This document shows positions 1-64,000 of a stretch of DNA of 64,000 nt, piece after piece. The notes beneath the pieces were generated by a model, which saw only the letters and a program-made list of their open reading frames with translations, had not been told where the DNA came from and did no database searches. Made by a program: the position numbers and the translations under genes. Positions within the stretch are counted from its first letter, which is position 1; every line of letters begins with the position of its first letter. The stretch lies in IMG/VR virus record IMGVR_UViG_3300031853_000013, positions 27,113 to 91,112 of that record, one strand, 5' to 3'. This DNA comes from a virus (taxonomy: Duplodnaviria; Caudoviricetes).

Positions 1-10
1 ATTACCTTCT

Positions 11-35
11 ATTATAGGAGTTGAAAAAGATGCGA
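11..35 (-). promoter_or_regulatory. phage promoter motif copy 1 (drives a gene left of the window)
   Basis: minus strand TCGCA-TCTTTTT-CA-ACTCC-TATAAT-AG. Confidence 0.75.
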
Positions 36-41
36 GTATAG

Positions 42-380
42 TTATTTCCACGGTAGATCTTTATCATCAGGTGGTCCAAGATAAGTCTTGACAATCGCCT
101 TCTTAACACTCTTGAGATACGCTACTGTATCACACGTATTCTCAGTAACTTTCATATTGGTAAGAAAGAAATCAAGACTTTCAATACGATCAGTTACCTC
201 GTCGATCATATCGAGGATTCGGTTTACCACCTCAGGATCGTCGAGCCAAAATCCTTGCTGGTAAGTTTCCTCATCAATCGGTATAAATTCTGAAAAATTA
301 TTACAGCAATTACAAGGAAAATCTTTCCCTAGCATTTGATTATACTTGCAAATACATTCGTTACACGTAACTTTAGCCAT
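42..380 (-). CDS. small Cys-rich (CxxC...CxxC) protein, paralog of 1196..1399
   Basis: start MAKVTC after GAGG SD; two CxxC pairs and WxxDP motif. Confidence 0.7.
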   Translation of the reverse strand: MAKVTCNECICKYNQMLGKDFPCNCCNNFSEFIPIDEETYQQGFWLDDPEVVNRILDMIDEVTDRIESLDFFLTNMKVTENTCDTVAYLKSVKKAIVKTYLGPPDDKDLPWK

Positions 381-391
381 AGTTATACCTC

Positions 392-1090
392 TCATGCATA
401 AGCAATATTCTTTGCTTTGTGCTTCCAGTTGTAAGCGCACTGAGTCGTTACTCCAAACATCTCTACCATCTTAGCATTGCCGAGCTTATCATACATGTTC
501 AGAAACGTAATAGCCTCCTGCTTGTTTCTAAACAGCGATTCACGTGTCTTAGCTTTACGATTCTGCAGTCTATATATGAGCTTAGCTTCGGCATCTTCAG
601 GAATCACTTTAGGCTCGACTTTACATGAGCTGGCACTCTTCTCGACGATCTCATTGTCGTTGTTGGTGATTTCTTTCTTTTCCATAGTCTCTCCTTTAAC
701 TTCTTCCGCCGTGTCATTACTGACGAAGCCAAAATATCTTTTTGTTTCCTGCATAATAACCTCGATAGATTCAGGCGAGAACGTATAATAATACTTCGCA
801 AAGAACTTAACATCCTTGGTCTGAATCTGACTGAGAATGATACGGGAAGTAATATCTCCTTTAACAAACACGATATCATGATCAGTGTACTCAGACTTAT
901 TAGCATTTGTTGTAAGCGGTGCACAAGTGATATGTCCACCGTAATGCTTAATAATTACGTACGGTCTGGTTCCATTGATTACCGTGGAGCCTTGATTTCT
1001 CAGTGCACTAGTAATTTCCTGCGGCTCCTCAACCAGCCATACCTGACCAGTAGCGAATGTAGATGTCCCAAGCTTCTTTTCAATACTCAT
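392..1090 (-). CDS. PemK/MazF-like domain protein with C-terminal HTH-like segment
   Basis: GQVWLV...GTRPYVII...CAPLTT...IILSQIQT matches the PemK/MazF pattern; C-terminal MVEMFGVTTQCAYNWK is HTH-like. Confidence 0.6.
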   Translation of the reverse strand: MSIEKKLGTSTFATGQVWLVEEPQEITSALRNQGSTVINGTRPYVIIKHYGGHITCAPLTTNANKSEYTDHDIVFVKGDITSRIILSQIQTKDVKFFAKYYYTFSPESIEVIMQETKRYFGFVSNDTAEEVKGETMEKKEITNNDNEIVEKSASSCKVEPKVIPEDAEAKLIYRLQNRKAKTRESLFRNKQEAITFLNMYDKLGNAKMVEMFGVTTQCAYNWKHKAKNIAYA

Positions 1091-1195
1091 AATAATTTAC
1101 CTCCAAATATAAAATTATTGACAATAGTTAACAATGGTTTCCAATAAAGTAAACAAATTTGAATACTGCTCTTCAATAGGCAACTCGGTAATCGC

Positions 1196-1399
1196 CTAAA
1201 TATTGAGCAATAGTTCCGTTGCGTCTTCACACAAAAGTCTTAATTGGCGTCTAATTTTAGGATCCTCGTGCCAGCTAGATCTTAATATCAATTCTGTCCC
1301 GATAACTGAGGGTGTGAATTTACTGCCGTTAAGGCATTTTTCACATAACACTCCGCCAGTATAAGATTGATATAGACAATCATCGCATAATACCTTCAC
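1196..1399 (-). CDS. small Cys-rich protein, possibly truncated by TAG (frame stays open to TAA at 1115)
   Basis: GTG start after AGGAGG; CDDC/CEKC and WHEDP motif like 42..380. Confidence 0.6.
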   Translation of the reverse strand: MKVLCDDCLYQSYTGGVLCEKCLNGSKFTPSVIGTELILRSSWHEDPKIRRQLRLLCEDATELLLNI

Positions 1400-1416
1400 G
1401 GCTTTGTCCCTCCTTT

Positions 1417-1447
1417 AAAAAGAAAAGAGGAAGGGGCATTACGCCCC
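1417..1447 (-). terminator. intrinsic terminator overlapping the stop codon
   Basis: GGGGCG-TAA-TGCCCC hairpin followed by pyrimidine/U tract; same hairpin at 10718..10732. Confidence 0.65.
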
Positions 1448-1711
1448 CATCTCCTCTATTTCGACTTCTACAGCCGGTTCTTCAACAATAGTCTCTGTCG
1501 GAGTGTCCTCCATGAACTCCGGGTTTGCTGCTGTCATGTCCGTCGGGATCTCCGGTGCAGCGTCAGGTGTCGGATCACCATCGGTCTTCCGGTTCATCAA
1601 GGCCTTAATGCCAGCCTTTGCACCTTCGGATCCGAGAATGGAACCTACTCCTGCAGCCATCGCGGTGATAGCACCAACGGCGACCTTCATAGCAACTTCG
1701 TTCATCTTCAT
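1439..1711 (-). CDS. hypothetical protein (hydrophobic Gly/Ala N-terminus, acidic tail)
   Basis: ORF with AGGAGG SD downstream of promoter copy 2. Confidence 0.75.
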   Translation of the reverse strand: MKMNEVAMKVAVGAITAMAAGVGSILGSEGAKAGIKALMNRKTDGDPTPDAAPEIPTDMTAANPEFMEDTPTETIVEEPAVEVEIEEMGA

Positions 1712-1765
1712 AACATATTCCTCCTTGAAATATTAAAATATTGCTGAGAACTTCCATAGTCCTCT

Positions 1766-1790
1766 ATTATGTAGGCTGTCTATTTTGCGA
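1766..1790 (-). promoter_or_regulatory. phage promoter motif copy 2
   Basis: TCGCA-AAATAGA-CA-GCCTA-CATAAT-AG. Confidence 0.75.
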
Positions 1791-1792
1791 GG

Positions 1793-2023
1793 TTATTCAG
1801 CCAAATCAACGCCACCCTCATAGCACTCGATTTTGTCGCCAAGAACGCTCGTAATGTGCTGCCATGCGCTTTTACCAGGCTGAGAATTGATATCCTCGAT
1901 GACATAGGTGCGGCTATTGAGCATGCCGTTATTGTAGTAGTCTGCCTCAACACCAATATTTCGAAGTCTCGTTGCTACCTCGACTCCTTGTTCAAAGTTT
2001 ACTGTTTTAATAAATCCTTTCAT
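1793..2023 (-). CDS. hypothetical protein
   Basis: ORF with GGAGG SD, operonic with thyX. Confidence 0.7.
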   Translation of the reverse strand: MKGFIKTVNFEQGVEVATRLRNIGVEADYYNNGMLNSRTYVIEDINSQPGKSAWQHITSVLGDKIECYEGGVDLAE

Positions 2024-2029
2024 TATGTA

Positions 2030-2746
2030 TTACCTCCAATTATAAAAGCAGTTAGGCACGTTCATGTATTTTTGTGCCTGCTTATCGTTTGTCATGGTTT
2101 CATAAATATCGTCAAATACCACGGGAATGAGCTCATGCATCTTGACCAACAACGGGCATGTCACTCTATTCATATCAGGATGAGCAGGACCCGTAGTATT
2201 AGCCGCTCTAAGTTTGAAGAAGTGTCGCCACTCTCTGTAATTACCGGTAACGACAATTTCTGTTTTCACACAGTTTGGAAGTACCGCTCTGCATTCTTGT
2301 GGCGTATGACCGCTATCTCTAAGATAATAGTATGCTGACGCCGCGCTCGTGAGATATTCATCAAACACCTTTTGGTCGTTAAAAGAGGCGTCGTTGTACC
2401 AGAAAGGTCTAATGAATATCAATCCTCCAGCTTTTCCGCCATCATTGTAATCCACGTATCTGGTGCTCTCCTGTGCATACGAGAAATGTCTATGTCGAAC
2501 AATCTCATGTGATACTCCTCTATCAGTTTCAAAGCGAACCGATAACATCGAGTGTTCGAGCATAGCTTCATGTCCACGTTTGATAAGACCTCTAACGAAT
2601 CTCTTTGAAATCTCAGGATCGTTATTCGGATTTGCAGCCTCAGACTTGTAGCAGGTTCTCGCAGCTTCCTCAATAAGTGAGTATTCGTTGCCCTTGATCG
2701 GGGTAAGAATGTCTGTATGTGGATCAATAATCATGTGTGCTCCCAT
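2030..2746 (-). CDS. thyX: FAD-dependent thymidylate synthase
   Basis: ThyX signature RHRxxSxxQESTRY, plus GHEAMLEH and NYREWRHF; start moved to MGAH after GGAGG. Confidence 0.95.
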   Translation of the reverse strand: MGAHMIIDPHTDILTPIKGNEYSLIEEAARTCYKSEAANPNNDPEISKRFVRGLIKRGHEAMLEHSMLSVRFETDRGVSHEIVRHRHFSYAQESTRYVDYNDGGKAGGLIFIRPFWYNDASFNDQKVFDEYLTSAASAYYYLRDSGHTPQECRAVLPNCVKTEIVVTGNYREWRHFFKLRAANTTGPAHPDMNRVTCPLLVKMHELIPVVFDDIYETMTNDKQAQKYMNVPNCFYNWR

Positions 2747-2747
2747 T

Positions 2748-3095
2748 TTAGTTTTCCTCCTTGAATTCAATATTAAGTCTACCACAATGAGGGCAGTATT
2801 TTGTAAATTCCTTTAAATCAGCACCACAAGCACAGCACTCGAACATGCCTGGTTCGTCAACATGATCTATAATGTGTGTAATTGCTACAGACTTGACACC
2901 AGTCTCAAACTCTTGAAATACAGCATCGCCGAGATTACGAAGATTAATATATCTATGAAACAGATTCCGAAGTGCCTCTACATGATCAGTAGTTAGACTC
3001 TCATTCGTAAGCTCATTTTCATAGAGTATTTTGTGAAGCTCTCCGGAAAATGTAGCCTCGATAGCCTGTTCATACAGTTCCTTGAAGTCTTTCAT
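2748..3095 (-). CDS. hypothetical protein with C-terminal zinc ribbon
   Basis: CCACG...YCPHCG. Confidence 0.7.
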   Translation of the reverse strand: MKDFKELYEQAIEATFSGELHKILYENELTNESLTTDHVEALRNLFHRYINLRNLGDAVFQEFETGVKSVAITHIIDHVDEPGMFECCACGADLKEFTKYCPHCGRLNIEFKEEN

Positions 3096-3111
3096 TTTAG
3101 GTTAACCTCCT

Positions 3112-3489
3112 TTAACCGTGCTGAACACATGAGCCTTTTGCAGCTTCCTTAGATATCTCGACCAACGCCTTCCGATCAGCGTTAATCTCATCTGCGGCTG
3201 CTCCAATCCATTCGTTAACCGCCTCTTCATTTTCGTTTATCACAAGATCAACCATCGAAATATCTCGGTTCTGACACTCGTCCCATTTCTCAATCATTCG
3301 GTCAAGATACCAACGAGCTTTCTCGAGATCCTCCTTTCCATTTTTGCGAGGCGCTCGGGAGACGTATTTAATTACGTTCCCAAAGTTAAATATCAATGCT
3401 TCGGGATAGTTTTTAGAGTATTCCTCGATATAGTCGATAACCTCGATCTTACCCTGATAGTGATTCGGATGGTTCACTTTCTCAGCCAT
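3112..3489 (-). CDS. DUF3310-family protein (T7 gp1.7-like nucleotide kinase domain)
   Basis: VNHPNHY...EVIDYI...GNVIKYVSRAPRKNGKEDLEKARWYL. Confidence 0.85.
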   Translation of the reverse strand: MAEKVNHPNHYQGKIEVIDYIEEYSKNYPEALIFNFGNVIKYVSRAPRKNGKEDLEKARWYLDRMIEKWDECQNRDISMVDLVINENEEAVNEWIGAAADEINADRKALVEISKEAAKGSCVQHG

Positions 3490-3709
3490 TGTTTTCTTCC
3501 TCCTTTAAGTGTTTTATGTAGCATTCAGGATGATAGAACATTTGATCGGTCGTACACACATAGTCATCATCCTTGAAATGAATAATTCCTCCGCATTCAT
3601 GACATGCAGCTTCATGGTTGCATTTAGCATCAAGTGTCCCAAGAATACCTATTAATATACTAAATATCAATAGGAATATGGCCGGTCCGATTACTTCGTT
3701 ATGTTTCAT
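3482..3709 (-). CDS. small membrane-anchored Cys/His protein
   Basis: N-terminal TM helix then CHEC...HPEC; GGAGG SD. Confidence 0.6.
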   Translation of the reverse strand: MKHNEVIGPAIFLLIFSILIGILGTLDAKCNHEAACHECGGIIHFKDDDYVCTTDQMFYHPECYIKHLKEEENNG

Positions 3710-3917
3710 TTGCTTCCTCCAGCCATTTGTTAAACTCTCTACAGCAGTCAATGCAGAGATCATATGTTTTCTTATAATAGTAGCCATCCTTCGAGTTATA
3801 ACTCCCTTGAACTACTGTATGAAAGCCGAGAACGTTGGTAAGTTCGCTGTTCCACGCCTTCACGTCATAATACTCAAACAACCGACCACATCGATCACAT
3901 TTTACAGCTTTAGCCAT
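3699..3917 (-). CDS. small zinc-binding protein
   Basis: KCDRCG...DLCIDC. Confidence 0.7.
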   Translation of the reverse strand: MAKAVKCDRCGRLFEYYDVKAWNSELTNVLGFHTVVQGSYNSKDGYYYKKTYDLCIDCCREFNKWLEEANET

Positions 3918-4203
3918 TAGTTGTTGTCCTCCTTTCTATCCTTGACATCTGACGATTCTGTTTGAGGTTAATCCAGGCCTGAATCTTAGTATCGTCAAGA
4001 TCATAAATATAATGAAGATTAGAGACCGCGATGAGTACATCAGCGATCTCTTCCTCCATATGTGAACGATTCTCGGTGCCCCGAAGTTGCTTCGACACAC
4101 ATTGAATTAACTCAGCACATTCCTCAGTAGCATTAGTTGCTGTATCTACCTCCCCGAAATAATCACAGGAGGTTTTGATGAGTTCTTTATTAACATTTAT
4201 CAT
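3910..4203 (-). CDS. MazG-like nucleotide pyrophosphohydrolase
   Basis: EECAEL...EEIADV motif. Confidence 0.8.
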   Translation of the reverse strand: MINVNKELIKTSCDYFGEVDTATNATEECAELIQCVSKQLRGTENRSHMEEEIADVLIAVSNLHYIYDLDDTKIQAWINLKQNRQMSRIERRTTTNG

Positions 4204-4208
4204 ACAGT

Positions 4209-5000
4209 TTACTCCTTGACCAAATCGTGAGGTGGCACGTTTGTGATGAACCAAGTATCTCCAAGCTTGTCGTTATCATAAGCCATATTGTAAGGTGCAA
4301 TATCGTCAACACTATCCCATCCGTAGTTGTCAGAAACCTTAAAATACTTGCTTCCGTTACCATGGATCATATGGTATACATCGTTCACGGTCAAACATCT
4401 TTTAGTTTCAAACGTCTTAATAGCTTCTCCGGCAATATGATAGGCGAGTGAACGCGATGGAATCTCAAGATACTGGCTGAAAGCTGTCGGTAAGATTCGA
4501 TCATTATCGCTTCGGAACTGTCTGAGATCTCTGGCTAACGGCAGACCCTCGATGTAATACTTATCTTCATCTGTTCGCACAACCAAATTACAAATATCCA
4601 TGTAATTATACCCGTAGTCAATCATACGATACGGAATGTTCGACATGATTGTTCCATCTTGATCATACTCGATAGCGTCGGACAGAATGTCATAAATATC
4701 AAGCTCGGTTACTACTCCAGAATCTTCAGCGACTTCAGTGATACGCTGCTGTACATACTTGGCCATCAGATACGAATTGAAATGAACGTCTGACAGGATA
4801 GATACCACCTTGATTTTACTGGTGTCGACCTCGGCAACGTTGCTAACATACTCTACGTCAGACGGTTTTGGTTCAGACTTAAACACGTTCTTAACCGATT
4901 CCTTGACATCGGTGATCTTCGATTTATCAACGTATTTGTCATATACGTGATAAGCGGCTACACCAAGGCCCAGTACTGCCAGTCCAATAAGTTTACTCAT
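4209..5000 (-). CDS. membrane-anchored protein with two copies of the 'VxDxY...(Y/W)GW...P' domain
   Basis: N-terminal TM; domain shared with 6845..7375, 7622..8158, 8239..8907. Confidence 0.7.
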   Translation of the reverse strand: MSKLIGLAVLGLGVAAYHVYDKYVDKSKITDVKESVKNVFKSEPKPSDVEYVSNVAEVDTSKIKVVSILSDVHFNSYLMAKYVQQRITEVAEDSGVVTELDIYDILSDAIEYDQDGTIMSNIPYRMIDYGYNYMDICNLVVRTDEDKYYIEGLPLARDLRQFRSDNDRILPTAFSQYLEIPSRSLAYHIAGEAIKTFETKRCLTVNDVYHMIHGNGSKYFKVSDNYGWDSVDDIAPYNMAYDNDKLGDTWFITNVPPHDLVKE

Positions 5001-5625
5001 AATTATTCTCCTTTAAATCAATATATTTCTGAACATCGAGGTTATAAAGTTTCAGAGCCTCGATTAATTCATCTAAGCATTTCGGTCCGAAACACCTAAT
5101 TTCCATGAGATGTTTGGGATCAGTCTCGTAAAGCTGCTTTAAATCCTCAATACCATCGCGAGTTAAGCAATGATACAGTCGAACAGATAGATTCATTTCT
5201 TTGACCGAAGGATTCTCAAATGCACTTTGCTTATGCTCAATGCAATCGTGGTAGCCGTTCAAGTAGCCCTCCCGATAAGCTACATTCGCACGTTCTCCGG
5301 ACCTTACTTCAAAGAACATCATAGGCCCTTTAAATACAATAGCACTATTACTAGGTCGTCTAAAAAATCTAGCCACATGTGATAAAATCTGCTGTACTCT
5401 AGCACTGCTGCGGTCGATTGCATCACCAACTTCTTTCTGGGTTTTGTTATCGCGGTAGTAAAGATTAATTACATCTTGACTACGGTCGTCCATCGTTGAC
5501 ATGACGTAATAAAACCCTGCCAAAGTGTTGACGCTCGTGTGTTCTTCAGCCTCCTTTTCAGTCCAAGCATACACAACCGACAAGAAATTATACGGATAAG
5601 GATAATCCGGTTTCTTAGTTCTCAT
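4993..5625 (-). CDS. sigma70 region-4 HTH fused to an RNA polymerase alpha-CTD-like domain
   Basis: KTQKEVGDAIDRSSARVQQI (region 4) and EMNLSVRLYHCL...IRCFGPKCLDEL (alpha-CTD HhH). Confidence 0.8.
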   Translation of the reverse strand: MRTKKPDYPYPYNFLSVVYAWTEKEAEEHTSVNTLAGFYYVMSTMDDRSQDVINLYYRDNKTQKEVGDAIDRSSARVQQILSHVARFFRRPSNSAIVFKGPMMFFEVRSGERANVAYREGYLNGYHDCIEHKQSAFENPSVKEMNLSVRLYHCLTRDGIEDLKQLYETDPKHLMEIRCFGPKCLDELIEALKLYNLDVQKYIDLKENNYE

Positions 5626-5647
5626 AGTCTTCGTCCTCCTTTAATTT

Positions 5648-5758
5648 TTACCATAAAAAGTGTCCCATTAAAATACCTATTACAAACGGCGCTCCAAAAA
5701 GAATAGCATAAGCAATAGCCGCGACTACGCAGCCTGGCCTGTCTTGATTGTTATTCAT
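5648..5758 (-). CDS. 36-aa hydrophobic peptide (not in ORF track)
   Basis: MNNNQDRPGCVVAAIAYAILFGAPFVIGILMGHFLW; ATGA overlap with upstream stop. Confidence 0.55.
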   Translation of the reverse strand: MNNNQDRPGCVVAAIAYAILFGAPFVIGILMGHFLW

Positions 5759-6054
5759 ATCTTGAGCACCTCGTAATCAACACCTTCCTTTAATTCAGAT
5801 AGCATCTTCTTAAATACAGGGTCAGAATAAGATGTGTGTTCTGACCAGTTGTACCATCGATGATCGAGAGTTCTTTCATACACATCAGAATGAAAAGTGT
5901 CGATCCTGATACGTACATTGAGAGCTCCCTTTAACAACTTATCTAGTTTACTAGAAGACTTATCATCCAGCGAATAGTCCTCACGCTCGATAATAGACTC
6001 GATTGTTCTTGTTACATTATCATCGTTGTAATCAGCGTATGTTCTAAAGCTCAT
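5755..6054 (-). CDS. hypothetical protein
   Basis: ORF with GGGGAG SD. Confidence 0.65.
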   Translation of the reverse strand: MSFRTYADYNDDNVTRTIESIIEREDYSLDDKSSSKLDKLLKGALNVRIRIDTFHSDVYERTLDHRWYNWSEHTSYSDPVFKKMLSELKEGVDYEVLKI

Positions 6055-6081
6055 TGGTTTCTCCCCTTGAAATTGCTGTTT

Positions 6082-6216
6082 TTATTTGCGAATTATAAGA
6101 GACGCGATCTGTACGCAGCCATTTACCACACAGCTAACCATAAGCAGGGCAATGATCGGATGGTCATCAACGAATCTGTACAGCTTATCATCGGTCTTTT
6201 CCGGAATAGTGGTCAT
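6082..6216 (-). CDS. 44-aa hydrophobic peptide (not in ORF track)
   Basis: MTTIPEKTDDKLYRFVDDHPIIALLMVSCVVNGCVQIASLIIRK; AAGGAGG SD. Confidence 0.6.
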   Translation of the reverse strand: MTTIPEKTDDKLYRFVDDHPIIALLMVSCVVNGCVQIASLIIRK

Positions 6217-6251
6217 AGTTATTTCCTCCTTTGAAAATATAAAAAGAAAAA

Positions 6252-6366
6252 ATGGAAACACAGCTTTGCGGTCTTCGAACCCGCGTCTCCTTCACAACAT
6301 AGTCGTAAAGGCGCATTACCTTTATGCTATTTTGTTACCCGTAATCTCGGGTCGCTGTGTCTCCAT
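6252..6366 (-). ncRNA. tRNA-like RNA 1 (no CCA, 13-bp closing stem, extended anticodon-type arm)
   Basis: D-like GCAT-AAAGGTA-ATGC, 10-bp arm CCTTTACGAC-TAT-GTTGTGAAGG, T-arm GCGG-GTTCGAAGA-CCGC, closing ATGGAGACACAGC/GCTGTGTTTCCAT then U-tract; directly after promoter copy 3. Confidence 0.7.
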
Positions 6367-6571
6367 CATTATAGGACTTGCATAGTTTGCGAATCACTAT
6401 TTGTACGGACAGCTCTTCAAGCTCAGCTACTCTACGTGCTTGTTCGATATTATAGTGCCCCACGATATCATAGACAGTCGTTTCGTTGACCGCCTTTAAC
6501 ATAGAGTCGTTAAGATTCTCCGCGACATCTCGAATATCATTCGAATTCAGTATCTTCATCGTCGCTATCAT
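6335..6571 (-). CDS. hypothetical protein (3' end overlaps promoter 3 and the ncRNA 5' end)
   Basis: ORF with GAGGAG SD. Confidence 0.5.
   Translation of the reverse strand: MIATMKILNSNDIRDVAENLNDSMLKAVNETTVYDIVGHYNIEQARRVAELEELSVQIVIRKLCKSYNDGDTATRDYG
6368..6392 (-). promoter_or_regulatory. phage promoter motif copy 3
   Basis: TCGCA-AACTATG-CA-AGTCC-TATAAT-GA. Confidence 0.75.
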
Positions 6572-6839
6572 GCTCCTCTCGGGTTAGATCCCATCTATCA
6601 GAGTAGTCAGTAACTCGGTCCAGATAATAGTCAACGGGAATGTAGTCATCACCATACTCATTAGCATCTTCAGCATTCCATCGCAAGCACAACGACACAT
6701 CATCGGGGTCGATGTCCTCTTCGTGACAGAATGTGTCAAATAATGCTACGGCTTCGTCAACGGTTTTAGCACAGAATTCGGTCTCATCTTGTTTATCATC
6801 ATCTATCCATTCGAAGTGATAGGTTTTAATGAATGCCAT
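6537..6839 (-). CDS. highly acidic hypothetical protein
   Basis: ORF with GGAGG SD; very D/E-rich. Confidence 0.7.
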   Translation of the reverse strand: MAFIKTYHFEWIDDDKQDETEFCAKTVDEAVALFDTFCHEEDIDPDDVSLCLRWNAEDANEYGDDYIPVDYYLDRVTDYSDRWDLTREEHDSDDEDTEFE

Positions 6840-6844
6840 TTTGA

Positions 6845-7375
6845 TTACGCCTCCGTTAAGTATTCTGGTGCTGGTAGTGTTAGCGTACAGAAATGGTTCG
6901 GTATGAATGTTTCCATTATAGAGCTATCATACGAGCCGTCTTCATCGATTAGGCATGACAAGTCAGTCCACCCGATTAAATGAGTGTCATCAGTGTCGTC
7001 AAACCTTATGGGTTTTCCAACTATAGTAGAACAAACATGGAATGCTTGATTTACGGTCACATGATTGGCACATCTAATGATCGTTCTAAGTTTGTCAATA
7101 AATTCTATTGTCTGATCTCGATTTCCAAAATAAAAAATCATTTTGTTTAACTCAGATTTATTTTCGCTCGGCTCATTTTTGTAAGCATCTGAAACGTCAC
7201 ATTCATATATGATAATAAACCCTTGCTTATTGTGTACGTTGTCGACTGTTGTCTCAATGACATTCTTTATAGAATATCCACAATCATTGATGGAATCTAT
7301 ACGGTCTCGTAATTCACTTCCAACCTCACGAGATGATACAATTTGCTGAACCAATTCAGTTCTCATAGTTTTCAT
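6845..7375 (-). CDS. hypothetical protein with a 'GWxDL...LP' family domain
   Basis: HVTVNQAF...IGWTDL...LTLPAP. Confidence 0.7.
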   Translation of the reverse strand: MKTMRTELVQQIVSSREVGSELRDRIDSINDCGYSIKNVIETTVDNVHNKQGFIIIYECDVSDAYKNEPSENKSELNKMIFYFGNRDQTIEFIDKLRTIIRCANHVTVNQAFHVCSTIVGKPIRFDDTDDTHLIGWTDLSCLIDEDGSYDSSIMETFIPNHFCTLTLPAPEYLTEA

Positions 7376-7399
7376 AATTAATTGCCTCCAAATATAAAA

Positions 7400-7600
7400 T
7401 TATTGTCTTATTCTTATGCCGTAATACTTATCATACATCGCGTCTAAGAATCCGTCATCAGGTTCCTTCCCGTCAATAATATCGAGAACTGTGTGGAGTT
7501 CTATAGGCATTGCTCCATTAAGTCTCATACTATATAGTAAGGTATTAACGGGGGAACCAGATAAATAAGATCTAATTACACCATCCGTCATTTCTTGCAT
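7400..7600 (-). CDS. hypothetical protein
   Basis: ORF in operon position. Confidence 0.55.
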   Translation of the reverse strand: MQEMTDGVIRSYLSGSPVNTLLYSMRLNGAMPIELHTVLDIIDGKEPDDGFLDAMYDKYYGIRIRQ

Positions 7601-7621
7601 TTTAATAACAATTTACCTCCT

Positions 7622-8158
7622 TTACTGAAGCACGGCGGGTTTTGGGAGAACTACCCTCCACGAACCGCTGTCTCTGACAATTACATCAGAAGGATTGTTA
7701 GGAAGACTCAACCATCCTAATTTGTAATCGTAGAAGGTGGGTGTATAGTCGATAGTATCATATGTCTTCTCATATTCGTCGACGACATCTCCTACAGCTA
7801 TTTCTCCGTATTCCGAAACACGATAAATAAGCGTATTACAAAAATTCGCGGCCTCTTCATATGTGTCAAATACCAAACTATGTAATACAGAAGCCGCCTT
7901 ATTGAGAGTCTTATAATCAACATATGGTGCTCTCTTTACATTCTCAGTAAATATCATGTCATAAACACGATCATACACTGCTCTATATCCGTCAGCTACT
8001 TCAGGCGCCAACTCACAATCATCCTTGATATACATCGATAAATTATGAAGAGCGGCTATGTCAGTCTTTTCAACATCAGGAGCCAGATTCACCAGCTCGA
8101 TAAAAGCATCCATATACTTAACCATAGCTTCTTTCTGTACATTACTAAACATACTCAT
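7622..8158 (-). CDS. hypothetical protein with a 'GW...W...LPKP' family domain
   Basis: YGEIAVGDVVD...DYKLGWLSL...WRVVLPKP. Confidence 0.75.
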   Translation of the reverse strand: MSMFSNVQKEAMVKYMDAFIELVNLAPDVEKTDIAALHNLSMYIKDDCELAPEVADGYRAVYDRVYDMIFTENVKRAPYVDYKTLNKAASVLHSLVFDTYEEAANFCNTLIYRVSEYGEIAVGDVVDEYEKTYDTIDYTPTFYDYKLGWLSLPNNPSDVIVRDSGSWRVVLPKPAVLQ

Positions 8159-8238
8159 AACTAATTACCTCCAAATTTTATTTAAATATAAAAATTCTGG
8201 GAAGTCCTATGCTTAGAACTCCCCAGACTCAGACTTAC

Positions 8239-8907
8239 TTAATCGACTCTCTGTACATCAGGGAAATTGATCTGCCATCCGCCTGCTACGTGGATGATAC
8301 CGACATTGGTGAGGTCTCTCCAACCCCAATTGTTGTCAGTAAACCTTGACTGTGGCGCACCCTCATCGAACAGATCATAGAAGTCAGCCACACTTACGTA
8401 TCCGTACTCCTCGACGTAATCGATAAGATATTGAAGAATGTTCTCGGCGTCTCTACGATTTGAGATTCTTACATTCTCGAATCTCCGTCCTACCTTGGAA
8501 TAATCCGTGCGAGAGCCATTACTGCCTCTTACGACGATACCGCCGCTACTGCTTCCGGGTCTTGATAAGCTTCCATAGTCTCGCTTGTTGTTGCCGTAGC
8601 TCGATGCTTTACCAGGCCTTGACTCGCCATACAGAAATCCATCAATAGCCGCCTTGGATGCATTGGCAATACCATCGATGATCGTAGGCATTACGATATC
8701 TACGAATACATAATGCGTTACATCGCCAAAGTTTCTGCCCTGAAAGAACGTGTCCTTGACTTTTGTGAAGATGCTAGGCTTTGATACCTTCGTTCCTTCA
8801 CTAAGTGTTGGCTTTGGAATAATCTTATGATCAGAGGAAACAGCCGTAGCCGCTTCCTCCTTTTTAGTCTGAGAGTTAGATCTTACATCAAGTCCGTCGA
8901 GTTTCAT
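8239..8907 (-). CDS. conserved phage protein ('YGYVSVADFYDL...WGWRDL' domain)
   Basis: motif typical of this group of siphoviruses. Confidence 0.8.
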   Translation of the reverse strand: MKLDGLDVRSNSQTKKEEAATAVSSDHKIIPKPTLSEGTKVSKPSIFTKVKDTFFQGRNFGDVTHYVFVDIVMPTIIDGIANASKAAIDGFLYGESRPGKASSYGNNKRDYGSLSRPGSSSGGIVVRGSNGSRTDYSKVGRRFENVRISNRRDAENILQYLIDYVEEYGYVSVADFYDLFDEGAPQSRFTDNNWGWRDLTNVGIIHVAGGWQINFPDVQRVD

Positions 8908-8921
8908 ATTTAGTTCCTCCT

Positions 8922-9785
8922 TTAATTAATAGTATAGTTGTTACTTTCATAGCAGCATCTCGGCTTTGTATCAAGTATGATCTCAAGACACGGGATCTCA
9001 GTATCAGGAATCTTCGCAGCCGAGAAGTGATACTTAATAAGTTCGCCATTTGCTTCCCAGTAGAAGATGTTACCAACGTCTGTTTCACTAACACCTCTAC
9101 CATGATTTGCGATATTAACTGCCACGGTATTAAAGTCGTACAGCAAATCGTTGAGCATTACCTCTTGGCAGTTATTAATAGCGTGATTAGCTCGGATGAA
9201 GCACTCCTTGACATCTTCAATTCTAGCACTAAAGATCTGTCCTGTCATTGGCGCCATAAATATCGTGTAACTGGTATTGTCTGAAGCAAAGCGCTTAACT
9301 TCATCATCTACCGGAGTGTTCTCAAGCTTCTTTCTTGTTACGGCAGCTTCGATCTCACCAGCCTTCTTCTCTCCGAACTTCTCAATAGTTTTCTTCTGAT
9401 ACTCCTTTAATGACATATCGGCAATCGTGTACGCTGCTGAAAGAGCTGTCTGACGCTTGTCGCTGATGTAGTCCGAGCCGATAACTGCTGCACTTGAGAG
9501 AATAAAAGATACAGCTGTCGGCCAGTATGCGGGCGTCACTGCCTTGAATGTCTCGAATGGTGTAAGCTTAATGCTACTACGTTCTTCCTGTGGAATACCT
9601 TCTTCGTCGGCCTTTAGTGCCTTAGCCTCATCGATCAGAAGATCAGCCTTAGGCTTAGCATTTACTGCAAATATCACAGTAGTGAAGAATCCTGCAATAC
9701 CTGCTGCCGTAAGAAGTTTTGGGGAGTGCTTAACCAGCGTCTTCACTCCACCATGTGTGATCTCAGTGATCTTCGTTGTGTCCAT
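8922..9785 (-). CDS. DUF6353-like membrane-associated phage protein
   Basis: KHSPKLLTAAGIAG N-terminus and ALSAAY...YQKKTIEKFGE segment. Confidence 0.65.
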   Translation of the reverse strand: MDTTKITEITHGGVKTLVKHSPKLLTAAGIAGFFTTVIFAVNAKPKADLLIDEAKALKADEEGIPQEERSSIKLTPFETFKAVTPAYWPTAVSFILSSAAVIGSDYISDKRQTALSAAYTIADMSLKEYQKKTIEKFGEKKAGEIEAAVTRKKLENTPVDDEVKRFASDNTSYTIFMAPMTGQIFSARIEDVKECFIRANHAINNCQEVMLNDLLYDFNTVAVNIANHGRGVSETDVGNIFYWEANGELIKYHFSAAKIPDTEIPCLEIILDTKPRCCYESNNYTIN

Positions 9786-9820
9786 AATAATGGCCCTCCT
9801 TAAAATATAAAAAATTAAAA

Positions 9821-9907
9821 GAGATGATAATGCCCCTGGGAATCGAACCCAGTCTATATAGCCATCTACTATATCGCGTCCCGTCCGCGAATCATTATCA
9901 TCACTCC
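9821..9907 (-). ncRNA. tRNA-like RNA 2 (no CCA, long closing stem)
   Basis: TCGCG-GACGGGA-CGCGA, TATAG-TAGATGG-CTATA, canonical T-arm CTGGG-TTCGATT-CCCAG, closing GATGATAATG/CATTATCATC then U-tract; directly after promoter copy 4. Confidence 0.75.
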
Positions 9908-9932
9908 ATTATGGAAGTTGCTTAGTTTGCGA
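9908..9932 (-). promoter_or_regulatory. phage promoter motif copy 4
   Basis: TCGCA-AACTAAG-CA-ACTTC-CATAAT-GG. Confidence 0.75.
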
Positions 9933-10274
9933 GGTCTCCCAGAATTTACGATCCTTTTCGAACTCCTTGCATACTCGGTCATAAATATCAACCAGAGTTT
10001 CCTCGCTGTTATGAGCATCTCGACCAGCATTATATTGGGCAAGAGCGTCAGTGTACCCAAACTCGAATCCTTTAGACCATGGCACTTTACGAAACTTTGT
10101 TCTCGGAGATTTTACAAACTGCTGGCCTAGCACAACGTCCGAAAACTTATAAGGAAGATATCTACCGTCGAGCGCATGAAATCTCTTGCACGCATGCTGA
10201 TACCCTTTATAGTACCCGTTAATATACGCCTTAAAACGGATCTTATTCATAATGCGTTTGAAAATATCAATCAT
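9909..10274 (-). CDS. hypothetical protein
   Basis: GGAGG SD before MIDIFK; stop codon lies inside promoter copy 4. Confidence 0.65.
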   Translation of the reverse strand: MIDIFKRIMNKIRFKAYINGYYKGYQHACKRFHALDGRYLPYKFSDVVLGQQFVKSPRTKFRKVPWSKGFEFGYTDALAQYNAGRDAHNSEETLVDIYDRVCKEFEKDRKFWETSQTKQLP

Positions 10275-10683
10275 TAGAGTCCTCCGATGTTGGCATACGT
10301 TCAAGAGCATCAAGATCGCGTGTAACAGACTCTATTCGATTGCGATGCACGTATGATGGGTAATCATATACCATGGATTTGTTGTATTTAAGAGCCGTGA
10401 CATATTCAGTCCAGCATCCTTTAGCCTTGAACCAATCACCTGCAAAATATACTATATCTGCGTCAGCCATCTTTTGGATTGACGATCCGAGATACCACAA
10501 GCGATCTGGATTTGCAGGCATATTATCGTGATGAATGGTATCAATAAGAGTGGCAGTTTCGTCTTCCTTTAACTCGCCATTTTCGATGAGATCTTTCTTA
10601 ATATCAGCGAAATACTTATCCATATCAGCTTTGATCTCATCATCTGATCGCCCATTCATGCTCATTGAAATAAAGATTTTCAT
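10267..10683 (-). CDS. DUF4406 / nucleoside deoxyribosyltransferase-like fold protein
   Basis: MKIFISMSMNG...ADIVYFAGDWFKAKGCWTEY. Confidence 0.7.
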   Translation of the reverse strand: MKIFISMSMNGRSDDEIKADMDKYFADIKKDLIENGELKEDETATLIDTIHHDNMPANPDRLWYLGSSIQKMADADIVYFAGDWFKAKGCWTEYVTALKYNKSMVYDYPSYVHRNRIESVTRDLDALERMPTSEDSND

Positions 10684-10723
10684 ATCCTAATTCCTCCTTA
10701 GAAAAATAAAAGAGAAAGGGGCA

Positions 10724-11005
10724 TTACGCCCCAGTCTCCTCTTCGGTTGTTTCGTCCTTCTCGTCGGATTTGTCATCCTCATACGTACTATCCGGCAGTA
10801 ATGCCTCAGTAACATCATGGGCGGTCTGCCCCGCAATGCCCGCCGCACCGACCATAAGTGCAATATAACCAATCGCCTCAATCGGGTTCTTGATTTTGTT
10901 GTCACCTACGATCTTGCAGCCAACTCTGTTTGCAAACATGCCTCCGCCAATCGCACTTACCCCGCTCACCACTGCAAGGATAGTTTCCTTCGTCTTCTTG
11001 TTCAT
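10724..11005 (-). CDS. small two-TM protein with acidic tail
   Basis: AGGAGG SD before MNKKTK; two hydrophobic segments. Confidence 0.7.
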   Translation of the reverse strand: MNKKTKETILAVVSGVSAIGGGMFANRVGCKIVGDNKIKNPIEAIGYIALMVGAAGIAGQTAHDVTEALLPDSTYEDDKSDEKDETTEEETGA

Positions 11006-11046
11006 AACAAAATTCCTCCTAAATATAAATTTGGACATTACATCCT

Positions 11047-11071
11047 ATTATAGACCCTGCGCCGTTTGCGA
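11047..11071 (-). promoter_or_regulatory. phage promoter motif copy 5
   Basis: TCGCA-AACGGCG-CA-GGGTC-TATAAT-AG. Confidence 0.75.
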
Positions 11072-11452
11072 GCTATTGAGTCTTTTAATCTTGCCGTGTT
11101 TATCTAAACGCATGATGAGGCGCAATATTGCGAGAACGTCTTCATCAGTGAGATTATACACAACGTCATTTGTTATCTCAGTATCGTATGTAAGATGACC
11201 CGATGAATCCATAACACCAAGCTCGAATAGATCTCGTCCTTGAACACTTAGATGCCATTTTGACTTAACCACGCTGGCTCCCCATAAATATCCAGGAAAT
11301 GTAATCTTGTATCGAAAGCCACCTTCGTCATGATTGGTTTTAATCACTCCGCCCATATCCTTGATTGTCTGCTTAGTAGATTCAGAAAACGGACTCAGCC
11401 ATACTTTCTCTCGTCTGGTCCACGATTCTACCAAGATAGGTTTCTCTTCCAT
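11048..11452 (-). CDS. hypothetical protein
   Basis: AAGGAG SD before MEEKP. Confidence 0.65.
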   Translation of the reverse strand: MEEKPILVESWTRREKVWLSPFSESTKQTIKDMGGVIKTNHDEGGFRYKITFPGYLWGASVVKSKWHLSVQGRDLFELGVMDSSGHLTYDTEITNDVVYNLTDEDVLAILRLIMRLDKHGKIKRLNSSQTAQGL

Positions 11453-11521
11453 ATCATATACTCCTTTAATTTCGAAAGGCAAAAGGGACCTGTTAAAGTC
11501 CCCTCGCCTCTGACCATAAAT

Positions 11522-11746
11522 TCAATCGTTCTTCCACGGCTGATACTCGTCATACATCTTCTGATACTTGGCTTCCAGCGTTGTCAAATACTTAGTCATT
11601 TTCTCAAGCGCGGACATCTCCTTAGCCGTAAGTGTGCTTTCGACATACTTGCTGTCGAGCATCTTACGAGCTCCATTAGCCGCGTCATGTGAATAATACT
11701 TAGCATCCACAAGTGCTTTCTTCTCCAGTTCATTTAACTTTTTCAT
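11522..11746 (-). CDS. cassette ORF, hypothetical
   Basis: AGGAGG SD, promoter 6 upstream. Confidence 0.75.
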   Translation of the reverse strand: MKKLNELEKKALVDAKYYSHDAANGARKMLDSKYVESTLTAKEMSALEKMTKYLTTLEAKYQKMYDEYQPWKND

Positions 11747-11790
11747 AACAAATTCCTCCTATAGAATATAAAGTTTGAACTTATCGTTCT

Positions 11791-11815
11791 ATTATGAGGG
11801 CTGTCTATTTTGCGA
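11791..11815 (-). promoter_or_regulatory. phage promoter motif copy 6
   Basis: TCGCA-AAATAGA-CA-GCCCT-CATAAT-AG. Confidence 0.75.
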
Positions 11816-11816
11816 G

Positions 11817-11844
11817 AAAAAGAGAGCGACATTGAGCCGCCCTC
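11817..11844 (-). terminator. intrinsic terminator abutting promoter 6
   Basis: GAGGGCGGC-TCAAT-GTCGCTCTC-TTTTT. Confidence 0.75.
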
Positions 11845-11851
11845 GAACTGC

Positions 11852-12301
11852 TTACCAGGTATCCCTGAGGCAGACACTGTCCTTGTAAATTTCCGTTCCA
11901 ATATAGGCCTTATCAAACGGTTCTTCACCGTTGATACCTGCCATAATATTGACAACGATATCTTTATCAGCACAAATGTCTCTGATTTCCTCAAGCTTAC
12001 CCATAATGGCAGCCTCGGTCTGATCAATATCGATCTCCTTTCTCAGCATTTCTGCAATTTCCTGATCGTCTACATTCAGCGTGTTCGGTCCAGCTACCTT
12101 TTCGCCGCCTGTGATAACTCCGCCAAGATTACCGAACTCATCGTCGACCGAAGAGCACGCCTTCTTAAAGAATACAAATCCGCCAACAGCTACTGCTGCG
12201 CCGATTGCTCCTTTAACAATCGTACCCTTGTGGTCGTGCCAGAATGATTCGGTTTTAACCTTAACCTCATTCACACGCTCCTTAAAAGTCTTCTTTTCCA
12301 T
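11852..12301 (-). CDS. cassette ORF, single-TM protein; paralog of 12877..13329
   Basis: KKTFKER...GAIGAAVAVGGFVFFKKA. Confidence 0.75.
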   Translation of the reverse strand: MEKKTFKERVNEVKVKTESFWHDHKGTIVKGAIGAAVAVGGFVFFKKACSSVDDEFGNLGGVITGGEKVAGPNTLNVDDQEIAEMLRKEIDIDQTEAAIMGKLEEIRDICADKDIVVNIMAGINGEEPFDKAYIGTEIYKDSVCLRDTW

Positions 12302-12351
12302 AATAATTACCTCCTATAAATATGAATTTCAGGATAGCTTTAATGCTACCT

Positions 12352-12376
12352 ATAAAGAGACCTGTCTAGATTGCGA
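12352..12376 (-). promoter_or_regulatory. phage promoter motif copy 7
   Basis: TCGCA-ATCTAGA-CA-GGTCT-CTTTAT-AG. Confidence 0.7.
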
Positions 12377-12423
12377 AAGACTAAAGAGGCCTGTATAGAC
12401 CCCTTTAAGTCGTCTGCGGTTTA

Positions 12424-12801
12424 TTACTTCAGGATCCGCATATCCCGCAAGATGTCCTCTGTGTATTCGCCAGCACGCTTACGCTGAACAAGTTCGGTTC
12501 TCTCAGCATTCGTCATGTTCCGCTTGAGCTCCCAATGAAGCCCGGTGGCTGGATCATAGTAGCATTTATCCATGCGATCTTCGTGTCTGTCTTGTGCACT
12601 ACCGCGTACGAGTTTAATTAATTTTACCGTACCAGTAGCCGCTCCAATAACGACAGGAAGAGCTCGAACAATCTCGCCACTATGATCAGCCGTCCATCTG
12701 AGAGCCTCATTAGCTCTATTGCTTACCGCGGTTTTGATCTCTGAGATTTTGTCTCGAATCTTATCCTTTGTACTGCGTGTGTCGTTTACAATAATTTCCA
12801 T
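12424..12801 (-). CDS. cassette ORF, hypothetical
   Basis: AAAGGAGG SD; YYDPATGLHWELKR motif. Confidence 0.75.
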   Translation of the reverse strand: MEIIVNDTRSTKDKIRDKISEIKTAVSNRANEALRWTADHSGEIVRALPVVIGAATGTVKLIKLVRGSAQDRHEDRMDKCYYDPATGLHWELKRNMTNAERTELVQRKRAGEYTEDILRDMRILK

Positions 12802-12819
12802 TTACGACACCTCCTTTCT

Positions 12820-12844
12820 ATTATAGAACCTGTCTAATTTACGA
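12820..12844 (-). promoter_or_regulatory. phage promoter motif copy 8 (TCGTA variant)
   Basis: TCGTA-AATTAGA-CA-GGTTC-TATAAT-AG. Confidence 0.7.
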
Positions 12845-12876
12845 GAAAAAGAAAGGGGACTTGTGCCCCTCTCTGA

Positions 12877-13329
12877 TCAAATATCACGATCAATACAATA
12901 TCCACTGTGCGTGTAATGTTCCAGATCGAAATACTCGGGATAATCACTGGATCCTCCCAGCATTGCTCCCAGAGAAATTTCGACTCCTTTATCCTTACAC
13001 GTTTCGTGAAGTGTCTGCATCTGATCGATAATCCGATCGTCCAGTTCTACAAGTCCTTTCTCTTCCCAAACCTTATCAGTCAGGAGTTCAATCTTGTCAG
13101 CCTTAGTGCCGCTCAAAGTATCAGGGTCGATCTTCGTGAGTTCCTTTAAATCACTCAGTCCTCGCTCCTGGATACTAGCTACCATGCCGTCTCCCGCCTT
13201 CTTCAAAGCAAAGATACCAGCAATACCAGCTCCAACGATAAGAGCTCCAGTGATAACCTGCTCATCATAATCGTCCCACCATTCCTTAAGTCTTTCCTTG
13301 AACGGCTTCTTTTCCTTAGCATTTTTCAT
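12877..13329 (-). CDS. cassette ORF, single-TM protein; paralog of 11852..12301
   Basis: start moved to MKNAKE after AAAGGA; KKPFKER...GALIVGAGIAGIFALKKA. Confidence 0.75.
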   Translation of the reverse strand: MKNAKEKKPFKERLKEWWDDYDEQVITGALIVGAGIAGIFALKKAGDGMVASIQERGLSDLKELTKIDPDTLSGTKADKIELLTDKVWEEKGLVELDDRIIDQMQTLHETCKDKGVEISLGAMLGGSSDYPEYFDLEHYTHSGYCIDRDI

Positions 13330-13362
13330 AAATATCATTCCTTTCCGAACCGTTTTTGGTTC

Positions 13363-13387
13363 ATTAAGTGAGTTGTCTAAATTGCGA
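13363..13387 (-). promoter_or_regulatory. phage promoter motif copy 9
   Basis: TCGCA-ATTTAGA-CA-ACTCA-CTTAAT-GA. Confidence 0.7.
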
Positions 13388-13423
13388 AAAAAAAAAACAA
13401 GGAGGAAGCTGTTACACTTCCTC
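13388..13423 (-). terminator. 'EEV-stop' terminator, copy 1 of 3 (others 14817..14848, 15669..15700)
   Basis: GAGGAAG-TGTAACAG-CTTCCTC-CTTGTTTTT. Confidence 0.75.
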
Positions 13424-13636
13424 GTTCTCGTAAAACCGCTGTTGTCTGGCAGCCTCTTCAAGTGCCTGTGATAAGTGGTCATACTCTTTGTAATCATGTC
13501 TCTCTGTGCACGGTCCTTCTTCTCGAATCGTGAAGAGATGATACTCAACAAAGTAGCCTTCCTGCCTATCAATCTTAACCTTGAAGAATCTACCATCGAT
13601 CTTAACCTCGTATTTTACAATATTCGTAATAGTCAT
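13412..13636 (-). CDS. cassette ORF, hypothetical (ends EEV)
   Basis: AAAGGAGG SD, promoter 10. Confidence 0.75.
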   Translation of the reverse strand: MTITNIVKYEVKIDGRFFKVKIDRQEGYFVEYHLFTIREEGPCTERHDYKEYDHLSQALEEAARQQRFYENEEV

Positions 13637-13683
13637 AATTTTCCTCCTTTAATTTCGGGGATCAGCCCTTTGCTTCTCCCTCT

Positions 13684-13708
13684 ATTAAGAGGATTGAAAA
13701 TCATGCGA
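13684..13708 (-). promoter_or_regulatory. phage promoter motif copy 10 (identical to copies 14 and 16)
   Basis: TCGCA-TGATTTT-CA-ATCCT-CTTAAT-AG. Confidence 0.75.
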
Positions 13709-13793
13709 GAGCAGAGTTTTGGAGTAACAAGTAGCATGCAAGAACGGCAAAAAACTAAAGAGACCTGTATAGATCCCTTTAGCTCATCAATAC

Positions 13794-13871
13794 TTACTTG
13801 CTATCCTTATTTCTCATGATGATTGAAACCAGGATAAGACATACTGCCACTATCAGGAGCATTTCACTCAT
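13794..13871 (-). CDS. 25-aa hydrophobic peptide (not in ORF track)
   Basis: MSEMLLIVAVCLILVSIIMRNKDSK; AGGAGG SD, ATGA overlap. Confidence 0.55.
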   Translation of the reverse strand: MSEMLLIVAVCLILVSIIMRNKDSK

Positions 13872-14017
13872 TTATTACCATCCTCCTTTCTGCGCTTCTC
13901 AGGCTTAGCTATAACTGCAATGATCAGTGAGATTACATCACGTATAATCGACACTGAGCCTACAATTATCAATGCTAGAAGCACTGCAAGCACAATCAGT
14001 ATTGTTTGAATAATCAT
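13868..14017 (-). CDS. 49-aa hydrophobic peptide (not in ORF track)
   Basis: MIIQTILIVLAVLLALIIVGSVSIIRDVISLIIAVIAKPEKRRKEDGNK; AAAGGAG SD, promoter 11. Confidence 0.6.
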   Translation of the reverse strand: MIIQTILIVLAVLLALIIVGSVSIIRDVISLIIAVIAKPEKRRKEDGNK

Positions 14018-14054
14018 AAGCTTACTCTCCTTTCTAGTAGTCAATAAGACTCCT

Positions 14055-14079
14055 ATAAAGAGAGCTGTCTAGATTGCGA
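14055..14079 (-). promoter_or_regulatory. phage promoter motif copy 11
   Basis: TCGCA-ATCTAGA-CA-GCTCT-CTTTAT-AG. Confidence 0.7.
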
Positions 14080-14113
14080 AAAAAAGAGAGGCGAGTTGCC
14101 ACTCCTGCAAATA

Positions 14114-14419
14114 TCAATCGACATACGTAAATCTAGTTGTCAGAATAAAGCCGGTCTTCAAGTCGTAATCATACTCAGTCTGCGTACAATTGCTCGGAGA
14201 TACGACAATAAACGTCTGAACTTCTTCAACGCTGTCGGGATCTTCCCAGTGGCCCTCGCCATACTTATTCGATATTTCCTCCTTCATGTCTATAATGCCT
14301 TGCTCATACCATTTAAGTTCTCTTGTCTCGGTGATTTGTTCTGCGTGACTAGTTGTGTTTCCACATCCTGTACATATAATAGCACATATCACCATAATCA
14401 TAACAAAAGTCTTTTTCAT
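14114..14419 (-). CDS. cassette ORF, putative lipoprotein
   Basis: MKK + hydrophobic stretch + lipobox-like CTGC. Confidence 0.65.
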   Translation of the reverse strand: MKKTFVMIMVICAIICTGCGNTTSHAEQITETRELKWYEQGIIDMKEEISNKYGEGHWEDPDSVEEVQTFIVVSPSNCTQTEYDYDLKTGFILTTRFTYVD

Positions 14420-14460
14420 AATGATCGCTCCTTTAATTATAGTAAGGCGTAATACCTTCT

Positions 14461-14485
14461 ATTAAGAGGATTGAACCATTTGCGA
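14461..14485 (-). promoter_or_regulatory. phage promoter motif copy 12
   Basis: TCGCA-AATGGTT-CA-ATCCT-CTTAAT-AG. Confidence 0.75.
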
Positions 14486-14527
14486 AAAAAGAAAGGGGCG
14501 TGTTTAGTTTACGCCCCTTTAATAACA

Positions 14528-14749
14528 TCAGTCCTCCTTTTTCGGCTCACCTGCCGGATGCATGATACCGATCTCCCTCTCTTCCTTAGCGTAGAAAAGC
14601 TCAAATTCGTTGATGTACTCCCTCACGTCTCTATCACTGAGCCACACACTTGTGTCAGTGCTGAAACGCTTTTTGTACGCCTCCTTTACAGCCTCTTCAA
14701 ACGCCTTGTCGAGAGCGTTCAGTCTCATTTCTTTTACATGCATATCCAT
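14528..14749 (-). CDS. cassette ORF, hypothetical
   Basis: GGAGG SD, promoter 13, terminator hairpin at ~14492..14520. Confidence 0.75.
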   Translation of the reverse strand: MDMHVKEMRLNALDKAFEEAVKEAYKKRFSTDTSVWLSDRDVREYINEFELFYAKEEREIGIMHPAGEPKKED

Positions 14750-14791
14750 TTAGCATACCTCCAATAAAATATAATTTGGACTTGGTGTCCT

Positions 14792-14816
14792 ATAATAGGA
14801 ATTGACCAGTTTGCGA
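14792..14816 (-). promoter_or_regulatory. phage promoter motif copy 13
   Basis: TCGCA-AACTGGT-CA-ATTCC-TATTAT-AG. Confidence 0.7.
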
Positions 14817-14836
14817 GAAAAACAAGGAGGAAGCTG

Positions 14837-15055
14837 TTACACTTCCTCGATTTGTACTTGGCAGAGATCAATAAGCCTCTTATCCAAGGTTCGGGTTTTT
14901 GCATCAAATTCTTCTCTGGTTAACTCACCACTCAAATACTGGATCCTCCAGTCGTTGAGTAGATCAGCTATCCGATCTATTAATTGATTATTAGCCTTCA
15001 CCTGCATCGGTCTTACAATCGTCTCTACATATTCCTTCTTAGTCATTATAATCAT
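14837..15055 (-). CDS. cassette ORF; paralog of 15689..15898 (ends EEV)
   Basis: VKANNQLIDRIADLLND. Confidence 0.75.
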   Translation of the reverse strand: MIIMTKKEYVETIVRPMQVKANNQLIDRIADLLNDWRIQYLSGELTREEFDAKTRTLDKRLIDLCQVQIEEV

Positions 15056-15099
15056 TTCCTCCTTTAGTTTGGGGAGTATAGCCCTTTGCTTCTCCCTCT

Positions 15100-15124
15100 A
15101 TTAAGAGGATTGAAAATCATGCGA
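15100..15124 (-). promoter_or_regulatory. phage promoter motif copy 14
   Basis: identical to copy 10. Confidence 0.75.
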
Positions 15125-15253
15125 GGAGCGGAGTTTTGGTGTAGCCAGTAGCATGCGAGAGAAGAGTTTTTGGTACGACCAGTGTTATGCGATAGGGCAA
15201 AAAAGAAAGAGACCTGAAGCCTTTACGACCCCAGGTTCTTCCTTTAGCGTGTC

Positions 15254-15628
15254 TTACTTGTCCGTCTTAAAGAAGTCGCGAACATCAGTGACCCTGTTCT
15301 TGAACCACTTCGGTACGACCTGATCTTGGTCATATACCATCATCAGGAACGTCGACCCGAGTCCAGCTAAAATAGTGGATCCGCCAGCAATTACAGCATT
15401 AGGATCAACTTTCTTCCGCTGGGGTACAGTCTGTGCTACATTTGCACGCTGTTCCGCCAAAACAGTAAGATTGTCAATCGCCCTGCTATATTCGCAAGAC
15501 TGACTCCCTTTCTCAGCCAGAATCTTCGCAGCGTCCTGCTGGGCAACCGCGATCTGTTCGTCCAGTACTTCAAGTACCGTCTTGGGTTTCTGTGTTTTAG
15601 TCTTCTTTTTGAACATTTTCTTGTTCAT
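15254..15628 (-). CDS. cassette ORF, hypothetical with C-terminal hydrophobic helix
   Basis: GAGGAGG SD 8 nt before MNKK. Confidence 0.7.
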   Translation of the reverse strand: MNKKMFKKKTKTQKPKTVLEVLDEQIAVAQQDAAKILAEKGSQSCEYSRAIDNLTVLAEQRANVAQTVPQRKKVDPNAVIAGGSTILAGLGSTFLMMVYDQDQVVPKWFKNRVTDVRDFFKTDK

Positions 15629-15643
15629 ATAAAACACCTCCTC

Positions 15644-15668
15644 ATTATAGTCCCTGTCCCGTTTGCGA
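15644..15668 (-). promoter_or_regulatory. phage promoter motif copy 15
   Basis: TCGCA-AACGGGA-CA-GGGAC-TATAAT followed immediately by the GAGGAGG SD. Confidence 0.75.
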
Positions 15669-15688
15669 GAAAAACAAGGAGGAAGCTG

Positions 15689-15898
15689 TTACACTTCCTC
15701 AGTTTCTACGTTCCACAATTCAGCGATCCGATCTTTAGTCATCTGCCACTTCTCTTCGAATTCCTTTCGTGATATCTTTCCGCTTATATATTCAATGCGA
15801 ATATCGTTAAGCAGGTCAGCTATACGATTAACTATCTGATCGTTAGCCTTGACAATCATCTGTCTACCGAATCTGTCGTCAAACTCTTTCATAGTCAT
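15689..15898 (-). CDS. cassette ORF; paralog of 14837..15055 (ends EEV)
   Basis: VKANDQIVNRIADLLND. Confidence 0.75.
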   Translation of the reverse strand: MTMKEFDDRFGRQMIVKANDQIVNRIADLLNDIRIEYISGKISRKEFEEKWQMTKDRIAELWNVETEEV

Positions 15899-15947
15899 AA
15901 TAATTCCTCCTTTGTTTTGTGGGGATCAGCCCTTTGCTTCTCCCTCT

Positions 15948-15972
15948 ATTAAGAGGATTGAAAATCATGCGA
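15948..15972 (-). promoter_or_regulatory. phage promoter motif copy 16
   Basis: identical to copy 10. Confidence 0.75.
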
Positions 15973-16016
15973 GGGAAGAGTTTTTGGTGTGACTATTATT
16001 ATGCAAGAGTATCAGG

Positions 16017-18518
16017 TTATGCGGTACCAGTCCAGTTGATCGTAAAGTTTGTAGCGCCCCATCCAGTAGCATATCCAGGAATAGCGTTGGCTTTGCGATT
16101 GATGTTGAATGTTACACCATCACATCCAGCGAACGCAGAAGAGTTGATTGTTGTCATTGTATTCGGAAGATTAACAGTGGTTAGACTTGTGCAATTGAGA
16201 AATGCATTGGTATTAATAGTTTTAAGCACCGGATTAGACGCTGATGATGGTGTAAAGGTTACCATATTACTACACCCTTCAAAAGCGTTCGCATTAATTG
16301 TCGTTACCTTCGGCGGTAATATAAAATCGACAAACCCAACACATCCTCTAAAGCAACCAGTACCAATAGACGTCCACAATGGCGCCGTTATAGAAGCGAG
16401 ACTTGTACAACCATCAAACATGTAAGACGAACTTCCAGTTTGCTTAGAGATCGTTGCTGATTGCAAAGCCGTACAATTCTCAAACGTACTAGCGCCTATC
16501 GAAGTTGGCATAGAAAGGATTATTGATGTAAGACTAGTACAACCGCTAAAGCACTTCTCTCCAACAGTGTAAGTCTTAGCATTTTCGGTAAACGTTGTCA
16601 AACCGGTACATCCAGCAAATGCTTGAATGCCTACGGATGTTACTGCTGTTGGAAGAGCGAAAGACGTTAATGAGGAGCAACCGTAAAATGCCGTCTTAGC
16701 GATAGTCTTTATTGTCGACTGGAGTTCGATCGATGTTAACGATCTACAACCAGAGAAGCAGCCTTCACCAATAGTCGTATACTTTTCACCGATAACCGTG
16801 GTCGACGGATTCTCAGTGTTGACGGTAACCGTTCGTAGATTATAGCAGTCTTGGAATCCGTATGCGGGCATGGTGGTAGTATTACGCGGAAGGGTAATCG
16901 TGACAAGACTTTCACATCCCCGACACATGCCACTACCCATGGACGTAACCGTTTTAGCAATTGGCAAATTCGCTAGATTAGTGCAATTAGAAAACGCATA
17001 GTTACCTATGGATGTTAATTTTACAGTTTGACCGTCTGGAATTACGTATTCAAATTTCTCCATCGCACTGCATTCAGTAAAAGCAAATTGACCAATAGAG
17101 GTAACAGTATAAGGAATGCGTACGGCAGTTCCTTCTGAAACGGTGGCCGTTATACTCGGATATCGAATGTCAATAAGACTTTTACAATTTTCAAATGCGT
17201 ATGCGTCGATAGAAGTAATTAACGAAGACGAATCATCGTAATCTATTATTACAACCGATATGAGCGATTCGCACCCGGAAAACGATGACGCCGGTATTTT
17301 TTTAGGCGTGTCGAACGTTAGCTTGATCGTTTCTAGACTTGTACAATTTTCAAAAGAACCAACATCAGGATTTATTACATCTTCTGATTGAAATGACTTT
17401 AATGATGTGCAATTAGCAAAACCGCTTTCATATACGCGAGTCGGTCTATCGGTCAAGAATACATTGGCGAGTTTTGTACAACCAAAAAACATTTGCGTGC
17501 CAACTGGATAGTACCAATCACTAGAGGCCGGCATTTTTACAGTTTCCAGATTCTCGCATCCCATGAACATAGAACTAATGCTATTTACGCCATTGCCGGT
17601 CAATGGCATGTTGTCATCGGAATAGTCTAAGTGCGTGAGATCAGCATATGTCAATTGCTTACAGTCTTTAAACGCGCTGTCATATATGTCTATAACGCAA
17701 TGTGACCCATATACCATCTCGTCTTTTTCTGGTAAAACCAACTGTGTAATAGCGCTACCTTCAAAAGCGCTTTCCCCGATGGTGTATATCGTTGGCGTTA
17801 TAATATTACTAACATTAGTTAAACCAGTACCTTTAAACATGCTGTCGGAAATAAACCACAAATTTTCGGGCATATCGACGGTCGTCAATGATTCACAGCC
17901 GTCGAACATAGATACGTACGTATCGCGAGCGTAATCGTCTGGCCATAACGAACCACCAGACATACGCTCTTGAACTATTTCTGAAGCCGTTCTAATATTC
18001 ACGTTAGTCGGCAGATCAATCTCGGTAATCGATTCACAACCCTTGAAGCAGTGTTTTCCGAATGTAACGTTATTATCTGGAATCTCGATCTCAAGAAGAC
18101 TGGAGCAATTTAAGAAAGCATCGTCCTGTATTTCAATTGTCCCTTCCGGAATAACGATCGACTCGATTGAAGTAATACCCTTGAACGCTTCGCTGCCGAT
18201 TACTGTACACTCGGTGGGAATAATCGCACTGATCGTGTTGGTGCTAAGTCTAAAAGTAGTCGGATCACTAATAAATATTGCACCGCTACTACTTCCGCCT
18301 TCTTGTTGAGAAAGCTTGTAAAGAGCGTCGTGAATAGCCATTCGAATATCTTTTCCGTACGTCCCTTCACGAATGACCGCTAACTCGCCTTTAATTGCTG
18401 ACCCAGGATACATGAGTTTTACCAGCTTCTCTAAAGCTGAGTCGACATTGCTTAGTACTTCTTCCCCGCCAGGTTTAGACTTTATAGCATCAAGTTGGGA
18501 ACTAATATCAACTGCCAT
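16017..18518 (-). CDS. BspA-type leucine-rich repeat (LRR_5) protein
   Basis: many IGxxAFxxCxSLxxI repeats; N-terminal GTYGKDIRMAIHDAL module. Confidence 0.9.
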   Translation of the reverse strand: MAVDISSQLDAIKSKPGGEEVLSNVDSALEKLVKLMYPGSAIKGELAVIREGTYGKDIRMAIHDALYKLSQQEGGSSSGAIFISDPTTFRLSTNTISAIIPTECTVIGSEAFKGITSIESIVIPEGTIEIQDDAFLNCSSLLEIEIPDNNVTFGKHCFKGCESITEIDLPTNVNIRTASEIVQERMSGGSLWPDDYARDTYVSMFDGCESLTTVDMPENLWFISDSMFKGTGLTNVSNIITPTIYTIGESAFEGSAITQLVLPEKDEMVYGSHCVIDIYDSAFKDCKQLTYADLTHLDYSDDNMPLTGNGVNSISSMFMGCENLETVKMPASSDWYYPVGTQMFFGCTKLANVFLTDRPTRVYESGFANCTSLKSFQSEDVINPDVGSFENCTSLETIKLTFDTPKKIPASSFSGCESLISVVIIDYDDSSSLITSIDAYAFENCKSLIDIRYPSITATVSEGTAVRIPYTVTSIGQFAFTECSAMEKFEYVIPDGQTVKLTSIGNYAFSNCTNLANLPIAKTVTSMGSGMCRGCESLVTITLPRNTTTMPAYGFQDCYNLRTVTVNTENPSTTVIGEKYTTIGEGCFSGCRSLTSIELQSTIKTIAKTAFYGCSSLTSFALPTAVTSVGIQAFAGCTGLTTFTENAKTYTVGEKCFSGCTSLTSIILSMPTSIGASTFENCTALQSATISKQTGSSSYMFDGCTSLASITAPLWTSIGTGCFRGCVGFVDFILPPKVTTINANAFEGCSNMVTFTPSSASNPVLKTINTNAFLNCTSLTTVNLPNTMTTINSSAFAGCDGVTFNINRKANAIPGYATGWGATNFTINWTGTA

Positions 18519-18538
18519 TTTGATTCATCTCCTTCTTA

Positions 18539-19312
18539 TTACGGATCCCACTCAACGGTGGCATTTGTAGCACCCCATGGAGCATAGGAAGAACCTGTTA
18601 CCTGATCGGCAGATTTACGAATAACAAGCCGACTGATTCCTGTACAGCCAAAGAAAGCCTGCTGCTGTATTTCCAATACTGATGACGGAATCTCTACAGT
18701 TCCACTTATAAGATCACAATTGGCGAAACATCCATTTAGAAACCGCTCGGCACCGTTTTCAAAAGCGAGTTCAGTTATTCTTGCGTTTTGCAAACACCCG
18801 CCTTCGAATGTTTTAATGTTACCGGGAATGGGTCCTCCTATATCCACCAAGCTAGATCCATCGATACTAGCATATACACCTGCTGCCATAGTCGCAATAC
18901 TTCTTGAGAAATTTGCTTTAGTTAGCATAGGACACAAAGACATAAAACCACTAGCCATGTCGGTTATTGCATCGCTAACATGACACACATAAACATTGCC
19001 AAACGATATATATTGAGCCGGTGTTATGCCAGTCGAAGTAATCTGAGACCCAAAATGTAACTCCAGTCTAGGATATGCTACTGGATTATTGAATTGTGAT
19101 CTTAAAGCCGTTGAAACTTCTGAATGATCGGTAGACGCTAATAAAATATCGATCGGCTCTAATTCCTCATTAAGAAGTAGAATGCTAACCTTTGTCTCGT
19201 CAATTGTTATTCCCGGACTTACAGGACTAAAACGCTGCCATAAAAGCTCGTTATCTTTGTAGATCTTCTTTAGGGGTATCTGACCGTAATAAATGTGTGG
19301 ATTATATATCAT
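18539..19312 (-). CDS. short BspA-type LRR protein
   Basis: IPSSVLEIQQQAFFGCTGI; C-terminal APWGATNATVEW; start moved to MIYNP. Confidence 0.75.
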   Translation of the reverse strand: MIYNPHIYYGQIPLKKIYKDNELLWQRFSPVSPGITIDETKVSILLLNEELEPIDILLASTDHSEVSTALRSQFNNPVAYPRLELHFGSQITSTGITPAQYISFGNVYVCHVSDAITDMASGFMSLCPMLTKANFSRSIATMAAGVYASIDGSSLVDIGGPIPGNIKTFEGGCLQNARITELAFENGAERFLNGCFANCDLISGTVEIPSSVLEIQQQAFFGCTGISRLVIRKSADQVTGSSYAPWGATNATVEWDP

Positions 19313-21101
19313 CTGGTAATGGTGCCCCCTTCCATATGATTTGGCAATCTTCCGGCAAGTAATCAGTAATGGTTGGCGCGTGACCTTCTTTATATAATTT
19401 AGGCGTCCATACATCGCCGTTGGCGTCCATAATACTGTCTTCTTCCCTATAAATAATAATCGTCTTCAATTTAGTACAGGCATGAAAAACGCCAAGCTCT
19501 GTAGAGAAACTTTGCATTTTAGCGGGATCATCCATAATCTGTGCTACATCTTTTCCTATTATAACGGTTTCTAACTCGTAACACCACCTGAATGCACCCT
19601 TTTGTATAACAGTTGGTCCATTGGGGATGATAATCGATGGTAGACTATAGCATCCCGAAAATGCTTCCTCACCAATTTCAGCGACTGTTGACGGTATACT
19701 AACATGTGCAAGCGAGGTACAGTGCTCGCATACCCCGTTTGATATAGTGCGTAGCCCCTTAGGGAAATCAAGGCTCTTTATAGAACGACAATTATAAAAA
19801 GCTCTTACACCAATGTTGGTAACGAATGGGGGTATTACAACATTATCCAACAAATAACATAGTGCAAACGCATTATCGCCTATAGTGCCTAAGTCTGAAG
19901 GTAAATCAATGGTCGTTAGAGATTCACAACCAGCGAAGGCCTCTTGCTTAATAATCAGTACGGCGTTTGGTATCTGAATCTCCGGCAATTCCCTACAATA
20001 ATAAAAAGCCCGTTCACCGATACTTTTGCAGTTAACTTCGTCCTGTAGCACAACGATTTTTAGTTTATAACAATATGCAAACGTGTAATCATTAATCGTA
20101 TATTGTGAGCCCGGGTGTGCTACGACCGTTTCAAGATTACCGCACGCCTCAAACGAATGTGCGCCTAGTGATGATGATAATGCGTCGAATTCTACACGCT
20201 CCAATTCTTCACAATAGCCAAAAGCGTACGGGCCGATATAATGAACCTGACTCAAATCAATATTCTTCAGCTTCGAGCACGTCATAAACGCCCGTTCGCC
20301 AATACTATTAACCTTATTGATATCAATCGTAATTAATCCGCTTCCATAAAATCCTTGATACTCGATTGTCGTTACGTTATCCGGAAGATGTACGTCATCT
20401 AATATAGTACAACCGTAAAACATGCTATAAGATATGACGCTCAATGAATTACCGATAGTAATGGATTCTAACCGATAATTAGATTTGAATTCCGATCCGC
20501 GTGACGACGAAATAACGCATCTATTGGGTATAGCCACCGAACGTAACTGAGTAGATTCGAACGCTCCGTTATAGATTTGCAGCTGTATATCTGATTCTGA
20601 AAACGTAAGATATTGCAAGGCACTACCGTTAAAAGCGGCGGATGAAATAACACGTACTGTGCCAGGAACATGAAAAGCTACCATATTAGGACATGATTGG
20701 AACGTTCTTTCTGACACGGCCACTACTCCACATTCCTCGCCAATCCAGATACGGTACATAGCGTCAGGATCGTTCTCGTAATACTCATCGAGCTTTGCAC
20801 GGGCTTCGGAGAGTGTCTTACAATAGAAAATATCATCGGTATCTGCGTCACCATCTAGCATAATTACGGAAATCCAATAGTCTTTCCATACCGGTTCTGT
20901 TGGATCATATATACAATATGCAACATTCTGATCCTTTACTTCTAAAGCATCATACTCCTCTTGTGTCATAAGCATTTTTGTGGTAGCTTGGAGACCGTGG
21001 TTGTAAAGTATCCAAAGAGCATCTGAAATAGGCCCCCGAATATCTTTACCATATGTACCCTTATGGATTTCTCGTCCTTGTCCCTCTATATGTACTGCCA
21101 T
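19302..21101 (-). CDS. BspA-type LRR protein
   Basis: LRR_5 repeats; GTYGKDIRGPISDAL and TQEEYDAL modules. Confidence 0.9.
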   Translation of the reverse strand: MAVHIEGQGREIHKGTYGKDIRGPISDALWILYNHGLQATTKMLMTQEEYDALEVKDQNVAYCIYDPTEPVWKDYWISVIMLDGDADTDDIFYCKTLSEARAKLDEYYENDPDAMYRIWIGEECGVVAVSERTFQSCPNMVAFHVPGTVRVISSAAFNGSALQYLTFSESDIQLQIYNGAFESTQLRSVAIPNRCVISSSRGSEFKSNYRLESITIGNSLSVISYSMFYGCTILDDVHLPDNVTTIEYQGFYGSGLITIDINKVNSIGERAFMTCSKLKNIDLSQVHYIGPYAFGYCEELERVEFDALSSSLGAHSFEACGNLETVVAHPGSQYTINDYTFAYCYKLKIVVLQDEVNCKSIGERAFYYCRELPEIQIPNAVLIIKQEAFAGCESLTTIDLPSDLGTIGDNAFALCYLLDNVVIPPFVTNIGVRAFYNCRSIKSLDFPKGLRTISNGVCEHCTSLAHVSIPSTVAEIGEEAFSGCYSLPSIIIPNGPTVIQKGAFRWCYELETVIIGKDVAQIMDDPAKMQSFSTELGVFHACTKLKTIIIYREEDSIMDANGDVWTPKLYKEGHAPTITDYLPEDCQIIWKGAPLPDDI

Positions 21102-21120
21102 TTTGAATTTTCACCTCCAA

Positions 21121-21939
21121 TTATCTAAGCCACACAATCTCAGCGTCTGGTGCTCCCCATGGCGCTCCTTCTATGGAGTCTGCTTCCTTATCGATAACGA
21201 TTGTTTTCAATGAGTCACATCTTTGAAAAGCATTTTGCCCGATGGCTGTCACAGAATTTGGGATCTCAATTCGTTCGAGATTTTCGCAATGAACAAACGC
21301 TCCGCCTCCAATGTAAAGTAAACCATCATTTAACTGTATCGACTCTAGTGTGGCTAGTCCCTGAAAAGCACTGTTATCGATATATCGGAGTAGGGGGTGG
21401 CATATGAATTCTTTTATCGCTACATCGTCATTGAATAACCCGAAGGAAATCGTGTCCTCAGTAATGTCATCAAATGCTCGAACATAATATTGAATATTCG
21501 TCGACACCCCTTCATCTTCGCTATAATTCTCTTTAAGATATCTACTAAGTGCAGTAAGATTCTGGAATTTATACGCATTACCAGTCCGTACTCCGGTATT
21601 ATTATCGTATTCTATCGCTACGATGGAATACGGTTCCACAATGCCGTACAAAGTATCTGGATCTGGAGCAGGAAGCCCGTCATAGGCCTCCTGTGTCTCC
21701 TCAACAATCTCCAGATTTGGATCCATAACAGACTCTGCCATCTTCAGGAGCGCGTCATGAATCGCCATTCGAAGCTTTCGACCCTCCGGAGAGGTGGCGA
21801 TTATAGACAACTCCTCATGAATATCTGCTTTGACGTACATTGTGGTGTTAAGAATCCTCATCGCCTCGATGATTGCGGCCGCTACAGGTTCTCCCAACGC
21901 CTGATTGTCCACGATATCGAGTTCATCTATAAATGCCAT
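21121..21939 (-). CDS. short BspA-type LRR protein
   Basis: LRMAIHDAL, TQEAYDGL, IPNSVTAIGQNAFQRC, APWGA. Confidence 0.85.
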   Translation of the reverse strand: MAFIDELDIVDNQALGEPVAAAIIEAMRILNTTMYVKADIHEELSIIATSPEGRKLRMAIHDALLKMAESVMDPNLEIVEETQEAYDGLPAPDPDTLYGIVEPYSIVAIEYDNNTGVRTGNAYKFQNLTALSRYLKENYSEDEGVSTNIQYYVRAFDDITEDTISFGLFNDDVAIKEFICHPLLRYIDNSAFQGLATLESIQLNDGLLYIGGGAFVHCENLERIEIPNSVTAIGQNAFQRCDSLKTIVIDKEADSIEGAPWGAPDAEIVWLR

Positions 21940-21959
21940 TTATACCCCTCCCTCATAAA

Positions 21960-22223
21960 TTAAACGGTATGCTTAACTCTATCGGCTTCTTCGGCTCGCT
22001 TACCGTCGTTCCAGCGGCCCATATCGCCTACGAGATATCCGGTGATGCGACGAATGCGCTCGAACGGAATATCCTTGAGTGTCCATTCCAGATCAACGTA
22101 CTCGCCGTCAACCTTGATAGTAACACTCTCGAGTTCTCTCTTGCCGACCTTCTCCTTGACATAGTCGACGTAAATCTTCTTTTCATCAGGGTGAATAGCT
22201 TCACCAATAACTTTTACTTCCAT
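21960..22223 (-). CDS. stand-alone NrdD C-terminal glycyl-radical domain protein
   Basis: FERIRRITGYLVG...WNDGKRAEEADRVKH matches the class III RNR C-terminus (RxxGY). Confidence 0.8.
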   Translation of the reverse strand: MEVKVIGEAIHPDEKKIYVDYVKEKVGKRELESVTIKVDGEYVDLEWTLKDIPFERIRRITGYLVGDMGRWNDGKRAEEADRVKHTV

Positions 22224-22247
22224 TTTGATGACCTCCTTTGGGATACT

Positions 22248-22719
22248 TTAAGCGAATACGCCTATTATTGAGACCTTAGCTGCAGCCCCTTTTGTACTGA
22301 TAGTCATTGATCCAGTGCTCGGCGTAAAGCTATAATATTGACCGTTGACGTTGGGACTACTAGCTCTAAAGCTTACTATTAGATAGCCACTGATATTGCT
22401 AGTAACACCCATGTCTGATAACGGACACGGAAAAGCAATGTAATGCTCAGAATAAACACTGTTATATGCCATTTGACCAAAAATATAAAGTGTGTGAATC
22501 TGATTGTAATATACAGCATGCAAATCGGCACTTGAAACATTGTAGCTAGACGTTAGGTCATAAATTTCTATACCACTCGGAATCCCAAGAATATCATTTG
22601 GAAACTCCTCAAAGCCATCGTTCTCGCCAACGACCCCCCATTGTGGTGATGGCATTAGCGATATCAGTTTTGGCTGTAATGAGCCTGGAAAGGTTTTCTG
22701 CTATTGTGTGTTCAGGCAT
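22248..22719 (-). pseudogene. tail-associated protein gene frameshifted at a G6 run
   Basis: GGAGG SD and ATG at 22719 give MPEHTIAENLSRLITAKTDIANAITTMG; the rest continues in the +1 frame after G6 (22634..22639). Confidence 0.65.
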
Positions 22720-22734
22720 TTTTAAGACCTCCTT

Positions 22735-25700
22735 TTAAGATATACTGATGAATAATCCGTTATTAAAATGTAGTGTACTTGTGGTACCGTCAGGGTTAGC
22801 AACGGGTATATCACCTGTAGCGCCATATGCACCACCCCATCCAGCAGGATAAACAAGACCGTTTAACACTATAGGACCATCGAGTATTATAGGACCGTTA
22901 CCAGTCGCAACTATTCGAATACCGGTGGCTCCTCCTTGATATACGTCACCCATGTAAATTCTTCCGGCTACTGTCCACGGACGCTGAGTGTCTGGTGGAT
23001 CATTATATACGCTTCCTTCTATGATACCATCATTGATCATAATTTGACGCGTCTGGCCACCATAGTCTGCCGCTATACCCTGCTGCAATATACCTTTATC
23101 CTTGTTTATTTCGACCATGTTTCCATGATCTTCATCTGATCCCCAAGGCAGTTTTGTTGGACTCTTGATGATTATCTGACCATCTGGATGGTCCTGGTCA
23201 CCACCAACGCCAAGAGTCAGCGTGCCACCCAGAATTTTATCGGCGTACATGGTGCCAAACAATGCAGAGTTTGCAAGAATCTGGCCGGTACCGTTAGCGA
23301 GTGTAATTGTTGACGGATTTCCGACACCGTTGCCATAGAATACTTGACCATTTGCGTTAATGAGCAAGCATGCAACGTCTTTCATTGGTCCGTTCGGATC
23401 GCTAATATCACTCCAACGAGCACTTGGATAGTCGCCAGTATAATCAACATAGTATCCTTCGGGTTCTGGATGGAGTTCATCCGGGGCATGCCATACCTTG
23501 AAAAATCCTATACCAGTCGGTTGATCAGCGTCGTTTGTTACTGTGACAACTGCACCAGTCGCAAAGCCATCAATAATAGCGGCTTCAGCATTCTTCCTGG
23601 CCTCGCTTAAAATATAACTCTGACTAGATCCAGCATTAATCTTTGCTAGAAGTTCACTATTGGTGTTATTGTTAATTGAGGTAAGCGTCTGTACCGTTTC
23701 AGAACCGAGATCAAACTGCATATTCTCGGGCTTGTTGAGCGGAATATCAAGAGAGCTAATCTCGAAGAATCGTGCTAGACCATGCGGACGAGAAGATACA
23801 TAGATATACGAGTTAACGTCCAGAGCATCTGTGTCAACGCCAAGGATACTCAGATCAAGCGCCTTTACGGACAGGGTCATCTTATCAAACTGACCGGATG
23901 CAAGATACGTCTTTGCCTTGTAGTAAAGCTCGTCGGGATTCTCGCACTCATTGAACGTAACGACCTTCTCAATCCAACCGTATTCCTGAAGAGAGGAGTT
24001 AGCGGGTTCGTACATCGACGGAATGCTCGCACCTTGCTCAAACATAAGCTCTGATACTGCACTGATGGCTGTTACTTCATCCGCCACATCGTCGTGAGAC
24101 GAATAGAACATGAACTTAACCTTGGATCTGATTTTCTTGCCAGCATCGTCGCCTTCTTCATATTCGCCTCTATCGGGGATTGTGATTTTAGCTCCTGAAT
24201 TATCTGTCATTTTAATCCAATCGGTACTATCAGCATAAGTTCCGTCCTCGTTATAGAAGAACGCCTTAACGTTAATCACACGAGTATCGTCAGCGGAGGT
24301 TTTTGTAGTTCTACCATGAATGAGATAATCACCGGGCTCGAAACCAATTACCTTACTATCGCGATTAAGCGTGTACACGAAGTCTGCCGTGCGAATTTTA
24401 CTCATATCGGTAACTTGATTCGGTTTACCAATGAGATCACCAGACTCGAACAATCCACCCTGCTCCATTGACGAATTGAACAGGTTCTTAGACTCAGCTG
24501 TTACGTACAAGCTGCCGTGTTTTTCACCCTTGGTAACCACGAGCTTCGTGACATACTTAAGACCGGTCTCTGGATCGACAACTGTGGGGTCTGGGAATTC
24601 TGCAGTAGACGTAGCGTATTTGAGCATTACCTTTATCTTATACGTAGTGTTACCATCCTCGGGAAGTGTAAATCGAGCAGGTAACGTAAGCCACTCAGTA
24701 TTTCCCTTAAATAGTCCTGCATAAGTATACCACAAAACTCTAGCCTGCAATATCTTATCCTCGGTAGTAGCGACATTTATAGAGTACTGCCCGTTTTCGA
24801 AAAATGGATATGTGCTACCATTTTGAATGAAATTGGCCGATCTAATAAAGTGCCTATCTACTTCGCCAGTTTCTCCAGGATTATCCTCACCTTTCACGTT
24901 GAGCTTGCCGTATTCGAATCCTGGCAAATCTCCTTCTCCAGGCACACCGTCAGTCAAATTTATCGTAGAAACAAGTGCATCCTCAGCGGTATAGTATTCG
25001 TCAAGCTGATCGGTAACTTGTGCTGATACATTTACTCGAAGCTGAATATCGCCACCGAACGAGCCGACGGTCAGTACATAATATTGATCAGTCGTGCTCA
25101 CTGGCACCTCGACAGCTTCTTCGACCATATCGGAAAAACCGAGAGGAACCGACGAATATTTACCTGATGTATACTGAAGTGCAGGATCCATGGTCTGCCA
25201 AGTATACATACCCCATCCGGCGTGCATACGAGAACTGATGTAAATTGTGTTTCTTACTTCGTTTGTAGATGCTTTGATCTTCAGAACGGCGGTAGAATAG
25301 CCTTCCCACCCAGGTTCTCCCTCATGTTCTCTGTTGATGATGTCGCCGCCAGCCTTAATATCGGCTTCTGTATTAATATACGTGCCAAGGGTTTTTACCT
25401 GTACAATTCCCCAACCGCGATCGCTATCATACCTACCAGCGCCCTCCGGATCGAGAGTCAGATCAATCGCATCGCCAATTTGTGTAGTATTTGCGCGTGT
25501 CTTTACTGCACCAAGGGGTACAATGACAGTAGCGAGTTCAGACATATCGAAATTCGAAGTATAATCGAGAAGGTTCTTGCCGAATTCGACAGACTGGGTA
25601 GACGAGCTGATAACGCCAGTAAAGAACTTAATGTAATTACCGTATACTCCGTCTATTGTTTTCTTCTCGATCTTCATATGACAATTGTAATCCGTACATA

Positions 25701-26178
25701 CCTGATTGAGAACCTCGAGTGTCTGTTCAAACTGTGTTGCTCTATATTCGATGACACCACCTTCAACCGCCTGGTATTCAAAGTAGATTTTACGGTTGTC
25801 TGGTACTTTTGAGTTATGAATATCAATAACTGACTTGATGAACTGTTCCAAAGTCACGTTACGGTATTCTCTCTGGGGCTGACAGGTATCATTGAAGTAA
25901 GCAAGAGCGCCCTCGCAATAGATGTGACGGTTCTTCAGAAAATCATAGCTATCCTCAATGATTCTGCCTTCCCAGATTTCTTTATCGTTTCGCTTAACAG
26001 TAAGCGTTGATTTCATTCGTTTAAGTGTGTCATATCCAACATTGACAGGAGGCAGGACCGCGTCTAACGATCCTGCTGCACTGTCTGCTATTTTGAGCAC
26101 TGGGGAGTCCATCTTGTACTCAGGTGTTGGATATCGATCATTGTATATGCATACTCCATCAGCGTATATACTATACAT
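22735..26178 (-). CDS. tail tip / Tal-like minor tail protein (prophage tail family)
   Basis: position after Dit; IWEGRI...CEGALAYFND, EFGKNLLDY motifs. Confidence 0.85.
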   Translation of the reverse strand: MYSIYADGVCIYNDRYPTPEYKMDSPVLKIADSAAGSLDAVLPPVNVGYDTLKRMKSTLTVKRNDKEIWEGRIIEDSYDFLKNRHIYCEGALAYFNDTCQPQREYRNVTLEQFIKSVIDIHNSKVPDNRKIYFEYQAVEGGVIEYRATQFEQTLEVLNQVCTDYNCHMKIEKKTIDGVYGNYIKFFTGVISSSTQSVEFGKNLLDYTSNFDMSELATVIVPLGAVKTRANTTQIGDAIDLTLDPEGAGRYDSDRGWGIVQVKTLGTYINTEADIKAGGDIINREHEGEPGWEGYSTAVLKIKASTNEVRNTIYISSRMHAGWGMYTWQTMDPALQYTSGKYSSVPLGFSDMVEEAVEVPVSTTDQYYVLTVGSFGGDIQLRVNVSAQVTDQLDEYYTAEDALVSTINLTDGVPGEGDLPGFEYGKLNVKGEDNPGETGEVDRHFIRSANFIQNGSTYPFFENGQYSINVATTEDKILQARVLWYTYAGLFKGNTEWLTLPARFTLPEDGNTTYKIKVMLKYATSTAEFPDPTVVDPETGLKYVTKLVVTKGEKHGSLYVTAESKNLFNSSMEQGGLFESGDLIGKPNQVTDMSKIRTADFVYTLNRDSKVIGFEPGDYLIHGRTTKTSADDTRVINVKAFFYNEDGTYADSTDWIKMTDNSGAKITIPDRGEYEEGDDAGKKIRSKVKFMFYSSHDDVADEVTAISAVSELMFEQGASIPSMYEPANSSLQEYGWIEKVVTFNECENPDELYYKAKTYLASGQFDKMTLSVKALDLSILGVDTDALDVNSYIYVSSRPHGLARFFEISSLDIPLNKPENMQFDLGSETVQTLTSINNNTNSELLAKINAGSSQSYILSEARKNAEAAIIDGFATGAVVTVTNDADQPTGIGFFKVWHAPDELHPEPEGYYVDYTGDYPSARWSDISDPNGPMKDVACLLINANGQVFYGNGVGNPSTITLANGTGQILANSALFGTMYADKILGGTLTLGVGGDQDHPDGQIIIKSPTKLPWGSDEDHGNMVEINKDKGILQQGIAADYGGQTRQIMINDGIIEGSVYNDPPDTQRPWTVAGRIYMGDVYQGGATGIRIVATGNGPIILDGPIVLNGLVYPAGWGGAYGATGDIPVANPDGTTSTLHFNNGLFISIS

Positions 26179-26180
26179 GA

Positions 26181-27167
26181 TTAAATCCTCCCAGGTTTAA
26201 AGTTTATCGAAATAAATCCCTTGCCTCGAACTTGTAACTCGAGCTCGTTCGTTCCGGTAAAATTACTAACGATGTACCTCGGAATCGGTTTGCCATTAAC
26301 ATTTCCAGTATACGAGTCATAGTCACCGCTTCCACCGATGTCAATTCCTAGCTCTTTGTTGTAGAACCTAATCTGCATTTCTTCATAACTTCCATCTTGT
26401 TTTTTGTCAGGATGCAGACTTAGAATGATCGTAACCGGCATATTACCAATCACGTTGGTCAGTATATCACGTCGATCTTTATAGCCATGATAGGTTCCGT
26501 CGTCTTCAGTCTCATCACCGTCAAACCGCTGGTAGTTCGTTCGAATTATCCATTCCCAATCATTTACCGTTAGATCGTCCGCGGTTACCCGATGATAGTA
26601 TGGGTTCCAGCATTCAGTCGGCATTCGCTGAGCGATTGTTCCGGATCGGAAATTGAACGGATCCCAAAGCCAATCGCCAAGGATGTCATACAGCCGATAC
26701 TTGTATGGTTCAAGATTGTAGTTAAGTGTTATCGTGGATCTCGTTTTCCCAGTAGACCATGACCCTACACTCCATCTACCGGCATAATACCACTCGGGAT
26801 CTTCTTCGTAAACGCAAAACAATCGCTTTCCGTGAACCGATCCGAGAATATCTGAGTATGCCTCTTGCCAATTTCGAAAATCGTTAACGACCGCAAAATC
26901 GAACGAGCCAGTTCTATTACCAAACGTAGGATATCCAGTAATCGCCTGAGACAGGTCAATTACGCCATTCATTCCATCAATTTTGACTTCGGTTTTATGC
27001 AATTCGGGAGGAGCGAAGGCGGGCCGCTCGGTTGGAACGATCCGCCAATGATCCCACGTGTTTCTAGTGATTTCCAAGTCGTAAGATTTACGTACATCGC
27101 TACCAGGATCGGGCTGGTAAACGCCTTTAACGTAATTAGGATCTATAAATGTTAACGAATAATACAT
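26181..27167 (-). CDS. distal tail (Dit-like) protein
   Basis: follows TMP; IDGMNGVIDLS...FGNRTGSF...DPEWYYAGRW. Confidence 0.8.
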   Translation of the reverse strand: MYYSLTFIDPNYVKGVYQPDPGSDVRKSYDLEITRNTWDHWRIVPTERPAFAPPELHKTEVKIDGMNGVIDLSQAITGYPTFGNRTGSFDFAVVNDFRNWQEAYSDILGSVHGKRLFCVYEEDPEWYYAGRWSVGSWSTGKTRSTITLNYNLEPYKYRLYDILGDWLWDPFNFRSGTIAQRMPTECWNPYYHRVTADDLTVNDWEWIIRTNYQRFDGDETEDDGTYHGYKDRRDILTNVIGNMPVTIILSLHPDKKQDGSYEEMQIRFYNKELGIDIGGSGDYDSYTGNVNGKPIPRYIVSNFTGTNELELQVRGKGFISINFKPGRI

Positions 27168-27172
27168 TACCT

Positions 27173-30100
27173 TTAACCCCCTCTCCTTGTTCTAGTAGCT
27201 CTCTGTCCAAGCGCCTGATCCATTGGACCGACAAGTTCGCCGACAAGTACACCGGTGTCAAGTCGTACGTCAGTGTCTGCGAATCCTTGTGCCATCTCGT
27301 TCAATCGCTCGTTAAGTTGTGTGATAGCGTTAATTACGTTAGTGTCGTCATACGGTTCAGGCTGGTTTTCAGCCATCATAGATTCGAAGTCATACGCATC
27401 CATGTTAGCAAGAGAATTAGTAGTATCCAGTGAGAACGCCGATGCGCCATCACCGAACATACTGCCAAAGTCGAAACCACCCGCATAATCCTCGTACTGG
27501 AGATTATCCATATCGAGAACCGGGGTGATAGTCATAGTCGGGTTTTCTTCCGCCTCATACTGTGAAAGTACGTCGGCAAAGTTGTACATATTAGAGGTGT
27601 CGATCTCGGGCTGCGGGATCTGCGCCATAGACTCGGTGAAAGCACTAGTGTCTATTTCGGGCATCTTAAATTTCTGATCGAACAAAGATTGAGTGTTATT
27701 ACGCATATCCTCAACCTGTGCCTTCATGTTGTCCTTTACATTAGACACGCTTGCTTCAGCTTCCGGTCCGGATTCCTCAACGCCGTTCTTGAATCCTTCC
27801 ATAACCAGCTGACCTTGCTCTTCAGCCCAGTGAGACGGAGAACCCATGATGAATCCAAGAGGACCAACGATGATGTTCTTTATGCCATCGACAAAACCAG
27901 TAACCGCGTCTGTCATTTTGCTAGCTTCATCTTCATCGGTAAAACCAAGGAAGAATCCATGGATAAGATCCTTGCCGGCTTTCTTGAAGTCTTCGATCTT
28001 TCCTTTAATGTCAGTAACCAGATTATCAATCTTTTCGATGATGTAATCGCGTATTTCTTGCTGACCCAGTTTAATACTATCCCATAGATCAAGGATCCAC
28101 GCCCATACAGACATCAAGATACCCCAGAGCCATTTACCGAGATCAGTTACTAAACAAGTAAAGAATTCAGCAATAAGGTTTCCGAGTTCCTCAGGCCAAT
28201 GGAACAGCCAATAAAGTCCCGTTTCAATCCATCCGTCAAATGTCTCAAGTGCCTTCTGTAACCAGGTGCCAGCGGATTCAAAAGCATCGTATAACCACGC
28301 CCCGAAGTTCTCGAGGGCCTTATAAGCATCGCTCTCTTCCCACTTCATCCAGAGTTTGCCGAGCGTCGCTATAAGTAATCCCCATAAAGCTTCCAAGAGA
28401 TGAACTATACCTTCAGCCAGTGATTCCTGATTATTTTCTATTGCTACGGCCAACGCCTCGATGATCGCGGCAATAAGTTTAACGAGCTCTTCAACTACGG
28501 GACCTATATTAGCTGCTGTTACTCTAAGAATATCTGCTAAACTCTGAAGTAAAAATGCTATAAACGGTCCCAGCATAGTTAATGTTGAAGCAGCGATGAC
28601 CCCTAAGAAAGCGCCTATCTTTGCTGTAATAAATGGTACATTGATGATCATCCAGTCCATGAAATTCAGGAATGCATTCATAGCAGAATTCAAAACCTGT
28701 GGATCAAATATACTATCAAAGAAATTAGCAAGCACATCACCACCATTACTACCTATCTGCTGTATAAGACTATAAAGTCTCTTAGCCGCGTCTACAAACA
28801 CCCATACAGCAGCTGCAGTGGCTAACAGAGCTCCAGCAAATATCAAGAAGTTTAGTGCGAAGGAGGAAATATTGAACTTTGCAACTACGTTAAGTCCCTT
28901 TGGCGCAGCTATCGCTGACATGAAACCAAATACCACAATCAAAGCAGCCACGATGCTACCGATCGTCTTAATCGCTGATAGACCTCTCTCTAGAGAAGTA
29001 TCATCAAGTTGGCCTAACGTCGCTACTAGTCCAGCGAACGCATACATAGTAGTAGTTATGATAGCCATCGCACCACCGAGAACGATCAGACCGCCAATAC
29101 GTCCACCAAGACTAGTACACAATGTAGCCAGCAGCATAAACGCGCCAACGATTCCTGACAATTGAATAATATCAAGTATTGCCTCGTCCATAGCATCTTC
29201 GCCATATCGATTATGCAATATTACTAAGCCAGCTAGAGCACCGACCATAGCGTCAATAGTAGCGCCGATAGCCATCATAATAAGTCCAATAGATCCTATT
29301 TTGGTAGTTTTAGCGAGTGCAGTAATACCTATCATTGTAGCCAGCATAAGTATTACACCAGACATAATTGTGATCATGGCGCCTATAGCTGCTTTCATAG
29401 AGCCTTCTTTTGCCATATCAGCAGCCGCTACAAGACCTACGAATCCACCAATCATAATATCAATAGCTACAGCAATAAGCATCATGGTAGCTCCGACACC
29501 TTGCAACTGTACAATAGGGAATTTAGACAGCACAACGACAAGTCCAGCTATCAACGATACCATAGCGGTAACAACTGCCATAGCTGGGAAGAAATCGCTG
29601 AGGCTTTTTCCGTCTTTAGACAGCATACCTATAGCAAGAATGAGGCCACCTATAGCTAGCGATATTTTGAAAATGTTATTACCAACGTTCTCCATGTTCT
29701 GAAGCGGCATACTAGCCATACCTTTGAACAAAAGTTTAAACGCACCGATAATAACATACATTGCCGCCAATCCTGGTCCAAGCTCATCAGTTTTCATAGA
29801 GCCCAGAAGTGCTATAGCTCCAGCGATCATGAGCACCGACGCCGCAATAGCAAACATAGTGCCGGCAACAGTCTTACCAGCAACGGCCGCCATAGCTTTA
29901 GTCATACCAGACATAACCGAATTAAGAGTAACCATAAGCATAATGACTGAACCGAGAGCACGACCGAGCTGATCTTCTGGTACATAAGCAAGCGCTGTAA
30001 GTGCAAGGGCCAAAATGCCAATAGCTAGAGCCACGTTGATAATCATCTGAGACTTCATAAACTTTCTGAAGTCACCAAAAGCCGCACCAACTGTCTCTAG

Positions 30101-32842
30101 TGTGTCTACGATTCCATCTTTAATTTCGAAAATTACATCGGTAACTTTCTTAACGTTTTGGATGGCCTTGAAACCCTCAATAACGCTTAATGTCAAGCCA
30201 AGTGCTGAAACAATGCCAGTTACATCTCCAAGGCTGAGATTACTGAATATCTTACTGATACCATCTCCGACCTTCTGTAAAACACCTTCAGCGTCAGAGG
30301 GAATATTTTTGATCGTGGTTGACAGTTCTCCTACTGCATCGGACGTGTCTTTGACATTGGTTGCTGCCGTTTTAAGATTACTAAATACGGTAGTTATGTT
30401 TTCGAATATTGACTTAGATTTGTCAGTTCCTTTAAACAAATTTGTTACATTACTGATGTCTGTATTACTAAGATCGGTAATCGCTGTTTTGACGGTATTT
30501 ATGGTGTTAACTAATTGATCCCACATCGTATACAGATCAATGCCGGTGGTATCCTTTAGCCAATCCGCAAACGTATTCATCGCTTTTCTAAAATTCTCAC
30601 CGAAATTATCAATGAAGTTATTGATCGAATCTGCGGCGCCATCGATCCAGCCGATAATAGTCTCGACGTCCATGGTATTCTTGACGAAGTCCATAGCACC
30701 TTCAGCAGCATCGCCAAACGCACTGCCGGCAGGAAGGATCTTCTCAATAAGATGACCGAAGACTTTACCTACAGCCTCAAAAATGGCGAGACCTATTCTG
30801 AAACCACCGACGAGGCCATCCCACAAACCTTTAACAATATTGATTACGGTTTCAGATGCTTCAAATTTATCAGCAAGATTCTCAACAAACCCGGCTACCT
30901 TATCAAATATACCTCCAATGGTATCCATAACCACACTGAGCTGATCGGTCTCATCTTCTGTGCCGACCATAGCGTCAGTCACGGTGAATAATTTGTCGGC
31001 GATTGTGATAACAGCTTTAATAACCGATCCAGCCACTTTAGCAAAGCCTTTAAACACGGTAAGACCGATTTTTACTACCTTAAATATAGCAGTGAACGCG
31101 GCTTTAATGGTGGGGAGATGTTTGTCGGAAATATAAAGCTGAGTCGTCATGTCTTTGACTTTCAACGTAAAGTCTAAAAGCGACTTACGGAGATTCATAG
31201 GAAATACCTCGTTGAAAGCCTCCTTGATAGGTTCCACGATTTCAGCCAGACTATCCCATATATCTACAAGTATACCAGAATACTCGGTAACCTTCTCGGT
31301 TTCATACACGATGTTACCATAGGTATCCTTTAATACCTCACCGTCTTCGTTAACCTTAGCAATCTTTTCGCCGTTCTCATCAAGAACGAAGTTAGTTTTC
31401 TCGATAGCATCAAACCAGGTACTTCTACCACCGATCTTCGCGCTATAGCTATACCAGAACTTCAAAGCCTCGTTTCTTGCATTATTGAACGGCTCGATGA
31501 TACCAGTAATCGCATTATTGACCGCCGTCCAGAGTTTGGGAGCATCAGTAAAACCGCCTACAATATACTGCCATGTTTCAGTCCATCCAGACTGTGCGGC
31601 TTCCTTGAGAGCATCCCACATCTGTGTGAACGTACGAACCTTCGTAGCAGCATCAGTAGCTACCGTACCGAGATCCATAATCTCTTTAACCGCTTCGTCA
31701 GAATATCCAAGATCTTTCCAGTAAGCCTCATCGAAGTCACCGGCAAACTTAGCCAAGGTTTCGCTAAGTACATCGGTTGTTAACCAGTTTTGTGCGAGAG
31801 ATTCACGGAAGCTTCCTTCACCCGTTATAAGTTCATCGATACTTCCGTATCCAGTATCTTCAATCACTGCTCGATAACTATCATCGACTTCCATGAGGTG
31901 TTCAGCAGTAGCCTTTAACGCATCCTGGAATGTCTTACCACCCATACCAGCAGTATGCTCTAAGCTCATCCAGTCCTGAAGTCTAACACGTCCAGTAGCA
32001 AGAGCCTGAGACAACTGGAACATCGATCGAGAAGCATCCGAAGCCGGAGCGCCTACGTATGCGGCAAGGTTAGCGATACCCTTTACAGAACGAGCAGAAG
32101 TATCAACATCAATACCGGCCGTGGTAAACTGACCAATAGCCTGAGTCATCTGAGTAAAGTTGTAGATAGTCTTATCTGCGTACAGATTCAAATTATCAAG
32201 AACTTCCTCGATATGTTCAACGGTTGTACCACTGGATTTAGCTATCTCATCGTTAAAATCGTCCATGGATTTCGCAGTGCCATTAGCAAGTTTATTAACC
32301 ATGGACTGAACGGTGCCATAATCAAGTCCTGCGGCAGCAAGAGCATCCACTCGAGCCTTACCATTACCGTAAATGTTCGGACCGAACCAAATCTTGTTAA
32401 CAGCCTCAAGCGACTCGGCCATGGACTTAGCAGAGTCAGCAGCGTCCTGGTTTAAGGCACCTGTATTAGCTGCAATAACCTGGATCGAGTTCATCTTGGT
32501 CTCATACTCTTGGAAGCCGGTTGTAATCGGATCTACAGCGAGAGCCTTTACAATATTTTTGCCGAGATTGATAGCACTATCGGCGATTCGGTCAAAGATT
32601 TTCAGAACGGTCACATCGAGTAACGAGAAATTAGCATGAACTTGAGAGATGCCGTCGTTAAGTCCCTTGAAACTTATATGATTAGCCGCTTTTTCAATAG
32701 AATCGAAACCCTCTGCAGCCTTTTCAAGTTTTAGAGCCTTCTTAAGTTTGTCGATAGTAGAGAGTGACTCTTTAACGTTTTTCTCAAACCTTGAGTTGTC
32801 GAATTGCATTCGAACAATTCTTTCATCAACGTTGTTTGACAT
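27173..32842 (-). CDS. tape measure protein
   Basis: 1889 aa, helical/hydrophobic, LNLYADKTIYNF tape-measure domain. Confidence 0.95.
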   Translation of the reverse strand: MSNNVDERIVRMQFDNSRFEKNVKESLSTIDKLKKALKLEKAAEGFDSIEKAANHISFKGLNDGISQVHANFSLLDVTVLKIFDRIADSAINLGKNIVKALAVDPITTGFQEYETKMNSIQVIAANTGALNQDAADSAKSMAESLEAVNKIWFGPNIYGNGKARVDALAAAGLDYGTVQSMVNKLANGTAKSMDDFNDEIAKSSGTTVEHIEEVLDNLNLYADKTIYNFTQMTQAIGQFTTAGIDVDTSARSVKGIANLAAYVGAPASDASRSMFQLSQALATGRVRLQDWMSLEHTAGMGGKTFQDALKATAEHLMEVDDSYRAVIEDTGYGSIDELITGEGSFRESLAQNWLTTDVLSETLAKFAGDFDEAYWKDLGYSDEAVKEIMDLGTVATDAATKVRTFTQMWDALKEAAQSGWTETWQYIVGGFTDAPKLWTAVNNAITGIIEPFNNARNEALKFWYSYSAKIGGRSTWFDAIEKTNFVLDENGEKIAKVNEDGEVLKDTYGNIVYETEKVTEYSGILVDIWDSLAEIVEPIKEAFNEVFPMNLRKSLLDFTLKVKDMTTQLYISDKHLPTIKAAFTAIFKVVKIGLTVFKGFAKVAGSVIKAVITIADKLFTVTDAMVGTEDETDQLSVVMDTIGGIFDKVAGFVENLADKFEASETVINIVKGLWDGLVGGFRIGLAIFEAVGKVFGHLIEKILPAGSAFGDAAEGAMDFVKNTMDVETIIGWIDGAADSINNFIDNFGENFRKAMNTFADWLKDTTGIDLYTMWDQLVNTINTVKTAITDLSNTDISNVTNLFKGTDKSKSIFENITTVFSNLKTAATNVKDTSDAVGELSTTIKNIPSDAEGVLQKVGDGISKIFSNLSLGDVTGIVSALGLTLSVIEGFKAIQNVKKVTDVIFEIKDGIVDTLETVGAAFGDFRKFMKSQMIINVALAIGILALALTALAYVPEDQLGRALGSVIMLMVTLNSVMSGMTKAMAAVAGKTVAGTMFAIAASVLMIAGAIALLGSMKTDELGPGLAAMYVIIGAFKLLFKGMASMPLQNMENVGNNIFKISLAIGGLILAIGMLSKDGKSLSDFFPAMAVVTAMVSLIAGLVVVLSKFPIVQLQGVGATMMLIAVAIDIMIGGFVGLVAAADMAKEGSMKAAIGAMITIMSGVILMLATMIGITALAKTTKIGSIGLIMMAIGATIDAMVGALAGLVILHNRYGEDAMDEAILDIIQLSGIVGAFMLLATLCTSLGGRIGGLIVLGGAMAIITTTMYAFAGLVATLGQLDDTSLERGLSAIKTIGSIVAALIVVFGFMSAIAAPKGLNVVAKFNISSFALNFLIFAGALLATAAAVWVFVDAAKRLYSLIQQIGSNGGDVLANFFDSIFDPQVLNSAMNAFLNFMDWMIINVPFITAKIGAFLGVIAASTLTMLGPFIAFLLQSLADILRVTAANIGPVVEELVKLIAAIIEALAVAIENNQESLAEGIVHLLEALWGLLIATLGKLWMKWEESDAYKALENFGAWLYDAFESAGTWLQKALETFDGWIETGLYWLFHWPEELGNLIAEFFTCLVTDLGKWLWGILMSVWAWILDLWDSIKLGQQEIRDYIIEKIDNLVTDIKGKIEDFKKAGKDLIHGFFLGFTDEDEASKMTDAVTGFVDGIKNIIVGPLGFIMGSPSHWAEEQGQLVMEGFKNGVEESGPEAEASVSNVKDNMKAQVEDMRNNTQSLFDQKFKMPEIDTSAFTESMAQIPQPEIDTSNMYNFADVLSQYEAEENPTMTITPVLDMDNLQYEDYAGGFDFGSMFGDGASAFSLDTTNSLANMDAYDFESMMAENQPEPYDDTNVINAITQLNERLNEMAQGFADTDVRLDTGVLVGELVGPMDQALGQRATRTRRGG

Positions 32843-32843
32843 G

Positions 32844-33224
32844 TTACGACGTTACCTCCTTCCAAGCGTCTTTGGCAATTTTATCGAACACCGGTTTAAG
32901 CGCCGGATTAATGTAATCGATGCCTTGAATGTAATATCCATTACCAGTAGCATGACCGTACTGAATAAGTAAGGCTATCGATATGCGTTCGCGAGCCATA
33001 TTTGAGTTTTTCCAGTAAATGTTATACTTACCGCCAGATTTCTCAATCTCATAGCTCCACGAGGCGGCGGTTTTACCAGTTCGTTTTGGGGTGGCTTCTT
33101 CTAGTGCTTTTACACCCATTTCGCCATATTTAGCAAGCTTCTTCAAAAATTTGCCTTGTCTCATATTTGTAAGATAAGACGTAGTTTTCTGGAAGTCGCC
33201 TTTATGCATAAAACTTACTCCCAT
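32844..33224 (-). CDS. HK97 gp10-like neck/tail completion protein
   Basis: ATPKRTGKTAASW...LIQYGH...DYINPA. Confidence 0.75.
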   Translation of the reverse strand: MGVSFMHKGDFQKTTSYLTNMRQGKFLKKLAKYGEMGVKALEEATPKRTGKTAASWSYEIEKSGGKYNIYWKNSNMARERISIALLIQYGHATGNGYYIQGIDYINPALKPVFDKIAKDAWKEVTS

Positions 33225-33279
33225 TTTGAATTATTTGCACCTCCGCCCTAAAGAGCTAAAAAAATAAGACTTGTAAATT

Positions 33280-33819
33280 TTAATGTTTACGTCGTGCAGC
33301 ATTAGCCGCAGCGTTTTGTTTTAGAATATCACTCTTGGACATCTTCTTACTGCCCTGACTCTTAATATTGCATATACGTATAAGAGTAAGTAGCCGATTC
33401 AAATGCCATTTCTGACATTCAAATGGTATTCCATGCTCTACCATCCAGTAGTATATCAGCTCTGAGGTTATAGCCGAAGATCGACCGGTAGCGTGAACAT
33501 TAACACCATTAGGACGTTTGCTGAACCACGTAGCCGTCATTTCGTCGTTAATGTAATCATTGATCGATTTTAATAACGCTGGCGGCATATTATCGTATAT
33601 GATTTTATCAGCTTCTTGTCCTAATGTCATACAGCGTATATAGTCTGCCATCTCGGCCTTCGTATGAGACTTTGCTATAAATGGTTTCTTCCATTTAGCT
33701 TCCCATTTAGACACAGATAGCAGACTATGCTCCAGCGACAGAGATACAGGTTTCGTATAGACAAACTCGTTCGTCTTCGAAATGTATAACTCCATCGCTG
33801 GTACATATATCTTAAGCAT
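33280..33819 (-). CDS. tail assembly-associated protein
   Basis: LEHSLLSVSKWEAKWKKPF...WHLNRLLTLI; position upstream of TMP. Confidence 0.65.
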   Translation of the reverse strand: MLKIYVPAMELYISKTNEFVYTKPVSLSLEHSLLSVSKWEAKWKKPFIAKSHTKAEMADYIRCMTLGQEADKIIYDNMPPALLKSINDYINDEMTATWFSKRPNGVNVHATGRSSAITSELIYYWMVEHGIPFECQKWHLNRLLTLIRICNIKSQGSKKMSKSDILKQNAAANAARRKH

Positions 33820-33831
33820 ACCCGTCTCGCA

Positions 33832-34275
33832 TTAGTGATTCTGAGTGATAGCGGGATGGTTCTGCTTGTCTTCGATAGCCTTCTGCTCAGCCATAGCAGC
33901 CTTGAGACTCTCCGGCATAATACCGTTCATGAACTCCGCGGCCTTATCGGGGTCAGTGATAAGCTCCATATAAAGCTTGGAGAACGCCTCAGTCTGTATA
34001 AAGTCATTAACCAAATTATAGCCGTCCTTATCAGTCTTTCTGAAGAACTTGCCGTCGGTAGACTTCTCGCCGTAGCTGAGCGTGATGATATCCTTGAAGA
34101 TTTTTGCCAGTGTCTTGTTATCACGAGCATTAGCGATGGACTTTACCCACTCGGTATAGCCGCCGTTCTCGGACAGCTGGAGCTGAGTGATTTCAGCCTC
34201 TGTAAGATTGAAGAAAAAGTCCTCCGTACAGGACACTCCATTGAAATCATCGTAAGTGATTGTCTTCTTAAGCAT
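33832..34275 (-). CDS. tail assembly chaperone
   Basis: MLKKTITYDDFNG...FFFNL; position. Confidence 0.65.
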   Translation of the reverse strand: MLKKTITYDDFNGVSCTEDFFFNLTEAEITQLQLSENGGYTEWVKSIANARDNKTLAKIFKDIITLSYGEKSTDGKFFRKTDKDGYNLVNDFIQTEAFSKLYMELITDPDKAAEFMNGIMPESLKAAMAEQKAIEDKQNHPAITQNH

Positions 34276-34312
34276 AACTAATTACCTCCATTTTGATTTG
34301 TTTTAAGATTTA

Positions 34313-34639
34313 TCAGACTCTGGTAACGTGTTTATCAGAGATCTTGATCCACTGATTAGGTCCAATGCATCCGAAACCATTCTCTTCTGCGATGATAGTG
34401 AGCGGCGGATCTTTCGGCCACCCGAAAGTAGAGTTAACTATCTTAGAATCGGGTCTCGGCTCAGTGTAGATACAAAGAACTACCCCTTCGTTGATAACTA
34501 CGTGAAAATCAGAAAACGGTTTCTCTACCGGAGTATCAATGATCTCCTCGATAGATTCAGCCGCCTCTTCAACGTCGGTACTTTCATTAACCAGGTCTGC
34601 ATCTGGTTTGTTAGAAAGATCATCAATGATCAATGCCAT
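34313..34639 (-). CDS. acidic protein with a degenerate SH3b-like C-terminus
   Basis: IIAEENGFG...WI. Confidence 0.55.
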   Translation of the reverse strand: MALIIDDLSNKPDADLVNESTDVEEAAESIEEIIDTPVEKPFSDFHVVINEGVVLCIYTEPRPDSKIVNSTFGWPKDPPLTIIAEENGFGCIGPNQWIKISDKHVTRV

Positions 34640-34663
34640 TATTAGTCCCTCCTTATAATTAAA

Positions 34664-35554
34664 TTAGATACGCTTAACGTATGCAGAGCTAAGAGAAATC
34701 CATCCGGCGCCAGAGATAAGTCTTCCCCAGCCGTTTTTCTCCTCAACGATCGAATAGATCTGGTTCTTATATACAACCGTCGTAGCCTTATACTTAACAC
34801 CAGGTCCCGAACGAACATTCAATGCATGACAAATAACCTTTACGTTATACAGCTTTGTATTAGTCGGAGTTGTGGATTTTGCAGCGGGTGCCGGGGTGGG
34901 AGTAGGAGTCGGCTGTGTTGTAGGAGCGTTGGTCTTCGCAAAGCCATTCTTACCAGACGCCTTGATGATCGTCGGGAAGTCCTGATAACACTCATCGAGG
35001 TCTACATGACCGTTAATGCCACTGATGGAACCTTTATCGGACTTCTGCCAGATAGCATATGGATCGGGATAATTGGTCTTGTTGACACCATAATGGGCAA
35101 TCCACATGGTGTATTTCTGTCTCGTAACAGTAGAAATGTTATCTACCAGCGGATAACGAGAACCGTAGATACCCACAAAATATCCAGCGGCCTCGAGTTC
35201 CGAGCAGAACACCTCAACAATCTCGGTAACGGCAGTCTTACTGAGAGCAAGCTGCTTATTATCCTCGACATCCATATAGATCGGATACTCAAACTGTTTA
35301 CCGGAGAGGGCCTTGATGCAAGCCTTTGCCTCAGACCGTGCCGCAGCAGGAGTGAGAGCTTTGGAATACCAGTAAGCACCACAGGGGATGTCGTGTGCCT
35401 TACACTCTCGGTAGTTTCTCTCATACTTGACATCTGTCGCAGTACCGATACCAGCTCGCATGATAATAAACTGTGCCTTGGGATCAGTCTTTACCTTGCT
35501 GAAATCCGGTTCGCCCTGCCATTTTGAAATGTCAATGCCATAAACAGTAGCCAT
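34664..35554 (-). CDS. endolysin, GH25 muramidase + SH3b
   Basis: GIDISKWQG, DVE, IWQKS...VDLD; PT linker; LNVRSGPG SH3b. Confidence 0.92.
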   Translation of the reverse strand: MATVYGIDISKWQGEPDFSKVKTDPKAQFIIMRAGIGTATDVKYERNYRECKAHDIPCGAYWYSKALTPAAARSEAKACIKALSGKQFEYPIYMDVEDNKQLALSKTAVTEIVEVFCSELEAAGYFVGIYGSRYPLVDNISTVTRQKYTMWIAHYGVNKTNYPDPYAIWQKSDKGSISGINGHVDLDECYQDFPTIIKASGKNGFAKTNAPTTQPTPTPTPAPAAKSTTPTNTKLYNVKVICHALNVRSGPGVKYKATTVVYKNQIYSIVEEKNGWGRLISGAGWISLSSAYVKRI

Positions 35555-35904
35555 TAGTCGTTACCTCCTCCCATGAGATACAGAAGAATAAAAAGTAAAA
35601 GCATGTCCCGCGAATCAGACTTAAAAGCGTCCGGGATACGAGTCTCCTCGATTCGGTTCTCGAAGCTGGGGAGATTGTACTTGATGTCGAACGTTGTTGC
35701 TCGTGCGATAAGGACGGACAGGTACTTACCCATGGCATCGTATTGTTCCTGAAGCAAAGAATACTCGGGAGAATCCTCGCCGATCTTCTTCAGATGCTTC
35801 TCGAGACCATACATACGCAGGTCGCACTGTTCGATCTCTGCGACGAGCCGCTCCTTCCAGTCGTCTGACATCATTCCGTCAATGGTGTCCCTTAAAGTCT
35901 TCAT
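35554..35904 (-). CDS. small coiled-coil phage protein
   Basis: MMSDDWKERLVAE...LLQEQYDAMGKYL. Confidence 0.65.
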   Translation of the reverse strand: MKTLRDTIDGMMSDDWKERLVAEIEQCDLRMYGLEKHLKKIGEDSPEYSLLQEQYDAMGKYLSVLIARATTFDIKYNLPSFENRIEETRIPDAFKSDSRDMLLLFILLYLMGGGND

Positions 35905-36057
35905 TTTTATTTACCTCCTTAGAATTTTGTTTACGATTTCGCGTTCCAGTTGCTCTCATAATATTTATTTCTAATTACGAGAGCAACGGTGTGTCCTTCT
36001 GGCTGATTGTCTAGCCATACCATGCACAGATGACATCAAACTCCACGTCGGACGCCT

Positions 36058-37373
36058 TTAATATTCTTCATAAATATATTCTGATGGGTCGGGGTAGTTT
36101 GATGCTGATAATCTTCCTTGTGGCACTTTGATTATACAAGATGTTTCTATTCCTAATTCACCACTTAAGGGAAGCATATGGTAGGTATTGTTATTGATGG
36201 TAACGCAGAACAATCGTAGAAAGCTGCAGATCCAATGCTTGTTACACTACTTGGAATTGTTATTGAAGATAATGCAGAACAGCTACAGAAAGCATTACTT
36301 TCAATTGAAGTAACACTACTTGGAATACTTATTGATGATAATGCAGAACTCCACGAGAAAGCATCATCTTCAATTGTAGTAACACCATTAGGAAGCGTTA
36401 CTGAAGATAATGCATTGCAATAGGATAAAGCATTCGTTCCCATTTCAGTAACACCATTAGGAATTGTTATTGACGTCAGTTCGACAAAGTAATACATAGA
36501 ACCTATGTTTGTAATACCCGTACCCAGTTCAATTTTTCGAGGAAAGTATGTTTCACTGTCATGACCAGGTGAAAATTCAAAACTACCACTAACAACAGTA
36601 ATAGAAATAGTATAACTACCAGCGTCAGAATAATCATGTGATTCACTATCAGCACCGTCTCCACTTGTCCATGTAGTATGGTCTGAATTATCTCCCCAAT
36701 CAATATCTAATTCTGTATCATCATTAAGATTAAGATATAAGATAGGGGAAAGGTCATCCTCTGTAATTACGCAATAGATTCGTGTCTTACCGTCAGAAGT
36801 AATATACATCTGACCGATATTGAGCTTACCGTAGCTTGCAACATAAGCCTTAGCATCACTCAAAGACCAGTTCCAGCCTTGTGCTGTAAGCCCCGTATGA
36901 GTTGGATTTGCGGGCATGGCTGAAAGATTTGCAAAATCAGCAGCTGAATACGAAGCCACAACAGTTCCATCATAATCATAAAAGATTACATCAGAACCGC
37001 CTGACCCGCCGCCACCTGATACATTGACAGTGATGCTATTATAGTTGGTAGTATCATAAGTATCATTCTCAGTAATAGTAGTAGGATATGCAGTCTGAGA
37101 TACAAGCTGCTGGTTGCTAACTACCTTGCCATTATCAGACTGGGAATATGAGTTAGCAACATCGACAATGACTTCGTTGTTTGTTGTTGTATTATATGTG
37201 CCGTTTGCCGTCTTAGTAGTAGATGTCTGTGCTGTAAGTTCTCCGTTTACAACTACCTTGCCATTATCTGCCGCAGATACTGGCTTTAGAGAATCAAGCT
37301 TAGTTGCGATGATATTCAGCCCAGTTATAATACTTTCGCCCTGAGTGCTGTTAATAAGTCTATCATTAGCCAT
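36058..37373 (-). CDS. PKD-like + BspA LRR protein; C-terminal cap in the -1 frame
   Basis: IDWGD...HDYSDAGSY; IPSSVTSI repeats; stop at 36165, but the -1 frame gives LSGELGIETSCIIKVPQG...NYPDPSEYIYEEY to 36058. Confidence 0.75.
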
Positions 37374-37387
37374 AATAATTAACCTCC

Positions 37388-40300
37388 TTAATTTTCGTTA
37401 CCGTAATCAACGGCAATATATCCACTATCATCAACGTATAAATTCGGCTGTGTCAGAATGTTTGAGATGACGCTGTTGATCGCAACACCACTCTGCGGAT
37501 TCGCAGATGTCCCGTCATAGGTTTGGTCCACCGTCACAGGAGCGGGGATTATAGGTTTGTTGAGAATCTGCGCCACACCGGATACAGCGTTCCAATCGGC
37601 ATTTACCTGAGCCGCCGGGATAGTCGGCTTATCAGTCAGGTCATTATACGAACCGCTGAAATCAGACTTTGCATTCCACGCCGCCTTATCCGCCGCCGTG
37701 ACAAACTTATGCGCCGATGTGGTATCATCCACGAGGTCGGCATCGAGCTTGTTTGTGGACGTGATTTCCGTCTGCAATCCAGATACAAGATCGGCTACGG
37801 AGAAGTCTACCGTCGTACCGTTATTCAGCGTCAGGATAATCTTATGAGTAGTGTCATCATAAGAACCACCGACAACCATAGTCTCAAGCGGAAGGTCTAC
37901 CACCTGAGCGGTACCAAGAGTGTTACCGTCCTGATCCTTGAGAGTGGTCGTCATGACGTAAGTTGTATTATTAATACTTACATCGATCGAGGAAGCGTAT
38001 TTCGTTGTATCAGGAAGAGCATTTACGTCGCTTGCATTAACGGGCACTGTAATATTCACAGTAACGTCACTTGATGCATCTGAAGAGAACTCGCCGACCT
38101 TTGTGCCGTTCTTCTGAATCTCCAGTGTAGCATCGTTAACCGTAGGAATAGTAGGCTTATTACTAAGGTCATTGTAAGAACCGGAAGTTGCAACAGTAGC
38201 AAGAGTCGGCTTATTGAGAATCTGAGCTACGCCGGAAACTGCATCCCAATCAGAATTAACCTGAGCTGCGGGAATGGTAGGCTTATCGCTAAGGTCGTCA
38301 TATGAGCCAGAAGTTGCGACAGTAGCAAGAGTCGGCTTATTGAGAATTTGAGCAACACCGGAAGCTGCTTCCCAGTCAGAATTGACCTGAGCCGACGGAA
38401 TAGTAGGCTTATTCTTAATGAAATCGTCTGCTGTGCTGTCATTTTGATTCCAATCAGACTGAACATTAGCCTGTGCCCCAGACTCAATGGCCGAGAGCTT
38501 CGTTTTTTCTGCAGTCGTAAAGTCTTCAGTAGAAAGACCCTTACCAGTAACCTTATCAACTTTATCGGCAATAGCCTCAGCGACCGCTACACCCGCCTGT
38601 GCATTGGTAGACGTCGCATCATAAGTCTGGTCTACCGTTGCCGGAGTGAGCTGTGACACATCTACGCCAGTAGCCGCACCATTTACGTAAATCAAACCAT
38701 TCCAGTCAATGGCGAAGGCATTATGACGGGCGATATCGGACATTCCGTTGCCAATGATAAAAGCATAAGTATCATTAGTGTCTTCAAAATTGTATTTGCC
38801 TTGAACGTGCTGACCTTCTGAGGAGGCTTTTGTTCCGAGACCTTCTGCATGGCTAGCAACGCCTGATGCTGTTGTGCCACCACCTTCTGCGTGGCTACCG
38901 TAACCAGAAGCAGTTGTGCCACCACCTTCTGCATGGCTATTATCGCCTGATGCTGTTGTGCCACCACCTTCTGCGTGGCTACCGTAACCAGAAGCAGTTG
39001 TACGGGTGTTTTCAGCATGACTATACTGTCCAGAAGCTTTATTATATGTCAAGTTATTAAACGCCTCTGCGCCAGTACCAGCAGTCACGGTCTGTCCGTC
39101 AATGGTATACTGCTTTCCAGTTGTGATTTCACCTGGTTTTTTGGCGATTGCCTGAGCCACCGCAGTACCAGACTGAGGATTCGTAGACGTAGAATCATAA
39201 GTCTGATCAACGGTTACTGCTGCCGGAATGGTAGGTTTGTCTGTTAGATCGTTGTAAGATCCACTAAAGTCAGACTTAGCGTTCCAAGCGGTTTTATCAG
39301 CAGCGGTTACAAACTTATTAGTAGATGTAGAATCATCTACCAGATCCGCGTCAAGTTTATTAGTAGTTGTGATTTCAGTCTGAAGTCCAGACACAAGATC
39401 AGCCACAGAGAACTCAACAGTATTTCCGTTGTTCAGTGTCAGGATAATCTTATGAGTAGTGTCGTCGTAAGAACCATTAACAACTACTGACTCGAGAGGC
39501 AGATCGATAGTCTGAGCCATCCCAAGAGTGTTACCATCTTGGTCGTTAAGTGCTGCTGTGATGACATAAGTGGTATTGTCAATGCTCAGAGACAGCGAAG
39601 CGCCATACTTTGTAGAAGCAGGCAGAGCATTAACGTCAACTGCGTTCACCGGCACGGTAATATTTACTACAGCATCGGTAGATGCATTAGCTGTAAACTC
39701 GCCAATCTTAGCGCCGTTCTTCTGGATCTCAAGAACTGCGTCGTTCGCAGTAGTGATCGTGGGTTTGTTCTTAATGAAATCATCAGCTGTACTGTCATTT
39801 TGATTCCAGTCAGACTGTACGTTAGCCTCAGCGCCAGTCTCAATATTGTCGAGTTTGGTCTTGTCGTTATCGGTAAAGTCATTAGTAGACAGTCCCTTAC
39901 CGTTAACCTTATCGACCTTATTTGTGATCGCCTCAGCAACTGCTACGCCAGCCTGGGCATGCTCGGAAGTTGGATCATAAACCAGATCGACAATTACACC
40001 CTCGGGAATGTTGGGCTTATTAAGAATCTGAGCAACACCGCTTGTAGCATTCCAGTCAGCATTGACCTGAACGAAAGTAATGTCCGGCTTATTCTTAATG
40101 AAATCATCAGCGGAAGTATCGGTCTGATTCCAATCTGCCTGAACATTGGTCTGTGCACCAGACTCGATGTTATAGAGTTTTGCCTTTTCAGCGGTTGTAA
40201 AGTCCTCGGTCGACAATCCCTTGCCCGCGACTTTGTCGACTTTATCATCAAGCGCTCCAGCAACGGCGGTACCAGACTGCGCGTTAGCCGAGAACGCATT

Positions 40301-40885
40301 GTAAGTCTGATCTACAATAACCGGATCAGGAATTGTAGGCTTGTTCTTAATGAAATCGTCTGCGCTGTTGTCAGTCTGATTCCAATCAACTTGTACATTG
40401 GCATTGGCCCCCGTCTCAATCGAGGAAAGCTTAGCCTTTTCTTCGGTAGTAAAATCCTCAGTAGAAAGTCCTTTACCGGCTACCTTATCCACCTTATTGC
40501 TAAGCGTCTGGTTGATAAGATTAATAGCTTCGGTAATTACTCGGTTCTCTACGGGATTGGTGGATGTAGTACTAAGGGCTGTATCAATTGCGTAATTCGA
40601 GGTACCTGTATACTGCCATTCACCACTATCCAGATAAACATACTCTGCAAACTCGCTTGCGTTAGGCAGGCCTACATAATACATCCATCCGGGCTCTGCA
40701 TTAGACGGAAGATCTGCTACGGTGTCAACACGACCTTTAATTTTAATAGGACTGGACACTGCACCACTAGAAATGAGCTCCCCAAGTGCAATGAGTAACT
40801 CTTCAACACGAGAGAGTGGATGAGGCAGAGTATCCGCCTCACCTAAAAAATATTTAAGAATGTCTTCAACTCTGCTCATATCCAT
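37388..40885 (-). CDS. repetitive tail fibre protein with YadA/Hep-Hag-like head repeats
   Basis: KVDKVxGKGLST, QSDWNQ...FIKNKP, GSYNDL and SHAEGGGTTASG repeats. Confidence 0.85.
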   Translation of the reverse strand: MDMSRVEDILKYFLGEADTLPHPLSRVEELLIALGELISSGAVSSPIKIKGRVDTVADLPSNAEPGWMYYVGLPNASEFAEYVYLDSGEWQYTGTSNYAIDTALSTTSTNPVENRVITEAINLINQTLSNKVDKVAGKGLSTEDFTTEEKAKLSSIETGANANVQVDWNQTDNSADDFIKNKPTIPDPVIVDQTYNAFSANAQSGTAVAGALDDKVDKVAGKGLSTEDFTTAEKAKLYNIESGAQTNVQADWNQTDTSADDFIKNKPDITFVQVNADWNATSGVAQILNKPNIPEGVIVDLVYDPTSEHAQAGVAVAEAITNKVDKVNGKGLSTNDFTDNDKTKLDNIETGAEANVQSDWNQNDSTADDFIKNKPTITTANDAVLEIQKNGAKIGEFTANASTDAVVNITVPVNAVDVNALPASTKYGASLSLSIDNTTYVITAALNDQDGNTLGMAQTIDLPLESVVVNGSYDDTTHKIILTLNNGNTVEFSVADLVSGLQTEITTTNKLDADLVDDSTSTNKFVTAADKTAWNAKSDFSGSYNDLTDKPTIPAAVTVDQTYDSTSTNPQSGTAVAQAIAKKPGEITTGKQYTIDGQTVTAGTGAEAFNNLTYNKASGQYSHAENTRTTASGYGSHAEGGGTTASGDNSHAEGGGTTASGYGSHAEGGGTTASGVASHAEGLGTKASSEGQHVQGKYNFEDTNDTYAFIIGNGMSDIARHNAFAIDWNGLIYVNGAATGVDVSQLTPATVDQTYDATSTNAQAGVAVAEAIADKVDKVTGKGLSTEDFTTAEKTKLSAIESGAQANVQSDWNQNDSTADDFIKNKPTIPSAQVNSDWEAASGVAQILNKPTLATVATSGSYDDLSDKPTIPAAQVNSDWDAVSGVAQILNKPTLATVATSGSYNDLSNKPTIPTVNDATLEIQKNGTKVGEFSSDASSDVTVNITVPVNASDVNALPDTTKYASSIDVSINNTTYVMTTTLKDQDGNTLGTAQVVDLPLETMVVGGSYDDTTHKIILTLNNGTTVDFSVADLVSGLQTEITSTNKLDADLVDDTTSAHKFVTAADKAAWNAKSDFSGSYNDLTDKPTIPAAQVNADWNAVSGVAQILNKPIIPAPVTVDQTYDGTSANPQSGVAINSVISNILTQPNLYVDDSGYIAVDYGNEN

Positions 40886-40922
40886 TAGTAATCTCTCCTT
40901 TGTTTATGCCATTTTGATTTGT

Positions 40923-41657
40923 TTACTGGGCGTTAATGATAGCCAGAATCTCGTCCGGCGTCAGAAGTGTCGGATCCGAGATAAACTGAGTACCGCCCTG
41001 CGGCTGAACCTGAGATTCGCCCCACAGCTTATTCTCGATAAGAGTAAGCTTGGCCCTAAGTTGATCAGTGTTAAAATCAGTAGATCTGATCTTAGCAATA
41101 GAGGTGTTCTTATATCCTGTAACGGGAATCGGAGTAGTGGTAAAGTCGAAGCTAAGCTCGTTAGGCTCCGGACTATCGTTAATAGTCTGATACTCGCGCT
41201 CAGACGGCGAAGCAGTAGCGTTGTAAATGATGTGAATTTCGTAGCCAAGATCAGAACCAGCTACATCGTTACCGATCTGAGTAGTGTAGCACAGGCAGAA
41301 CGGCTTTCTGGACTGCTGACCGATACGAAGCAGACCGCCTTCAGCCAGCGAAGCAGTACCATCACACTCGTCGAACTCCTTAGGAGTCTGATAGCAAGTG
41401 ATCGAACCACCGAAGTCCTCCACACCTCTCAGAGACAGATACTTAATGTTATCAGCATAGAAAGCCTCTTCGTCAGCACCTTCAGGAGACTCGGAGACCG
41501 AAATAAGGCCATTCCAAGCGACACCATTGTTCCATACGATGATGCCGGAGCTAGGATTTACTGTACCGGTGTAAAGTACACCCTTGGAAATACCGGTTTC
41601 ATAGAAGTGTTCACCGGTCTTATCCCATATAAGTCTACCAGTAGTAGGAGTAGGCAT
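40923..41657 (-). CDS. major tail protein
   Basis: WDKTGEHFYETG...GVAWNGL...YADNIKY. Confidence 0.88.
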   Translation of the reverse strand: MPTPTTGRLIWDKTGEHFYETGISKGVLYTGTVNPSSGIIVWNNGVAWNGLISVSESPEGADEEAFYADNIKYLSLRGVEDFGGSITCYQTPKEFDECDGTASLAEGGLLRIGQQSRKPFCLCYTTQIGNDVAGSDLGYEIHIIYNATASPSEREYQTINDSPEPNELSFDFTTTPIPVTGYKNTSIAKIRSTDFNTDQLRAKLTLIENKLWGESQVQPQGGTQFISDPTLLTPDEILAIINAQ

Positions 41658-41670
41658 AATGTATTCCTCC

Positions 41671-41979
41671 TTAATAGTATAAATCGTAGTTATAGTGATT
41701 AAGATTGTCACTAGTGAAAAACGTACTGAGCGAACAATACTTAAAATGTTTAGGTATAAGATCGACTAGTGAATCGTCAGGATCTTTAGTTACATAAGTT
41801 AGCTGATATCGTCTGGTATAGAGATAACTCTCGTCATCAGCTCGAAGATTTTGTGCATTAGATAACTTGTAAATAAAGCACGGAAACTTAATTTTCATAG
41901 TCTCAGGGGGCTGAAAATAGCAATTCGTGCTTCCCAAGAGAGTTCTAAGCTCTCGATCCAGATTCGGTCTGGTGCCCAT
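41671..41979 (-). CDS. tail terminator/completion protein
   Basis: YFQPPE...PCFIY; position before major tail gene. Confidence 0.7.
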   Translation of the reverse strand: MGTRPNLDRELRTLLGSTNCYFQPPETMKIKFPCFIYKLSNAQNLRADDESYLYTRRYQLTYVTKDPDDSLVDLIPKHFKYCSLSTFFTSDNLNHYNYDLYY

Positions 41980-42091
41980 TCTACTTCATCCTCCATTCTT
42001 GACATGAAAAGAGAACGCAACCGTAACACTGTAAGGCAGTCGAGAGTGAGTGTTTTGTACCTTTAGTATTACAGATTACGATGATCCGACA

Positions 42092-42421
42092 TTATTTATT
42101 ATACACGTCTCCAATAGACAAAATAAGTCGAGGGTACTGGACTTCAACGGAACTTACTTCCCACAAAGTTCCTAACCATTCAACATATCTGATCTTATGG
42201 AAATTATTAGAAGCATATGGATCGGCTAATATACTGATCCGAGTAGTAATATTTACATCGTCGTTAAGCTTATTAGCCTGTTTCCATCGACTTGTAAAAG
42301 TATTGAGGTGTTCTCCATAATACTCTTTCTCAACCCAAGTTTCCTCAAAGACACTTGGGTGATTTACGGGATCAGTCTCTACGGTGTCGAGAAACCCAAC
42401 CTTGCCATAGAACTTAGCCAT
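42092..42421 (-). CDS. head closure protein
   Basis: MAKFYGKVGF...ISILADPYA...VQYPRLIL; position after capsid gene. Confidence 0.7.
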   Translation of the reverse strand: MAKFYGKVGFLDTVETDPVNHPSVFEETWVEKEYYGEHLNTFTSRWKQANKLNDDVNITTRISILADPYASNNFHKIRYVEWLGTLWEVSSVEVQYPRLILSIGDVYNK

Positions 42422-42555
42422 AGTCGCACATCCTTCCATTTTGATTAAAAAAGAATGCTCAAAGCCGGTCTTATGGACTGGACCGGCCTCAAGCACCAAA
42501 ACAAGAGAGGAAGCAATTAGTTCTCCCCGATTCTTGTGAAATTAGGGAGCGTTAA

Positions 42556-44463
42556 TTAGCCCTGTGCTGGAACGTACTCGATAACCATTGCAGAGTACGG
42601 CTTAGTCAGAGCACCAGAGCATCTGGTCTCCATCAGGTACTTCATCTGGTTGTAGTCGATGTCGAAATCATCGAAGGTGTTGATCTCACCGCCACGGTCA
42701 GTACCAATTACATAGTCTACCGGGTTAACGATGATACCTGCCAGAGTGTGAACAACAGCCGAAGCGCCCTCACCAACGGTACGAGTTCTGCCGATCATAG
42801 GCTCTACAGTTACAACATCGCGAACGAGCATTGCGGTAGCCAGCTCTTCCTTGGTTCTGTAGAGACGACGGCCGATACCGTCCTCAACCAGCAGCAGGTC
42901 TGCCAGAGTCTCAGCAGTGGTGTAGAATACCGGGTTACCGGAGCCCTTGTAGTCCTTACGAGCACGGATAACGGCCTCGATGAGGTTCTTAGCCTTGGCC
43001 TCAGATGTATCAGATGCTGCAACCGGTACAGCTACCTTGATAGAGAACAGATCTCTATCGGTGTAGATCGGAACGATGCAGTCCTCGTTGATCTTGTCGT
43101 TAGCCTGAGTTACCGGGTCACGACCATCACCGATAAGAGCTGCAACAGCGATCTCCTCATTCAGCATTACACGCATCTCACGACGGATGTATGCAACAAC
43201 GTCGAAGCTGGTGATATCCAGAACATCGTCGCGATCGAGCTTCTGCTTCTTGTATACAGTAGTAGGAGTGATAACTCTACGCAGGAGCTTGAATACTTCC
43301 TCAACCTTCAGATTGCCAGTGATGTAACCTCTAGCGCGAGCCTCCTCAGCAGTGATATCAGCAAAGAGCATCTTGATTCTGGTGAACGGGGACTTCTTTA
43401 CGCCGTTCAGGAAAGAGGTAACCCAAGCCATGTCACGGGAGACGAACTCCGGCTCAGCGGTCATGGTTCTAGCATCCGGGAACAGCCAGTCGATATCCTT
43501 GATACCATAAGTATCAGCGTGTGCCAGGATAGTCTCACGAAGGGAGCCCTTCTTAGGAGCTTCTGCGAAGATAGCGGCGGTCTCACCTCTCAGCTCCTCT
43601 CCATGCATCAGTGCATTTGCATCAGTGGAGTTGATGGTGTTGTAAGTAGCGGTGTCCTGATCGAATACGTTGTGCTTCATAGTGTTTTCATCCTCCTCAT
43701 AGTTATCATCGGAATGTTTAGCAGTAGACTTGTTGTTCTTCAGAGCTTCACCAATCAGGAAATACATAGCCTGCTTCTGCTCTTCGGTCATAGAATTGAT
43801 TACGTCAGCGACGGTCTTATTGGAGTCATCCTTGTCAGCATGCTCAAACTCATCGTCTTCGTCATCATCGTTATCATCTTCATCCAGATCAGCATCGCTG
43901 TCCAGATACTCGTCTTCATCGTCTTCCTCAGGCTCGAAGTCCTCGTCCTTATCAGACAGGAAGAGATTACCCTCCTCATCATGGCAGAGGAACAGCTGAG
44001 TCTCGGTATCGATGATTTCGTCATTGTAAACGAAACCCTGCTCGCCGTATGCTTCCGAACCGTCAGAATGAGCGATGATGTTGTCAATGTATGCGCCAGG
44101 GTTAGCACCGTGCATTACGAGGCTTACCTCACGGATGTTGCCATGGATAACGTCAGAACCATTCTGAGTAAGGCCGTTAGCGTAAATAGAAAGCGCCTCG
44201 ATATCACCGTGCTTTACGGCTTCCTTTGCGGCAAGACCATTCTCAGAGCTATTGAGAGCGCAATAAGCATACACACCCTCTGCTCTGTTCTCAAGCAGTG
44301 CATGGCCTACAACGCTTGCCGGAGAACTATGATCGTGATTCCACATAAGCGGAACTACGTCACAGTCATTGTCCTTGAATGCGTCACGCTTGATGACACG
44401 GCCGTCAGAGCATTTGATGTTGTTTCTAGTGGCCCAACCACTAAAGTCAAACTGATGTGCCAT
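42556..44463 (-). CDS. prohead protease - acidic scaffold - major capsid polyprotein
   Basis: HK97-type protease (WNHDH, ALSIYA, EVSLV..GANPGA), D/E-rich linker, capsid domain ending FDIDYNQMKYLMETRCSG. Confidence 0.9.
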   Translation of the reverse strand: MAHQFDFSGWATRNNIKCSDGRVIKRDAFKDNDCDVVPLMWNHDHSSPASVVGHALLENRAEGVYAYCALNSSENGLAAKEAVKHGDIEALSIYANGLTQNGSDVIHGNIREVSLVMHGANPGAYIDNIIAHSDGSEAYGEQGFVYNDEIIDTETQLFLCHDEEGNLFLSDKDEDFEPEEDDEDEYLDSDADLDEDDNDDDEDDEFEHADKDDSNKTVADVINSMTEEQKQAMYFLIGEALKNNKSTAKHSDDNYEEDENTMKHNVFDQDTATYNTINSTDANALMHGEELRGETAAIFAEAPKKGSLRETILAHADTYGIKDIDWLFPDARTMTAEPEFVSRDMAWVTSFLNGVKKSPFTRIKMLFADITAEEARARGYITGNLKVEEVFKLLRRVITPTTVYKKQKLDRDDVLDITSFDVVAYIRREMRVMLNEEIAVAALIGDGRDPVTQANDKINEDCIVPIYTDRDLFSIKVAVPVAASDTSEAKAKNLIEAVIRARKDYKGSGNPVFYTTAETLADLLLVEDGIGRRLYRTKEELATAMLVRDVVTVEPMIGRTRTVGEGASAVVHTLAGIIVNPVDYVIGTDRGGEINTFDDFDIDYNQMKYLMETRCSGALTKPYSAMVIEYVPAQG

Positions 44464-44469
44464 TTTGAT

Positions 44470-45726
44470 TTATTCCTCCTCTGTATATTGTTCAGAATCA
44501 TCTTCTGTAACGACTGGTGCAGGTTGTGCTTCGTCGGCAGATTGATTAAGATTCTTATTTCTAAGCTCGTTTGCTGCGGGATCATTAACCGGCTTGTAAC
44601 CGACGATCGCTCTAACTTCATTAGACGAGAGAATCTCATTTCTAGTGAATTTATCAGCGATATCCGCTACCTTGTCTACCGGAACGAGCTTAAACGGATC
44701 CCGGAAGAACCATATGCTATGTCTTCGAGTTCGCTGATTTTGTGATAAGAATTTTCTCTTAAACTCATCAGCGATAGCTGCAAGGACTGGCTCTACGGTT
44801 CTGGTATAATAGTTCAGCAACTCTTGTTCGGAAGCACTTCCGTCTAATATCGCCTGCGTGATACCGAGTTGGCTATACAAGTCTGCTCTTAGGTCTTTAA
44901 CTTGCGATGCCAATGTGTTTTCAACAGGTCGGTTCAACTGAATGATCTTCTCCGTACCGTCTGTGTATGCAATGCCATACTTTGAGCCGGTAAGTTGCTG
45001 CTCTATATCTTTTCGTCGATGTTCCGCTTGCTGACGTCTAGCGTCGGTCTTAATTACATACGGAAGCTGAACGATAAGATCAAGTTTGTTACTACTATTC
45101 TGTTCATCCATAATATCAATAAGATTGAGCTTACGAACTAACCGCTTAGCAGTAGAGTTAGGCTCATTCATTACTGAATAGAACGGATTCTCAATAATAG
45201 CTATGGACGTCTTGGGACATGTGATTTCCTTATACTGCCCGTCGCGTTCATCGTATAGACGCACCCGAACCCGATCAGGAAACCACTCGACAATTTTACC
45301 GGTGCGCATAGAGAGAATATCGTACGTGTCAGTAAAATCCGGATTATTGTCTGTAGAAACCGGAACAACTGCTACTACCCCTTCGTCAAACATTGAAAGT
45401 ACTATGTCCAATATAAAAGCACGTCCAGTTTGATCGATGTTGGCTTCGAGAGTCATCCTTTTATTGAGTTCGTCGTCAATGGTTTCCACATACTTGCCGT
45501 TTTCGTCAAGTTTAGCATGTAAGAGATTAATCTGTGCTACATCGTTAGCGATACGGTTATATACAGCGTTCACAACCGATCGGTCATTACCTAATGATAA
45601 AACCGTTCTGTCAGGTCTTACGCTATGCCCGCCATACCAGCTGTAGTCATAATTGTTTCGTTCCTTCGTAGGGTCACGTCCTATAAACGCATTCCACCCA
45701 TGTTGTAATCTAGTTAGAATAGACAT
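44470..45726 (-). CDS. portal protein
   Basis: 418 aa between TerL and protease; VYNRIANDVA, ILSSNEVR. Confidence 0.88.
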   Translation of the reverse strand: MSILTRLQHGWNAFIGRDPTKERNNYDYSWYGGHSVRPDRTVLSLGNDRSVVNAVYNRIANDVAQINLLHAKLDENGKYVETIDDELNKRMTLEANIDQTGRAFILDIVLSMFDEGVVAVVPVSTDNNPDFTDTYDILSMRTGKIVEWFPDRVRVRLYDERDGQYKEITCPKTSIAIIENPFYSVMNEPNSTAKRLVRKLNLIDIMDEQNSSNKLDLIVQLPYVIKTDARRQQAEHRRKDIEQQLTGSKYGIAYTDGTEKIIQLNRPVENTLASQVKDLRADLYSQLGITQAILDGSASEQELLNYYTRTVEPVLAAIADEFKRKFLSQNQRTRRHSIWFFRDPFKLVPVDKVADIADKFTRNEILSSNEVRAIVGYKPVNDPAANELRNKNLNQSADEAQPAPVVTEDDSEQYTEEE

Positions 45727-45734
45727 TGTGTGTA

Positions 45735-46082
45735 TTATTCTCCCTTTAAAAGTTGATCAACGAAAGCAGAACCTAAATCGACTGTCACTTTACCTGTGAT
45801 ATCTCCCATTCGTTCATCATGTAATTTCCACCAGTTGTCATTATATGCTTTTTCGGCTTTGGCGGCTTCGTTTCTAGCAGTTCCGGAGGCGCCTTTATTT
45901 TTCATGAGGTTGGTTTTAAATAACTTATAATCGCTCGCGTCTTGGCTAGCTTTTCTAAGTTTATCCATGCGCTTCTCGCGTATCTCGACCTTATGCTCCT
46001 GGTAGTACTGTTTATTGTACTCCTTTTCAGCGGCCTTTTGTTCAGGGTTTTTGCCCCAGGAATGGTATAAATATTTGGACAT
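45735..46082 (-). CDS. basic 'HSWGK' family protein
   Basis: YLYHSWGKNPEQKAAEKEYNKQYY. Confidence 0.75.
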   Translation of the reverse strand: MSKYLYHSWGKNPEQKAAEKEYNKQYYQEHKVEIREKRMDKLRKASQDASDYKLFKTNLMKNKGASGTARNEAAKAEKAYNDNWWKLHDERMGDITGKVTVDLGSAFVDQLLKGE

Positions 46083-46095
46083 TTATTCACCACCT

Positions 46096-47841
46096 TTAAT
46101 AGAACAAATCCTTATTAGCCTTCCACGCTACATATGCGTCCATCATTGCTGAGACGTTATCGATCTTCTGGTCATTGCGTTTCTTAAGAAGCTTTCGGTT
46201 ACCATTGGTGTCCTCCAAAGTAATGCAGTTACCCATGCAGAACTTCATAAGCTCCTGATCGAACCTAAGCATCCTATCTTCAGACAGAATCTTGAGTTCG
46301 CCAAGAGGTACCGACTCTGTACGTGCACCCTGTATTACTTTTTCGATACCATAGGCTCCATTCTCAGTTTCCCACCGTGTAACAAATTCCTTTGCATTGT
46401 ATGGGTCAAATCCGAAAGACACTATTTCGTAACCGCAGTCTGCGATATACTTATCAACGTCATCGTAGACTTCGTTGATGTCTAGAACAGAACCATCCAT
46501 GACAATCAAACTACCCTCTTGCATAAAGATGTCATAGGTGGCTCTCATAGCAAGAGGAAGTTTGGCGAGAGTTCTGGCGGTTATATAGGATCGAACCTTG
46601 ATACCAAAAGAACCATCTCTAAGTGGGAACATGAATGTAAATGCACAGAAGTCGTCGCCTTGAGACAGGTCAGCACCCATACTACAAGGAAGACCCCAGT
46701 AATCACGTCTTGGATGACAGAGAGTCTCACCATACGTGAAGAAGTATGTGTAACCCTCCATCGGTATTCCGAAACGTTTAGCCAGAATATCATTTCTAGC
46801 AGCGGGTGCTTTCTCGGCTCTGTCAACATCTAGCTGATATGTTTCATATGTGACAGTCTTACCCAGATTAGGATTAGCCTTAAGCCACATGTTAGGATCA
46901 GCAACTTCTTTGATGTCATCAAGTCGATACCACCATATGGATACGTGAGGATTGATGTACTCGCCCTTCAGTATGTCCATAAGTTCCATTTTGATTGTAT
47001 CACCACTTCCATTACGGACAGTACCCTCAGAAGAAATAGCAACAATCAAATAGTCATCAAGCTTAGAAGCTCCCTGCTCAATAGCACCGATAACATCTTC
47101 ACGTACATCGCCAGAAAGCCACTCATCAATGGTGGCAATCTTACAACGCATACCCTGAAGCTTATCGATACTCATCGGACGGATCTCGATAATGGAGCCG
47201 GTTAAGAAATTCTCAATTCCTTTCTTGGTGGATGCTAGTTTACATCGATTGGCTTTGGCGCCTGTAGTATTCTGCAAACTACCTTCGGTTAAGAATTGGA
47301 ATAGCGGACCTCGTGCGCGAGTAATGGACGTTCGAATAGGTGACAAAACCTCTTCCGCTTGGTGCATGGTAGGAGCGGTAGTTATCTGTTGTGTTGTGAA
47401 AGGGTCTATGTTCAAATGATAGCTTTGTATACAGGAAGCATACATGGATTTCGCAGCACCTCTGGCCACAATCAGGTATTGCTTATTGATTAGTCGTTTC
47501 TTTATACGCTTCTTTTCGTAATGTCCTTCAACACCATCCTGTGGAGGTACAAAGACACTACGCTCAATGAAGTAATACCAGCCATAGATTTGCTCAGCCC
47601 ATAATTTAAAGCTATCCAAAAGATGTAAATCTGAGCCATCAGTTAGGGTTAGCTCTGATTCACAATATTTGATAAAGCCTTCAACCGCCTCGTCATCGTA
47701 GTAGATCGAAGGATTATCAATTAGGTCGTCTATGCGGTTCATCTCCATGGAAATTTCCTGATTAACTGGTATTTCTCGTCGAAGTACCGCATCACGAAAC
47801 TTTCCATAATAGATCGGGACCGCCGTGTTACTTAAACTCAT
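46096..47841 (-). CDS. terL: terminase large subunit
   Basis: Walker A VARGAAKS, Walker B ATIDE, nuclease GADLS and KIDNVSA. Confidence 0.95.
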   Translation of the reverse strand: MSLSNTAVPIYYGKFRDAVLRREIPVNQEISMEMNRIDDLIDNPSIYYDDEAVEGFIKYCESELTLTDGSDLHLLDSFKLWAEQIYGWYYFIERSVFVPPQDGVEGHYEKKRIKKRLINKQYLIVARGAAKSMYASCIQSYHLNIDPFTTQQITTAPTMHQAEEVLSPIRTSITRARGPLFQFLTEGSLQNTTGAKANRCKLASTKKGIENFLTGSIIEIRPMSIDKLQGMRCKIATIDEWLSGDVREDVIGAIEQGASKLDDYLIVAISSEGTVRNGSGDTIKMELMDILKGEYINPHVSIWWYRLDDIKEVADPNMWLKANPNLGKTVTYETYQLDVDRAEKAPAARNDILAKRFGIPMEGYTYFFTYGETLCHPRRDYWGLPCSMGADLSQGDDFCAFTFMFPLRDGSFGIKVRSYITARTLAKLPLAMRATYDIFMQEGSLIVMDGSVLDINEVYDDVDKYIADCGYEIVSFGFDPYNAKEFVTRWETENGAYGIEKVIQGARTESVPLGELKILSEDRMLRFDQELMKFCMGNCITLEDTNGNRKLLKKRNDQKIDNVSAMMDAYVAWKANKDLFY

Positions 47842-47862
47842 ACACTAATTGCTTCTTTCATT

Positions 47863-49290
47863 TCATACGTCTTCACGCCAACCTCCGCCAGGACGTTTGG
47901 TGTATCTAAACGTTCCTTTATCAGAATCGGTGCGTCCTATACTGCCATCAAATGATGCTATACCAAGGGTATATGGTGACGATGATAATTTAGTAGTATT
48001 CAAGATAAGATCTCCTGATGAGTTAGTAGACACATTAGGTGTATGCCACTCGGTAGGCATAGCCAAATCAGCAAAGGAGGTTTTAGCAGCTTTTTCCATT
48101 CCTGAATAATAACTTAAATATGTGGCAGCAGATTGTGCAGCCTCTCCTTTACCCTTAGCGATTTGTTTTAATTCTTTAGCCGATTGTAATCCAGTGTTAA
48201 CATCAAAAACGTCAGGAGCTTTAGTCTTATTAAATATACCCTGTTTTCCCGTAGTAGTTGTAGCATTAGACGCCCAATCATCAGAAGTTATCGTATCTGA
48301 TTTACCGCCAGGCCCAGATTTAGGACCGTTAGGATTGTTATTATTGCCACCGGTATTATCGGAATCGTTGCCTTTATTTTTCTTGTTTTTGCCGTCACTG
48401 CTATTATCATTATTGTTTTTATTTTGTGCATTAATAGCATCAACAATCTTGTCCGAGTCAGACTTACCCTTCTTAGGCATAAGCGATTCCCAAGGCTGAA
48501 TCTTAAATACGGGAAGTTTCTCATAGCCGGCGATCTCGTTTACATTGGCAGCGATCTTATTATAGGCTTCATATGCCCCTACGGCAGTACCGGCAATGCC
48601 GACAAGAGTTTTGCCAGTAGAAGCAATCTTGTCAAGAGTGATCTTACCATCCTTAGCAGTCTGGCGATTTTCTTTCGTCTGCTTGAGACTCTCGAGAGCC
48701 TTCTTATCTTCTGGCTTGATCTTTTCGAGTTTGCTAATCCGATTAAGTGCCCGATCGAGCTCATCGTCATTGAGCATGGCACGATTCTTATAGACCTCTT
48801 TTGGAGTAGCGCGATTAATAAGATGTTCAACCTGCTTAGAAGACTTTTCGGTCTTAAACTGGTTCACCTTATTAATGCGAGCCATAGCCTTATCGAGCTC
48901 TTCATCGCTAAAGAGTTCTCGATTCTTATAGATAGCATCCTTATCGCCTTTAGCAATAAGCTTAGCCTTCTTATCTTCGATAGCCTTTTCGCGCTTTTGT
49001 CTAACTTCCTCAGCCTTTTGAAGTTTAAGTTTCTTATTCTCTTCCTTCTTTTCAGCCTTGAGCTTAAGACGCTTACGTTTTTCAGAATCTGTTTCCAATC
49101 TAAAAGATTTACGGGTCTTAAGCTTATTGGACACTGCATTTCTAGCCTGTCCAATGCCCCAGTGAATTCGTCCGAGCGGAGTTAGAGAACCATCCTTATT
49201 CTGATACCGTCTCTCGCCCCACTTTTGTCCAGTAACTCCGTAATGGGCCAGAAAGTTAACTTCAATTTTCTGGTTTTCCATCTCCATCAT
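47863..49290 (-). CDS. basic protein with an N-terminal 'HYGxxGQKWGxRRYQNxDGSLT' module
   Basis: module shared with 54785..55603; internal YKNRxxxxDxELDxAxxRI duplication. Confidence 0.8.
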   Translation of the reverse strand: MMEMENQKIEVNFLAHYGVTGQKWGERRYQNKDGSLTPLGRIHWGIGQARNAVSNKLKTRKSFRLETDSEKRKRLKLKAEKKEENKKLKLQKAEEVRQKREKAIEDKKAKLIAKGDKDAIYKNRELFSDEELDKAMARINKVNQFKTEKSSKQVEHLINRATPKEVYKNRAMLNDDELDRALNRISKLEKIKPEDKKALESLKQTKENRQTAKDGKITLDKIASTGKTLVGIAGTAVGAYEAYNKIAANVNEIAGYEKLPVFKIQPWESLMPKKGKSDSDKIVDAINAQNKNNNDNSSDGKNKKNKGNDSDNTGGNNNNPNGPKSGPGGKSDTITSDDWASNATTTTGKQGIFNKTKAPDVFDVNTGLQSAKELKQIAKGKGEAAQSAATYLSYYSGMEKAAKTSFADLAMPTEWHTPNVSTNSSGDLILNTTKLSSSPYTLGIASFDGSIGRTDSDKGTFRYTKRPGGGWREDV

Positions 49291-49687
49291 TCTTCACCTC
49301 CGTCATATCATCTCTGCCATTTTGAATTATTTCATTCATACTTTCGAGAGCCTTATCAATAAACTTCGGTATCGGAACTCCGAGCTTTTTCAGATTCTCG
49401 CAAATACTCACGACTTCCATAAACATTATGTATATGGAAAACGCTTTAAGAATGTAAGACGGAAAGTTTAGGCCGGCAGTAAAAATCTCACCAATAAATA
49501 AGATCATTATTTCCCCAAACTTTCTTCCTAGGCCTTCTCGCATTCTGTATGATTTAAGATGACCCGTAACCCAGGCATGCACAACTCCAGTAAGCACATC
49601 GATAGCCATTAAAGCCGCAGGAATAAGCATTATCCAACTAGGATTCCGAAAGTCAACATTAGTAAGTAACGTTTCAATCTCGTTCAT
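49262..49687 (-). CDS. holin (phage holin family 4-like)
   Basis: IDVLTGV...SYRMREGL.RK...EVVSICENLKKLGVPIP. Confidence 0.85.
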   Translation of the reverse strand: MNEIETLLTNVDFRNPSWIMLIPAALMAIDVLTGVVHAWVTGHLKSYRMREGLGRKFGEIMILFIGEIFTAGLNFPSYILKAFSIYIMFMEVVSICENLKKLGVPIPKFIDKALESMNEIIQNGRDDMTEVKNDGDGKPEN

Positions 49688-49763
49688 TGGTCAAATCCTT
49701 TCTAATTTCTAATTGCTAGCGGAGACCAGTCATAAACCAATCTCCGCCGACAACTTGTAATGC

Positions 49764-50303
49764 TTACTCGCCCTTCATGGACTCTACGACTCTGATGATC
49801 TGATTGATCTTGCGGATCTCGTACTCACTCTGAGCAGAATCCATCATCTGCTCGAGTTTGTCGATAATACGGTCATCGATACTGTGACCGCTATACCCGC
49901 CGTCATAAGACATCCTTGATCTCATACGACGTCCAGAAGTATCCATGTCACGTCCATCATAAGACATAGGTCTCATTTCTCGGCTAACATAGCTCCCAGT
50001 CATGGCATCTCTACCGCGAGCCTCAGAAGTATCCATGTAGCGATCATTTCCGTGAGAATACACTCTACCAGGTCCCATATCCCAACCATAAGAATAGGTA
50101 GTTTCCGGATAATAGGGCATCATGCGGTGACCCTCTGAAGTATCTTCATCATACTTGTCGCCGCGCATAAGCTTATCGATCTTTTCGATAAGGCACACAG
50201 CTTCTGTAGCGGTCTTAACCTCGTTGGGCGTAAGATCGGTCTTCTTAGCGAGGTCCTCGAGATTAGACTCGACGTTATCTCTGAGCTTCATAAGTGTTTT
50301 CAT
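49764..50303 (-). CDS. hypothetical protein of the Firmicutes-phage Gly/Asn/Gln-rich cluster
   Basis: RGRDAMTGSYVSR, GYSGH motifs. Confidence 0.75.
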   Translation of the reverse strand: MKTLMKLRDNVESNLEDLAKKTDLTPNEVKTATEAVCLIEKIDKLMRGDKYDEDTSEGHRMMPYYPETTYSYGWDMGPGRVYSHGNDRYMDTSEARGRDAMTGSYVSREMRPMSYDGRDMDTSGRRMRSRMSYDGGYSGHSIDDRIIDKLEQMMDSAQSEYEIRKINQIIRVVESMKGE

Positions 50304-50324
50304 TTTGATTCCCTCCTTCTAAAT

Positions 50325-50795
50325 TTAATACGTTACAGCGAGATCCGGTCTAGAGAACAGCAATGTAGGACTGTCAACAAGAACCGGAATGTCGCTAGTA
50401 TTACGAATAGAGAGGGATTCACAGCAGCCGTTCCAAATGTCGATGTTACGAGAACGACCAACATTGAAAAACTGCTCAACAGCGGCTGGAGTAGCTCGCA
50501 TGATGCTGAACGGTACAGTGGCACCATCGAGAGTAAATGCCAGAGAAATCTCGCCGACAGTCTCGCCTTCGGGCACTGCGATGTTGGCACCGAATGTAGC
50601 AAGATAAAGAGCACTAGAAGGCCCCTGACAACAGCATCTGTTATTTCTCCTCGGAACCCATCCGGACAGCAGGAAGTTACCGGTACCACTACGCCAACGT
50701 ACAAGACCTCTTGTGCAAGGAACCGGTGCAAGTGTAAACACAACTGCCTCGCCAGGATTAACCGTCTGTTGAGTGTTATTGGTGTATTCAGCCAT
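50325..50795 (-). CDS. beta-rich protein of the same cluster
   Basis: QTVNPGEAVVF...FGANIAVP. Confidence 0.75.
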   Translation of the reverse strand: MAEYTNNTQQTVNPGEAVVFTLAPVPCTRGLVRWRSGTGNFLLSGWVPRRNNRCCCQGPSSALYLATFGANIAVPEGETVGEISLAFTLDGATVPFSIMRATPAAVEQFFNVGRSRNIDIWNGCCESLSIRNTSDIPVLVDSPTLLFSRPDLAVTY

Positions 50796-50811
50796 TTGCT
50801 GTCACCTCCAA

Positions 50812-51732
50812 TCACGCATTGCAGCCACAGCCGGTGTAGAAATTCTGATTAGCGCAGCAGTTAGGATTCTGGACAACATATGCCGGAATGGGAGCCGGAT
50901 TCAGATACTGCTCAAGTGCCTGGGTCTGAGCCTGATTGTCAGCCAGGATAGCAGCACGGTTAGCCAGGCCCTCAGCGCGAATATTCTGTGCAGTAATCTG
51001 ATTCTGCAGGGATGCGTTCTGAGCCTTGAGAGCATCGATTTCCTGCTGACACAGCTTGTCCTGAATACTCTGAATACCGCTGTTAATGGTATTAAGCAGC
51101 ATCTGAGTGTTTGCAGTATTGTTCGTGATGATGTCACGAGTGTTGTTAGCTGCCTCGTAACGATCCTGACAATGCTCCTGAGCATTAGCGTACTTAGAAT
51201 CCAGAACAGCAGCACGATTCTCACAGCAACAATTCTGCTGAGCCATAGAAATGGTATTGAGCTGGTTAGACAGGCCAGTCTGAAGATTGAACATCTGGTT
51301 CATGTTAGCCATCTGGCGGGCGTTATCGGATGCCTCTGCAGCAGAGAAACCAGAATTTACAGCAGCAGTAACGCCGTTAAAGCCGTTGCACAGAGCCTGG
51401 TTAACGCCAGCGAAGCCAGAGCACATGCCCTGATTAACGCCAGAGAAACCATTAGTAACAGCACTGGTCAGACCATTGATACCAGACATTACTGCCTGCT
51501 GATCAAAGCCTCTCTGTACATCGTTGTTGGTGGAGTTGTTCATGATGTACGGCATAGCACCGTTACCATAACCGCCGCCCCAGCCATTGCCGTTGAAAGC
51601 GAACAGGAACAGAACCAACAGCCACCAAGCGCCATCGCCTCCGAAGTTTCCGAATCCGCCGTTGCCGTTACCATTGTAACCGGTAGGTGTTACGAGCATC
51701 GTTGTGTTTGTACCGTTTTCTGTGAGTGCCAT
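50812..51732 (-). CDS. Gly/Asn/Gln-rich coiled-coil protein with a hydrophobic WW segment
   Basis: GFGNFGGDGAWWLLVLFLF, QNCCCE, PIPAYVVQNP. Confidence 0.8.
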   Translation of the reverse strand: MALTENGTNTTMLVTPTGYNGNGNGGFGNFGGDGAWWLLVLFLFAFNGNGWGGGYGNGAMPYIMNNSTNNDVQRGFDQQAVMSGINGLTSAVTNGFSGVNQGMCSGFAGVNQALCNGFNGVTAAVNSGFSAAEASDNARQMANMNQMFNLQTGLSNQLNTISMAQQNCCCENRAAVLDSKYANAQEHCQDRYEAANNTRDIITNNTANTQMLLNTINSGIQSIQDKLCQQEIDALKAQNASLQNQITAQNIRAEGLANRAAILADNQAQTQALEQYLNPAPIPAYVVQNPNCCANQNFYTGCGCNA

Positions 51733-51798
51733 AGTGATTCCTCCTTAAATTAGTGAGATGTAAGAGTGAAATGAATAGTGAGAATATTGCTTATCGGA

Positions 51799-52137
51799 TC
51801 AATACTTATGTCCCGATTGTAGCCAACGGTCGAGGAAATTAAGACCCGATTCTATAAGATTAGCCGCGTTAGCAATATTAAACTTACGAGCATATTTCTT
51901 ATATACTTTTCTAGATTGTGCGATGGACTTAGCCATTTCATTATGTGCCATCTGCTGAGCACGTCGGGTCTTAATGTCTCCTTCTTTTTTGGAGGTCTTA
52001 ATGTTACGTCGAAGCTTCTTAGAACTAGATTGCTGTTCTTTTAGTGTCTTTTTCCATTTGTCTTTATGAGTCTTATAATACTCAATGTTGTATTCTTTCT
52101 TAGCAGACCCTTTGAATGCGTGCTCGAGAAAATCCAT
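51799..52137 (-). CDS. basic 'HSWGK'-related protein
   Basis: MDFLEHA...KEYNIEYYKTHKDKW. Confidence 0.75.
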   Translation of the reverse strand: MDFLEHAFKGSAKKEYNIEYYKTHKDKWKKTLKEQQSSSKKLRRNIKTSKKEGDIKTRRAQQMAHNEMAKSIAQSRKVYKKYARKFNIANAANLIESGLNFLDRWLQSGHKY

Positions 52138-52161
52138 TTTGAATTTACCTCTCTGGGACGG

Positions 52162-53046
52162 TTACACCAGCTTGCTCTTCTTTTCGTTGAGCTCTTTGAT
52201 CTTGTCGTTCAGTGCGCGAACCTTTTCAGCATTATTCTGAATGTTCTTAGCCAGCAGAGCAGCACCGGACTTATTAACGCCTTTCTCATTCAGTTCCTTA
52301 AGTCTCTTGGTGTCCTCATCCATTTCCTTCTTGATCACGGCCCGCTTGTTAGTAGCATTCATGATCTCGCCACTGATCTTCTGGAATTCCTGCTTCTGCT
52401 TCTCCTTAAACGCAGCGTTCTTGTTCTTAGCTGCCTGCTGTTGTGCGGCCATATTATCAGCATTTGCGTTAGCTCGTGTCTTTTCGCGTCTTGCCTTTGT
52501 ACCGCGTACTTCCTGTCGTGCGGCCTTTGCAGCTTCATTAGCAGCGGCAGCGTTAGCACGCTTAGCAGCTCTCTTAGCAAACGGGTCGTTTTTCACGGTC
52601 TTATCATAGTTGCTCTGTGCCTTTGTTCGACTAGCCTTCTGGGTATCGAGATTTGCTTTAGTCTTATTATAGTTGGATTCAGCGACCTCGAGTTCTTTAG
52701 CAGCCTTTTCAATATCCTTCTGATAAGCAGTACGCTGTTTTGCAATTTCCTTATCGTTAGCGCCTACATTACCGGCGCCTTCGAGGAATTTCTGATACTG
52801 ATTGCGGAGAGTATTCAGCTTATGCTTAGCGGCACCATAATCACGAACGGCGCTATCATGACGGGTCTGAGCACCCTCAATATTCTTATCGAGCTGGCTC
52901 ATGTTGTCCTTGGCGTTCTCACGATACTTCTTCCACTTGTCTTTGTTGCGTCTGTAATACTCAGCATTGTAGCGCTTCTCAGCAGCTTTCTGCTTAGGAC
53001 TCTTACCCCAGGAATGCATGAGAGCATCTTCGAGAAAATCTGTCAT
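52162..53046 (-). CDS. basic coiled-coil 'HSWGK' family protein
   Basis: ALMHSWGKSPKQKAAEKRYNAEYY. Confidence 0.8.
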   Translation of the reverse strand: MTDFLEDALMHSWGKSPKQKAAEKRYNAEYYRRNKDKWKKYRENAKDNMSQLDKNIEGAQTRHDSAVRDYGAAKHKLNTLRNQYQKFLEGAGNVGANDKEIAKQRTAYQKDIEKAAKELEVAESNYNKTKANLDTQKASRTKAQSNYDKTVKNDPFAKRAAKRANAAAANEAAKAARQEVRGTKARREKTRANANADNMAAQQQAAKNKNAAFKEKQKQEFQKISGEIMNATNKRAVIKKEMDEDTKRLKELNEKGVNKSGAALLAKNIQNNAEKVRALNDKIKELNEKKSKLV

Positions 53047-53060
53047 TGTGTTGTCCTCCT

Positions 53061-53669
53061 TTATTTGAATAGGTTCTTAACGAAATCGGTGCCTTTCTTA
53101 GCTGAATCAGAGATCATAGCAGCGCCCATCTTCCAGTTGGATTTGAATTCCTTGGCAGCTTTTTTCGCTTTGGCTTTCGCTAATTTAACATCATTAGCTC
53201 TAGTGTATGTCCGCTCATTAGCCTCGTACTGTTTAATGAGCTTATCGCGTTCGTTATCTGCCATTTGTCTAGCACTGGTATATCGCTTCATGTACTTCTT
53301 TTCGTCATCCCAGCTCATGCCAGATTCTTTGATCTTTAGTCGGCGATTATCTTCGCCAATCTCACGCTGATAACGAATATTGTCATCAACATATTTACCA
53401 ACATCCTGATAGCCCGGCGTCTTTTTAGTTTTCTTTGGCGCAATCGCCCATTTTCCCTGTGAATCTTTAGAGTTGTAATATCGCTTATTATATGTGTCCT
53501 CGTTTTCGTACTGGGATTGAGAAACGCCATTAATAGGCTTGGGTCCGTACTTGGTAGACCACCAGTCCTTATGCTTCCGATAATACTCAGCATTATACTC
53601 TTTTTCTCTAGCTTTCTGCTTAGGGCTCTTACCCCAAGAGTGCTGGAGAGATTCTAAAAAATCCGCCAT
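53061..53669 (-). CDS. basic 'HSWGK' family protein
   Basis: SLQHSWGKSPKQKAREKEYNAEYY. Confidence 0.8.
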   Translation of the reverse strand: MADFLESLQHSWGKSPKQKAREKEYNAEYYRKHKDWWSTKYGPKPINGVSQSQYENEDTYNKRYYNSKDSQGKWAIAPKKTKKTPGYQDVGKYVDDNIRYQREIGEDNRRLKIKESGMSWDDEKKYMKRYTSARQMADNERDKLIKQYEANERTYTRANDVKLAKAKAKKAAKEFKSNWKMGAAMISDSAKKGTDFVKNLFK

Positions 53670-53672
53670 ACC

Positions 53673-53900
53673 TTATCCTTTCCCCATAAGTTGGTTTGCC
53701 ATCTGAGCAACAGCGTTGAACTGTTCCTGTGAGATTTCCCCATTTTGAATTTTCTGCTGAATAATCTGCTGAGGAGACATCTGAGCTTGCTGCAAAAACT
53801 GTTGCTGGAACGTGTTGAACTGATTCATGAAATTGTTGAAGCCACCAAACTGCTGACCAAAGATCGGATTGTTTGGATTGAAATTAAACGGACCACCCAT
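53673..53900 (-). CDS. small Q/N/F-rich protein
   Basis: PQQIIQQKIQNGEISQEQFN. Confidence 0.75.
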   Translation of the reverse strand: MGGPFNFNPNNPIFGQQFGGFNNFMNQFNTFQQQFLQQAQMSPQQIIQQKIQNGEISQEQFNAVAQMANQLMGKG

Positions 53901-54394
53901 TACTGTTCTCCTTTCAATTCGTTGTATAGCGCGTTAATCTTTTCGCTCAGTTTGTCGAACTCCTCTTTACTAACCAGTGGCTCAGAACTGCTCAGTGTCG
54001 ATACTTGCTGAGATTGAGCAGGTTGCGGAACAGGAATAGGCTGAGTAAGTGTAGTGGTCGTTTCAGTGAGCGACCATGTACGAATCGGCAAATCTACTCC
54101 CCACATATCGCGGGCCTTCAGACAAAGTTCTCCCTCTGGAAAGTTGAAAAGAGCGATTGACTGTCCCGACGGTGCCGAGTAGTATCCATATTCAGCTCTG
54201 GAGTTAACCATGAAAACTGAGGTAATACCGCGCTGTTCGGTAGCCATCTGAGTAGCCGATGGTGTAGGATTAATCCACTGAGAGTAATTCGGTTGAGTCT
54301 GTGTAGATTGATTGGGTGTTGCAGTTGGTTGTGGTGTAGGTCTCGCAGTATTTGCTTGGTTGACCACACCAGGTACCCCTCCATAGTTTACCAT
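53900..54394 (-). CDS. Pro/Gln-rich hypothetical protein
   Basis: start MVNYGG after AAGGAG; VSKEEFDKL tail. Confidence 0.7.
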   Translation of the reverse strand: MVNYGGVPGVVNQANTARPTPQPTATPNQSTQTQPNYSQWINPTPSATQMATEQRGITSVFMVNSRAEYGYYSAPSGQSIALFNFPEGELCLKARDMWGVDLPIRTWSLTETTTTLTQPIPVPQPAQSQQVSTLSSSEPLVSKEEFDKLSEKINALYNELKGEQ

Positions 54395-54396
54395 TG

Positions 54397-54777
54397 TTAG
54401 TACTCCTTTCGCCAATAGTATATAGGTTCTTTGTCCCCGCTATCAAAAGAGTCGTAATAGTCCCCATTAACGACCGCTACAACATGCCCTGAGGTCTTAA
54501 GACAATGTTTGCCAATAGGATGATCTCTACAAAAGTCACGCACTGTGTAGATGTCGTATAGATCGTCCGGAAGCAAGTATTTAGTATACCCTCTACGTTT
54601 TAACATAAGACTCCACATCTTATCGTTGGAGGGCATGCTAAATTCTCGCCGACAAATATCCGTTAGTTCATCAAATGCCTCGAGCCATGTTAGATTCTCT
54701 AAGCGGCATAGCATCCGAATCACGCAATCAGTAACATGCTTACCTTTTGGATTGGGGTTGTAGTAGATGTAGGACAT
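54397..54777 (-). CDS. putative papain-like fold protein
   Basis: YNPNP...DCVIR...GHVVAV..GDYYDSFDS (Cys/His/Asp). Confidence 0.65.
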   Translation of the reverse strand: MSYIYYNPNPKGKHVTDCVIRMLCRLENLTWLEAFDELTDICRREFSMPSNDKMWSLMLKRRGYTKYLLPDDLYDIYTVRDFCRDHPIGKHCLKTSGHVVAVVNGDYYDSFDSGDKEPIYYWRKEY

Positions 54778-54784
54778 TTCGAGA

Positions 54785-55603
54785 TTAACCGTCCATTCTT
54801 ACGCCACGTTCAATAATAGGTTTAAGATTATTTAAATCATACTCAACACTAAGAATGTGCGATCCGTGTTCAGGATGGCTAAAATCGATATCCAATGTAT
54901 CCCAATCAGTAATATATGCGCCGGTGGCTTTCAACGCCTTTCTATATTCTTGGAGGGTCATCTTGTCTTTGACATCGTCTACGTTATCATTATATAAGTC
55001 ATCGGCTATGAACTTAGAAGTCTGTTTATATATAGTGTCACTGTTAGATTCCAATTTCTTAATCTTCGAATCCAACGTTTTAATGTGCTCATTTATATAT
55101 CCAGACTTATCACCGGGATCAACAACGGTGTATACTTTTATGTTATCCGGCCCGAGTTTAGATGACTTTTCAGCATAAATATCGCCGCCGAAATCGCCGG
55201 AGTCATCGACTTTCCAACCAGACTTCTTAAACGCATCTGATACCGTATTGTATTCGTCAGTGGCTGACTCTGGGCGTTTGATAGTTTTAGTTTTTGTTGA
55301 CACGCTAGAATTATGTGTCTTATTCTCCTTAGCAAGTCTACCGAGGTCAATAGCCGCTCCGACTAATCCCAACTTTCTGGAGTATTTAGTAACGTCGTAA
55401 TAGGTGCCATCTCCGCGTTCCCTTAAACGCTTGGCACCAGATTTATTCAGAGTTCCGTCAGAATTAAGATACCTCTTTTTACCGGCCTCTGTAAGAGATC
55501 CATCTTTATTCTGATACCGCCTTACGCCCCATTTCTGACCAAGAATGCCATGATGACAAAGAGTGTCCTGTTCGATAAGCGCTTCATACAAAAAATCTTG
55601 CAT
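54785..55603 (-). CDS. protein with an N-terminal 'HHGILGQKWGVRRYQNKDGSLT' module
   Basis: start MQDFLY coupled (TAATG) to upstream stop. Confidence 0.8.
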   Translation of the reverse strand: MQDFLYEALIEQDTLCHHGILGQKWGVRRYQNKDGSLTEAGKKRYLNSDGTLNKSGAKRLRERGDGTYYDVTKYSRKLGLVGAAIDLGRLAKENKTHNSSVSTKTKTIKRPESATDEYNTVSDAFKKSGWKVDDSGDFGGDIYAEKSSKLGPDNIKVYTVVDPGDKSGYINEHIKTLDSKIKKLESNSDTIYKQTSKFIADDLYNDNVDDVKDKMTLQEYRKALKATGAYITDWDTLDIDFSHPEHGSHILSVEYDLNNLKPIIERGVRMDG

Positions 55604-55980
55604 TAATCTTCCACCTCCAGTTTGTTCATTCCAGGGTCGACCTCGACATTGAGACGCCATTCTATTTCCTTAGCCTCTTCTTTCAATGTTGACATATGTG
55701 CAGAACTCTGAGGCGGATCGAATACCAATCGGACTTTGATGTAAATGTAGGTCTTAACTTGCGAAAGTCTCTCTGGTGGATAGTTATCGCCGAGAAAATC
55801 ACGCCAGGTTTGTGTATCGTCTTGCAGCATGAAGCCCGGAGTGCCGACACCGAGCTGCGTGAGATTAGCAAAATATGTATTGGCGTGCATCATGAGATCC
55901 ATATCGAAGTGAGTTATCTCACCAGGAGACGTGGACCCGCCAACTACTTTTCGAAGTTCATTAAGAATAGACGAATCCAT
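55603..55980 (-). CDS. head-tail adaptor-like protein
   Basis: SIL...LTQLGVG...VKTYIYIKVRLVFDPP...EWRL. Confidence 0.65.
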   Translation of the reverse strand: MDSSILNELRKVVGGSTSPGEITHFDMDLMMHANTYFANLTQLGVGTPGFMLQDDTQTWRDFLGDNYPPERLSQVKTYIYIKVRLVFDPPQSSAHMSTLKEEAKEIEWRLNVEVDPGMNKLEVED

Positions 55981-55986
55981 TTTGAA

Positions 55987-56220
55987 TTAGCCTCCTTGCG
56001 AAATTAGTGGATCAACAAGATCGGTCCTGATGTATCCAGTACCAATAGCAGACGTGCATCTATAGAACGACTTGCCCGTCCAATCGTAATATTTTCGTTT
56101 AGTAGATACATCGATGGAATCGCCCTTATGGAGCTCTCCGATCAGCTCCTCGTAAACAGGGGTGATAGACGGCGATCGTCTGATGCCGACAGTTTTCAGA
56201 GGAATTGTTATAGTGGTCAT
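55987..56220 (-). CDS. small SH3b-like protein
   Basis: IRRSPS...IGELHKGD...TGYIRTDLV. Confidence 0.6.
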   Translation of the reverse strand: MTTITIPLKTVGIRRSPSITPVYEELIGELHKGDSIDVSTKRKYYDWTGKSFYRCTSAIGTGYIRTDLVDPLISQGG

Positions 56221-56229
56221 TATATAGAT

Positions 56230-56649
56230 TCACCTCCATGGAATAGTATCGTTTGGTGTACGTTCGGCTGGGCGCGAGGTCTTAATCAGATCCATGTCGC
56301 CAAAGTGTATCGCCTCGTGTGTTAGGAATGATACGAGGACAACATTATTCGGATCAAGAACACACGGCCGATGCTCGATGATGTCGTCGATAGTAATAGG
56401 GTTTATGTGATGAATGAGATACTTGGTGCCGTCAGGAATTGGAAAGTCGGGATGAGCCAAGTCGCAACCTTCATCACGAAGTATGATACGTCTACGGAAT
56501 TGTCTCCACTCATATGATTGGTAGAATTGTTGATTGACATATCGGCGAGATCCAAATGTAGGATCACCAACTCGAGACTTTAGCAGTAGGTATTCGAGAC
56601 GCTCATCGAATGTCGGGAGATTGATCATCTCGAGATATGTGAGGGTCAT
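56230..56649 (-). CDS. HNH endonuclease (packaging-associated)
   Basis: FYQSYEW...RDEGC...IHHINP...N...HEAIH next to TerS. Confidence 0.8.
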   Translation of the reverse strand: MTLTYLEMINLPTFDERLEYLLLKSRVGDPTFGSRRYVNQQFYQSYEWRQFRRRIILRDEGCDLAHPDFPIPDGTKYLIHHINPITIDDIIEHRPCVLDPNNVVLVSFLTHEAIHFGDMDLIKTSRPAERTPNDTIPWR

Positions 56650-56652
56650 AAG

Positions 56653-56994
56653 TTACTCCTCGTATTCGTCTTCATCATTATACGGATTCTGTCCAGAATA
56701 TAATCGCATAGCGTCGAGAGCTTTTGCATACATTTCCTCGACACGCTTAGATGACTCGATAGACTCCGTTTGGGCATCCAGCTTTTTCATTTGCTTCTCC
56801 ATGAGCTCTTTTTCGAGTCGTTCTTTTGTAGTGCCAAGTTTCAGATAATGCACGATTAGCGAATTACTAGCAGACCCATCCATCAATTTCTCCTCGGCTA
56901 GATCCATTGCTAATGCGATTAACTGGTTTTCTCTTGCTTCCGGAGTTCTTGCTGGAGGTCGTTTCTTTCTGTTTGTTTCGTTGGGCTTTGCCAC
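56653..56994 (-). CDS. probable terminase small subunit
   Basis: first gene of the packaging operon; helical PARTPEARENQLIALA. Confidence 0.55.
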   Translation of the reverse strand: MAKPNETNRKKRPPARTPEARENQLIALAMDLAEEKLMDGSASNSLIVHYLKLGTTKERLEKELMEKQMKKLDAQTESIESSKRVEEMYAKALDAMRLYSGQNPYNDEDEYEE

Positions 56995-57042
56995 GATTAC
57001 TTCCTCCTTTTCTAATCTTTCTAATTTCTTTTTCTTTGTTTA

Positions 57043-57160
57043 GGTATTCTTTCTAAAGTGTTTGGGAGTCTTTTTCTCGAGACGAAAGGAGCTACATCTG
57101 GAGGGACGAAGACATGCTGGGACTGATGGAGGTGCCCCCAAACACTTTAGAAAGAATACC
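57043..57160. repeat. 24-bp perfect inverted repeat
   Basis: GGTATTCTTTCTAAAGTGTTTGGG at 57043..57066 and its reverse complement at 57137..57160. Confidence 0.9.
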
Positions 57161-57351
57161 CGCAAAACTACCGGAGGAAAATATAAAAAATATCCCTCCG
57201 GAGAATTTTAGGGGAGAGCGCCGATGCAGAGGGGGTGGGTTGTTTTATATACCCCCTCCCGGGTGCCTTTTATATTTTGGCACGTGGTCCCGGCACTCAA
57301 AAATTTTTTGAATCGAAATCTCAAAACCAAAACAAATAATTTTTCAGAAAA

Positions 57352-57609
57352 TTATTGTTCAAGTTTGTAAGTTTTTGTAATCTTTTTGTACAAACCATTT
57401 AAATTCCATTTAGCAAGTTTGTCACAAACTCTTTCGATTTCTTTGTTGTAATTGTAACTGCTTTCTTCATTCGAAGTGTTCGCAACTCGATCAATCAAAC
57501 CACAAGTGTTGTAACCCATAGAGGTATCGTAGGAGTACCACCTATCAAAGTCATCAAAGAAATCGTAAGGGTTGTCAATGGTTGTCAGCCATGTTTCGGT
57601 GACTTCCAT
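57352..57609 (-). CDS. small conserved protein coupled to the RNA polymerase gene
   Basis: WLTTIDNPYDFFDDFDRWY; starts 3 nt after the polymerase stop. Confidence 0.75.
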   Translation of the reverse strand: MEVTETWLTTIDNPYDFFDDFDRWYSYDTSMGYNTCGLIDRVANTSNEESSYNYNKEIERVCDKLAKWNLNGLYKKITKTYKLEQ

Positions 57610-57611
57610 GA

Positions 57612-60329
57612 TTAAGCACCTTCTTTCTTAACAGCACTAATAGTTGATGTAGAAACATCGAACTTCTCGGCAATGTCGCTAGTTGTCCATCCAGCGTCAA
57701 GCATTGCCATAATTCGTGCTTTGTTAGCAGTTGTTAATCCATTTGACGTTCTAGGCATAGCCCGTTCTTTAAGGGCGTCGTCGTCACAGTTTTTGAATAT
57801 AGCTTCCTGCTTGGTAGCGGATATAGCTCCAGCTTGGATTGCTTCCCATTCACGGTCTGACAGTACAATAGCCTGTCTCTTAGCACCTACGACCTCTCTA
57901 GCGTCTCGGAGAGCATTGTTTTTTACCTTCTTCAGGGCCTCCTTATCGTCTTTCAGCTCAGGGTTATCCTGCTTCTTAGTACGAACCGTCTGATTGGCAA
58001 TAAGCTGGGCCTTACGTTCGAGGGGGGCATTACGTCTAGCATCGTCAAGCTTCTTATCGAGGGATGCTATCTCGTCCTTATATGCCAGGGTGGTAGCCCC
58101 TCTGTTCCACTGGGCGGGTTCCACGCTAAGTGATGCCTTACGTGCACGATTACCAAGGGCCTTCATATAGTTGGCATAGTCGGCATATACCTCTTCCATC
58201 TCGTGTCCAGAGGACAGACTATAGGCATCCTTGGTCTCGTACATTTTAGTACTCTCAACTGGCTTATAGGGTTTGGTGCTAGTTCTGACTTCACCGTTCT
58301 TAAGTACCTTAGTCTTGGTGACAGTCTCAGGATGCTCAGTCCATTTGATTTCGCCAGTTTCCTCGTCAATCCATTGTCCTTTTCTTTCCCGACGATAGAC
58401 ATACTCAGGAGACTTGGCTTTTGACAGAAGTGTAGCAGCGCCACCACGAGCAGATCCCTGGTATTTAGTCTTAAGTTCAGCAATACCGTTATCGATATAC
58501 GACTGTTCGTAGTCTAACCGGTGTTTGTTAGCATCAATTACGACCATCGAATGTCTTGTAGCTCGAGCCAACTCGTTATCATCGGCTCCCTGAAGCGTCA
58601 TATCGGTAATCAGGTTTGTGATCATACCCATCTGTTTACCAGTATCAGCCTTTGTCATGACTCTCATGCCTTCATGGTATCCATATGTGGCCTTAGGATC
58701 AAAGTTCTTCAGTCCTTCGAGCGGGGCAGAGGTCTTTATCTTAACGTTCTTAGTGGGAATAACGAGAGCTGTATCACCGTCAAAGTCCGCACCAGACAAC
58801 TGTTCAGCAGTCTTGCTGTTGATACCGACTGCGTCAATAGCATTAGCGCCCATAACATTAGCGCCCTCTTTGTTCTTGTTATTAACCCTCAGTCTGGGCA
58901 TCTCAAACCGTCCGCCATGAGGGAATCTAACAAGTACAACTTCTTCGCCGTCTTTGTAATTGGGTGCATAAATCTCATTGTCTTTGAGCGTAGTAAGAGG
59001 CAGTAACACATGTGAAGCCTGTCTAGGCAAAGCGGCGGCCTTAAGATCGACTGCATCAGCATCACATCCATCAGCGAACTCAAGAAGCATCTTCTTCTTA
59101 AGAACGGGATTAGTGAGATTCATGATTGTCTCGAACTCTTCATCAGACTCGGCCTTTGCCAGATTGAGCTGTTTTTTAGCAAGCTCGATAGGCTGCTTAG
59201 ACAGAACCTGTGACGCAAGCGTCTTAGCCCATTCGCCCCATTTACCTTCTTCACGAACGATGTTAAGAGCACCTTGAACTTTTTCGCCTTTTTCATTCTT
59301 GTAAGAATTCTGGCGTTCCAAATATGCACCAAACGGGTTGTCCTTGTCGCCGGACTGAAGTTTTAGTACAGTATTATCTTTTTCGCCCATCATGGGAGTG
59401 CCGCGATGCTTATTTGTGTTGAATCGGATGTCCACGCCGTCAGGCAGATCGTCAGCATACACAGCCATGCCTTTAATATAGTGAGTTCCACCAACAGCGA
59501 TACGAACCTGTGCGTACCTTGAATTACCCATATCAAGATCAGCAACACCACGTCTAAGCTCCATAACGCCATCTTTAGCAAGTCCGCCGTCTTCAGCGTA
59601 AACTACACTGACTCGTTTAGGATCTACCTGAACAGGAGGCTTGATAGTACGCCGTTCCTTAGGATCTCCATCAACCATATACTCAACAGGAAGCGCAATC
59701 TTGTCCATATTGTCATATACTTCCTTTTGAGTGACGCCGGCCTTTACTAATACATCCATATTAGTCTTCTGGAGAGGATTCGAAATCTGAGGAATGTGAA
59801 GCTGGACTTTGTCATAGTCTCCGCTATCAACAAGCATCTTAACGGCACTCTTCATGGTATTCTCACTAATACCCATAAAGCGATTAACCTCAGCACCGAC
59901 ATCGACATAGTCCTTCTTGTCAACGGAGTCCTTTAAAATATCGGCGGTGGCATTAATACGGTTAGCCTTGACTTCAGCGCCATCCTTAAGAAGAGTACGA
60001 ACATAAGATTCATTACGATTCATGCGCTTACCGATAGCGACATTGGACATACCCTTTTCCTTTAATTTCTGGGCCATTGCAATATCGGCACGCTTGGATT
60101 CATTAGCGGCGATGCTAAGTCTCTTACGAAACTCTGTGGTGCTAATACCTTCCATACGAGCGATTTCGGTATCACCTTTGCCCTGGGCACGCCAGTAGTC
60201 GACCCTTGAAACGAAGTTCTTACTTCTCTGAGGCTTCTTACCAGATCCCCACGGATAGCGGCCTGAATGTCTGGGTGTGCCATAATGCATTAAAAAGTCT
60301 TCCTTGAATTCGTCAGACATCGGTATCAC
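57612..60329 (-). CDS. putative single-chain two-barrel (DPBB) DNA-directed RNA polymerase
   Basis: GADFDGD (DFDGD codons at 58773..58787) preceded by VRFP; HTH-like segments at both termini. Confidence 0.75.
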   Translation of the reverse strand: MIPMSDEFKEDFLMHYGTPRHSGRYPWGSGKKPQRSKNFVSRVDYWRAQGKGDTEIARMEGISTTEFRKRLSIAANESKRADIAMAQKLKEKGMSNVAIGKRMNRNESYVRTLLKDGAEVKANRINATADILKDSVDKKDYVDVGAEVNRFMGISENTMKSAVKMLVDSGDYDKVQLHIPQISNPLQKTNMDVLVKAGVTQKEVYDNMDKIALPVEYMVDGDPKERRTIKPPVQVDPKRVSVVYAEDGGLAKDGVMELRRGVADLDMGNSRYAQVRIAVGGTHYIKGMAVYADDLPDGVDIRFNTNKHRGTPMMGEKDNTVLKLQSGDKDNPFGAYLERQNSYKNEKGEKVQGALNIVREEGKWGEWAKTLASQVLSKQPIELAKKQLNLAKAESDEEFETIMNLTNPVLKKKMLLEFADGCDADAVDLKAAALPRQASHVLLPLTTLKDNEIYAPNYKDGEEVVLVRFPHGGRFEMPRLRVNNKNKEGANVMGANAIDAVGINSKTAEQLSGADFDGDTALVIPTKNVKIKTSAPLEGLKNFDPKATYGYHEGMRVMTKADTGKQMGMITNLITDMTLQGADDNELARATRHSMVVIDANKHRLDYEQSYIDNGIAELKTKYQGSARGGAATLLSKAKSPEYVYRRERKGQWIDEETGEIKWTEHPETVTKTKVLKNGEVRTSTKPYKPVESTKMYETKDAYSLSSGHEMEEVYADYANYMKALGNRARKASLSVEPAQWNRGATTLAYKDEIASLDKKLDDARRNAPLERKAQLIANQTVRTKKQDNPELKDDKEALKKVKNNALRDAREVVGAKRQAIVLSDREWEAIQAGAISATKQEAIFKNCDDDALKERAMPRTSNGLTTANKARIMAMLDAGWTTSDIAEKFDVSTSTISAVKKEGA

Positions 60330-60880
60330 TCCTCTTCTTTCCTCATTTGCAGTAATTCGTTAAAGTGTCGCATCTTATTCATAATTCCTTTAACATCTTC
60401 TGGATCTGGTATTTCAATCCGGACGTCTTTGTTCTGATAGATGCGCAATTCCATGTTTATGTCTTTTGGTCGTACGTCATACTCGCTACAAAAGATGGCT
60501 GCATAAATATAAAGCTGATCGAATTTTGCTTCGTGAGTCCCTGTCTTAAGATCGTGTATTCTAAGCATGTCATCACGGAAGCAGATAGCATCAGCAGTGC
60601 CATAGCAAAAATCGCTGAAATATAAAACGACTTCAGGACTCATCTTAAATCCAATAGCGTCGTTGATATACATGTTCAGCGTGTCTTTTGTTCTGGGCTG
60701 CTTTCGTCCGAGTGTGATAGCTTCTGCAGCAAATGCATGGAGTCGAGTACCCATAGCAGCCGCTTGTGCGTTTTCATAAATCTCGAGCAGTCGTTCGTCA
60801 TCATAGTTTAGCCAGGAATATTTACTCGCACTCAGGAAGGCGTGCATCCCGACTAGCCTTGAATGATTGTTCCATTTCAT
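60326..60880 (-). CDS. PD-(D/E)XK / Cas4-like nuclease (DUF2800-like)
   Basis: HAFLSAS...GTRLH...YGTADAI...IHDLKTG...QLYIYA. Confidence 0.75.
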   Translation of the reverse strand: MKWNNHSRLVGMHAFLSASKYSWLNYDDERLLEIYENAQAAAMGTRLHAFAAEAITLGRKQPRTKDTLNMYINDAIGFKMSPEVVLYFSDFCYGTADAICFRDDMLRIHDLKTGTHEAKFDQLYIYAAIFCSEYDVRPKDINMELRIYQNKDVRIEIPDPEDVKGIMNKMRHFNELLQMRKEEE

Positions 60881-61145
60881 CTAATACTTCCTCCATGTTC
60901 TCTGGATAGACAAAAGAAGAAAAGGACATCTTATTCATCGCATCTACATAGTAGTCCTGATTCGGCCGATGTGATTCTTTAGCAGAACGCTTGCATTCGA
61001 GTGTAGCCCATCTGTCTTTGTAAAATATTGTTAGATCGGGAATACCTTGAATGCATGTAGGATCGTTCTTAATCACAATACAACCAGGAAAGCGATTTGA
61101 AAGAGTGTCCTTTAATTTCTTTTGGAAATCAGATTCTTTAGCCAT
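60822..61145 (-). CDS. VRR-NUC-like nuclease / resolvase
   Basis: ESDFQ...GIPDL...LECK...RPNQ. Confidence 0.8.
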   Translation of the reverse strand: MAKESDFQKKLKDTLSNRFPGCIVIKNDPTCIQGIPDLTIFYKDRWATLECKRSAKESHRPNQDYYVDAMNKMSFSSFVYPENMEEVLDEMEQSFKASRDARLPECE

Positions 61146-61206
61146 TTGGCTCAGCTCCTTGTGTCGTCTGAATTTTGCAAAGCCGTGGAGGGCCTTGTTT
61201 ATTTTC

Positions 61207-61381
61207 CTATCATTAAGGGAGCTGTAAACTAGACGTCAACATATTGCCCCTGTAATGTTAGACCTTGCAAAATATAAAAGGCATACGCCATGGTTCTTGT
61301 TCTTCTAAAAACGCAAAGCCGTGGCGTAAGTTGTCTATTTCTATCATTAAGGGAGCTGTAAACTAGACGTCAACATATTGC
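61207..61381 (-). repeat. 41-bp direct repeat x2 containing promoter-like elements
   Basis: identical copies at 61207..61247 and 61341..61381; minus strand TTGACG-N16-CTTAAT. Confidence 0.85.
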
Positions 61382-61383
61382 AC

Positions 61384-61641
61384 TTATCTATATCCGCGAC
61401 CTTTCCTTTGGCGACAGTGTAGAGGGTTCTTAGGCACTGGGGTACCATCTACCCATTCAAACGTATAGCCTTTATGTGAATGCCGTTCTCCACACATGCA
61501 TTTAAATATAGCACTGCGATCGCCATTTATTCGGTTAGCAACAGCCTCAAATGTTGGATAGACTTCGTCTAGTTCGATTATCCTAACCATAGGATGATTC
61601 GGCGGTCTCCCAACTCGATCATATTTCTTTTTTCGCGGCAT
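61384..61641 (-). CDS. small NUMOD1-like DNA-binding protein
   Basis: VRIIELDEVYPT...SAIFKC...HKGYTFEW. Confidence 0.65.
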   Translation of the reverse strand: MPRKKKYDRVGRPPNHPMVRIIELDEVYPTFEAVANRINGDRSAIFKCMCGERHSHKGYTFEWVDGTPVPKNPLHCRQRKGRGYR

Positions 61642-61877
61642 TAGTTGGTCTCCTCAGAGCAGGCTCCTATCAAAAGCTCTAAGCTCATTCGGTATGTCTC
61701 GAGCATATCAGTTGAGTAATATGCTCTAACAGTACCGTCAGTTTCCTGTCTGGTGATACAATCCTCCTTGCTATCCATAAGCTTAGTGATAAGATCATGG
61801 CATTCCTTGAATGCGTCGGCTCTACCAGCCATATACATTTTTCCTGTATGCATAAATATAAAACCTCCTATTACCAT
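61641..61877 (-). CDS. hypothetical protein
   Basis: coupled to flanking genes. Confidence 0.55.
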   Translation of the reverse strand: MVIGGFIFMHTGKMYMAGRADAFKECHDLITKLMDSKEDCITRQETDGTVRAYYSTDMLETYRMSLELLIGACSEETN

Positions 61878-63130
61878 TTGAGAAAAGCTTTCTCATTAAA
61901 AGTCTTCTTACGATGTATTGCCATTTCGATGGCTCGGTCTATTGACGAGTTGGTCCGCATATGATAATAATGCAAAACCTTGAATGGTGTGTTCGCACGA
62001 TCAATCCGTCCTCTAGCTTGTTCCATGGTCTTGTAGGAATAAGTTTGAGAATAGAAGATCATAGTGTCTGTTGTGATACAATTCCAGCCTTCAGCACCAG
62101 CATTGTATTGTACTAAGTACGCCCAGTGATCTTCATTTGGTACTGGCTCATGCTTGTGACCGTTCCATTCAGCATATAAAAGTCCTATATCGTCGCACGC
62201 TTTTCTAAGCAACTCCAGCTCAACGTTAAAATTGTAGAATACTACGGCCTTAGCGTGTTCTCGCATAAGACTTTTAAACTTCATGATCTTGTCAGGATCT
62301 GTATTGACTAATTTACGTAGTGCTATGCACACCTCATTAGCATCCTTGAACGGTTCGTTGGTATCGGGATTCCATCGGTCTTTCATGATGATCTTGTATT
62401 TGTCTTTATCATACAAACTAACAACGGTTTCCTTTAAACATACCGTATCGCGTTTAAAGTCCATCTCAACCAGGATCTGTCGTCTCAGTCGTTCTAGCCG
62501 TTGCTCTTCTACATACCGTTCGATCTTGGGGTATTTAGAAAACCTTGAATACACGGCGTGTCGACTAACAAACTCGGTTTTGTTTTTATAGAAGCCGTTA
62601 GCTATGAACACTGGTATGTAATCAGACCAGTTGTCGCCAGGTGTAGCAGATAACAAAATCCATTTATTATTCTTTGTGATTTTTATGAACGACTTGGTCC
62701 ACATACCATAGCCTACCACGCGCTGTTCATCAAATATAAAAAACGCGTTATCGACATTCACATACTTCTTGATGTTATTCCAAGAGTCCACATGAATCTC
62801 GACATTGTCAAACTTATACCCAAACAAACCAAAAGGTATAGCTTCTTGCTCCCAGTCACACGTATCCCGTTTTCGAGCAGTGGTGATAATGTACAGTTTA
62901 ACAGGCTCCTTTAATTCTCGCATGTCAACATTGTACTCGTATACGTATTGACCATTTTTAACGTTAACATCTATACGCCCTAGTCCAACCACATTCTTAG
63001 TGAAATATAAAAGCGCTGTACGTGACTTACCAGAGCCAACACCGCCAACTAAGATACAGCCATTATGCATTTTATCAACAGCCAAATACTGATGTCGATA
63101 CAACGGTACTTTGAATTCTCCCACTTCCAT
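61871..63130 (-). CDS. SF2 (SNF2-like) helicase
   Basis: GVGSGKS, IFDEQ, LSATPG, AEGWN, QARGRIDR. Confidence 0.9.
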   Translation of the reverse strand: MEVGEFKVPLYRHQYLAVDKMHNGCILVGGVGSGKSRTALLYFTKNVVGLGRIDVNVKNGQYVYEYNVDMRELKEPVKLYIITTARKRDTCDWEQEAIPFGLFGYKFDNVEIHVDSWNNIKKYVNVDNAFFIFDEQRVVGYGMWTKSFIKITKNNKWILLSATPGDNWSDYIPVFIANGFYKNKTEFVSRHAVYSRFSKYPKIERYVEEQRLERLRRQILVEMDFKRDTVCLKETVVSLYDKDKYKIIMKDRWNPDTNEPFKDANEVCIALRKLVNTDPDKIMKFKSLMREHAKAVVFYNFNVELELLRKACDDIGLLYAEWNGHKHEPVPNEDHWAYLVQYNAGAEGWNCITTDTMIFYSQTYSYKTMEQARGRIDRANTPFKVLHYYHMRTNSSIDRAIEMAIHRKKTFNEKAFLKW

Positions 63131-63217
63131 ACTATTTCACCTCCTATCAAAGCAAAAAAGAAAGAGAGCTGACCAGTTATTATGTCAGCCCTGTTTCTTT
63201 TTGATTCGGCATAATGC

Positions 63218-63319
63218 TCAATCTTTCATAAGCATTATGATCAAGACTATAGGCACTAATGTTTCAATTATTTCTTCTACTATCTTTAGTGCCTTTATCT
63301 TGTATTCTCTTTCGTTCAT
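63218..63319 (-). CDS. 33-aa peptide with hydrophobic C-terminus (not in ORF track)
   Basis: MNEREYKIKALKIVEEIIETLVPIVLIIMLMKD; GAGGAGG SD right after promoter 17; terminator at ~63154..63192. Confidence 0.6.
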   Translation of the reverse strand: MNEREYKIKALKIVEEIIETLVPIVLIIMLMKD

Positions 63320-63338
63320 GAGCCTATCACCTCCTCTC

Positions 63339-63363
63339 ATAAAGGGAGATGACCAGTTTGCGA
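63339..63363 (-). promoter_or_regulatory. phage promoter motif copy 17
   Basis: TCGCA-AACTGGT-CA-TCTCC-CTTTAT-GA. Confidence 0.7.
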
Positions 63364-63388
63364 ACCCCTTTAACAGAATATAAAAGGA

Positions 63389-63865
63389 TTAGAACGGCTC
63401 AGTTTCATCGACCAGATCCATGTCAGCATACTTCTCTTCGAATCGGTCCTGAACGATAGTAAACCACGCCTTCTTCAGATATGCCTTGATGCCGCTGCGG
63501 CCATTCATCTCCCACTGATACGGAGAAATGATAATATCAGCACACTCGATTTCAGCATAGTCAAGAAGACCTATAGAGTCCTCATCAAGCTTTGTGCTCT
63601 TCTTACCGCTAATCATGCGGACCGTCGGCGGAACATGATCAAACTTAACCTCAACATTGAGATACGGCTGCGGATCGTCACCTTCTTCAAGCGGCTTGAG
63701 ATACTTAACGTTCCAGCCCTCTTCCTCCAGACTAACTGCCTGCTCATGAGACAGAAGTACCGCGAAGGTTCTCTTACCAGTAGTATTATACCGGTCGCAC
63801 TCACCTCTGAAGTTTCTGAACTTGATTACTGCGTTCTCGATCTGAATATTGTTTACCTTAGCCAT
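63389..63865 (-). CDS. single-stranded DNA-binding protein
   Basis: FRNFRG...GKRTF...GIKAYLK; acidic C-terminus ending EPF. Confidence 0.75.
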   Translation of the reverse strand: MAKVNNIQIENAVIKFRNFRGECDRYNTTGKRTFAVLLSHEQAVSLEEEGWNVKYLKPLEEGDDPQPYLNVEVKFDHVPPTVRMISGKKSTKLDEDSIGLLDYAEIECADIIISPYQWEMNGRSGIKAYLKKAWFTIVQDRFEEKYADMDLVDETEPF

Positions 63866-63944
63866 AATATAGGCCCTCCTTAAAATATAAAAATTTATTT
63901 ATAACTGCTCAATTAGAACAGTTATTGATAGAAAAAAAAAGAAA

Positions 63945-64000
63945 GAATAGTATAGACGGAATTGAACCGCCAATCTTCCGCGGGTAAGCGGACGTGTTCA
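63945..64000 (-). ncRNA. tRNA-like RNA 3 (5' part outside the window)
   Basis: GAACAC, TCCGC-TTACCC-GCGGA, AGATT, T-arm GGCGG-TTCAATT-CCGTC, then TATACTATTC and U-tract with no CCA. Confidence 0.6.

Follow-up and report, generated by a model that had tools for sequence, protein, structure and literature searches.

In this 91-kb phage, nearly all non-structural genes are preceded by a 26-base motif, which is probably the promoter of the phage's own 905-aa RNA polymerase, with transcription starting at the purine that follows an AT-rich hexamer and the enzyme possibly delivered by the virion. If true, this would be the first promoter proposed for this two-barrel polymerase family; the family itself has already been flagged in the literature, where we found no description of its promoter.

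The window, a 64-kb stretch, runs from base 27113 to base 91112 of a viral record that is 91,112 bp long and whose ends overlap by ~190 bp. An exact pattern search for TCGYA-N7-CA-N5-YWTWAT-R gave 17 matches in the window, all on the minus strand, against a chance expectation of 0.01 in shuffles. These are the 17 tripartite copies listed in an earlier note on this DNA, each found in its place and on the gene strand; the starts in that list run one base higher because its trailing purine was left out. The note had also proposed searching the whole genome and its relatives, and this returned 31 strict copies in the complete record, all on the gene strand, and the same fixed geometry in related phages. 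The central CA (motif positions 13-14), described as invariant, is indeed present in 31/31 copies genome-wide. A weight-matrix scan was sharply bimodal, with scores of 25.7 bits or more for the 31 copies and 12.2 bits for the best remaining site, and it confirmed that the structural region (16-57 kb) contains no copy at all. Two identical variant copies absent from the earlier list (ACGTCTAGTTTACAGCTCCCTTAATG, ACGTC-N7-CA-N5-CTTAAT-G) lie on the minus strand at 61345-61370 and 61211-61236, upstream of an endonuclease-exonuclease-polymerase cluster; the second lies ~66 nt before the first gene of this cluster, which encodes the endonuclease.

Strict and variant copies alike (31 and 2) sit in gaps after hairpin/T-run terminators and are followed by a Shine-Dalgarno sequence (SD) and ATG at 15-50 nt, by the head of an ncRNA, including tRNA-like RNAs, or by small hairpins. 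In the window, where the features listed here all run on the minus strand, copy 1 (TCGCATCTTTTTCAACTCCTATAATA, 10-35) lies ~42 nt from a gene start beyond the window edge, and copy 2 (1765-1790) is followed by a 5' hairpin from motif position 27 and then a 90-aa gene (1439-1711). Copy 3 (6367-6392) heads tRNA-like ncRNA 1 (6245-6367), and copy 4 (9907-9932) heads tRNA-like ncRNA 2 (9815-9907) and then a DUF6353 gene (8922-9785). A dense series follows: copy 5 (11046-11071) before an ORF ending at 10724; copy 6 (11790-11815), directly after a terminator hairpin (11822-11844), with gene 11522-11746; copy 7 (12351-12376) before gene 11852-12301; copy 8 (12819-12844), the sole TCGTA copy, after a terminator, with gene 12424-12801; copy 9 (13362-13387), directly after terminator 13402-13423; copy 10 (13683-13708) with gene 13412-13636; copy 11 (14054-14079) with gene 13868-14044; copy 12 (14460-14485), after a terminator, with gene 14114-14419; copy 13 (14791-14816), after terminator 14827-14848, with gene 14528-14749; copy 14 (15099-15124) with gene 14837-15055; copy 15 (15643-15668), after terminator 15679-15700, with gene 15254-15628; and copy 16 (15947-15972), in the first cassette past the structural block, with gene 15689-15898. 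Copy 17 (63338-63363), followed by a 40-aa ORF (63218-63340), a terminator-like hairpin near 63163 and the helicase gene, stands alone as a strict copy ahead of the 47-kb helicase-to-structural block. Three cassette heads, at 13708 (copy 10), 15124 and 15972, are identical over more than 45 nt.

Identical heads of this kind could suggest recombination between cassettes, and the 905-aa protein is encoded within the replication module, as might be expected if the motif were a site of recombination or cassette shuffling, a signal for replication or packaging, or else a repressor operator. We hold any such non-promoter role to be highly improbable, given the strict single orientation with the genes, the position of copies right after terminators and before an SD or structured RNA, their absence from both coding sequence and the structural block, and the conservation of the AT-rich hexamer and the purine-rich stretch after it in all lineages.

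As a promoter, the motif most likely directs an RNA start at the purine right after the hexamer, as the arrangement of 5' elements suggests. In copy 15 the SD begins at the first base after the box (TATAAT-GAGGAGG), and in copies 8 and 17 it begins 3-4 nt past it (AAGGAGG and GAGGAGG, respectively), much as first reported; five copies in this phage have an SD starting 0-4 nt past the box, and in the relatives L007, L009 and L011 it starts at the first base. Considered together, the three kinds of element (ribosome-binding sites, 5' hairpins and closing stems of RNAs) start 0-3 nt past the hexamer. Both ncRNA closing stems start at motif position 26 or 27, again as previously noted: ncRNA 1 (123 nt, MFE -50.7 kcal/mol, z = -7.3; no call by ARAGORN or Rfam) has a 14-bp closing stem from position 26 and a U-tract end, and ncRNA 2 (93 nt, z = -4.0) has a closing stem from position 27 and a GGGTTCGATTCCC T-arm. 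Hairpins starting within 2 nt of position 26 are found at 13/31 copies compared to 11.5% of random positions (p = 1.7e-5), and these terminal hairpins fall to 0-1/31 when the start is shifted 6 to 8 nt downstream. Every one of these indirect tests agrees with the earlier placement of +1 at, or beside, the purine.

The hexamer resembles TATAAT, and host sigma-A holoenzyme helped by an activator was therefore weighed as a reader. The hexamer would then be a -10 element with a start ~7 nt downstream, and the missing -35 contact would be supplied by a phage protein sitting on TCGCA/CA, in the manner of MotA/AsiA at T4 middle promoters; that activator could be a 210-aa protein in which sigma-70 region 4 is fused to the RNAP alpha C-terminal domain (4993-5625, minus strand) or the helix-turn-helix (HTH) domains of the 905-aa protein. 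Numbered as in a sigma-type promoter, TCGCA would fall at about -31 to -27, close to the location of the T4 MotA box, and the fusion protein carries genuine Sigma70_r4 and RNA_pol_A_CTD domains. MotA-dependent promoters likewise have a -10-like hexamer, and a phage-specific box further upstream takes the place of the -35 element. They nonetheless need host sigma-70 and an intact -10 with A at -11, and start ~7 nt downstream, whereas the base equivalent to this essential A is T in 16/31 copies here and in 10/10 copies of the Faecalibacterium phage FP_oengus (hexamer CTTTAT), and the start appears to abut the box. A start at +7 would moreover truncate the SDs, 5' hairpins and ncRNA stems. In the phages Scap1, Rickmore and ReqiPepy6 a conserved GAGACCCCTA follows the box, which leaves only pyrimidines at the sigma-type start position of these Actinobacteria phages. 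The copies lack both a TG extension and a -35 hexamer at 16-18 bp, in keeping with the non-sigma70 geometry first described, and canonical sigma-70-type promoters occur at chance level (57 vs 49.5, 37 vs 30.7 and, genome-wide, 19 vs 17). Finally, the sigma4-alphaCTD fusion has no homologue in GenBank relatives bearing the same motif, and is lineage-specific, not the conserved motif reader. We thus regard sigma-A dependence as unlikely for the motif as a class, yet host holoenzyme may use some copies, the hexamer being TATAAT-like in many lineages and always TATAAT or TATAGT in Actinobacteria phages.

A host core polymerase could also be redirected by a very divergent, profile-undetected phage factor reading the hexamer and upstream blocks, comparable to T4 gp55 or AR9 gp226. 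Divergent phage sigma-like factors recognising only a -10-like element do exist, and this phage has many small unannotated ORFs that might encode one. We give this scheme little credence: no Sigma70_r2 domain was found encoded in the phage, the start-site geometry speaks against a sigma-type bubble, and a strongly conserved catalytic two-barrel enzyme would be left without a template. The only gene with a DNA-binding domain seen in all relatives examined is that of the polymerase itself.

This polymerase, our candidate reader of the motif, is a 905-aa single-chain two-barrel enzyme encoded in the replication module (57612-60329, minus strand); a gene for an 85-aa protein (57352-57609, minus strand) lies directly downstream, as it always does in relatives. 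Its catalytic loop reads GADFDGD, with D515, D517 and D519 invariant, and HTH modules are found at about residues 50-68, 93-114 and 868-895. An N-terminal L.HYG..R.SGRYPWGSG motif is invariant yet disordered. The AlphaFold model (pLDDT 78) matched QDE-1 best in Foldseek (E = 5e-9), followed by P74-26 gp62, the phage gp64 RNA polymerase (PDB 8f72), RDR2, P23-45 gp96 and then bacterial beta', and the protein matches PHROG 4291 with 1127 bits.

Motif and polymerase travel together. Phages of Arthrobacter, Gordonia, Rhodococcus, Streptomyces, Faecalibacterium and Lactococcus share the fixed geometry, and all encode a ~900-aa two-barrel (YonO/QDE-1-like) polymerase with GADFDGD and three HTH modules. 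Every homologue genome with readable flanks places CA at 13-14, the hexamer at 20-25 and the purine at 26; this set comprises metagenome relatives (66-72% identity), Arthrobacter Hankly, Gordonia Rickmore, Rhodococcus ReqiPepy6, Streptomyces Scap1, Faecalibacterium FP_oengus and Lactococcus P092 and 1706. Conversely, when IMG/VR viral records were picked by one exact motif match alone, 32/40 encoded the polymerase, as did 20/22 of those at least 90% complete. The motif thus tracks the polymerase across two bacterial phyla and, together with the indirect tests, this supports the earlier attribution to a phage enzyme, although the co-occurrence could reflect shared ancestry of the phage supergroup instead of direct recognition, and the reader could be another conserved factor that has gone unrecognised. 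In 13/14 aligned lineages, all with a CG/CA-type upstream block, the HTH-2 recognition helix is ES.VR; in Lactococcus P092 the helix is PGSVTN and the upstream block is AT-rich (TTTTA), a covariation that consists of a single lineage change.

The earlier note had likened the start site to that of T7-type promoters, which holds for the geometry, as an analogy only, and fails for the enzyme family. Like T7/T3/SP6-class promoters, the motif is a highly specific element (~23-26 bp in that class) in tens of copies on the gene strand only, with AT-rich sequence before a purine start, an element reaching +1 and a purine-rich initial transcript; bimodal match scores are shared with T7-class promoters. 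T7-class recognition sequences are, however, continuous, whereas three separate blocks about one helical turn apart are seen here. The T7/T3/SP6 enzymes belong to the single-subunit Pol A family, while the enzyme here has the two-barrel fold of QDE-1 and phage gp64; a profile search with Pfam RNA_pol PF00940, run without a positive control, gave no match to it.

YonO of the Bacillus prophage SPbeta is a single-chain two-barrel DNA-dependent RNA polymerase of the same broad superfamily, and a 2010 survey of YonO-like families already included the homologue from Lactococcus 1706 (PMC2919709). YonO and the 905-aa protein share a weak Pfam RdRP match over the DxDGD region, with a profile that also matches the B. 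subtilis control genome, and BLAST with the 905-aa protein did not retrieve YonO. YonO transcribes a late operon from one mapped start, its promoter sequence being left undefined (PMC5467207); in contrast, the motif here heads non-structural genes and is absent from late genes, and the enzyme has three fused HTH modules. The Thermus phage P23-45 enzymes gp64 (non-virion) and gp96 (virion-delivered, a tape-measure fusion) have their own conserved promoter motifs, GC-rich and AT-rich, upstream of mapped starts, and HTH modules are not mentioned for them (bioRxiv 10.1101/2022.12.01.518664). Both are single-chain two-barrel enzymes and structural neighbours of the 905-aa protein (PDB 8f72, 8f5m, 8h2m), but their promoter sequences are unrelated, identity in fold alignments is 10-14%, and hosts and phage lineage differ. 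The protein family and phage supergroup studied here were described by Koert et al., who proposed shared ancestry of Actinobacteria and Firmicutes phages and noted the DxDGD motif, N- and C-terminal HTH domains and possible polymerase activity; the word 'promoter' is absent from their paper, which puts forward neither a DNA motif nor a start-site geometry nor virion delivery (bioRxiv 10.1101/842583).

Recognition by the 905-aa polymerase could work as follows, with motif position 26 numbered +1. TCGCA would then span -25 to -21, CA would occupy -13/-12 and the AT-rich hexamer YWTWAT would extend from -6 to -1; with ~10.5 and 9 bp between the centres of successive blocks, all three conserved blocks would face one side of the duplex. 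The upstream blocks would be read by the built-in HTH modules, HTH-2 being the best candidate for the CGC-containing block, and the hexamer would melt, RNA beginning at the purine right after it and continuing into a purine-rich initial sequence. Transcripts would end at the intrinsic terminator just upstream of the next promoter, so that the accessory and replication region would consist of single-gene cassettes in series. For the structural genes, which lack the motif, expression may depend on transcripts that start at the promoter ahead of the helicase gene and read through across the joined cos site. Because promoters of this class also precede the gene for the polymerase, either virion delivery or a host-driven bootstrap would be required, and the enzyme is probably virion-borne since recognisable host-type promoters are lacking and the homologue in a Lactococcus phage bears a virion-protein label. 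This homologue, orf75 of Lactococcus phage 1706, was annotated 'structural protein' by its depositors, an annotation echoed in a note on ReqiPepy6.

An exact search for the 26-bp motif TCGYA-N7-CA-N5-YWTWAT-R (CA at positions 13-14, hexamer at 20-25 and a purine, the proposed +1, at 26) returned 17 minus-strand matches in the window (0.01 expected from shuffles), at the same positions that the earlier note had listed from reading the sequence. The window spans bases 27113-91112 of a 91,112-bp IMG/VR viral record; the two ends of this record overlap by ~190 bp, and the genome is therefore complete and circularly closed in the assembly; all genes called in it lie on the minus strand. The full genome holds 31 strict copies, 31/31 on the gene strand, and a weight matrix built from these copies scored them at 25.7 bits or more vs 12.2 bits for the best other site. 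Neither the exact search nor the weight matrix found a copy in the 16-57 kb structural block, in line with what had been claimed. A relaxed search, requiring only CG (positions 2-3), CA (13-14) and the hexamer, revealed two identical extra copies that had been missed; both read ACGTCTAGTTTACAGCTCCCTTAATG, on the minus strand at 61211-61236 and 61345-61370, and lie a short way upstream of the endonuclease-exonuclease-polymerase cluster. In these variant copies ACGTC replaces TCGCA, TTGACG precedes the motif and both lie within a ~135-bp tandem repeat; the promoter at the equivalent place in several relatives is also off at position 1 (ACGCT in Arthrobacter phage Hankly, CCGCA in Rhodococcus phage ReqiPepy6). 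A motif-like site in a late gene (52074-52099) lacked the upstream block, stood at chance level and was dropped. The observation is real, and it is larger than first reported.

Alignment of the flanks showed that most copies sit a few bases 3' of a GC-rich hairpin with a T-run, and most lie 15-50 nt 5' of a strong Shine-Dalgarno (SD) sequence and ATG, while two copies head structured tRNA-like RNAs ending in U-tracts. Every copy has a purine at position 26 (23 A and 8 G), 24/31 have G at position 27, and purines follow at positions 28-29. As read from the sequence, this layout is that of a promoter with a short leader, repeated as single-gene cassettes, and it is close to certain that the motif copies are promoters. 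Three cassette heads (13683-13708, 15099-15124 and 15947-15972) are identical across the 26-bp motif and ~20 nt of leader (GAGGGAGAAGCAAAGGGCT), a hairpin (GAGGAAGTGTAACAGCTTCCTC) is common to three terminators, and whole cassettes seem to have undergone duplication or shuffling.

The copies lack both a TTGACA-like -35 hexamer at 16-18 bp and a TG extension, positions 17-18 being other than TG, and a sigma-70 scan of the window called 0/17 copies with their own hexamer. Sites of sigma-70 type occurred at chance level both in the window (57 vs 49.5 expected; 37 vs 30.7) and genome-wide on the gene strand (19 vs 17 expected at 10/12 matches or more; 1 vs 1.3 at 11 or more). In the -10 element recognised by sigma-70, the A at -11 belongs to the pair of bases that are most conserved and most critical to function. 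In the motif, T at -7 is invariant, and in the sole register that keeps it the -11 equivalent is T in 16/31 copies; Faecalibacterium phage FP_oengus has CTTTAT in 10/10 copies, which again places T at the -11 equivalent. A profile search found no Sigma70_r2 domain encoded in the genome. A sigma-70 reading through an upstream TTGAC in Hankly would need a 20-nt spacer and was rejected on that ground, and the SD13 promoter of Streptomyces phage phiSASD1 was set aside as a precedent, being from an unrelated phage with ordinary sigma-70 promoters.

Three features bear on where transcription starts. The SD had been seen to start directly after the box in one copy and within 2-5 nt of it in two others, and it indeed begins at base 1-4 past the hexamer in copies 15668, 12844 and 63363 (named by their higher plus-strand coordinate) and in two more outside the window, making five genome-wide; in the metagenome relatives L007/L008, L009 and L011 it starts at the very first base after the hexamer. 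Since these SD elements would be lost if transcription began 7 nt downstream, they argue for a +1 near position 26. Small hairpins of at least -3 kcal/mol strength start at most 2 nt from position 26 in 13/31 copies vs 11.5% of random genome positions (binomial p = 1.7e-5), and when the assumed start was moved by +6 to +8, terminal hairpins were found in just 0-1/31 copies. The closing stems of the tRNA-like RNAs (z = -7.3 and -4.0) adjoin the box as described previously, starting at positions 26 and 27. From these three independent sequence features (SD, hairpins and ncRNA stems) we infer a +1 at position 26 ± 2. The Actinobacteria phages have a conserved GAGACCCCTA after the hexamer, so that only pyrimidines stand where a sigma-type start would fall. 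At early promoters of the N4 virion RNA polymerase the start site carries a DNA hairpin whose stem and loop are conserved, whereas the 26-bp element here has no inverted repeat; the hairpins near the motif copies are in the transcribed region and vary in sequence from copy to copy. The tRNA-like RNAs themselves (6245-6367 and 9815-9907, minus strand) are promoter-headed, with long closing stems, T-arm-like GGGTTCGA loops and U-tract ends; ARAGORN and Rfam searches of the window gave no tRNA and no known RNA family, leaving both unrecognised. ReqiPepy6 has genuine tRNA genes ~8 nt after the same promoter, and Lactococcus phage P092 apparently does likewise.

The 905-aa ORF at 57612-60329 (minus strand) matches PHROG 4291 end to end (1127 bits), with a weak Pfam RdRP match at residues 506-604 and helix-turn-helix (HTH) matches at its C-terminus. 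It contains GADFDGD, the three aspartates of which are invariant among 34 homologues. An AlphaFold model computed with the alignment of these 34 homologues as input (mean pLDDT 78) was compared with the PDB by Foldseek; QDE-1 came first (E = 5e-9), followed by P74-26 gp62, the phage gp64 RNA polymerase (PDB 8f72), plant RDR2, P23-45 gp96 and bacterial beta' subunits, with the phage RNA polymerases 8f5m and 8f72 matched at E of 5e-5 or lower. From these neighbours the modelled protein is a single-chain two-barrel polymerase, similar to YonO and P23-45 gp64/gp96, which are two-barrel enzymes with a DxDGD loop; here GADFDGD and the predicted fold correspond to these features. A sequence-profile search of solved structures returned HTH-type matches only, the polymerase kinship being visible by fold alone.

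The two-barrel fold belongs to the sole polymerase-like gene in the genome. The earlier note had compared the promoters to the T7 type, and this comparison survives in part: the element is contiguous with the +1 and AT-rich before a purine start, but a T7-family enzyme was not found. PF00940 had no match in the 91-kb genome, a negative that is unvalidated since the control genomes also lack the family. T7-like promoters are AT-rich from -4 to -1 and start at a purine; the agreement of YWTWAT-R with this is a likeness in working and not membership.

Homologues of the polymerase (37-50% identity) were detected by tblastn in 250 GenBank phages with Arthrobacter, Gordonia, Streptomyces, Rhodococcus, Curtobacterium, Microbacterium, Lactococcus and Faecalibacterium hosts, and a metagenome protein search gave at least 8000. 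When 20 kb of the window was compared with GenBank phages at the nucleotide level, no match emerged, and a protein scan of IMG/VR with the polymerase alone gave four loci, the motif scan giving more. The relatives keep the gene order primase/polymerase, SSB-like annealing protein, helicase, endonuclease, exonuclease, two-barrel polymerase, small conserved protein and genome end. Every relative with readable sequence flanking the polymerase homologue had the same motif geometry, on the gene strand and in the same places, and this geometry recurs in 10 phage lineages with Actinobacteria and Firmicutes hosts. It reads TCGYA-N7-CA-N5-TATAAT-AG in metagenome relatives (66-72% identity), TCGCGtaAAtTACA-N5-TATAAT-R in Arthrobacter phage Hankly, TCGCA-N7-CAC-N4-TATAAT-GAGACCCCTA in Gordonia phage Rickmore and in ReqiPepy6, TCGCA-N7-CA-N5-TATAGT-GAGACCCCTAC in Streptomyces phage Scap1, ACGCG-N7-CA-N5-CTTTAT-G in FP_oengus, nnRCA-N7-CA-N5-TATAGT-AGAAAGAAGG in Lactococcus phage 1706 and TTTTA-N7-CA-TACCC-TATAAT-G in P092. 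Because the spacing is constant across hosts of two phyla and a GC content of 34% to 61%, the signal goes with the phage lineage rather than with any one host's transcription machinery. In the reverse test, IMG/VR contigs of at least 30 kb were chosen solely by one exact TCGCA-N7-CA-N5-TATAATAG match; the polymerase was encoded in 32/40 of them, and in 20/22 of the records that were at least 90% complete.

The main alternative is that host holoenzyme reads the motif together with a phage helper factor. The genome encodes a 210-aa fusion (4993-5625, minus strand) that joins sigma-70 region 4 (32 bits) to the C-terminal domain of RNA polymerase alpha (55 bits) and lacks sigma region 2, and this protein may interfere with, or redirect, the host polymerase. 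With T4 MotA-type promoters, however, a conserved activator or sigma-appropriation partner is expected along with the box, and none of the motif-bearing GenBank relatives has a homologue of the fusion, which therefore cannot be the conserved reader. Among the genes found in all relatives examined, the polymerase is the only one with DNA-binding domains, comprising three HTH modules (approximately residues 50-68, 93-114 and 868-895). The centres of the three DNA blocks are ~10.5 and 9 bp apart, which places them on one helix face, a layout that would suit a protein presenting several HTH modules. In 13/14 aligned lineages, all with a CG/CA-type upstream block, the recognition helix of the second module (HTH-2) reads ES.VR; in P092 it reads PGSVTN and the upstream block is AT-rich. 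This covariation, a change in one lineage, is suggestive but not proof. On this sequence evidence, the best-supported reading, and a reasonably likely one, is that the promoters belong to the phage two-barrel polymerase, with transcription beginning at the purine that follows the hexamer. Four motif-selected IMG/VR records (G011, G012, G019 and G032) encode separate 192-aa proteins that resemble polymerase residues 10-126, with the N-terminal motif and the first two HTH modules; these stand-alone proteins are possibly promoter-binding regulators or competitors.

Phage-specific promoters for phage-encoded polymerases are an already known kind. The phage 1706 protein was listed in 2010 among YonO-like two-barrel families (PMC2919709), and Koert et al. 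(bioRxiv 10.1101/842583) described its DxDGD and terminal HTH domains and the protein as a signature of this phage supergroup, without discussing promoters. YonO works as a DNA-dependent RNA polymerase whose promoter was left undefined in the 2017 paper (PMC5467207), and the P23-45 polymerases have motifs of their own, different from the one here (bioRxiv 10.1101/2022.12.01.518664). A full-text literature search with motif strings and related terms, which left out Garneau et al. 2008 (phage 1706) and Summer et al. 2011 (ReqiPepy6), found the promoter undescribed. So far the family has carried only the flag 'putative RNA polymerase' or the wrong labels 'RNA-dependent RNA polymerase' and 'HTH DNA-binding protein'. 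The candidate promoter would offer the first promoter model for the YonO-like branch, the founding member of which had none in 2017. The polymerase family is found in hundreds of sequenced phages, and the finding bears on a very large group that has been widely sequenced; to the supergroup belong, among others, Arthrobacter clusters AM and AU, Gordonia, Rhodococcus and Streptomyces phages, the Lactococcus 1706/P092 group and Faecalibacterium oengus. The promoter model would explain the cassette layout of the accessory regions of these genomes and would improve their annotation. With a 26-bp candidate and a predicted +1, the function of the enzyme family can be tested directly with one purified protein and one oligonucleotide. 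If the enzyme does carry its own specificity domains, it would be a natural polymerase and 'sigma' in one chain, and a candidate module for orthogonal expression in Gram-positive bacteria.

Almost every non-structural gene relies on promoters of this class, and there are no conspicuous host-type promoters. As the polymerase gene is itself downstream of promoters of the same class, the enzyme would have to arrive with the DNA or be otherwise bootstrapped. The depositors annotated the phage 1706 homologue, orf75, as 'structural protein', an annotation repeated in the ReqiPepy6 record. The N-terminal motif of the polymerase (L.HYG..R.SGRYPWGSG) is invariant and disordered in the model, and this segment (residues 10-30) resembles the first half of the DUF7211 motif (HYG..G.KWG.RRYQN.DGSLT); against DUF7211, two late-region proteins with the motif at their N-terminus (54785-55660 and 47863-49290, minus strand) scored 32 and 27 bits and the polymerase 13 bits. 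Some relatives also encode ~200-aa proteins that match polymerase residues 5-44 at ~50% identity. One could speculate from this resemblance that the polymerase and the DUF7211-motif proteins share a virion-targeting or processing signal.

The accessory region has 23 terminator-like sites on the gene strand, and two more on that strand come just after promoter 63363. In contrast, the 47-kb span at 15677-63012 (minus strand), which runs from the helicase through the polymerase and a cos-like gap to all structural genes, contains 0 terminator-like sites and 0 strict promoter copies; the two variant copies (61211-61370) sit inside it. Promoter 63363 is followed by a 40-aa ORF (63218-63340) and then, near 63163, by a terminator-like hairpin that could control access to the 47-kb block. 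This block may form one unit supplied by 63363 together with the two variant copies, and if so the structural genes would be reachable only once the genome ends are joined. The physical genome ends of relatives fall at the position matching 56994-57352, and ReqiPepy6 has an annotated 3' cos overhang. At 56994-57352 there is a 358-bp non-coding gap with GC-rich runs (GGCACCCGGGAGGGGG..., CCCACCCCC), probably the cos region by its position. Right before it, a gene at 57352-57609 (minus strand) encodes a protein of 85 aa that carries the motif TT.DNPY.PF..F..W..D...GY; in 10/10 relatives checked, this gene sits directly downstream of the one for the polymerase. The protein has no Pfam match and could be a polymerase accessory factor or a packaging protein. 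Only tentatively, and with more doubt than confidence, do we join these elements into one scheme: a sigma-free, self-sufficient system with a virion-injected single-chain polymerase, whose three HTH modules in cis would read a three-block, one-face promoter and which would start just past the melted hexamer, needing no host-type promoter and turning on the late genes only once cos joining allows read-through from the single promoter upstream of the helicase into the structural genes, conserved across a siphovirus supergroup of Actinobacteria and Firmicutes.

Two further genes were noted on the minus strand. The end of the structural block encodes an 833-aa BspA-type leucine-rich-repeat protein (16017-18518), and in the accessory region a 232-aa protein (392-1090) shows weak MazF/PemK-like similarity.

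Follow-up and report, generated by a model that had tools for sequence, protein, structure and literature searches.

A tRNA-derived, non-decoding RNA with paired ends predicted behind a phage promoter in a 91-kb viral genome

The stretch of DNA analyzed here (the window, 64,000 nucleotides) corresponds to bases 27113-91112 of an IMG/VR virus record of 91,112 bp, complete according to CheckV; positions are those of the window unless the genome is named. The minus strand carries all genes of this 91-kb genome, among them the gene for a single-chain two-barrel RNA polymerase (57612-60329), whose closest database relatives in searches of IMG/VR and INPHARED are at most 50% identical and belong to Arthrobacter, Streptomyces, Gordonia, Lactococcus (1706-like), and Faecalibacterium phages. 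The group of phages that bear this polymerase, and the putative polymerase itself, have been described in a paper which states that no tRNAs were predicted for the Streptomyces BI cluster and in which tRNA-like RNAs go unmentioned (bioRxiv 10.1101/842583). The element that we investigated, RNA 1, is found with the following features and annotated neighbors:

6392-6368, minus strand: phage-specific promoter TCGCA-N7-CA-N5-TATAAT, one of 31 copies in the genome
6367, minus strand: predicted first transcribed base (G), the first after the -10-like hexamer, placed by motif geometry
6082-6231, minus strand: AU-rich spacer, SD, and a 44-aa membrane-type ORF (ATG at 6216), with no promoter of its own and no family match
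4993-5625: fusion of sigma region 4 and alpha-CTD
3910-4254: MazG domain
2030-2785: ThyX
8922-9785: DUF6353
genome 18558-19199: RNA ligase (Pfam/PHROGs annotation)

Relatives of the sigma-region-4/alpha-CTD protein, 63-92% identical, were seen in Logan assemblies only, and the 176-aa upstream protein has no relatives in IMG/VR.

Across the 91-kb genome the TCGCA-type promoter motif has 31 copies, all of them on the minus strand. In the phage group the promoter class is written TCGCA-N7-CA-N5-YWTWAT. Arthrobacter phage Qui has the same class, with 17 copies on the plus strand and 0 on the minus strand, and the class is also carried by G002 from IMG/VR. Two homologues of RNA 1 were found, one in a metagenome contig (L036; JAEIGA010688358.1, 1613 bp) and one in a complete 72.7-kb viral genome (G003), which has a TCGTA variant of the promoter (TCGTA-N7-CA). 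Most of the ordinary leader cassettes of the phage open with a short hairpin, starting at +1 to +4, and continue with an AU-rich spacer and the SD, which indicates that pairing of the 5' end is a general habit of the predicted transcripts of this phage. RNA 1 belongs with this promoter class: the motif lies directly upstream on the coding strand, and the pairing of the 5' end of the RNA begins within the range of +1 to +4. The upstream ORF (6571-6335) traverses the promoter and the first 30 nt of RNA 1, unlike the upstream ORF in L036, which ends ahead of the promoter.

RNA 1 is about 115-120 nt long and lies on the minus strand at 6252-6367, one base past the promoter (6368-6392). Its transcript most likely starts at G6367, because the geometry of the motif points to this base and the closing stems of comparable RNAs, discussed below, start at +1 or +2. 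From 5' to 3', the parts of RNA 1 are:

6354-6366, minus strand: 5' strand of the closing stem, the 13-bp acceptor-stem analogue (from the fold)
6337-6352, minus strand: extra hairpin A of 5 bp with a 6-nt loop, placed after acceptor position 7 and before U8 (from the fold)
6330-6336, minus strand: A-rich junction linker of 7 nt, with 6 of its 7 bases the same in L036
6312-6329, minus strand: U8-A9, the D arm (4 bp, 7-nt loop with G18 and G19), and G26 (D arm at 6329-6313, G26 at 6312)
6289-6311, minus strand: anticodon-arm analogue, a 10-bp rod with a 3-nt loop (from the fold)
6285-6288, minus strand: variable region AGAC, 4 nt, the same in the three homologues
6268-6284, minus strand: T arm with a UUCGA T-loop and G.A at 53:61 (from the fold)
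6265-6267, minus strand: three unpaired A that link the T stem to the closing stem, the same in L036, reduced to one A in G003
6252-6264, minus strand: 3' strand of the closing stem (from the fold and pair counts)
6241-6251, minus strand: U-tract U6-C-U5, the presumed terminator, directly after the closing stem (from the sequence)

The structural elements that a preliminary description had listed for the minus strand after this promoter are all present at their places in the sequence and in the RNAfold structure. RNAfold returns the five-way junction as both the minimum free energy structure and the centroid. The minimum free energy is -51.1 kcal/mol, compared with -27.5 +/- 3.3 for 200 dinucleotide shuffles, none of which folds as well (z -7.25). 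The closing stem can be extended to 14 bp by a G.U pair from G6367. An insertion of 24 nt that includes the extra hairpin separates the acceptor analogue from U8; at the other end the stem of 13-14 bp runs straight into the U-tract without an encoded CCA. The T arm is better represented by a 5-bp stem with a canonical 7-nt loop and G.A at 53:61, because the homologue in G003 has a U-A pair at these positions. A stem followed by U6-C-U5 is thus present, but its "loop" is a multibranch domain of 87 nt, and a simple terminator scan omits RNA 1.

Standard tRNA and RNA family searches do not recognize the element, as the preliminary description had anticipated. ARAGORN finds no tRNA across the window at default stringency; for RNA 1 both its tRNA and its tmRNA modes come back empty, and RNA 1 is accepted only when the threshold is lowered to 80% (-ps80). 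Removing the 24-nt insertion, the AAA spacer, or both in silico does not lead to a tRNA call by ARAGORN at default stringency. Rfam cmscan at the gathering threshold gives no hits in the window, and at E<=10 the RNA 1 locus has no tRNA, riboswitch, Y-RNA, or YrlA match. Over the genome the tRNA family RF00005 has a sole match of 45.2 bits, at genome 134-206, where a sister element described below is located; RNA 1 is unmatched. No description of the RNA 1 family was found in the literature searched, and no Rfam family covers it.

Which parts of a tRNA are kept and which are gone can be read directly from the structure. The elbow and core nucleotides are all present in RNA 1: U8, G10-C25, A14, A15, G18, G19, A21, G26, A44, G45, C48, and U54-A58. 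An anticodon loop of 7 nt with U33 on a 5-bp stem is absent from RNA 1 (10 bp with a 3-nt loop) and from its homologues in L036 and G003. The acceptor layout of a tRNA, in which 7 bp are contiguous with U8 and the T stem and the discriminator and CCA end are single-stranded, is not found in RNA 1 either. The stretch of 18 nt from U8 to G26 was found in 15 IMG/VR contigs, and in 11 of these it lies inside tRNAs called by ARAGORN. These 11 tRNAs have eight different anticodons, and the 18-mer always occupies tRNA positions 8-26; of the remaining sites, two are in tRNA clusters and one is in a further tRNA-like RNA. Ordinary phage tRNAs are also the next-best matches, after the family members themselves, of a covariance model built from RNA 1 and its L036 homologue (model R1). 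This indicates that the core of RNA 1 is derived from a tRNA. Like canonical phage tRNAs (RF00005), RNA 1 has a U8-G26 segment that is identical to the letter, the same D-loop, a variable region of 4 nt, a UUCGA T-loop, and the same order of arms; unlike them, it has a 3-nt loop on a 10-bp rod, an insertion of 24 nt at 7/8, an AAA spacer, a clamp of 13-14 bp, no single-stranded 3' end or CCA, and G.A at 53:61.

The two homologues show which of these peculiarities are maintained. L036 is the sole contig from a metagenome scan that contains the two-block pattern of D-loop and T-loop. On its minus strand a TCGGA-N7-CA-N5-TATAAT motif is followed by the architecture of RNA 1. The closing stem has a wholly different sequence and is still paired, over 8-9 bp; the extra hairpin matches that of RNA 1 except for one change in the loop, and the D arm is also the same. 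The rod has 9 bp and a 3-nt loop, with a distal half that differs in sequence; the T stem has one compensatory change from C-G to U-A; and the variable stretch, the three A, and the U-tract are kept. Folded alone, the L036 sequence forms the same junction (z -4.0). The score with model R1 is 134.9 bits for L036 and 42.9 bits for G003 (E about 1e-11). G003 encodes a polymerase of the same family (46% identity). Its clamp is exactly 7 bp long, begins at +1, and differs in sequence from that of RNA 1. The insertion ahead of U8 is 19 nt long, A-rich, and unstructured, the extra hairpin being absent, and the anticodon analogue has 5 bp and a 6-nt loop. The D stem of G003 has covaried, the second pair of the T stem is U-A as in L036, and 53:61 is U-A.

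Among the three homologues the closing stem varies from 7 to 14 bp and the sequences of the stem are fully different. In an alignment that holds three sequences only and was fitted to the model, 98.7% of the pair cells are standard-paired and 11 of 28 pairs are changed on both sides, a count that none of 500 shuffles equals and that drops to at most 2 when the partners are slid. In the rod, four of nine pairs differ on both sides. The preliminary description had taken a lack of covariation among relatives, together with the lack of a discrete transcript, as the mark of a decaying tRNA pseudogene; these counts speak against such decay. An independent MAFFT alignment of two members, analyzed with RNAalifold, contains six compensatory pairs. 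The three homologues thus share the same elbow and core nucleotides and the same AGAC variable region, while their stems covary. The proposal that RNA 1 is an elbow mimic and not a decoding tRNA is supported by this invariance, and the three members of the family all lack both a 7-nt anticodon loop and an encoded CCA. The removal of the anticodon loop makes it unlikely that RNA 1 is a decoy for anticodon nucleases.

The match between L036 and this genome in blastn is limited to the segment from the -10 region through the SD (79% over 157 nt), and the flanks are unrelated. Promoter, RNA, and U-tract thus move as a single cassette; the flanking genes differ in each of the three phages. Further searches returned no additional members: neither the 1.2-kb locus nor the RNA core had a homologue in INPHARED by blastn, five pattern scans of IMG/VR gave only chance hits, ordinary tRNAs, or G003, and another scan of genome contigs gave two matches, both of them chance matches in coding DNA. 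Judged from the sequences, RNA 1 is part of a new tRNA-derived, non-decoding RNA family of which three members are known and whose architecture is held by compensatory change. RNA 1 is probably functional, because two other phages keep its odd shape through compensating mutations.

RNA 1 has counterparts of similar design in the same genome. Four of the 31 promoters lead into an RNA and not into an ORF. In each of these RNAs the first bases are paired to the last and a U-run follows, and we call such RNAs sealed:

genome 213 to about 125, minus strand: sealed RNA with promoter, 5'/3' pairing, and U-run
genome 11517 to about 11340, minus strand: sealed RNA with promoter, 5'/3' pairing, and U-run
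window 6367-6252, minus strand: RNA 1
window 9907-9821, minus strand: RNA 2, a sister element consisting of promoter, sealed tRNA-like RNA, and U-tract, with a sequence unrelated to RNA 1 and unmatched by model R1

Model R1 matches none of the other sealed RNAs of this genome. We considered and rejected the possibility that these are copies (paralogues) of RNA 1; they are independent derivatives of tRNAs, and the four RNAs are unrelated to each other in sequence. In the sister element at genome 134-206, which has the match to RF00005, the leader pairs with the trailer.

Similar elements are found in related phages. G003 has a second promoter-driven tRNA-like RNA, in which the anticodon arm is reduced to a 3-bp GAAA mini-hairpin and a near-canonical acceptor stem of 7 bp abuts the T stem. 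Lactococcus phage CHPC971 has a promoter-adjacent tRNA-like RNA (30735-30801, 37.6 bits) with an anticodon arm of 3 bp and a 6-nt loop; its leader pairs with its trailer, and U12 follows. In Faecalibacterium phage FP_oengus a tRNA-like RNA with a 6-nt anticodon loop and a U-tract (2936-3005) adjoins a repeated promoter-like motif, another copy of which comes directly after the element. In Arthrobacter phage Qui four of the 17 promoters head sealed RNAs with U-tracts and without tRNA features, and two of these four have a new promoter directly downstream. Each of the four sealed RNAs of this genome has a U-tract behind its closing stem, as do the RNAs of L036, G003, CHPC971, FP_oengus, and Qui. 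The new promoter right after the FP_oengus element and after two of the Qui elements favors the interpretation of these RNAs as stand-alone units.

These comparisons suggest two generalizations. Because the sealed RNAs of Qui have no tRNA features, sealing is indicated to be wider than tRNA mimicry; as a counterpoint to a role for tRNA shape, the tRNA core is not needed for sealing. Among the tRNA-like elements, the combination of a crippled anticodon arm and a kept elbow is indicated to be a recurrent, independent outcome in the polymerase-bearing group. RNA 1 resembles its sister RNAs (those of this genome, the second element of G003, and those of CHPC971 and FP_oengus) in the adjacent phage-type promoter, the U-tract, and the absence of an encoded CCA. 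In the sister RNAs the anticodon arm is crippled in various ways (a 6-nt loop, a 3-bp stem, or a GAAA mini-hairpin). Unlike RNA 1, however, they are nearer to a plain cloverleaf, and three of them reach the RF00005 threshold; in sequence, RNA 1 and its two homologues are a family apart, marked by the insertion at 7/8 and the special T arm.

Three lineage-specific changes are predicted to abolish decoding and accepting in RNA 1: the closed rod in place of an anticodon arm, the clamp without a free NCCA, and the insertions at the 7/8 and 65/66 joints. The interpretation that we prefer, and to which we give about even chances, is that RNA 1 is a self-contained small-RNA gene whose released RNA acts in trans as a tRNA-shaped ligand. 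The phage polymerase would presumably initiate at G6367 and mostly halt in the U-tract. The released RNA would be resistant to nucleases, with ends paired from the first base, similar to the 5' sealing on most mRNAs of this phage; its predicted stability follows from the lack of a free end. It would have an L-shaped body with both arms lengthened, both tips closed, and a hairpin at the hinge. In this form it may bind, and hence titrate or recruit, a factor that reads the tRNA elbow and core independent of the anticodon and the 3' end. Candidate partners would be host enzymes that process or modify tRNAs, or a tRNA-directed defense protein. RNase P and the CCA-adding enzyme use a 12-bp acceptor/T ruler; on RNA 1 these two enzymes and RNase Z could bind the elbow but would face a continuous helix, not a 12-bp ruler with a free end. 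Any transcript that continues past the U-tract would begin with the element, which would then serve the downstream genes as a protective 5' cap.

Pfam and PHROGs searches of about 45 proteins from the accessory region revealed no gene for a tRNA enzyme or a tRNA-binding partner near RNA 1. The RNA ligase was rejected as a partner, as none of the four other phage genomes with sealed or tRNA-like RNAs (G003, Qui, FP_oengus, and CHPC971) has it, nor does Mudcat.

An alternative explanation, which we regard as possible but doubtful, is that RNA 1 is a cis-acting leader for the genes from 6216 to about 1800, either as a protective 5'-terminal hairpin or as a terminator-type attenuator, possibly controlled by a ligand or protein, or as both; the tRNA shape would then be merely a convenient nuclease-resistant scaffold. 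RNA 1 takes the place of the 5' hairpin of the ordinary cassettes, with the same AU-rich spacer and SD behind it, and the next TCGCA promoter downstream is 4.6 kb away, at position 1790. In this phage, in L036, and in G003 a gene with an SD follows the U-tract without a new promoter, an arrangement that fits a leader or attenuator equally well as a trans-acting RNA; the layout in CHPC971 also matches. A tRNA-like fold in a cis-regulatory RNA has a precedent in the yjdF riboswitch (PMC9142559). However, the downstream genes differ from phage to phage, which leaves no gene-specific logic as in riboswitches, and neither an alternative antiterminator pairing nor a riboswitch match in Rfam was seen for RNA 1. 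The U-run right behind the stem is peculiar to the sealed RNAs and absent after the ordinary 5' hairpins, and the units in FP_oengus and Qui that have a new promoter immediately behind them speak against an account as leaders. Moreover, a mere stabilizer would leave the invariance of the elbow nucleotides unexplained.

Less well does the evidence agree with a role as processing punctuation for host RNase P, RNase Z, or both, or with an RNA that is trimmed and CCA-tagged to serve as an anticodon-independent aminoacyl carrier; we consider this distinctly unlikely. tRNAs punctuate mitochondrial transcripts, and the tRNA-like mascRNA does so in MALAT1. RNA 1 has kept the elbow, the part read by RNase P and RNase Z, a transcript of the upstream ORF would enter the element, and two sister elements are closer to a tRNA: the one at genome 134-206, with its leader-trailer pairing, scores as a true tRNA, and the second element of G003 is near-canonical where its acceptor stem meets the T stem. 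In RNA 1, however, the acceptor analogue is a continuous helix of 13-14 bp that is paired from the first base, the three unpaired A and the 24-nt insertion mean that the 12-bp acceptor/T ruler is not reproduced, and the closing stem ranges from 7 to 14 bp among homologues. RNA 1 resembles engineered tRNA scaffolds and natural mascRNA-type RNAs in that a tRNA body provides a nuclease-resistant frame with the anticodon arm swapped for another helix. Engineered tRNA scaffolds and mascRNA retain a processable acceptor end and depend on RNase P and RNase Z; unlike them, RNA 1 has a clamped end, and its replaced arm has no conserved sequence that could be its cargo.

A Y-RNA-like particle RNA, in which the closing stem would be a protein handle, as in YrlA bound by Ro60/Rsr, and the tRNA-like core an effector module, is highly improbable. 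YrlA reportedly combines a clamped 5'/3' stem with a tRNA-like module without a free CCA, and RNA 1 is likewise a non-decoding tRNA mimic that keeps the elbow, lacks a free CCA, and ends in a long stem. YrlA is circularly permuted, with both ends at the anticodon side and a closed hairpin as acceptor; RNA 1, in contrast, ends on the acceptor side and has its arms in the normal tRNA order (D, anticodon analogue, T). No handle is conserved, since the terminal stems of the three homologues differ in both sequence and length; a PF05731 search of the whole 91-kb genome, in which the controls matched, found no TROVE domain; and the locus has no match to the Rfam Y-RNA or YrlA families. A decaying tRNA pseudogene, or a chance structure serving as terminator, would explain why neither ARAGORN, even with the insertions deleted, nor RF00005 recognizes RNA 1, but is very unlikely given that the extra hairpin, the rod with its 3-nt loop, the AAA linker, and a 53:61 pair other than G-C are kept in a second phage with unrelated flanks, that stems covary while loops and junctions are invariant, and that RNA 1 has its own promoter copy and folds far better than its shuffles.

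Phage tRNA genes are usually explained by codon supply or by the replacement of tRNAs destroyed by host defenses. RNA 1 and its relatives appear to have lost the decoding loop and the accepting end, whereas selection maintains the elbow and the fold in at least three phages. The retention of the elbow after the loss of both the decoding and the accepting end points to a function that needs neither, that is, a tRNA function without decoding or charging. RNA 1 adds a defined class of predicted transcripts to a phage group that is known, from sequence, by its polymerase and promoters, and standard tRNA and Rfam annotation misses genes of this kind. The natural variants differ in the rod (5, 9, or 10 bp), in the presence or absence of the extra hairpin, and in the clamp (7 to 14 bp); together with the small size of RNA 1 and its clear predicted start and stop signals, they make it directly testable. 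More speculatively, and in our estimate improbably, the tRNA-shaped ligand proposed here may belong to a class of blocked tRNA mimics in phages with single-chain RNA polymerases (the supercluster of Lactococcus phage 1706, Faecalibacterium phage FP_oengus, and actinophages, and its relatives). Such RNAs, each driven by its own promoter and closed at both the anticodon and the 3' tip, would be uncleavable and unchargeable competitors for an elbow-reading factor of the host, such as RNase P, RNase Z, an enzyme that modifies the T-loop, or a tRNA-directed immune effector. If this were the case, blocked mimics would represent a new RNA-based principle of host takeover or counter-defense.

Two of the four sealed RNAs of this genome (promoter-headed RNAs whose first bases pair with their last, followed by a U-tract) lie outside the window:

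genome 134-206 (sequence handle L006), minus strand: a sister tRNA-like element with the score of a genuine tRNA (RF00005, 45.2 bits)
genome 11517 to about 11340 (sequence handle L081), minus strand: a promoter-to-U-tract RNA of about 170 nt with an 11-bp closing stem

The first has a 7-nt leader that pairs with the trailer, a U-tract in place of CCA, and an anticodon loop of 6 nt (ARAGORN 'tRNA-???'), an oddity it shares with the element at 2936-3005 of phage FP_oengus. The second contains several hairpins, and its sole trace of a tRNA is a T-arm-like hairpin; the family comparison for it was the genome-wide tRNA search.

Three observations concern other sequences:

Arthrobacter phage Qui (MN183282.1) 46591-46760, 47874-47980, 75190-75265 and 85754-85870, plus strand: four sealed RNAs starting at +1 of the promoter class that also heads RNA 1, the tRNA-derived non-decoding RNA
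L036 (a 1.6-kb metagenome contig with an RNA 1 homologue), minus strand: three units of the sealed type within 1.6 kb, two of them at 1613-1500
L063 (IMG/VR 3300009684_000049) 6649-6723: an ordinary-looking phage tRNA with a CUA anticodon, whose D arm is identical to that of RNA 1

The Qui RNAs are unannotated and lack tRNA features; their terminal stems of 10-20 bp are followed by ATTATTTTT, and two of the four contain a hairpin unit of about 25 nt in two or three tandem copies. The 1613-1500 region of L036 starts with the 3' end of another element with a T-arm and U-tract; it is followed by a promoter that shares 89% identity with the one at window 9908-9932 and heads a sealed hairpin RNA of about 37 nt with a U-tract, ahead of a gene. 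Judging from its anticodon, the L063 tRNA, part of a 13-tRNA cluster, would read the amber stop codon.

Four further features of the phage itself:

window 6335-6571, minus strand: an ORF of 74-78 aa that runs through the promoter and first 30 nt of RNA 1
genome 18558-19199 (L081), minus strand: an RNA ligase of 213 aa (PF09414, E 1.7e-17; PHROG 548)
window 392-1090, minus strand: a weakly MazF/PemK-like protein of 232 aa
window 8196-8227, minus strand: a strong 14-bp hairpin with a U-run, within the gene row downstream of the sealed RNA at 9821-9907

The ORF has no family match, and its overlap with RNA 1 may be incidental, because the ORF upstream of the homologue in L036 ends 18 nt short of the promoter. 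The RNA ligase is not linked to the sealed RNAs, since it has no counterpart in G003 (a complete 72.7-kb viral genome with an RNA 1 homologue), Qui, Mudcat, FP_oengus or CHPC971; the presence of its gene hints at RNA repair during infection. The protein at 392-1090 may be a phage endoribonuclease, given a weak Pfam match narrowly below the cut-off (E 1.4e-4) and a match to PHROG 1936, 'MazF-like growth inhibitor' (E 4e-7). Expression of the genes downstream of the 8196-8227 hairpin must come from read-through or from promoters of the host, suggesting that terminators in this phage normally leak.

Follow-up and report, generated by a model that had tools for sequence, protein, structure and literature searches.

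A recurrent L-x-H motif in a protease-linker-capsid fusion and at the N-termini of basic head-module proteins of an uncultured phage suggests a prohead protease that may cut after histidine

Within the window, a 64,000-nucleotide stretch of the 91,112-bp genome of an uncultured phage, a 635-aa protein encoded on the minus strand (42556-44463), as are all genes described below, combines a protease, a linker/scaffold and a major capsid protein in a single chain. Pfam Peptidase_S78 matches residues 22-127 and Phage_capsid matches residues 398-628; the fusion matches phrog_3270 (E = 2.9e-205), and its AlphaFold2 model has HK97-fold matches at Z scores of 15-17. The protease domain (residues 1-132; 44068-44463), with pLDDT values of 81-92 over most of residues 11-110, contains H43 and S92, which are invariant in 42 homologues and probably form the catalytic pair. 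The putatively disposable linker/scaffold region (residues 133-315; 43519-44067) has mostly low pLDDT, with helices 218-245 and 282-319 as exceptions in the model, and residues 133-208 carry a net charge of -36. The predicted mature major capsid protein, A316-G635 (320 aa; 42559-43518), is delimited by alignment to mature capsids: the first modelled residues of those of HK97 (S104), T5, GTA, D3 and DT57C align to model residues 303-321, and the Pfam capsid match extrapolates to approximately residue 328.

The fusion contains seven copies of an aliphatic-x-His-small signature, written here with a slash after the His as the putative P1 residue. Among 73 fusion homologues (44-73% identity), the His is kept at H132, H161, H264, H287 and H315 (100, 86, 86, 97 and 95%, respectively) within an otherwise variable linker, in which the median top-residue frequency of a column is 0.42. 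The first site, IIAH/SD (H132; IAH/S at 44065-44076), lies directly after the folded protease domain, with His in 73/73 relatives, P3 I/L/M/V/F and P1' S/G/A in 71/73. It is followed by FLCH/DE (H161; LCH/D at 43978-43989), with P3 L/I/V/F/M and P1' mostly S/A/G; TMKH/NV (H264; MKH/N at 43669-43680), inside a conserved MKHNVF[DE] block in which N265 and F267 are invariant; and ALMH/GE (H287; LMH/G at 43600-43611), with P3 Leu in 63/71. The last, ILAH/AD (H315; LAH/A at 43516-43527), has P3 L/I/M and P1' Ala in 50/69. In the model, H315/A316 is the predicted scaffold/capsid junction, where mature HK97-fold capsids begin, although H315 lies within a predicted helix (308-319) of the monomer, which counts against cleavage there.

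The linker recurrence described in the sequence-only reading is conserved at these positions but not at EFEH/AD (H208; FEH/A at 43837-43848) and TAKH/SD (H250; AKH/S at 43711-43722), which are lineage-specific, with His in ~5% of relatives and in ~4% at the aligned column, respectively. TAKH is present also in ReqiPepy6 and Rickmore, and in ~20% of relatives the 30 aa before MKHNVF contain some further conforming His. Additional linker sites come and go among relatives with their form unchanged, and homologues mostly have 5-6 conforming sites. Overall, 375/438 (86%) of linker His fit [LIVMF]-x-H-[SGAN] versus 5% expected from composition. His frequency is 3.6% in the linker versus 0.9% in the capsid domain, which has 1 His in 320 aa in the window and 0.23 conforming sites per protein.

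The same L-x-H ends a short acidic leader, followed by a very basic body, in seven other head-module proteins: a YonO-like RNA polymerase (RNAP), two DUF7211 proteins and four SWGK paralogues. Every motif instance listed in the sequence-only reading is present, on the minus strand, in the ORF to which it was assigned, and its description of acidic leaders preceding basic regions is borne out: leader net charge is -2 to -4 in 6/7 of these candidate cargo proteins, the 50 residues after the site have a net charge of +3 to +11, and K+R content is 16-26%. The RNAP is a YonO/RdRP-like two-barrel enzyme of 902 aa (57612-60320; phrog_4291, E = 0) with DFDGD at residues 515-519. Within its ORF (57612-60329), the His of FLMH/YG is residue 15 counted from GTG, and the likely start is the ATG at 60320, preceded by an AGAGGAG ribosome-binding site; the site (LMH/Y at 60282-60293) separates the leader MSDEFKEDFLMH from YGTPRHSGRYPWGSG. 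One DUF7211-type protein (272 aa from M20; 54785-55603; phrog_32444, E = 8.7e-19) scores 23.8 bits against Pfam DUF7211, under the cut-off of 27. In its ORF (54785-55660), M20 at 55603 is the likely start, with a GGAGGTG ribosome-binding site before it, and TLCH/HG (site at 55550-55561) divides the leader MQDFLYEALIEQDTLCH from HGILGQKWGVRRYQNKDGSLT. The other DUF7211 protein (475 aa; 47863-49290; 28.2 bits, cut-off 27) lies directly upstream of TerL and has FLAH/YG (LAH/Y at 49240-49251); its position equals that of Lactococcus phage 1706 ORF7, annotated as a structural protein in its record.

The SWGK paralogues comprise a basic 202-aa protein (53061-53669; leader MADFLESLQH; SLQH/SW, site at 53637-53648), whose homologues are confined to the close relatives L001 and L015; a basic 294-aa protein with a net charge of +31 (52162-53046; leader MTDFLEDALMH; ALMH/SW, site at 53011-53022); a related basic protein of 112 aa (51799-52137; leader MDFLEH; FLEH/AF, site at 52117-52128); and a 115-aa protein between TerL and portal (45735-46082; leader MSKYLYH; YLYH/SW, site at 46059-46070). 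The L001 counterpart of the 115-aa protein is a segment within a DUF7211 protein of 329 aa, where it follows an internal PIIQH/SWGTNPEQKK. The portal protein (Pfam Phage_portal; 44470-45726) does contain the RLQH/GW (45697-45708) that had been listed with these N-termini, but many relatives have N, K, S, R, W or Y in place of this His, Asn being the residue in the two closest, and the portal's membership in the motif set is doubtful.

A six-frame survey of every ORF of 40 aa or more in the whole 91,112-bp genome gives 11 matches to L-x-H-[SYHGA]-[WGF], 8 of them no more than 36 residues from the start of one of the listed head-module genes (seven cargo and portal). The N-terminal expectation from rough composition is ~0.2, an enrichment of ~40-fold for a pattern that was defined post hoc and in a set where the four SWGK proteins, like the two DUF7211 proteins, are paralogues. 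L-x-H alone has 34 occurrences in the proteome of the window, and 11 N-termini contain it versus ~6 expected.

Comparison with related phages extends what the sequence-only reading had seen in one genome. All 120 RNAP homologues have L/I-x-H-Y/R-G after a leader of 4-28 aa (His 120/120, P3 Leu 91%), and His is present in 124/124 DUF7211-type copies examined (P3 Leu 93%). These two otherwise unrelated families have a common upstream consensus of D/N at P5 and E/F/Y at P4; the conserved upstream part is only ~5 residues, [DN]-[EFY]-L-x-H, and the downstream 15-30 residues are strongly conserved. The system is retained across phyla, with the tag unchanged in phages that infect Lactococcus, gut Clostridia, Rhodococcus, Gordonia and Streptomyces. 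In ReqiPepy6, gp15-gp21 all start with ...DFLAH/YGVKGMKWG, and gp019 is annotated as a structural protein in its record; these leaders and the fusion sites recur in Rickmore, LibertyBell and 1706. Internal copies of the tag stand between cargo modules as well (L011, L024, L041, L050 and 1706 ORF7), and in relatives the DUF7211 leader heads a papain-fold glutamine deamidase toxin domain, Barstar and an acetyltransferase domain. The best 79 DUF7211 loci in IMG/VR are almost all from this phage supergroup, with its TerL in 72 and the fusion in 54; most of the others are truncated by contig ends.

These comparisons strongly support a single conserved functional signal that occurs both in the linker of the fusion and at the N-termini of unrelated head-module proteins; of the shared signal originally claimed, only the portal, H208 and H250 instances fall away as not conserved. 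Because the same L-x-H marks both cargo N-termini and linker, the head protease probably cuts after His and the cargo is probably in the capsid, and the placement of the motif at domain junctions and at the start of mature HK97-fold capsids fits cleavage after His. The reading we favor, and consider reasonably probable, is that the fused S78 domain is a prohead protease specific for His at P1, which takes its own polyprotein apart and trims cargo loaded into the capsid. The motif that it recognizes and cuts would be [acidic leader]-(D/N)-(E/F/Y)-L-x-H. Within the procapsid, self-cleavage of the polyprotein after His at five to seven positions would free the protease, destroy the very acidic linker/scaffold and leave the 320-aa capsid protein from A316, and the protease would also trim leaders of 5-16 residues off the seven strongly basic proteins. 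The cargo would probably enter the procapsid via its conserved basic N-terminal regions, perhaps with the acidic linker as partner, the charges of leaders, cargo and linker residues 133-208 being complementary; it would then remain in the head alongside the DNA and probably be delivered into the cell with it. Packaging of the RNAP is suggested by analogy, and an RNAP carried in the capsid would account for phage-specific promoters such as TCGCA-N14-CTTAAT, which has 9 copies on the coding strand. In the literature searched, we found no published report of cleavage or virion location for these proteins.

Two aspects of the sequence-only reading need revision. It had cast the motif as a capsid-targeting signal; the motif is indeed shared, but the 15-30 residues downstream are better conserved than the leader and would stay on the mature protein, so targeting is more likely seated in this basic part than in the removed leader. 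It had also called P1 His unusual. At the known S78 sites, P1 is Lys or Arg rather than His, which counts against cutting after His; yet, as proteases of the same family cut after Lys (HK97) or Arg (Nocturne116), P1 His is less exotic and would keep to the basic P1 and small P1' that these proteases prefer.

The residues after the His also differ, with S/G/A/N then D/E in the linker versus H/Y/S then G/W in the cargo; the agreement is confined to P3 and P1, and the two classes could therefore be different signals. This disparity favors an alternative in which the motif at the N-termini belongs to a module that stays uncleaved (DUF7211, RNAP N-terminus or SWGK) and has a structural His, its likeness to the linker being superficial. 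The strong conservation past the His (HxGxxGxKWGxRRYQNxDGSLT in DUF7211, HYGTPRHSGRYPWGSG in RNAP), exceeding that of the leader, would fit such a module with a structural or binding His, and Leu, His and the following residues form one 25-residue family in Pfam. The partner could be portal, capsid interior or DNA, or the module could have another role, and the linker His may still be protease sites. We regard this alternative as unlikely, if worth serious consideration: [DN]-[EFY]-L-x is equal in RNAP and DUF7211 despite their different downstream sequences, the leaders are acidic and variable in sequence and length, a model of the 45-aa tag lacks a compact fold that includes the leader (pLDDT 69, mostly coil), and the combination of aliphatic P3 and P1 His matches the linker rule exactly.

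In staphylococcal phage 80alpha, the host protease Prp takes an L27-like leader off the capsid and scaffold proteins, a Firmicutes-phage precedent that, with the short N-terminal leaders here, could point to cutting by a host protease. This seems very improbable, as Prp cleaves after Phe-Phe, unlike the present motif, which is unchanged across phages of hosts without an obvious common protease of this kind, and a fused S78 protease with invariant H43/S92 is found in every one of these phages. We give equally little credence to the view that the linker His are metal ligands or scaffolding/assembly residues rather than scissile, with the N-terminal motifs unrelated: His commonly binds metal and several sites lie in or next to predicted helices of the scaffold-like region, but the fixed aliphatic P3 and small P1', the turnover of linker sites and their presence in disordered acidic stretches better fit a protease code. 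Finally, chance resemblance is negligible, hydrophobic-x-His by itself being a loose pattern but the fuller one both enriched and invariant in hundreds of homologues, and we reject it for 7/8 N-terminal instances; it could still account for the portal.

Cleavage after His by the fused protease would have a close functional parallel in T4, where a separate S77-type protease, gp21, cuts after Glu (L/I-x-E) and the removed leader is the targeting signal. As in the capsid-targeting sequence (CTS) of the internal proteins IPI-III and Alt, the leaders here would be short N-terminal propeptides of basic, capsid-internal, injected proteins, and both systems have an aliphatic P3, any P2 and a fixed P1, with one rule extending to scaffold/capsid processing. 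The present system differs in its putative P1 His, in the fusion of an S78 domain to the capsid protein and in having the conserved part after the cut. HK97 gp4/gp5 and Nocturne116 ORF18 resemble it in S78 protease, HK97-fold capsid, basic P1 and small P1'. The HK97 capsid protein is cleaved at K103/S104, with Lys at P1. Nocturne116 ORF18 is a three-part protease-scaffold-capsid fusion cut at R242/S243, its mature capsid starting from the scaffold/capsid junction (PDB 9sz9), and basic P1 with small P1' thus appear as family traits. The Nocturne116 protein has marginal profile similarity to the window fusion (E = 0.008), and both systems differ in having Lys/Arg rather than His at P1; tagged cargo is described for neither. 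In the phiKZ-like jumbo phages phiKZ and SPN3US, the proteases gp175 and gp245, respectively, recognize a single motif in themselves, the capsid protein, the portal and abundant ejection proteins and cut there; propeptides contain several copies of it, and virion RNAP is among the head proteins (PMC10052503). The motif in these myophages is A-x-E, their virion RNAPs have multiple subunits and their protease belongs to an unrelated lineage, whereas the present phage, a siphophage, has a YonO-like RNAP of one chain. The RNAPs of crAss-like phages are of the same YonO/two-barrel type. N4-like and crAss-like virion RNAPs, however, are giant proteins, compared with ~900 aa here, and we know of no protease-removed leader on them. 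Lastly, the relatives resemble the MuF/SPP1 gp7-type polymorphic toxins of temperate phages in combining a constant head-associated N-terminal module with variable C-terminal effectors, but MuF is a folded, portal-binding domain of ~200 aa with no reported cleavage code, whereas the tag here spans ~25-45 aa and starts with L-x-H.

The window covers the right-hand 64 kb of an uncultured phage's contig of 91,112 bp, and its genes lie nearly all on the minus strand. In the stretch at 42.5-60.3 kb, the first gene in transcription order encodes a 900-aa YonO/RdRP-like RNA polymerase (RNAP; 57612-60320), followed on the same strand by small-terminase-like, HNH and connector-like genes, then by a group of small genes and a holin-like gene, and last by the genes for TerL, portal and a fusion protein of 635 aa (42556-44463). 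The fusion consists of an S78 prohead protease (residues 1-132), an acidic linker that includes a scaffold-like helix (residues 133-315, with a net charge of -36 over residues 133-208) and an HK97-fold capsid protein (residues 316-635). Exactly this fusion and this RNAP are common to the members of a supergroup, described in a preprint (10.1101/842583), that unites Faecalibacterium phage FP_oengus, Lactococcus phage 1706, ReqiPepy6 and several actinophage clusters, and the phage studied here is a member of it. Published papers on Faecalibacterium FP01 and on Ayka deal with phages unrelated to it.

A sequence-only reading had listed fifteen hydrophobic-x-His instances in proteins of this stretch, and all fifteen are present, so the motif itself is confirmed as an observation. 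Over the whole genome, L-x-H-[SYHGA]-[WGF] occurs 11 times in six-frame ORFs, with eight of the matches at most 36 residues from the starts of head-module genes; these counts, together with the conservation among relatives, rule out a chance origin. The proteins that carry the motif near their N-termini, which we refer to as cargo, are the RNAP, two ORFs of the DUF7211 type (54785-55603 and 47863-49290) and four small basic proteins, the SWGK proteins (53061-53669, 52162-53046, 51799-52137 and 45735-46082), all on the minus strand. The likely true starts of the RNAP and of ORF 54785-55603 are the ATG codons at 60320 and 55603, in keeping with homologues and with a good ribosome-binding site at each. 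The acidic leader and very basic continuation described in the same reading are borne out, and the mature cargo would be 16-26% Lys+Arg. Two proteins encoded amid the cargo genes are without a His leader: one of 306 aa, rich in Gly and Asn and containing a hydrophobic segment (50812-51732), and one of 75 aa, rich in Gln, Asn and Phe (53673-53900).

Across related phages, the His is found in 120 of 120 RNAPs and in 124 of 124 DUF7211-type copies, and no lineage with a changed residue at this position (P1 of the putative cut) was found among the relatives compared. The RNAP homologues (50-99% identity) were taken from protein databases, since IMG/VR yielded no more than 4 loci when searched with the single RNAP sequence. 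Each has a variable leader of 4-28 residues, after which follows [DN]-[EFY]-L/I-x-H-Y-G-TPRHSGRYPWGSG, with Arg for Tyr in one. The DUF7211-type copies, 124 unique sequences in 80 loci, have the His at a median position of 14, with Leu at P3 in 93%, D/N at P5, E/Y/F at P4, H/Y at P1' and Gly at P2'. ORF 47863-49290 matches DUF7211 (PF23847) with 28.2 bits, above the cut-off of 27, while ORF 54785-55603 scores 23.8 bits against the same cut-off, matches phrog_32444 (8.7e-19) and has the invariant H-x-G-x-x-G-x-K-W-G. ReqiPepy6 gp15-gp21 are seven consecutive paralogues, each with DFLAH↓YGVKGMKWG (the arrow marks the putative cut), and Gordonia phage Rickmore and Streptomyces phage LibertyBell have two and three such proteins, respectively. 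The best 79 DUF7211 loci in IMG/VR come almost all from the same supergroup.

The DUF7211 profile has no match at E <= 0.01 in the RNAP or the four SWGK proteins, which have in common with DUF7211 only the opening [DN]-[EFY]-L-x-H-(Y/S)-(G/W). The SWGK proteins form a clade-specific family limited to the closest uncultured relatives; they begin with DFL...L-x-H as in other cargo, and a tblastn search of cultured phages with the 294-aa member gave no match. An AlphaFold2 model of the 45-aa tag did not yield a compact fold. The portal is out as a conserved substrate: conservation extends to its N-terminal segment R-[LFI]-x-x-[AGS]-W-N-A-F and not to the His, for which the two closest relatives have Asn and other relatives various residues. 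The connector-like protein (55603-55980) has a conserved [IVL]-[IM]-[ML]-H-[IA]-N, here LMMH↓AN, which is likewise present in Rickmore gp14 and LibertyBell gp5; this motif is internal to a fold and probably not a cut site. In phage 1706, the homologue of the connector-like protein is ORF6, which bears the annotation of a virion structural protein.

Within the fusion, the protease domain matches Peptidase S78 (PF04586) at residues 22-127 with 25.7 bits (cut-off 21). Two residues without variation among 42 homologues, H43 and S92, would by analogy be the catalytic ones; their spacing of 49 residues equals that of H65 and S114 in HK97 gp4. Within the folded domain (44068-44463), the linker rule also fits the conserved His residues H54 (VGH↓A), H85 (VKH↓G) and H107 (VIH↓G), which may let the protease destroy itself once maturation is complete or may have no more than a structural role. 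In the AlphaFold2 model, H132 lies directly C-terminal to the folded protease domain.

To follow the linker sites, we gathered 80 IMG/VR loci around fusion homologues and aligned 73 non-identical proteins (44-73% identity). The linker His of the sequence-only list divide in this alignment: H132 (100%), H161 (86%), H264 (86%), H287 (97%) and H315 (95%) are conserved, against only 42% for a typical column of this region, whereas H208 and H250, like the portal His, are not. H208 and H250 were dropped as conserved sites after this comparison and are lineage-specific extra sites. The sites have L/I/M/V/F at P3, a variable P2, S/G/A/N at P1' and often D/E at P2', a rule fitted by 86% of all linker His versus 5% expected, mostly with 5 or 6 sites per homologue. 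Additional sites are gained and lost between homologues with their form unchanged, and the same linker sites are found in 1706, ReqiPepy6, Rickmore and LibertyBell. The capsid domain, by comparison, has few His and is nearly without conforming sites.

The capsid domain matches Phage capsid PF05065 with 31.4 bits (cut-off 24.2), and its model aligns over 250-260 residues to GTA, HK97, T5 and actinophage capsids (Z 15-17). Because the first ordered residues of the mature HK97, T5, GTA, D3 and DT57C capsids correspond to model residues 303-321, H315↓A316 is a sensible mature N-terminus, and its position suggests that the S78 domain cuts the capsid precursor where scaffold and capsid meet. A weak point for cleavage there is that H315 lies within a predicted helix.

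The tags also occur inside longer proteins, for example in the related loci L011 (residues 52 and 347), L024 (20 and 257), L041 and L050, and in 1706 ORF7 (32 and 181). In the related locus L001, a 329-aa DUF7211 protein has an internal PIIQH↓SWGTNPEQKK, and the sequence C-terminal to it is a homologue of the window's stand-alone 115-aa protein. Internal tags thus placed look like processing sites between polyprotein modules, although they may be tandem domains that stay uncleaved. The C-terminal parts are diverse, including papain-fold glutamine deamidase toxin, Barstar, HTH and acetyltransferase domains. In the IMG/VR relative L011, the first of the two modules of a 568-aa protein (L011:3017-4720; DUF7211 openings at 52 and 347) contains Barstar, a barnase inhibitor domain, at residues 129-205; delivered in the capsid, this protein could counteract an RNase of the host. 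In a second IMG/VR relative, a protein (L009:1060-2259) has a DUF7211 leader, a toxin domain of the papain-fold glutamine deamidase type (PF15644, E 6.5e-11) and an HTH at its C-terminus. LibertyBell gene 9 (L088:4955-5548), annotated as an acetyltransferase domain protein, has the same leader, since it starts with MTDLTH↓YGVKGMKWG. In 1706 ORF7 (L085:2501-3889), the tags are DILQH↓RGVIGMRWG at 32 and NILLH↓KGVKGMKWG at 181, and P1' is tolerant, as it is Arg or Lys here. Both 1706 ORF7 and ReqiPepy6 gp019 are recorded as structural proteins by annotation, which gives some indirect support to a virion location of the cargo.

The RNAP matches phrog_4291 over its full length (E 0, 1126.8 bits) and has the catalytic loop DxDGD as DFDGD at residues 515-519; the Pfam RdRP match is weak (19.2 bits versus a cut-off of 23.8). 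These features indicate a YonO-like, two-barrel single-chain RNA polymerase. In the whole genome, TCGCA-N14-CTTAAT occurs 9 times on the coding strand with fixed spacing, versus ~0.04 expected, and once more at N20; the repeats lie on the minus strand at window positions 13387, 13708, 14485, 15124, 15972 and 24394, with four upstream of the window. They resemble a phage-specific promoter, consistent with the phage's own RNAP, and a packaged RNAP would fit them. Judged by the shared leader and these repeats, the RNAP may be packaged in the virion.

We propose that aliphatic-x-His is the recognition signal of the capsid-fused S78 protease, which would cleave after the His and so both take apart its own polyprotein and trim the leaders of the cargo. 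Cargo would probably be recruited via the basic N-terminal region that it conserves, which may bind to the acidic linker; with the linker degraded, the cargo would stay with the incoming DNA. The steps of cleavage, packaging and ejection are ones we infer, and a weak point is that linker and cargo sites have only P3 and P1 in common. The His could instead function within an uncleaved module, for which conservation downstream of the His speaks. Reading the motif as a protease cut code, with the capsid targeting first suggested for it, is partly supported: the signal is conserved and shared, but not in the portal or at two of the seven linker sites. We regard it as evenly balanced whether the supergroup as a whole uses an L-x-H code of the capsid-fused S78 protease, with the DUF7211/HYG opening as a universal tag that loads RNAP and changeable effectors into the head. 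On that wider reading, a very large supergroup of siphophages, spanning gut Clostridia, Lactococcus and soil Actinobacteria, would deliver effectors together with its DNA, among them a deamidase of toxin type, Barstar, an acetyltransferase and basic proteins that resemble histones. Cleavage would also bare an invariant Tyr-Gly on the RNAP; that it could serve as an N-degron timer in hosts with ClpS is pure speculation.

If true, this would give DUF7211, so far without a known function in Pfam, a role, define an unreported P1-His specificity for widespread HK97-type prohead proteases, and explain how transcription could start in a large cross-phylum group of phages with their own YonO-like RNAP and promoters, the enzyme being brought in the capsid. 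For thousands of uncultured phages, the set of injected proteins could be read straight from sequence, and in viromes of gut and soil the tag would permit such prediction of capsid-delivered proteins, anti-defence and toxin-like effectors among them. In laboratory phage-host systems, the tag would give a natural handle to load foreign proteins into phage heads.

Our literature search returned no report of P1-His specificity, DUF7211 function or packaging of these RNAPs, and papers on Arthrobacter and Microbacterium phages describe the fusion without processing data. The logic is the same as that of T4 gp21 and its capsid-targeting sequence (CTS; L/I-x-E) and of phiKZ/SPN3US (A-x-E), including, in the latter, several motif copies per propeptide and a virion RNAP. 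The system functions like T4 CTS/gp21 and is not a member of it: P1 is His in all instances, and the protease is S78, not S77. As to solved structures for the fusion family, phmmer gave none and a profile search only the distant Nocturne116 fusion, a protease-scaffold-capsid protein of the same S78 family that is cut at R242↓S243. HK97, also of the S78 family, cuts K↓S. With these two cleavages, a P1 His extends the rule of a basic P1 and a small P1'.
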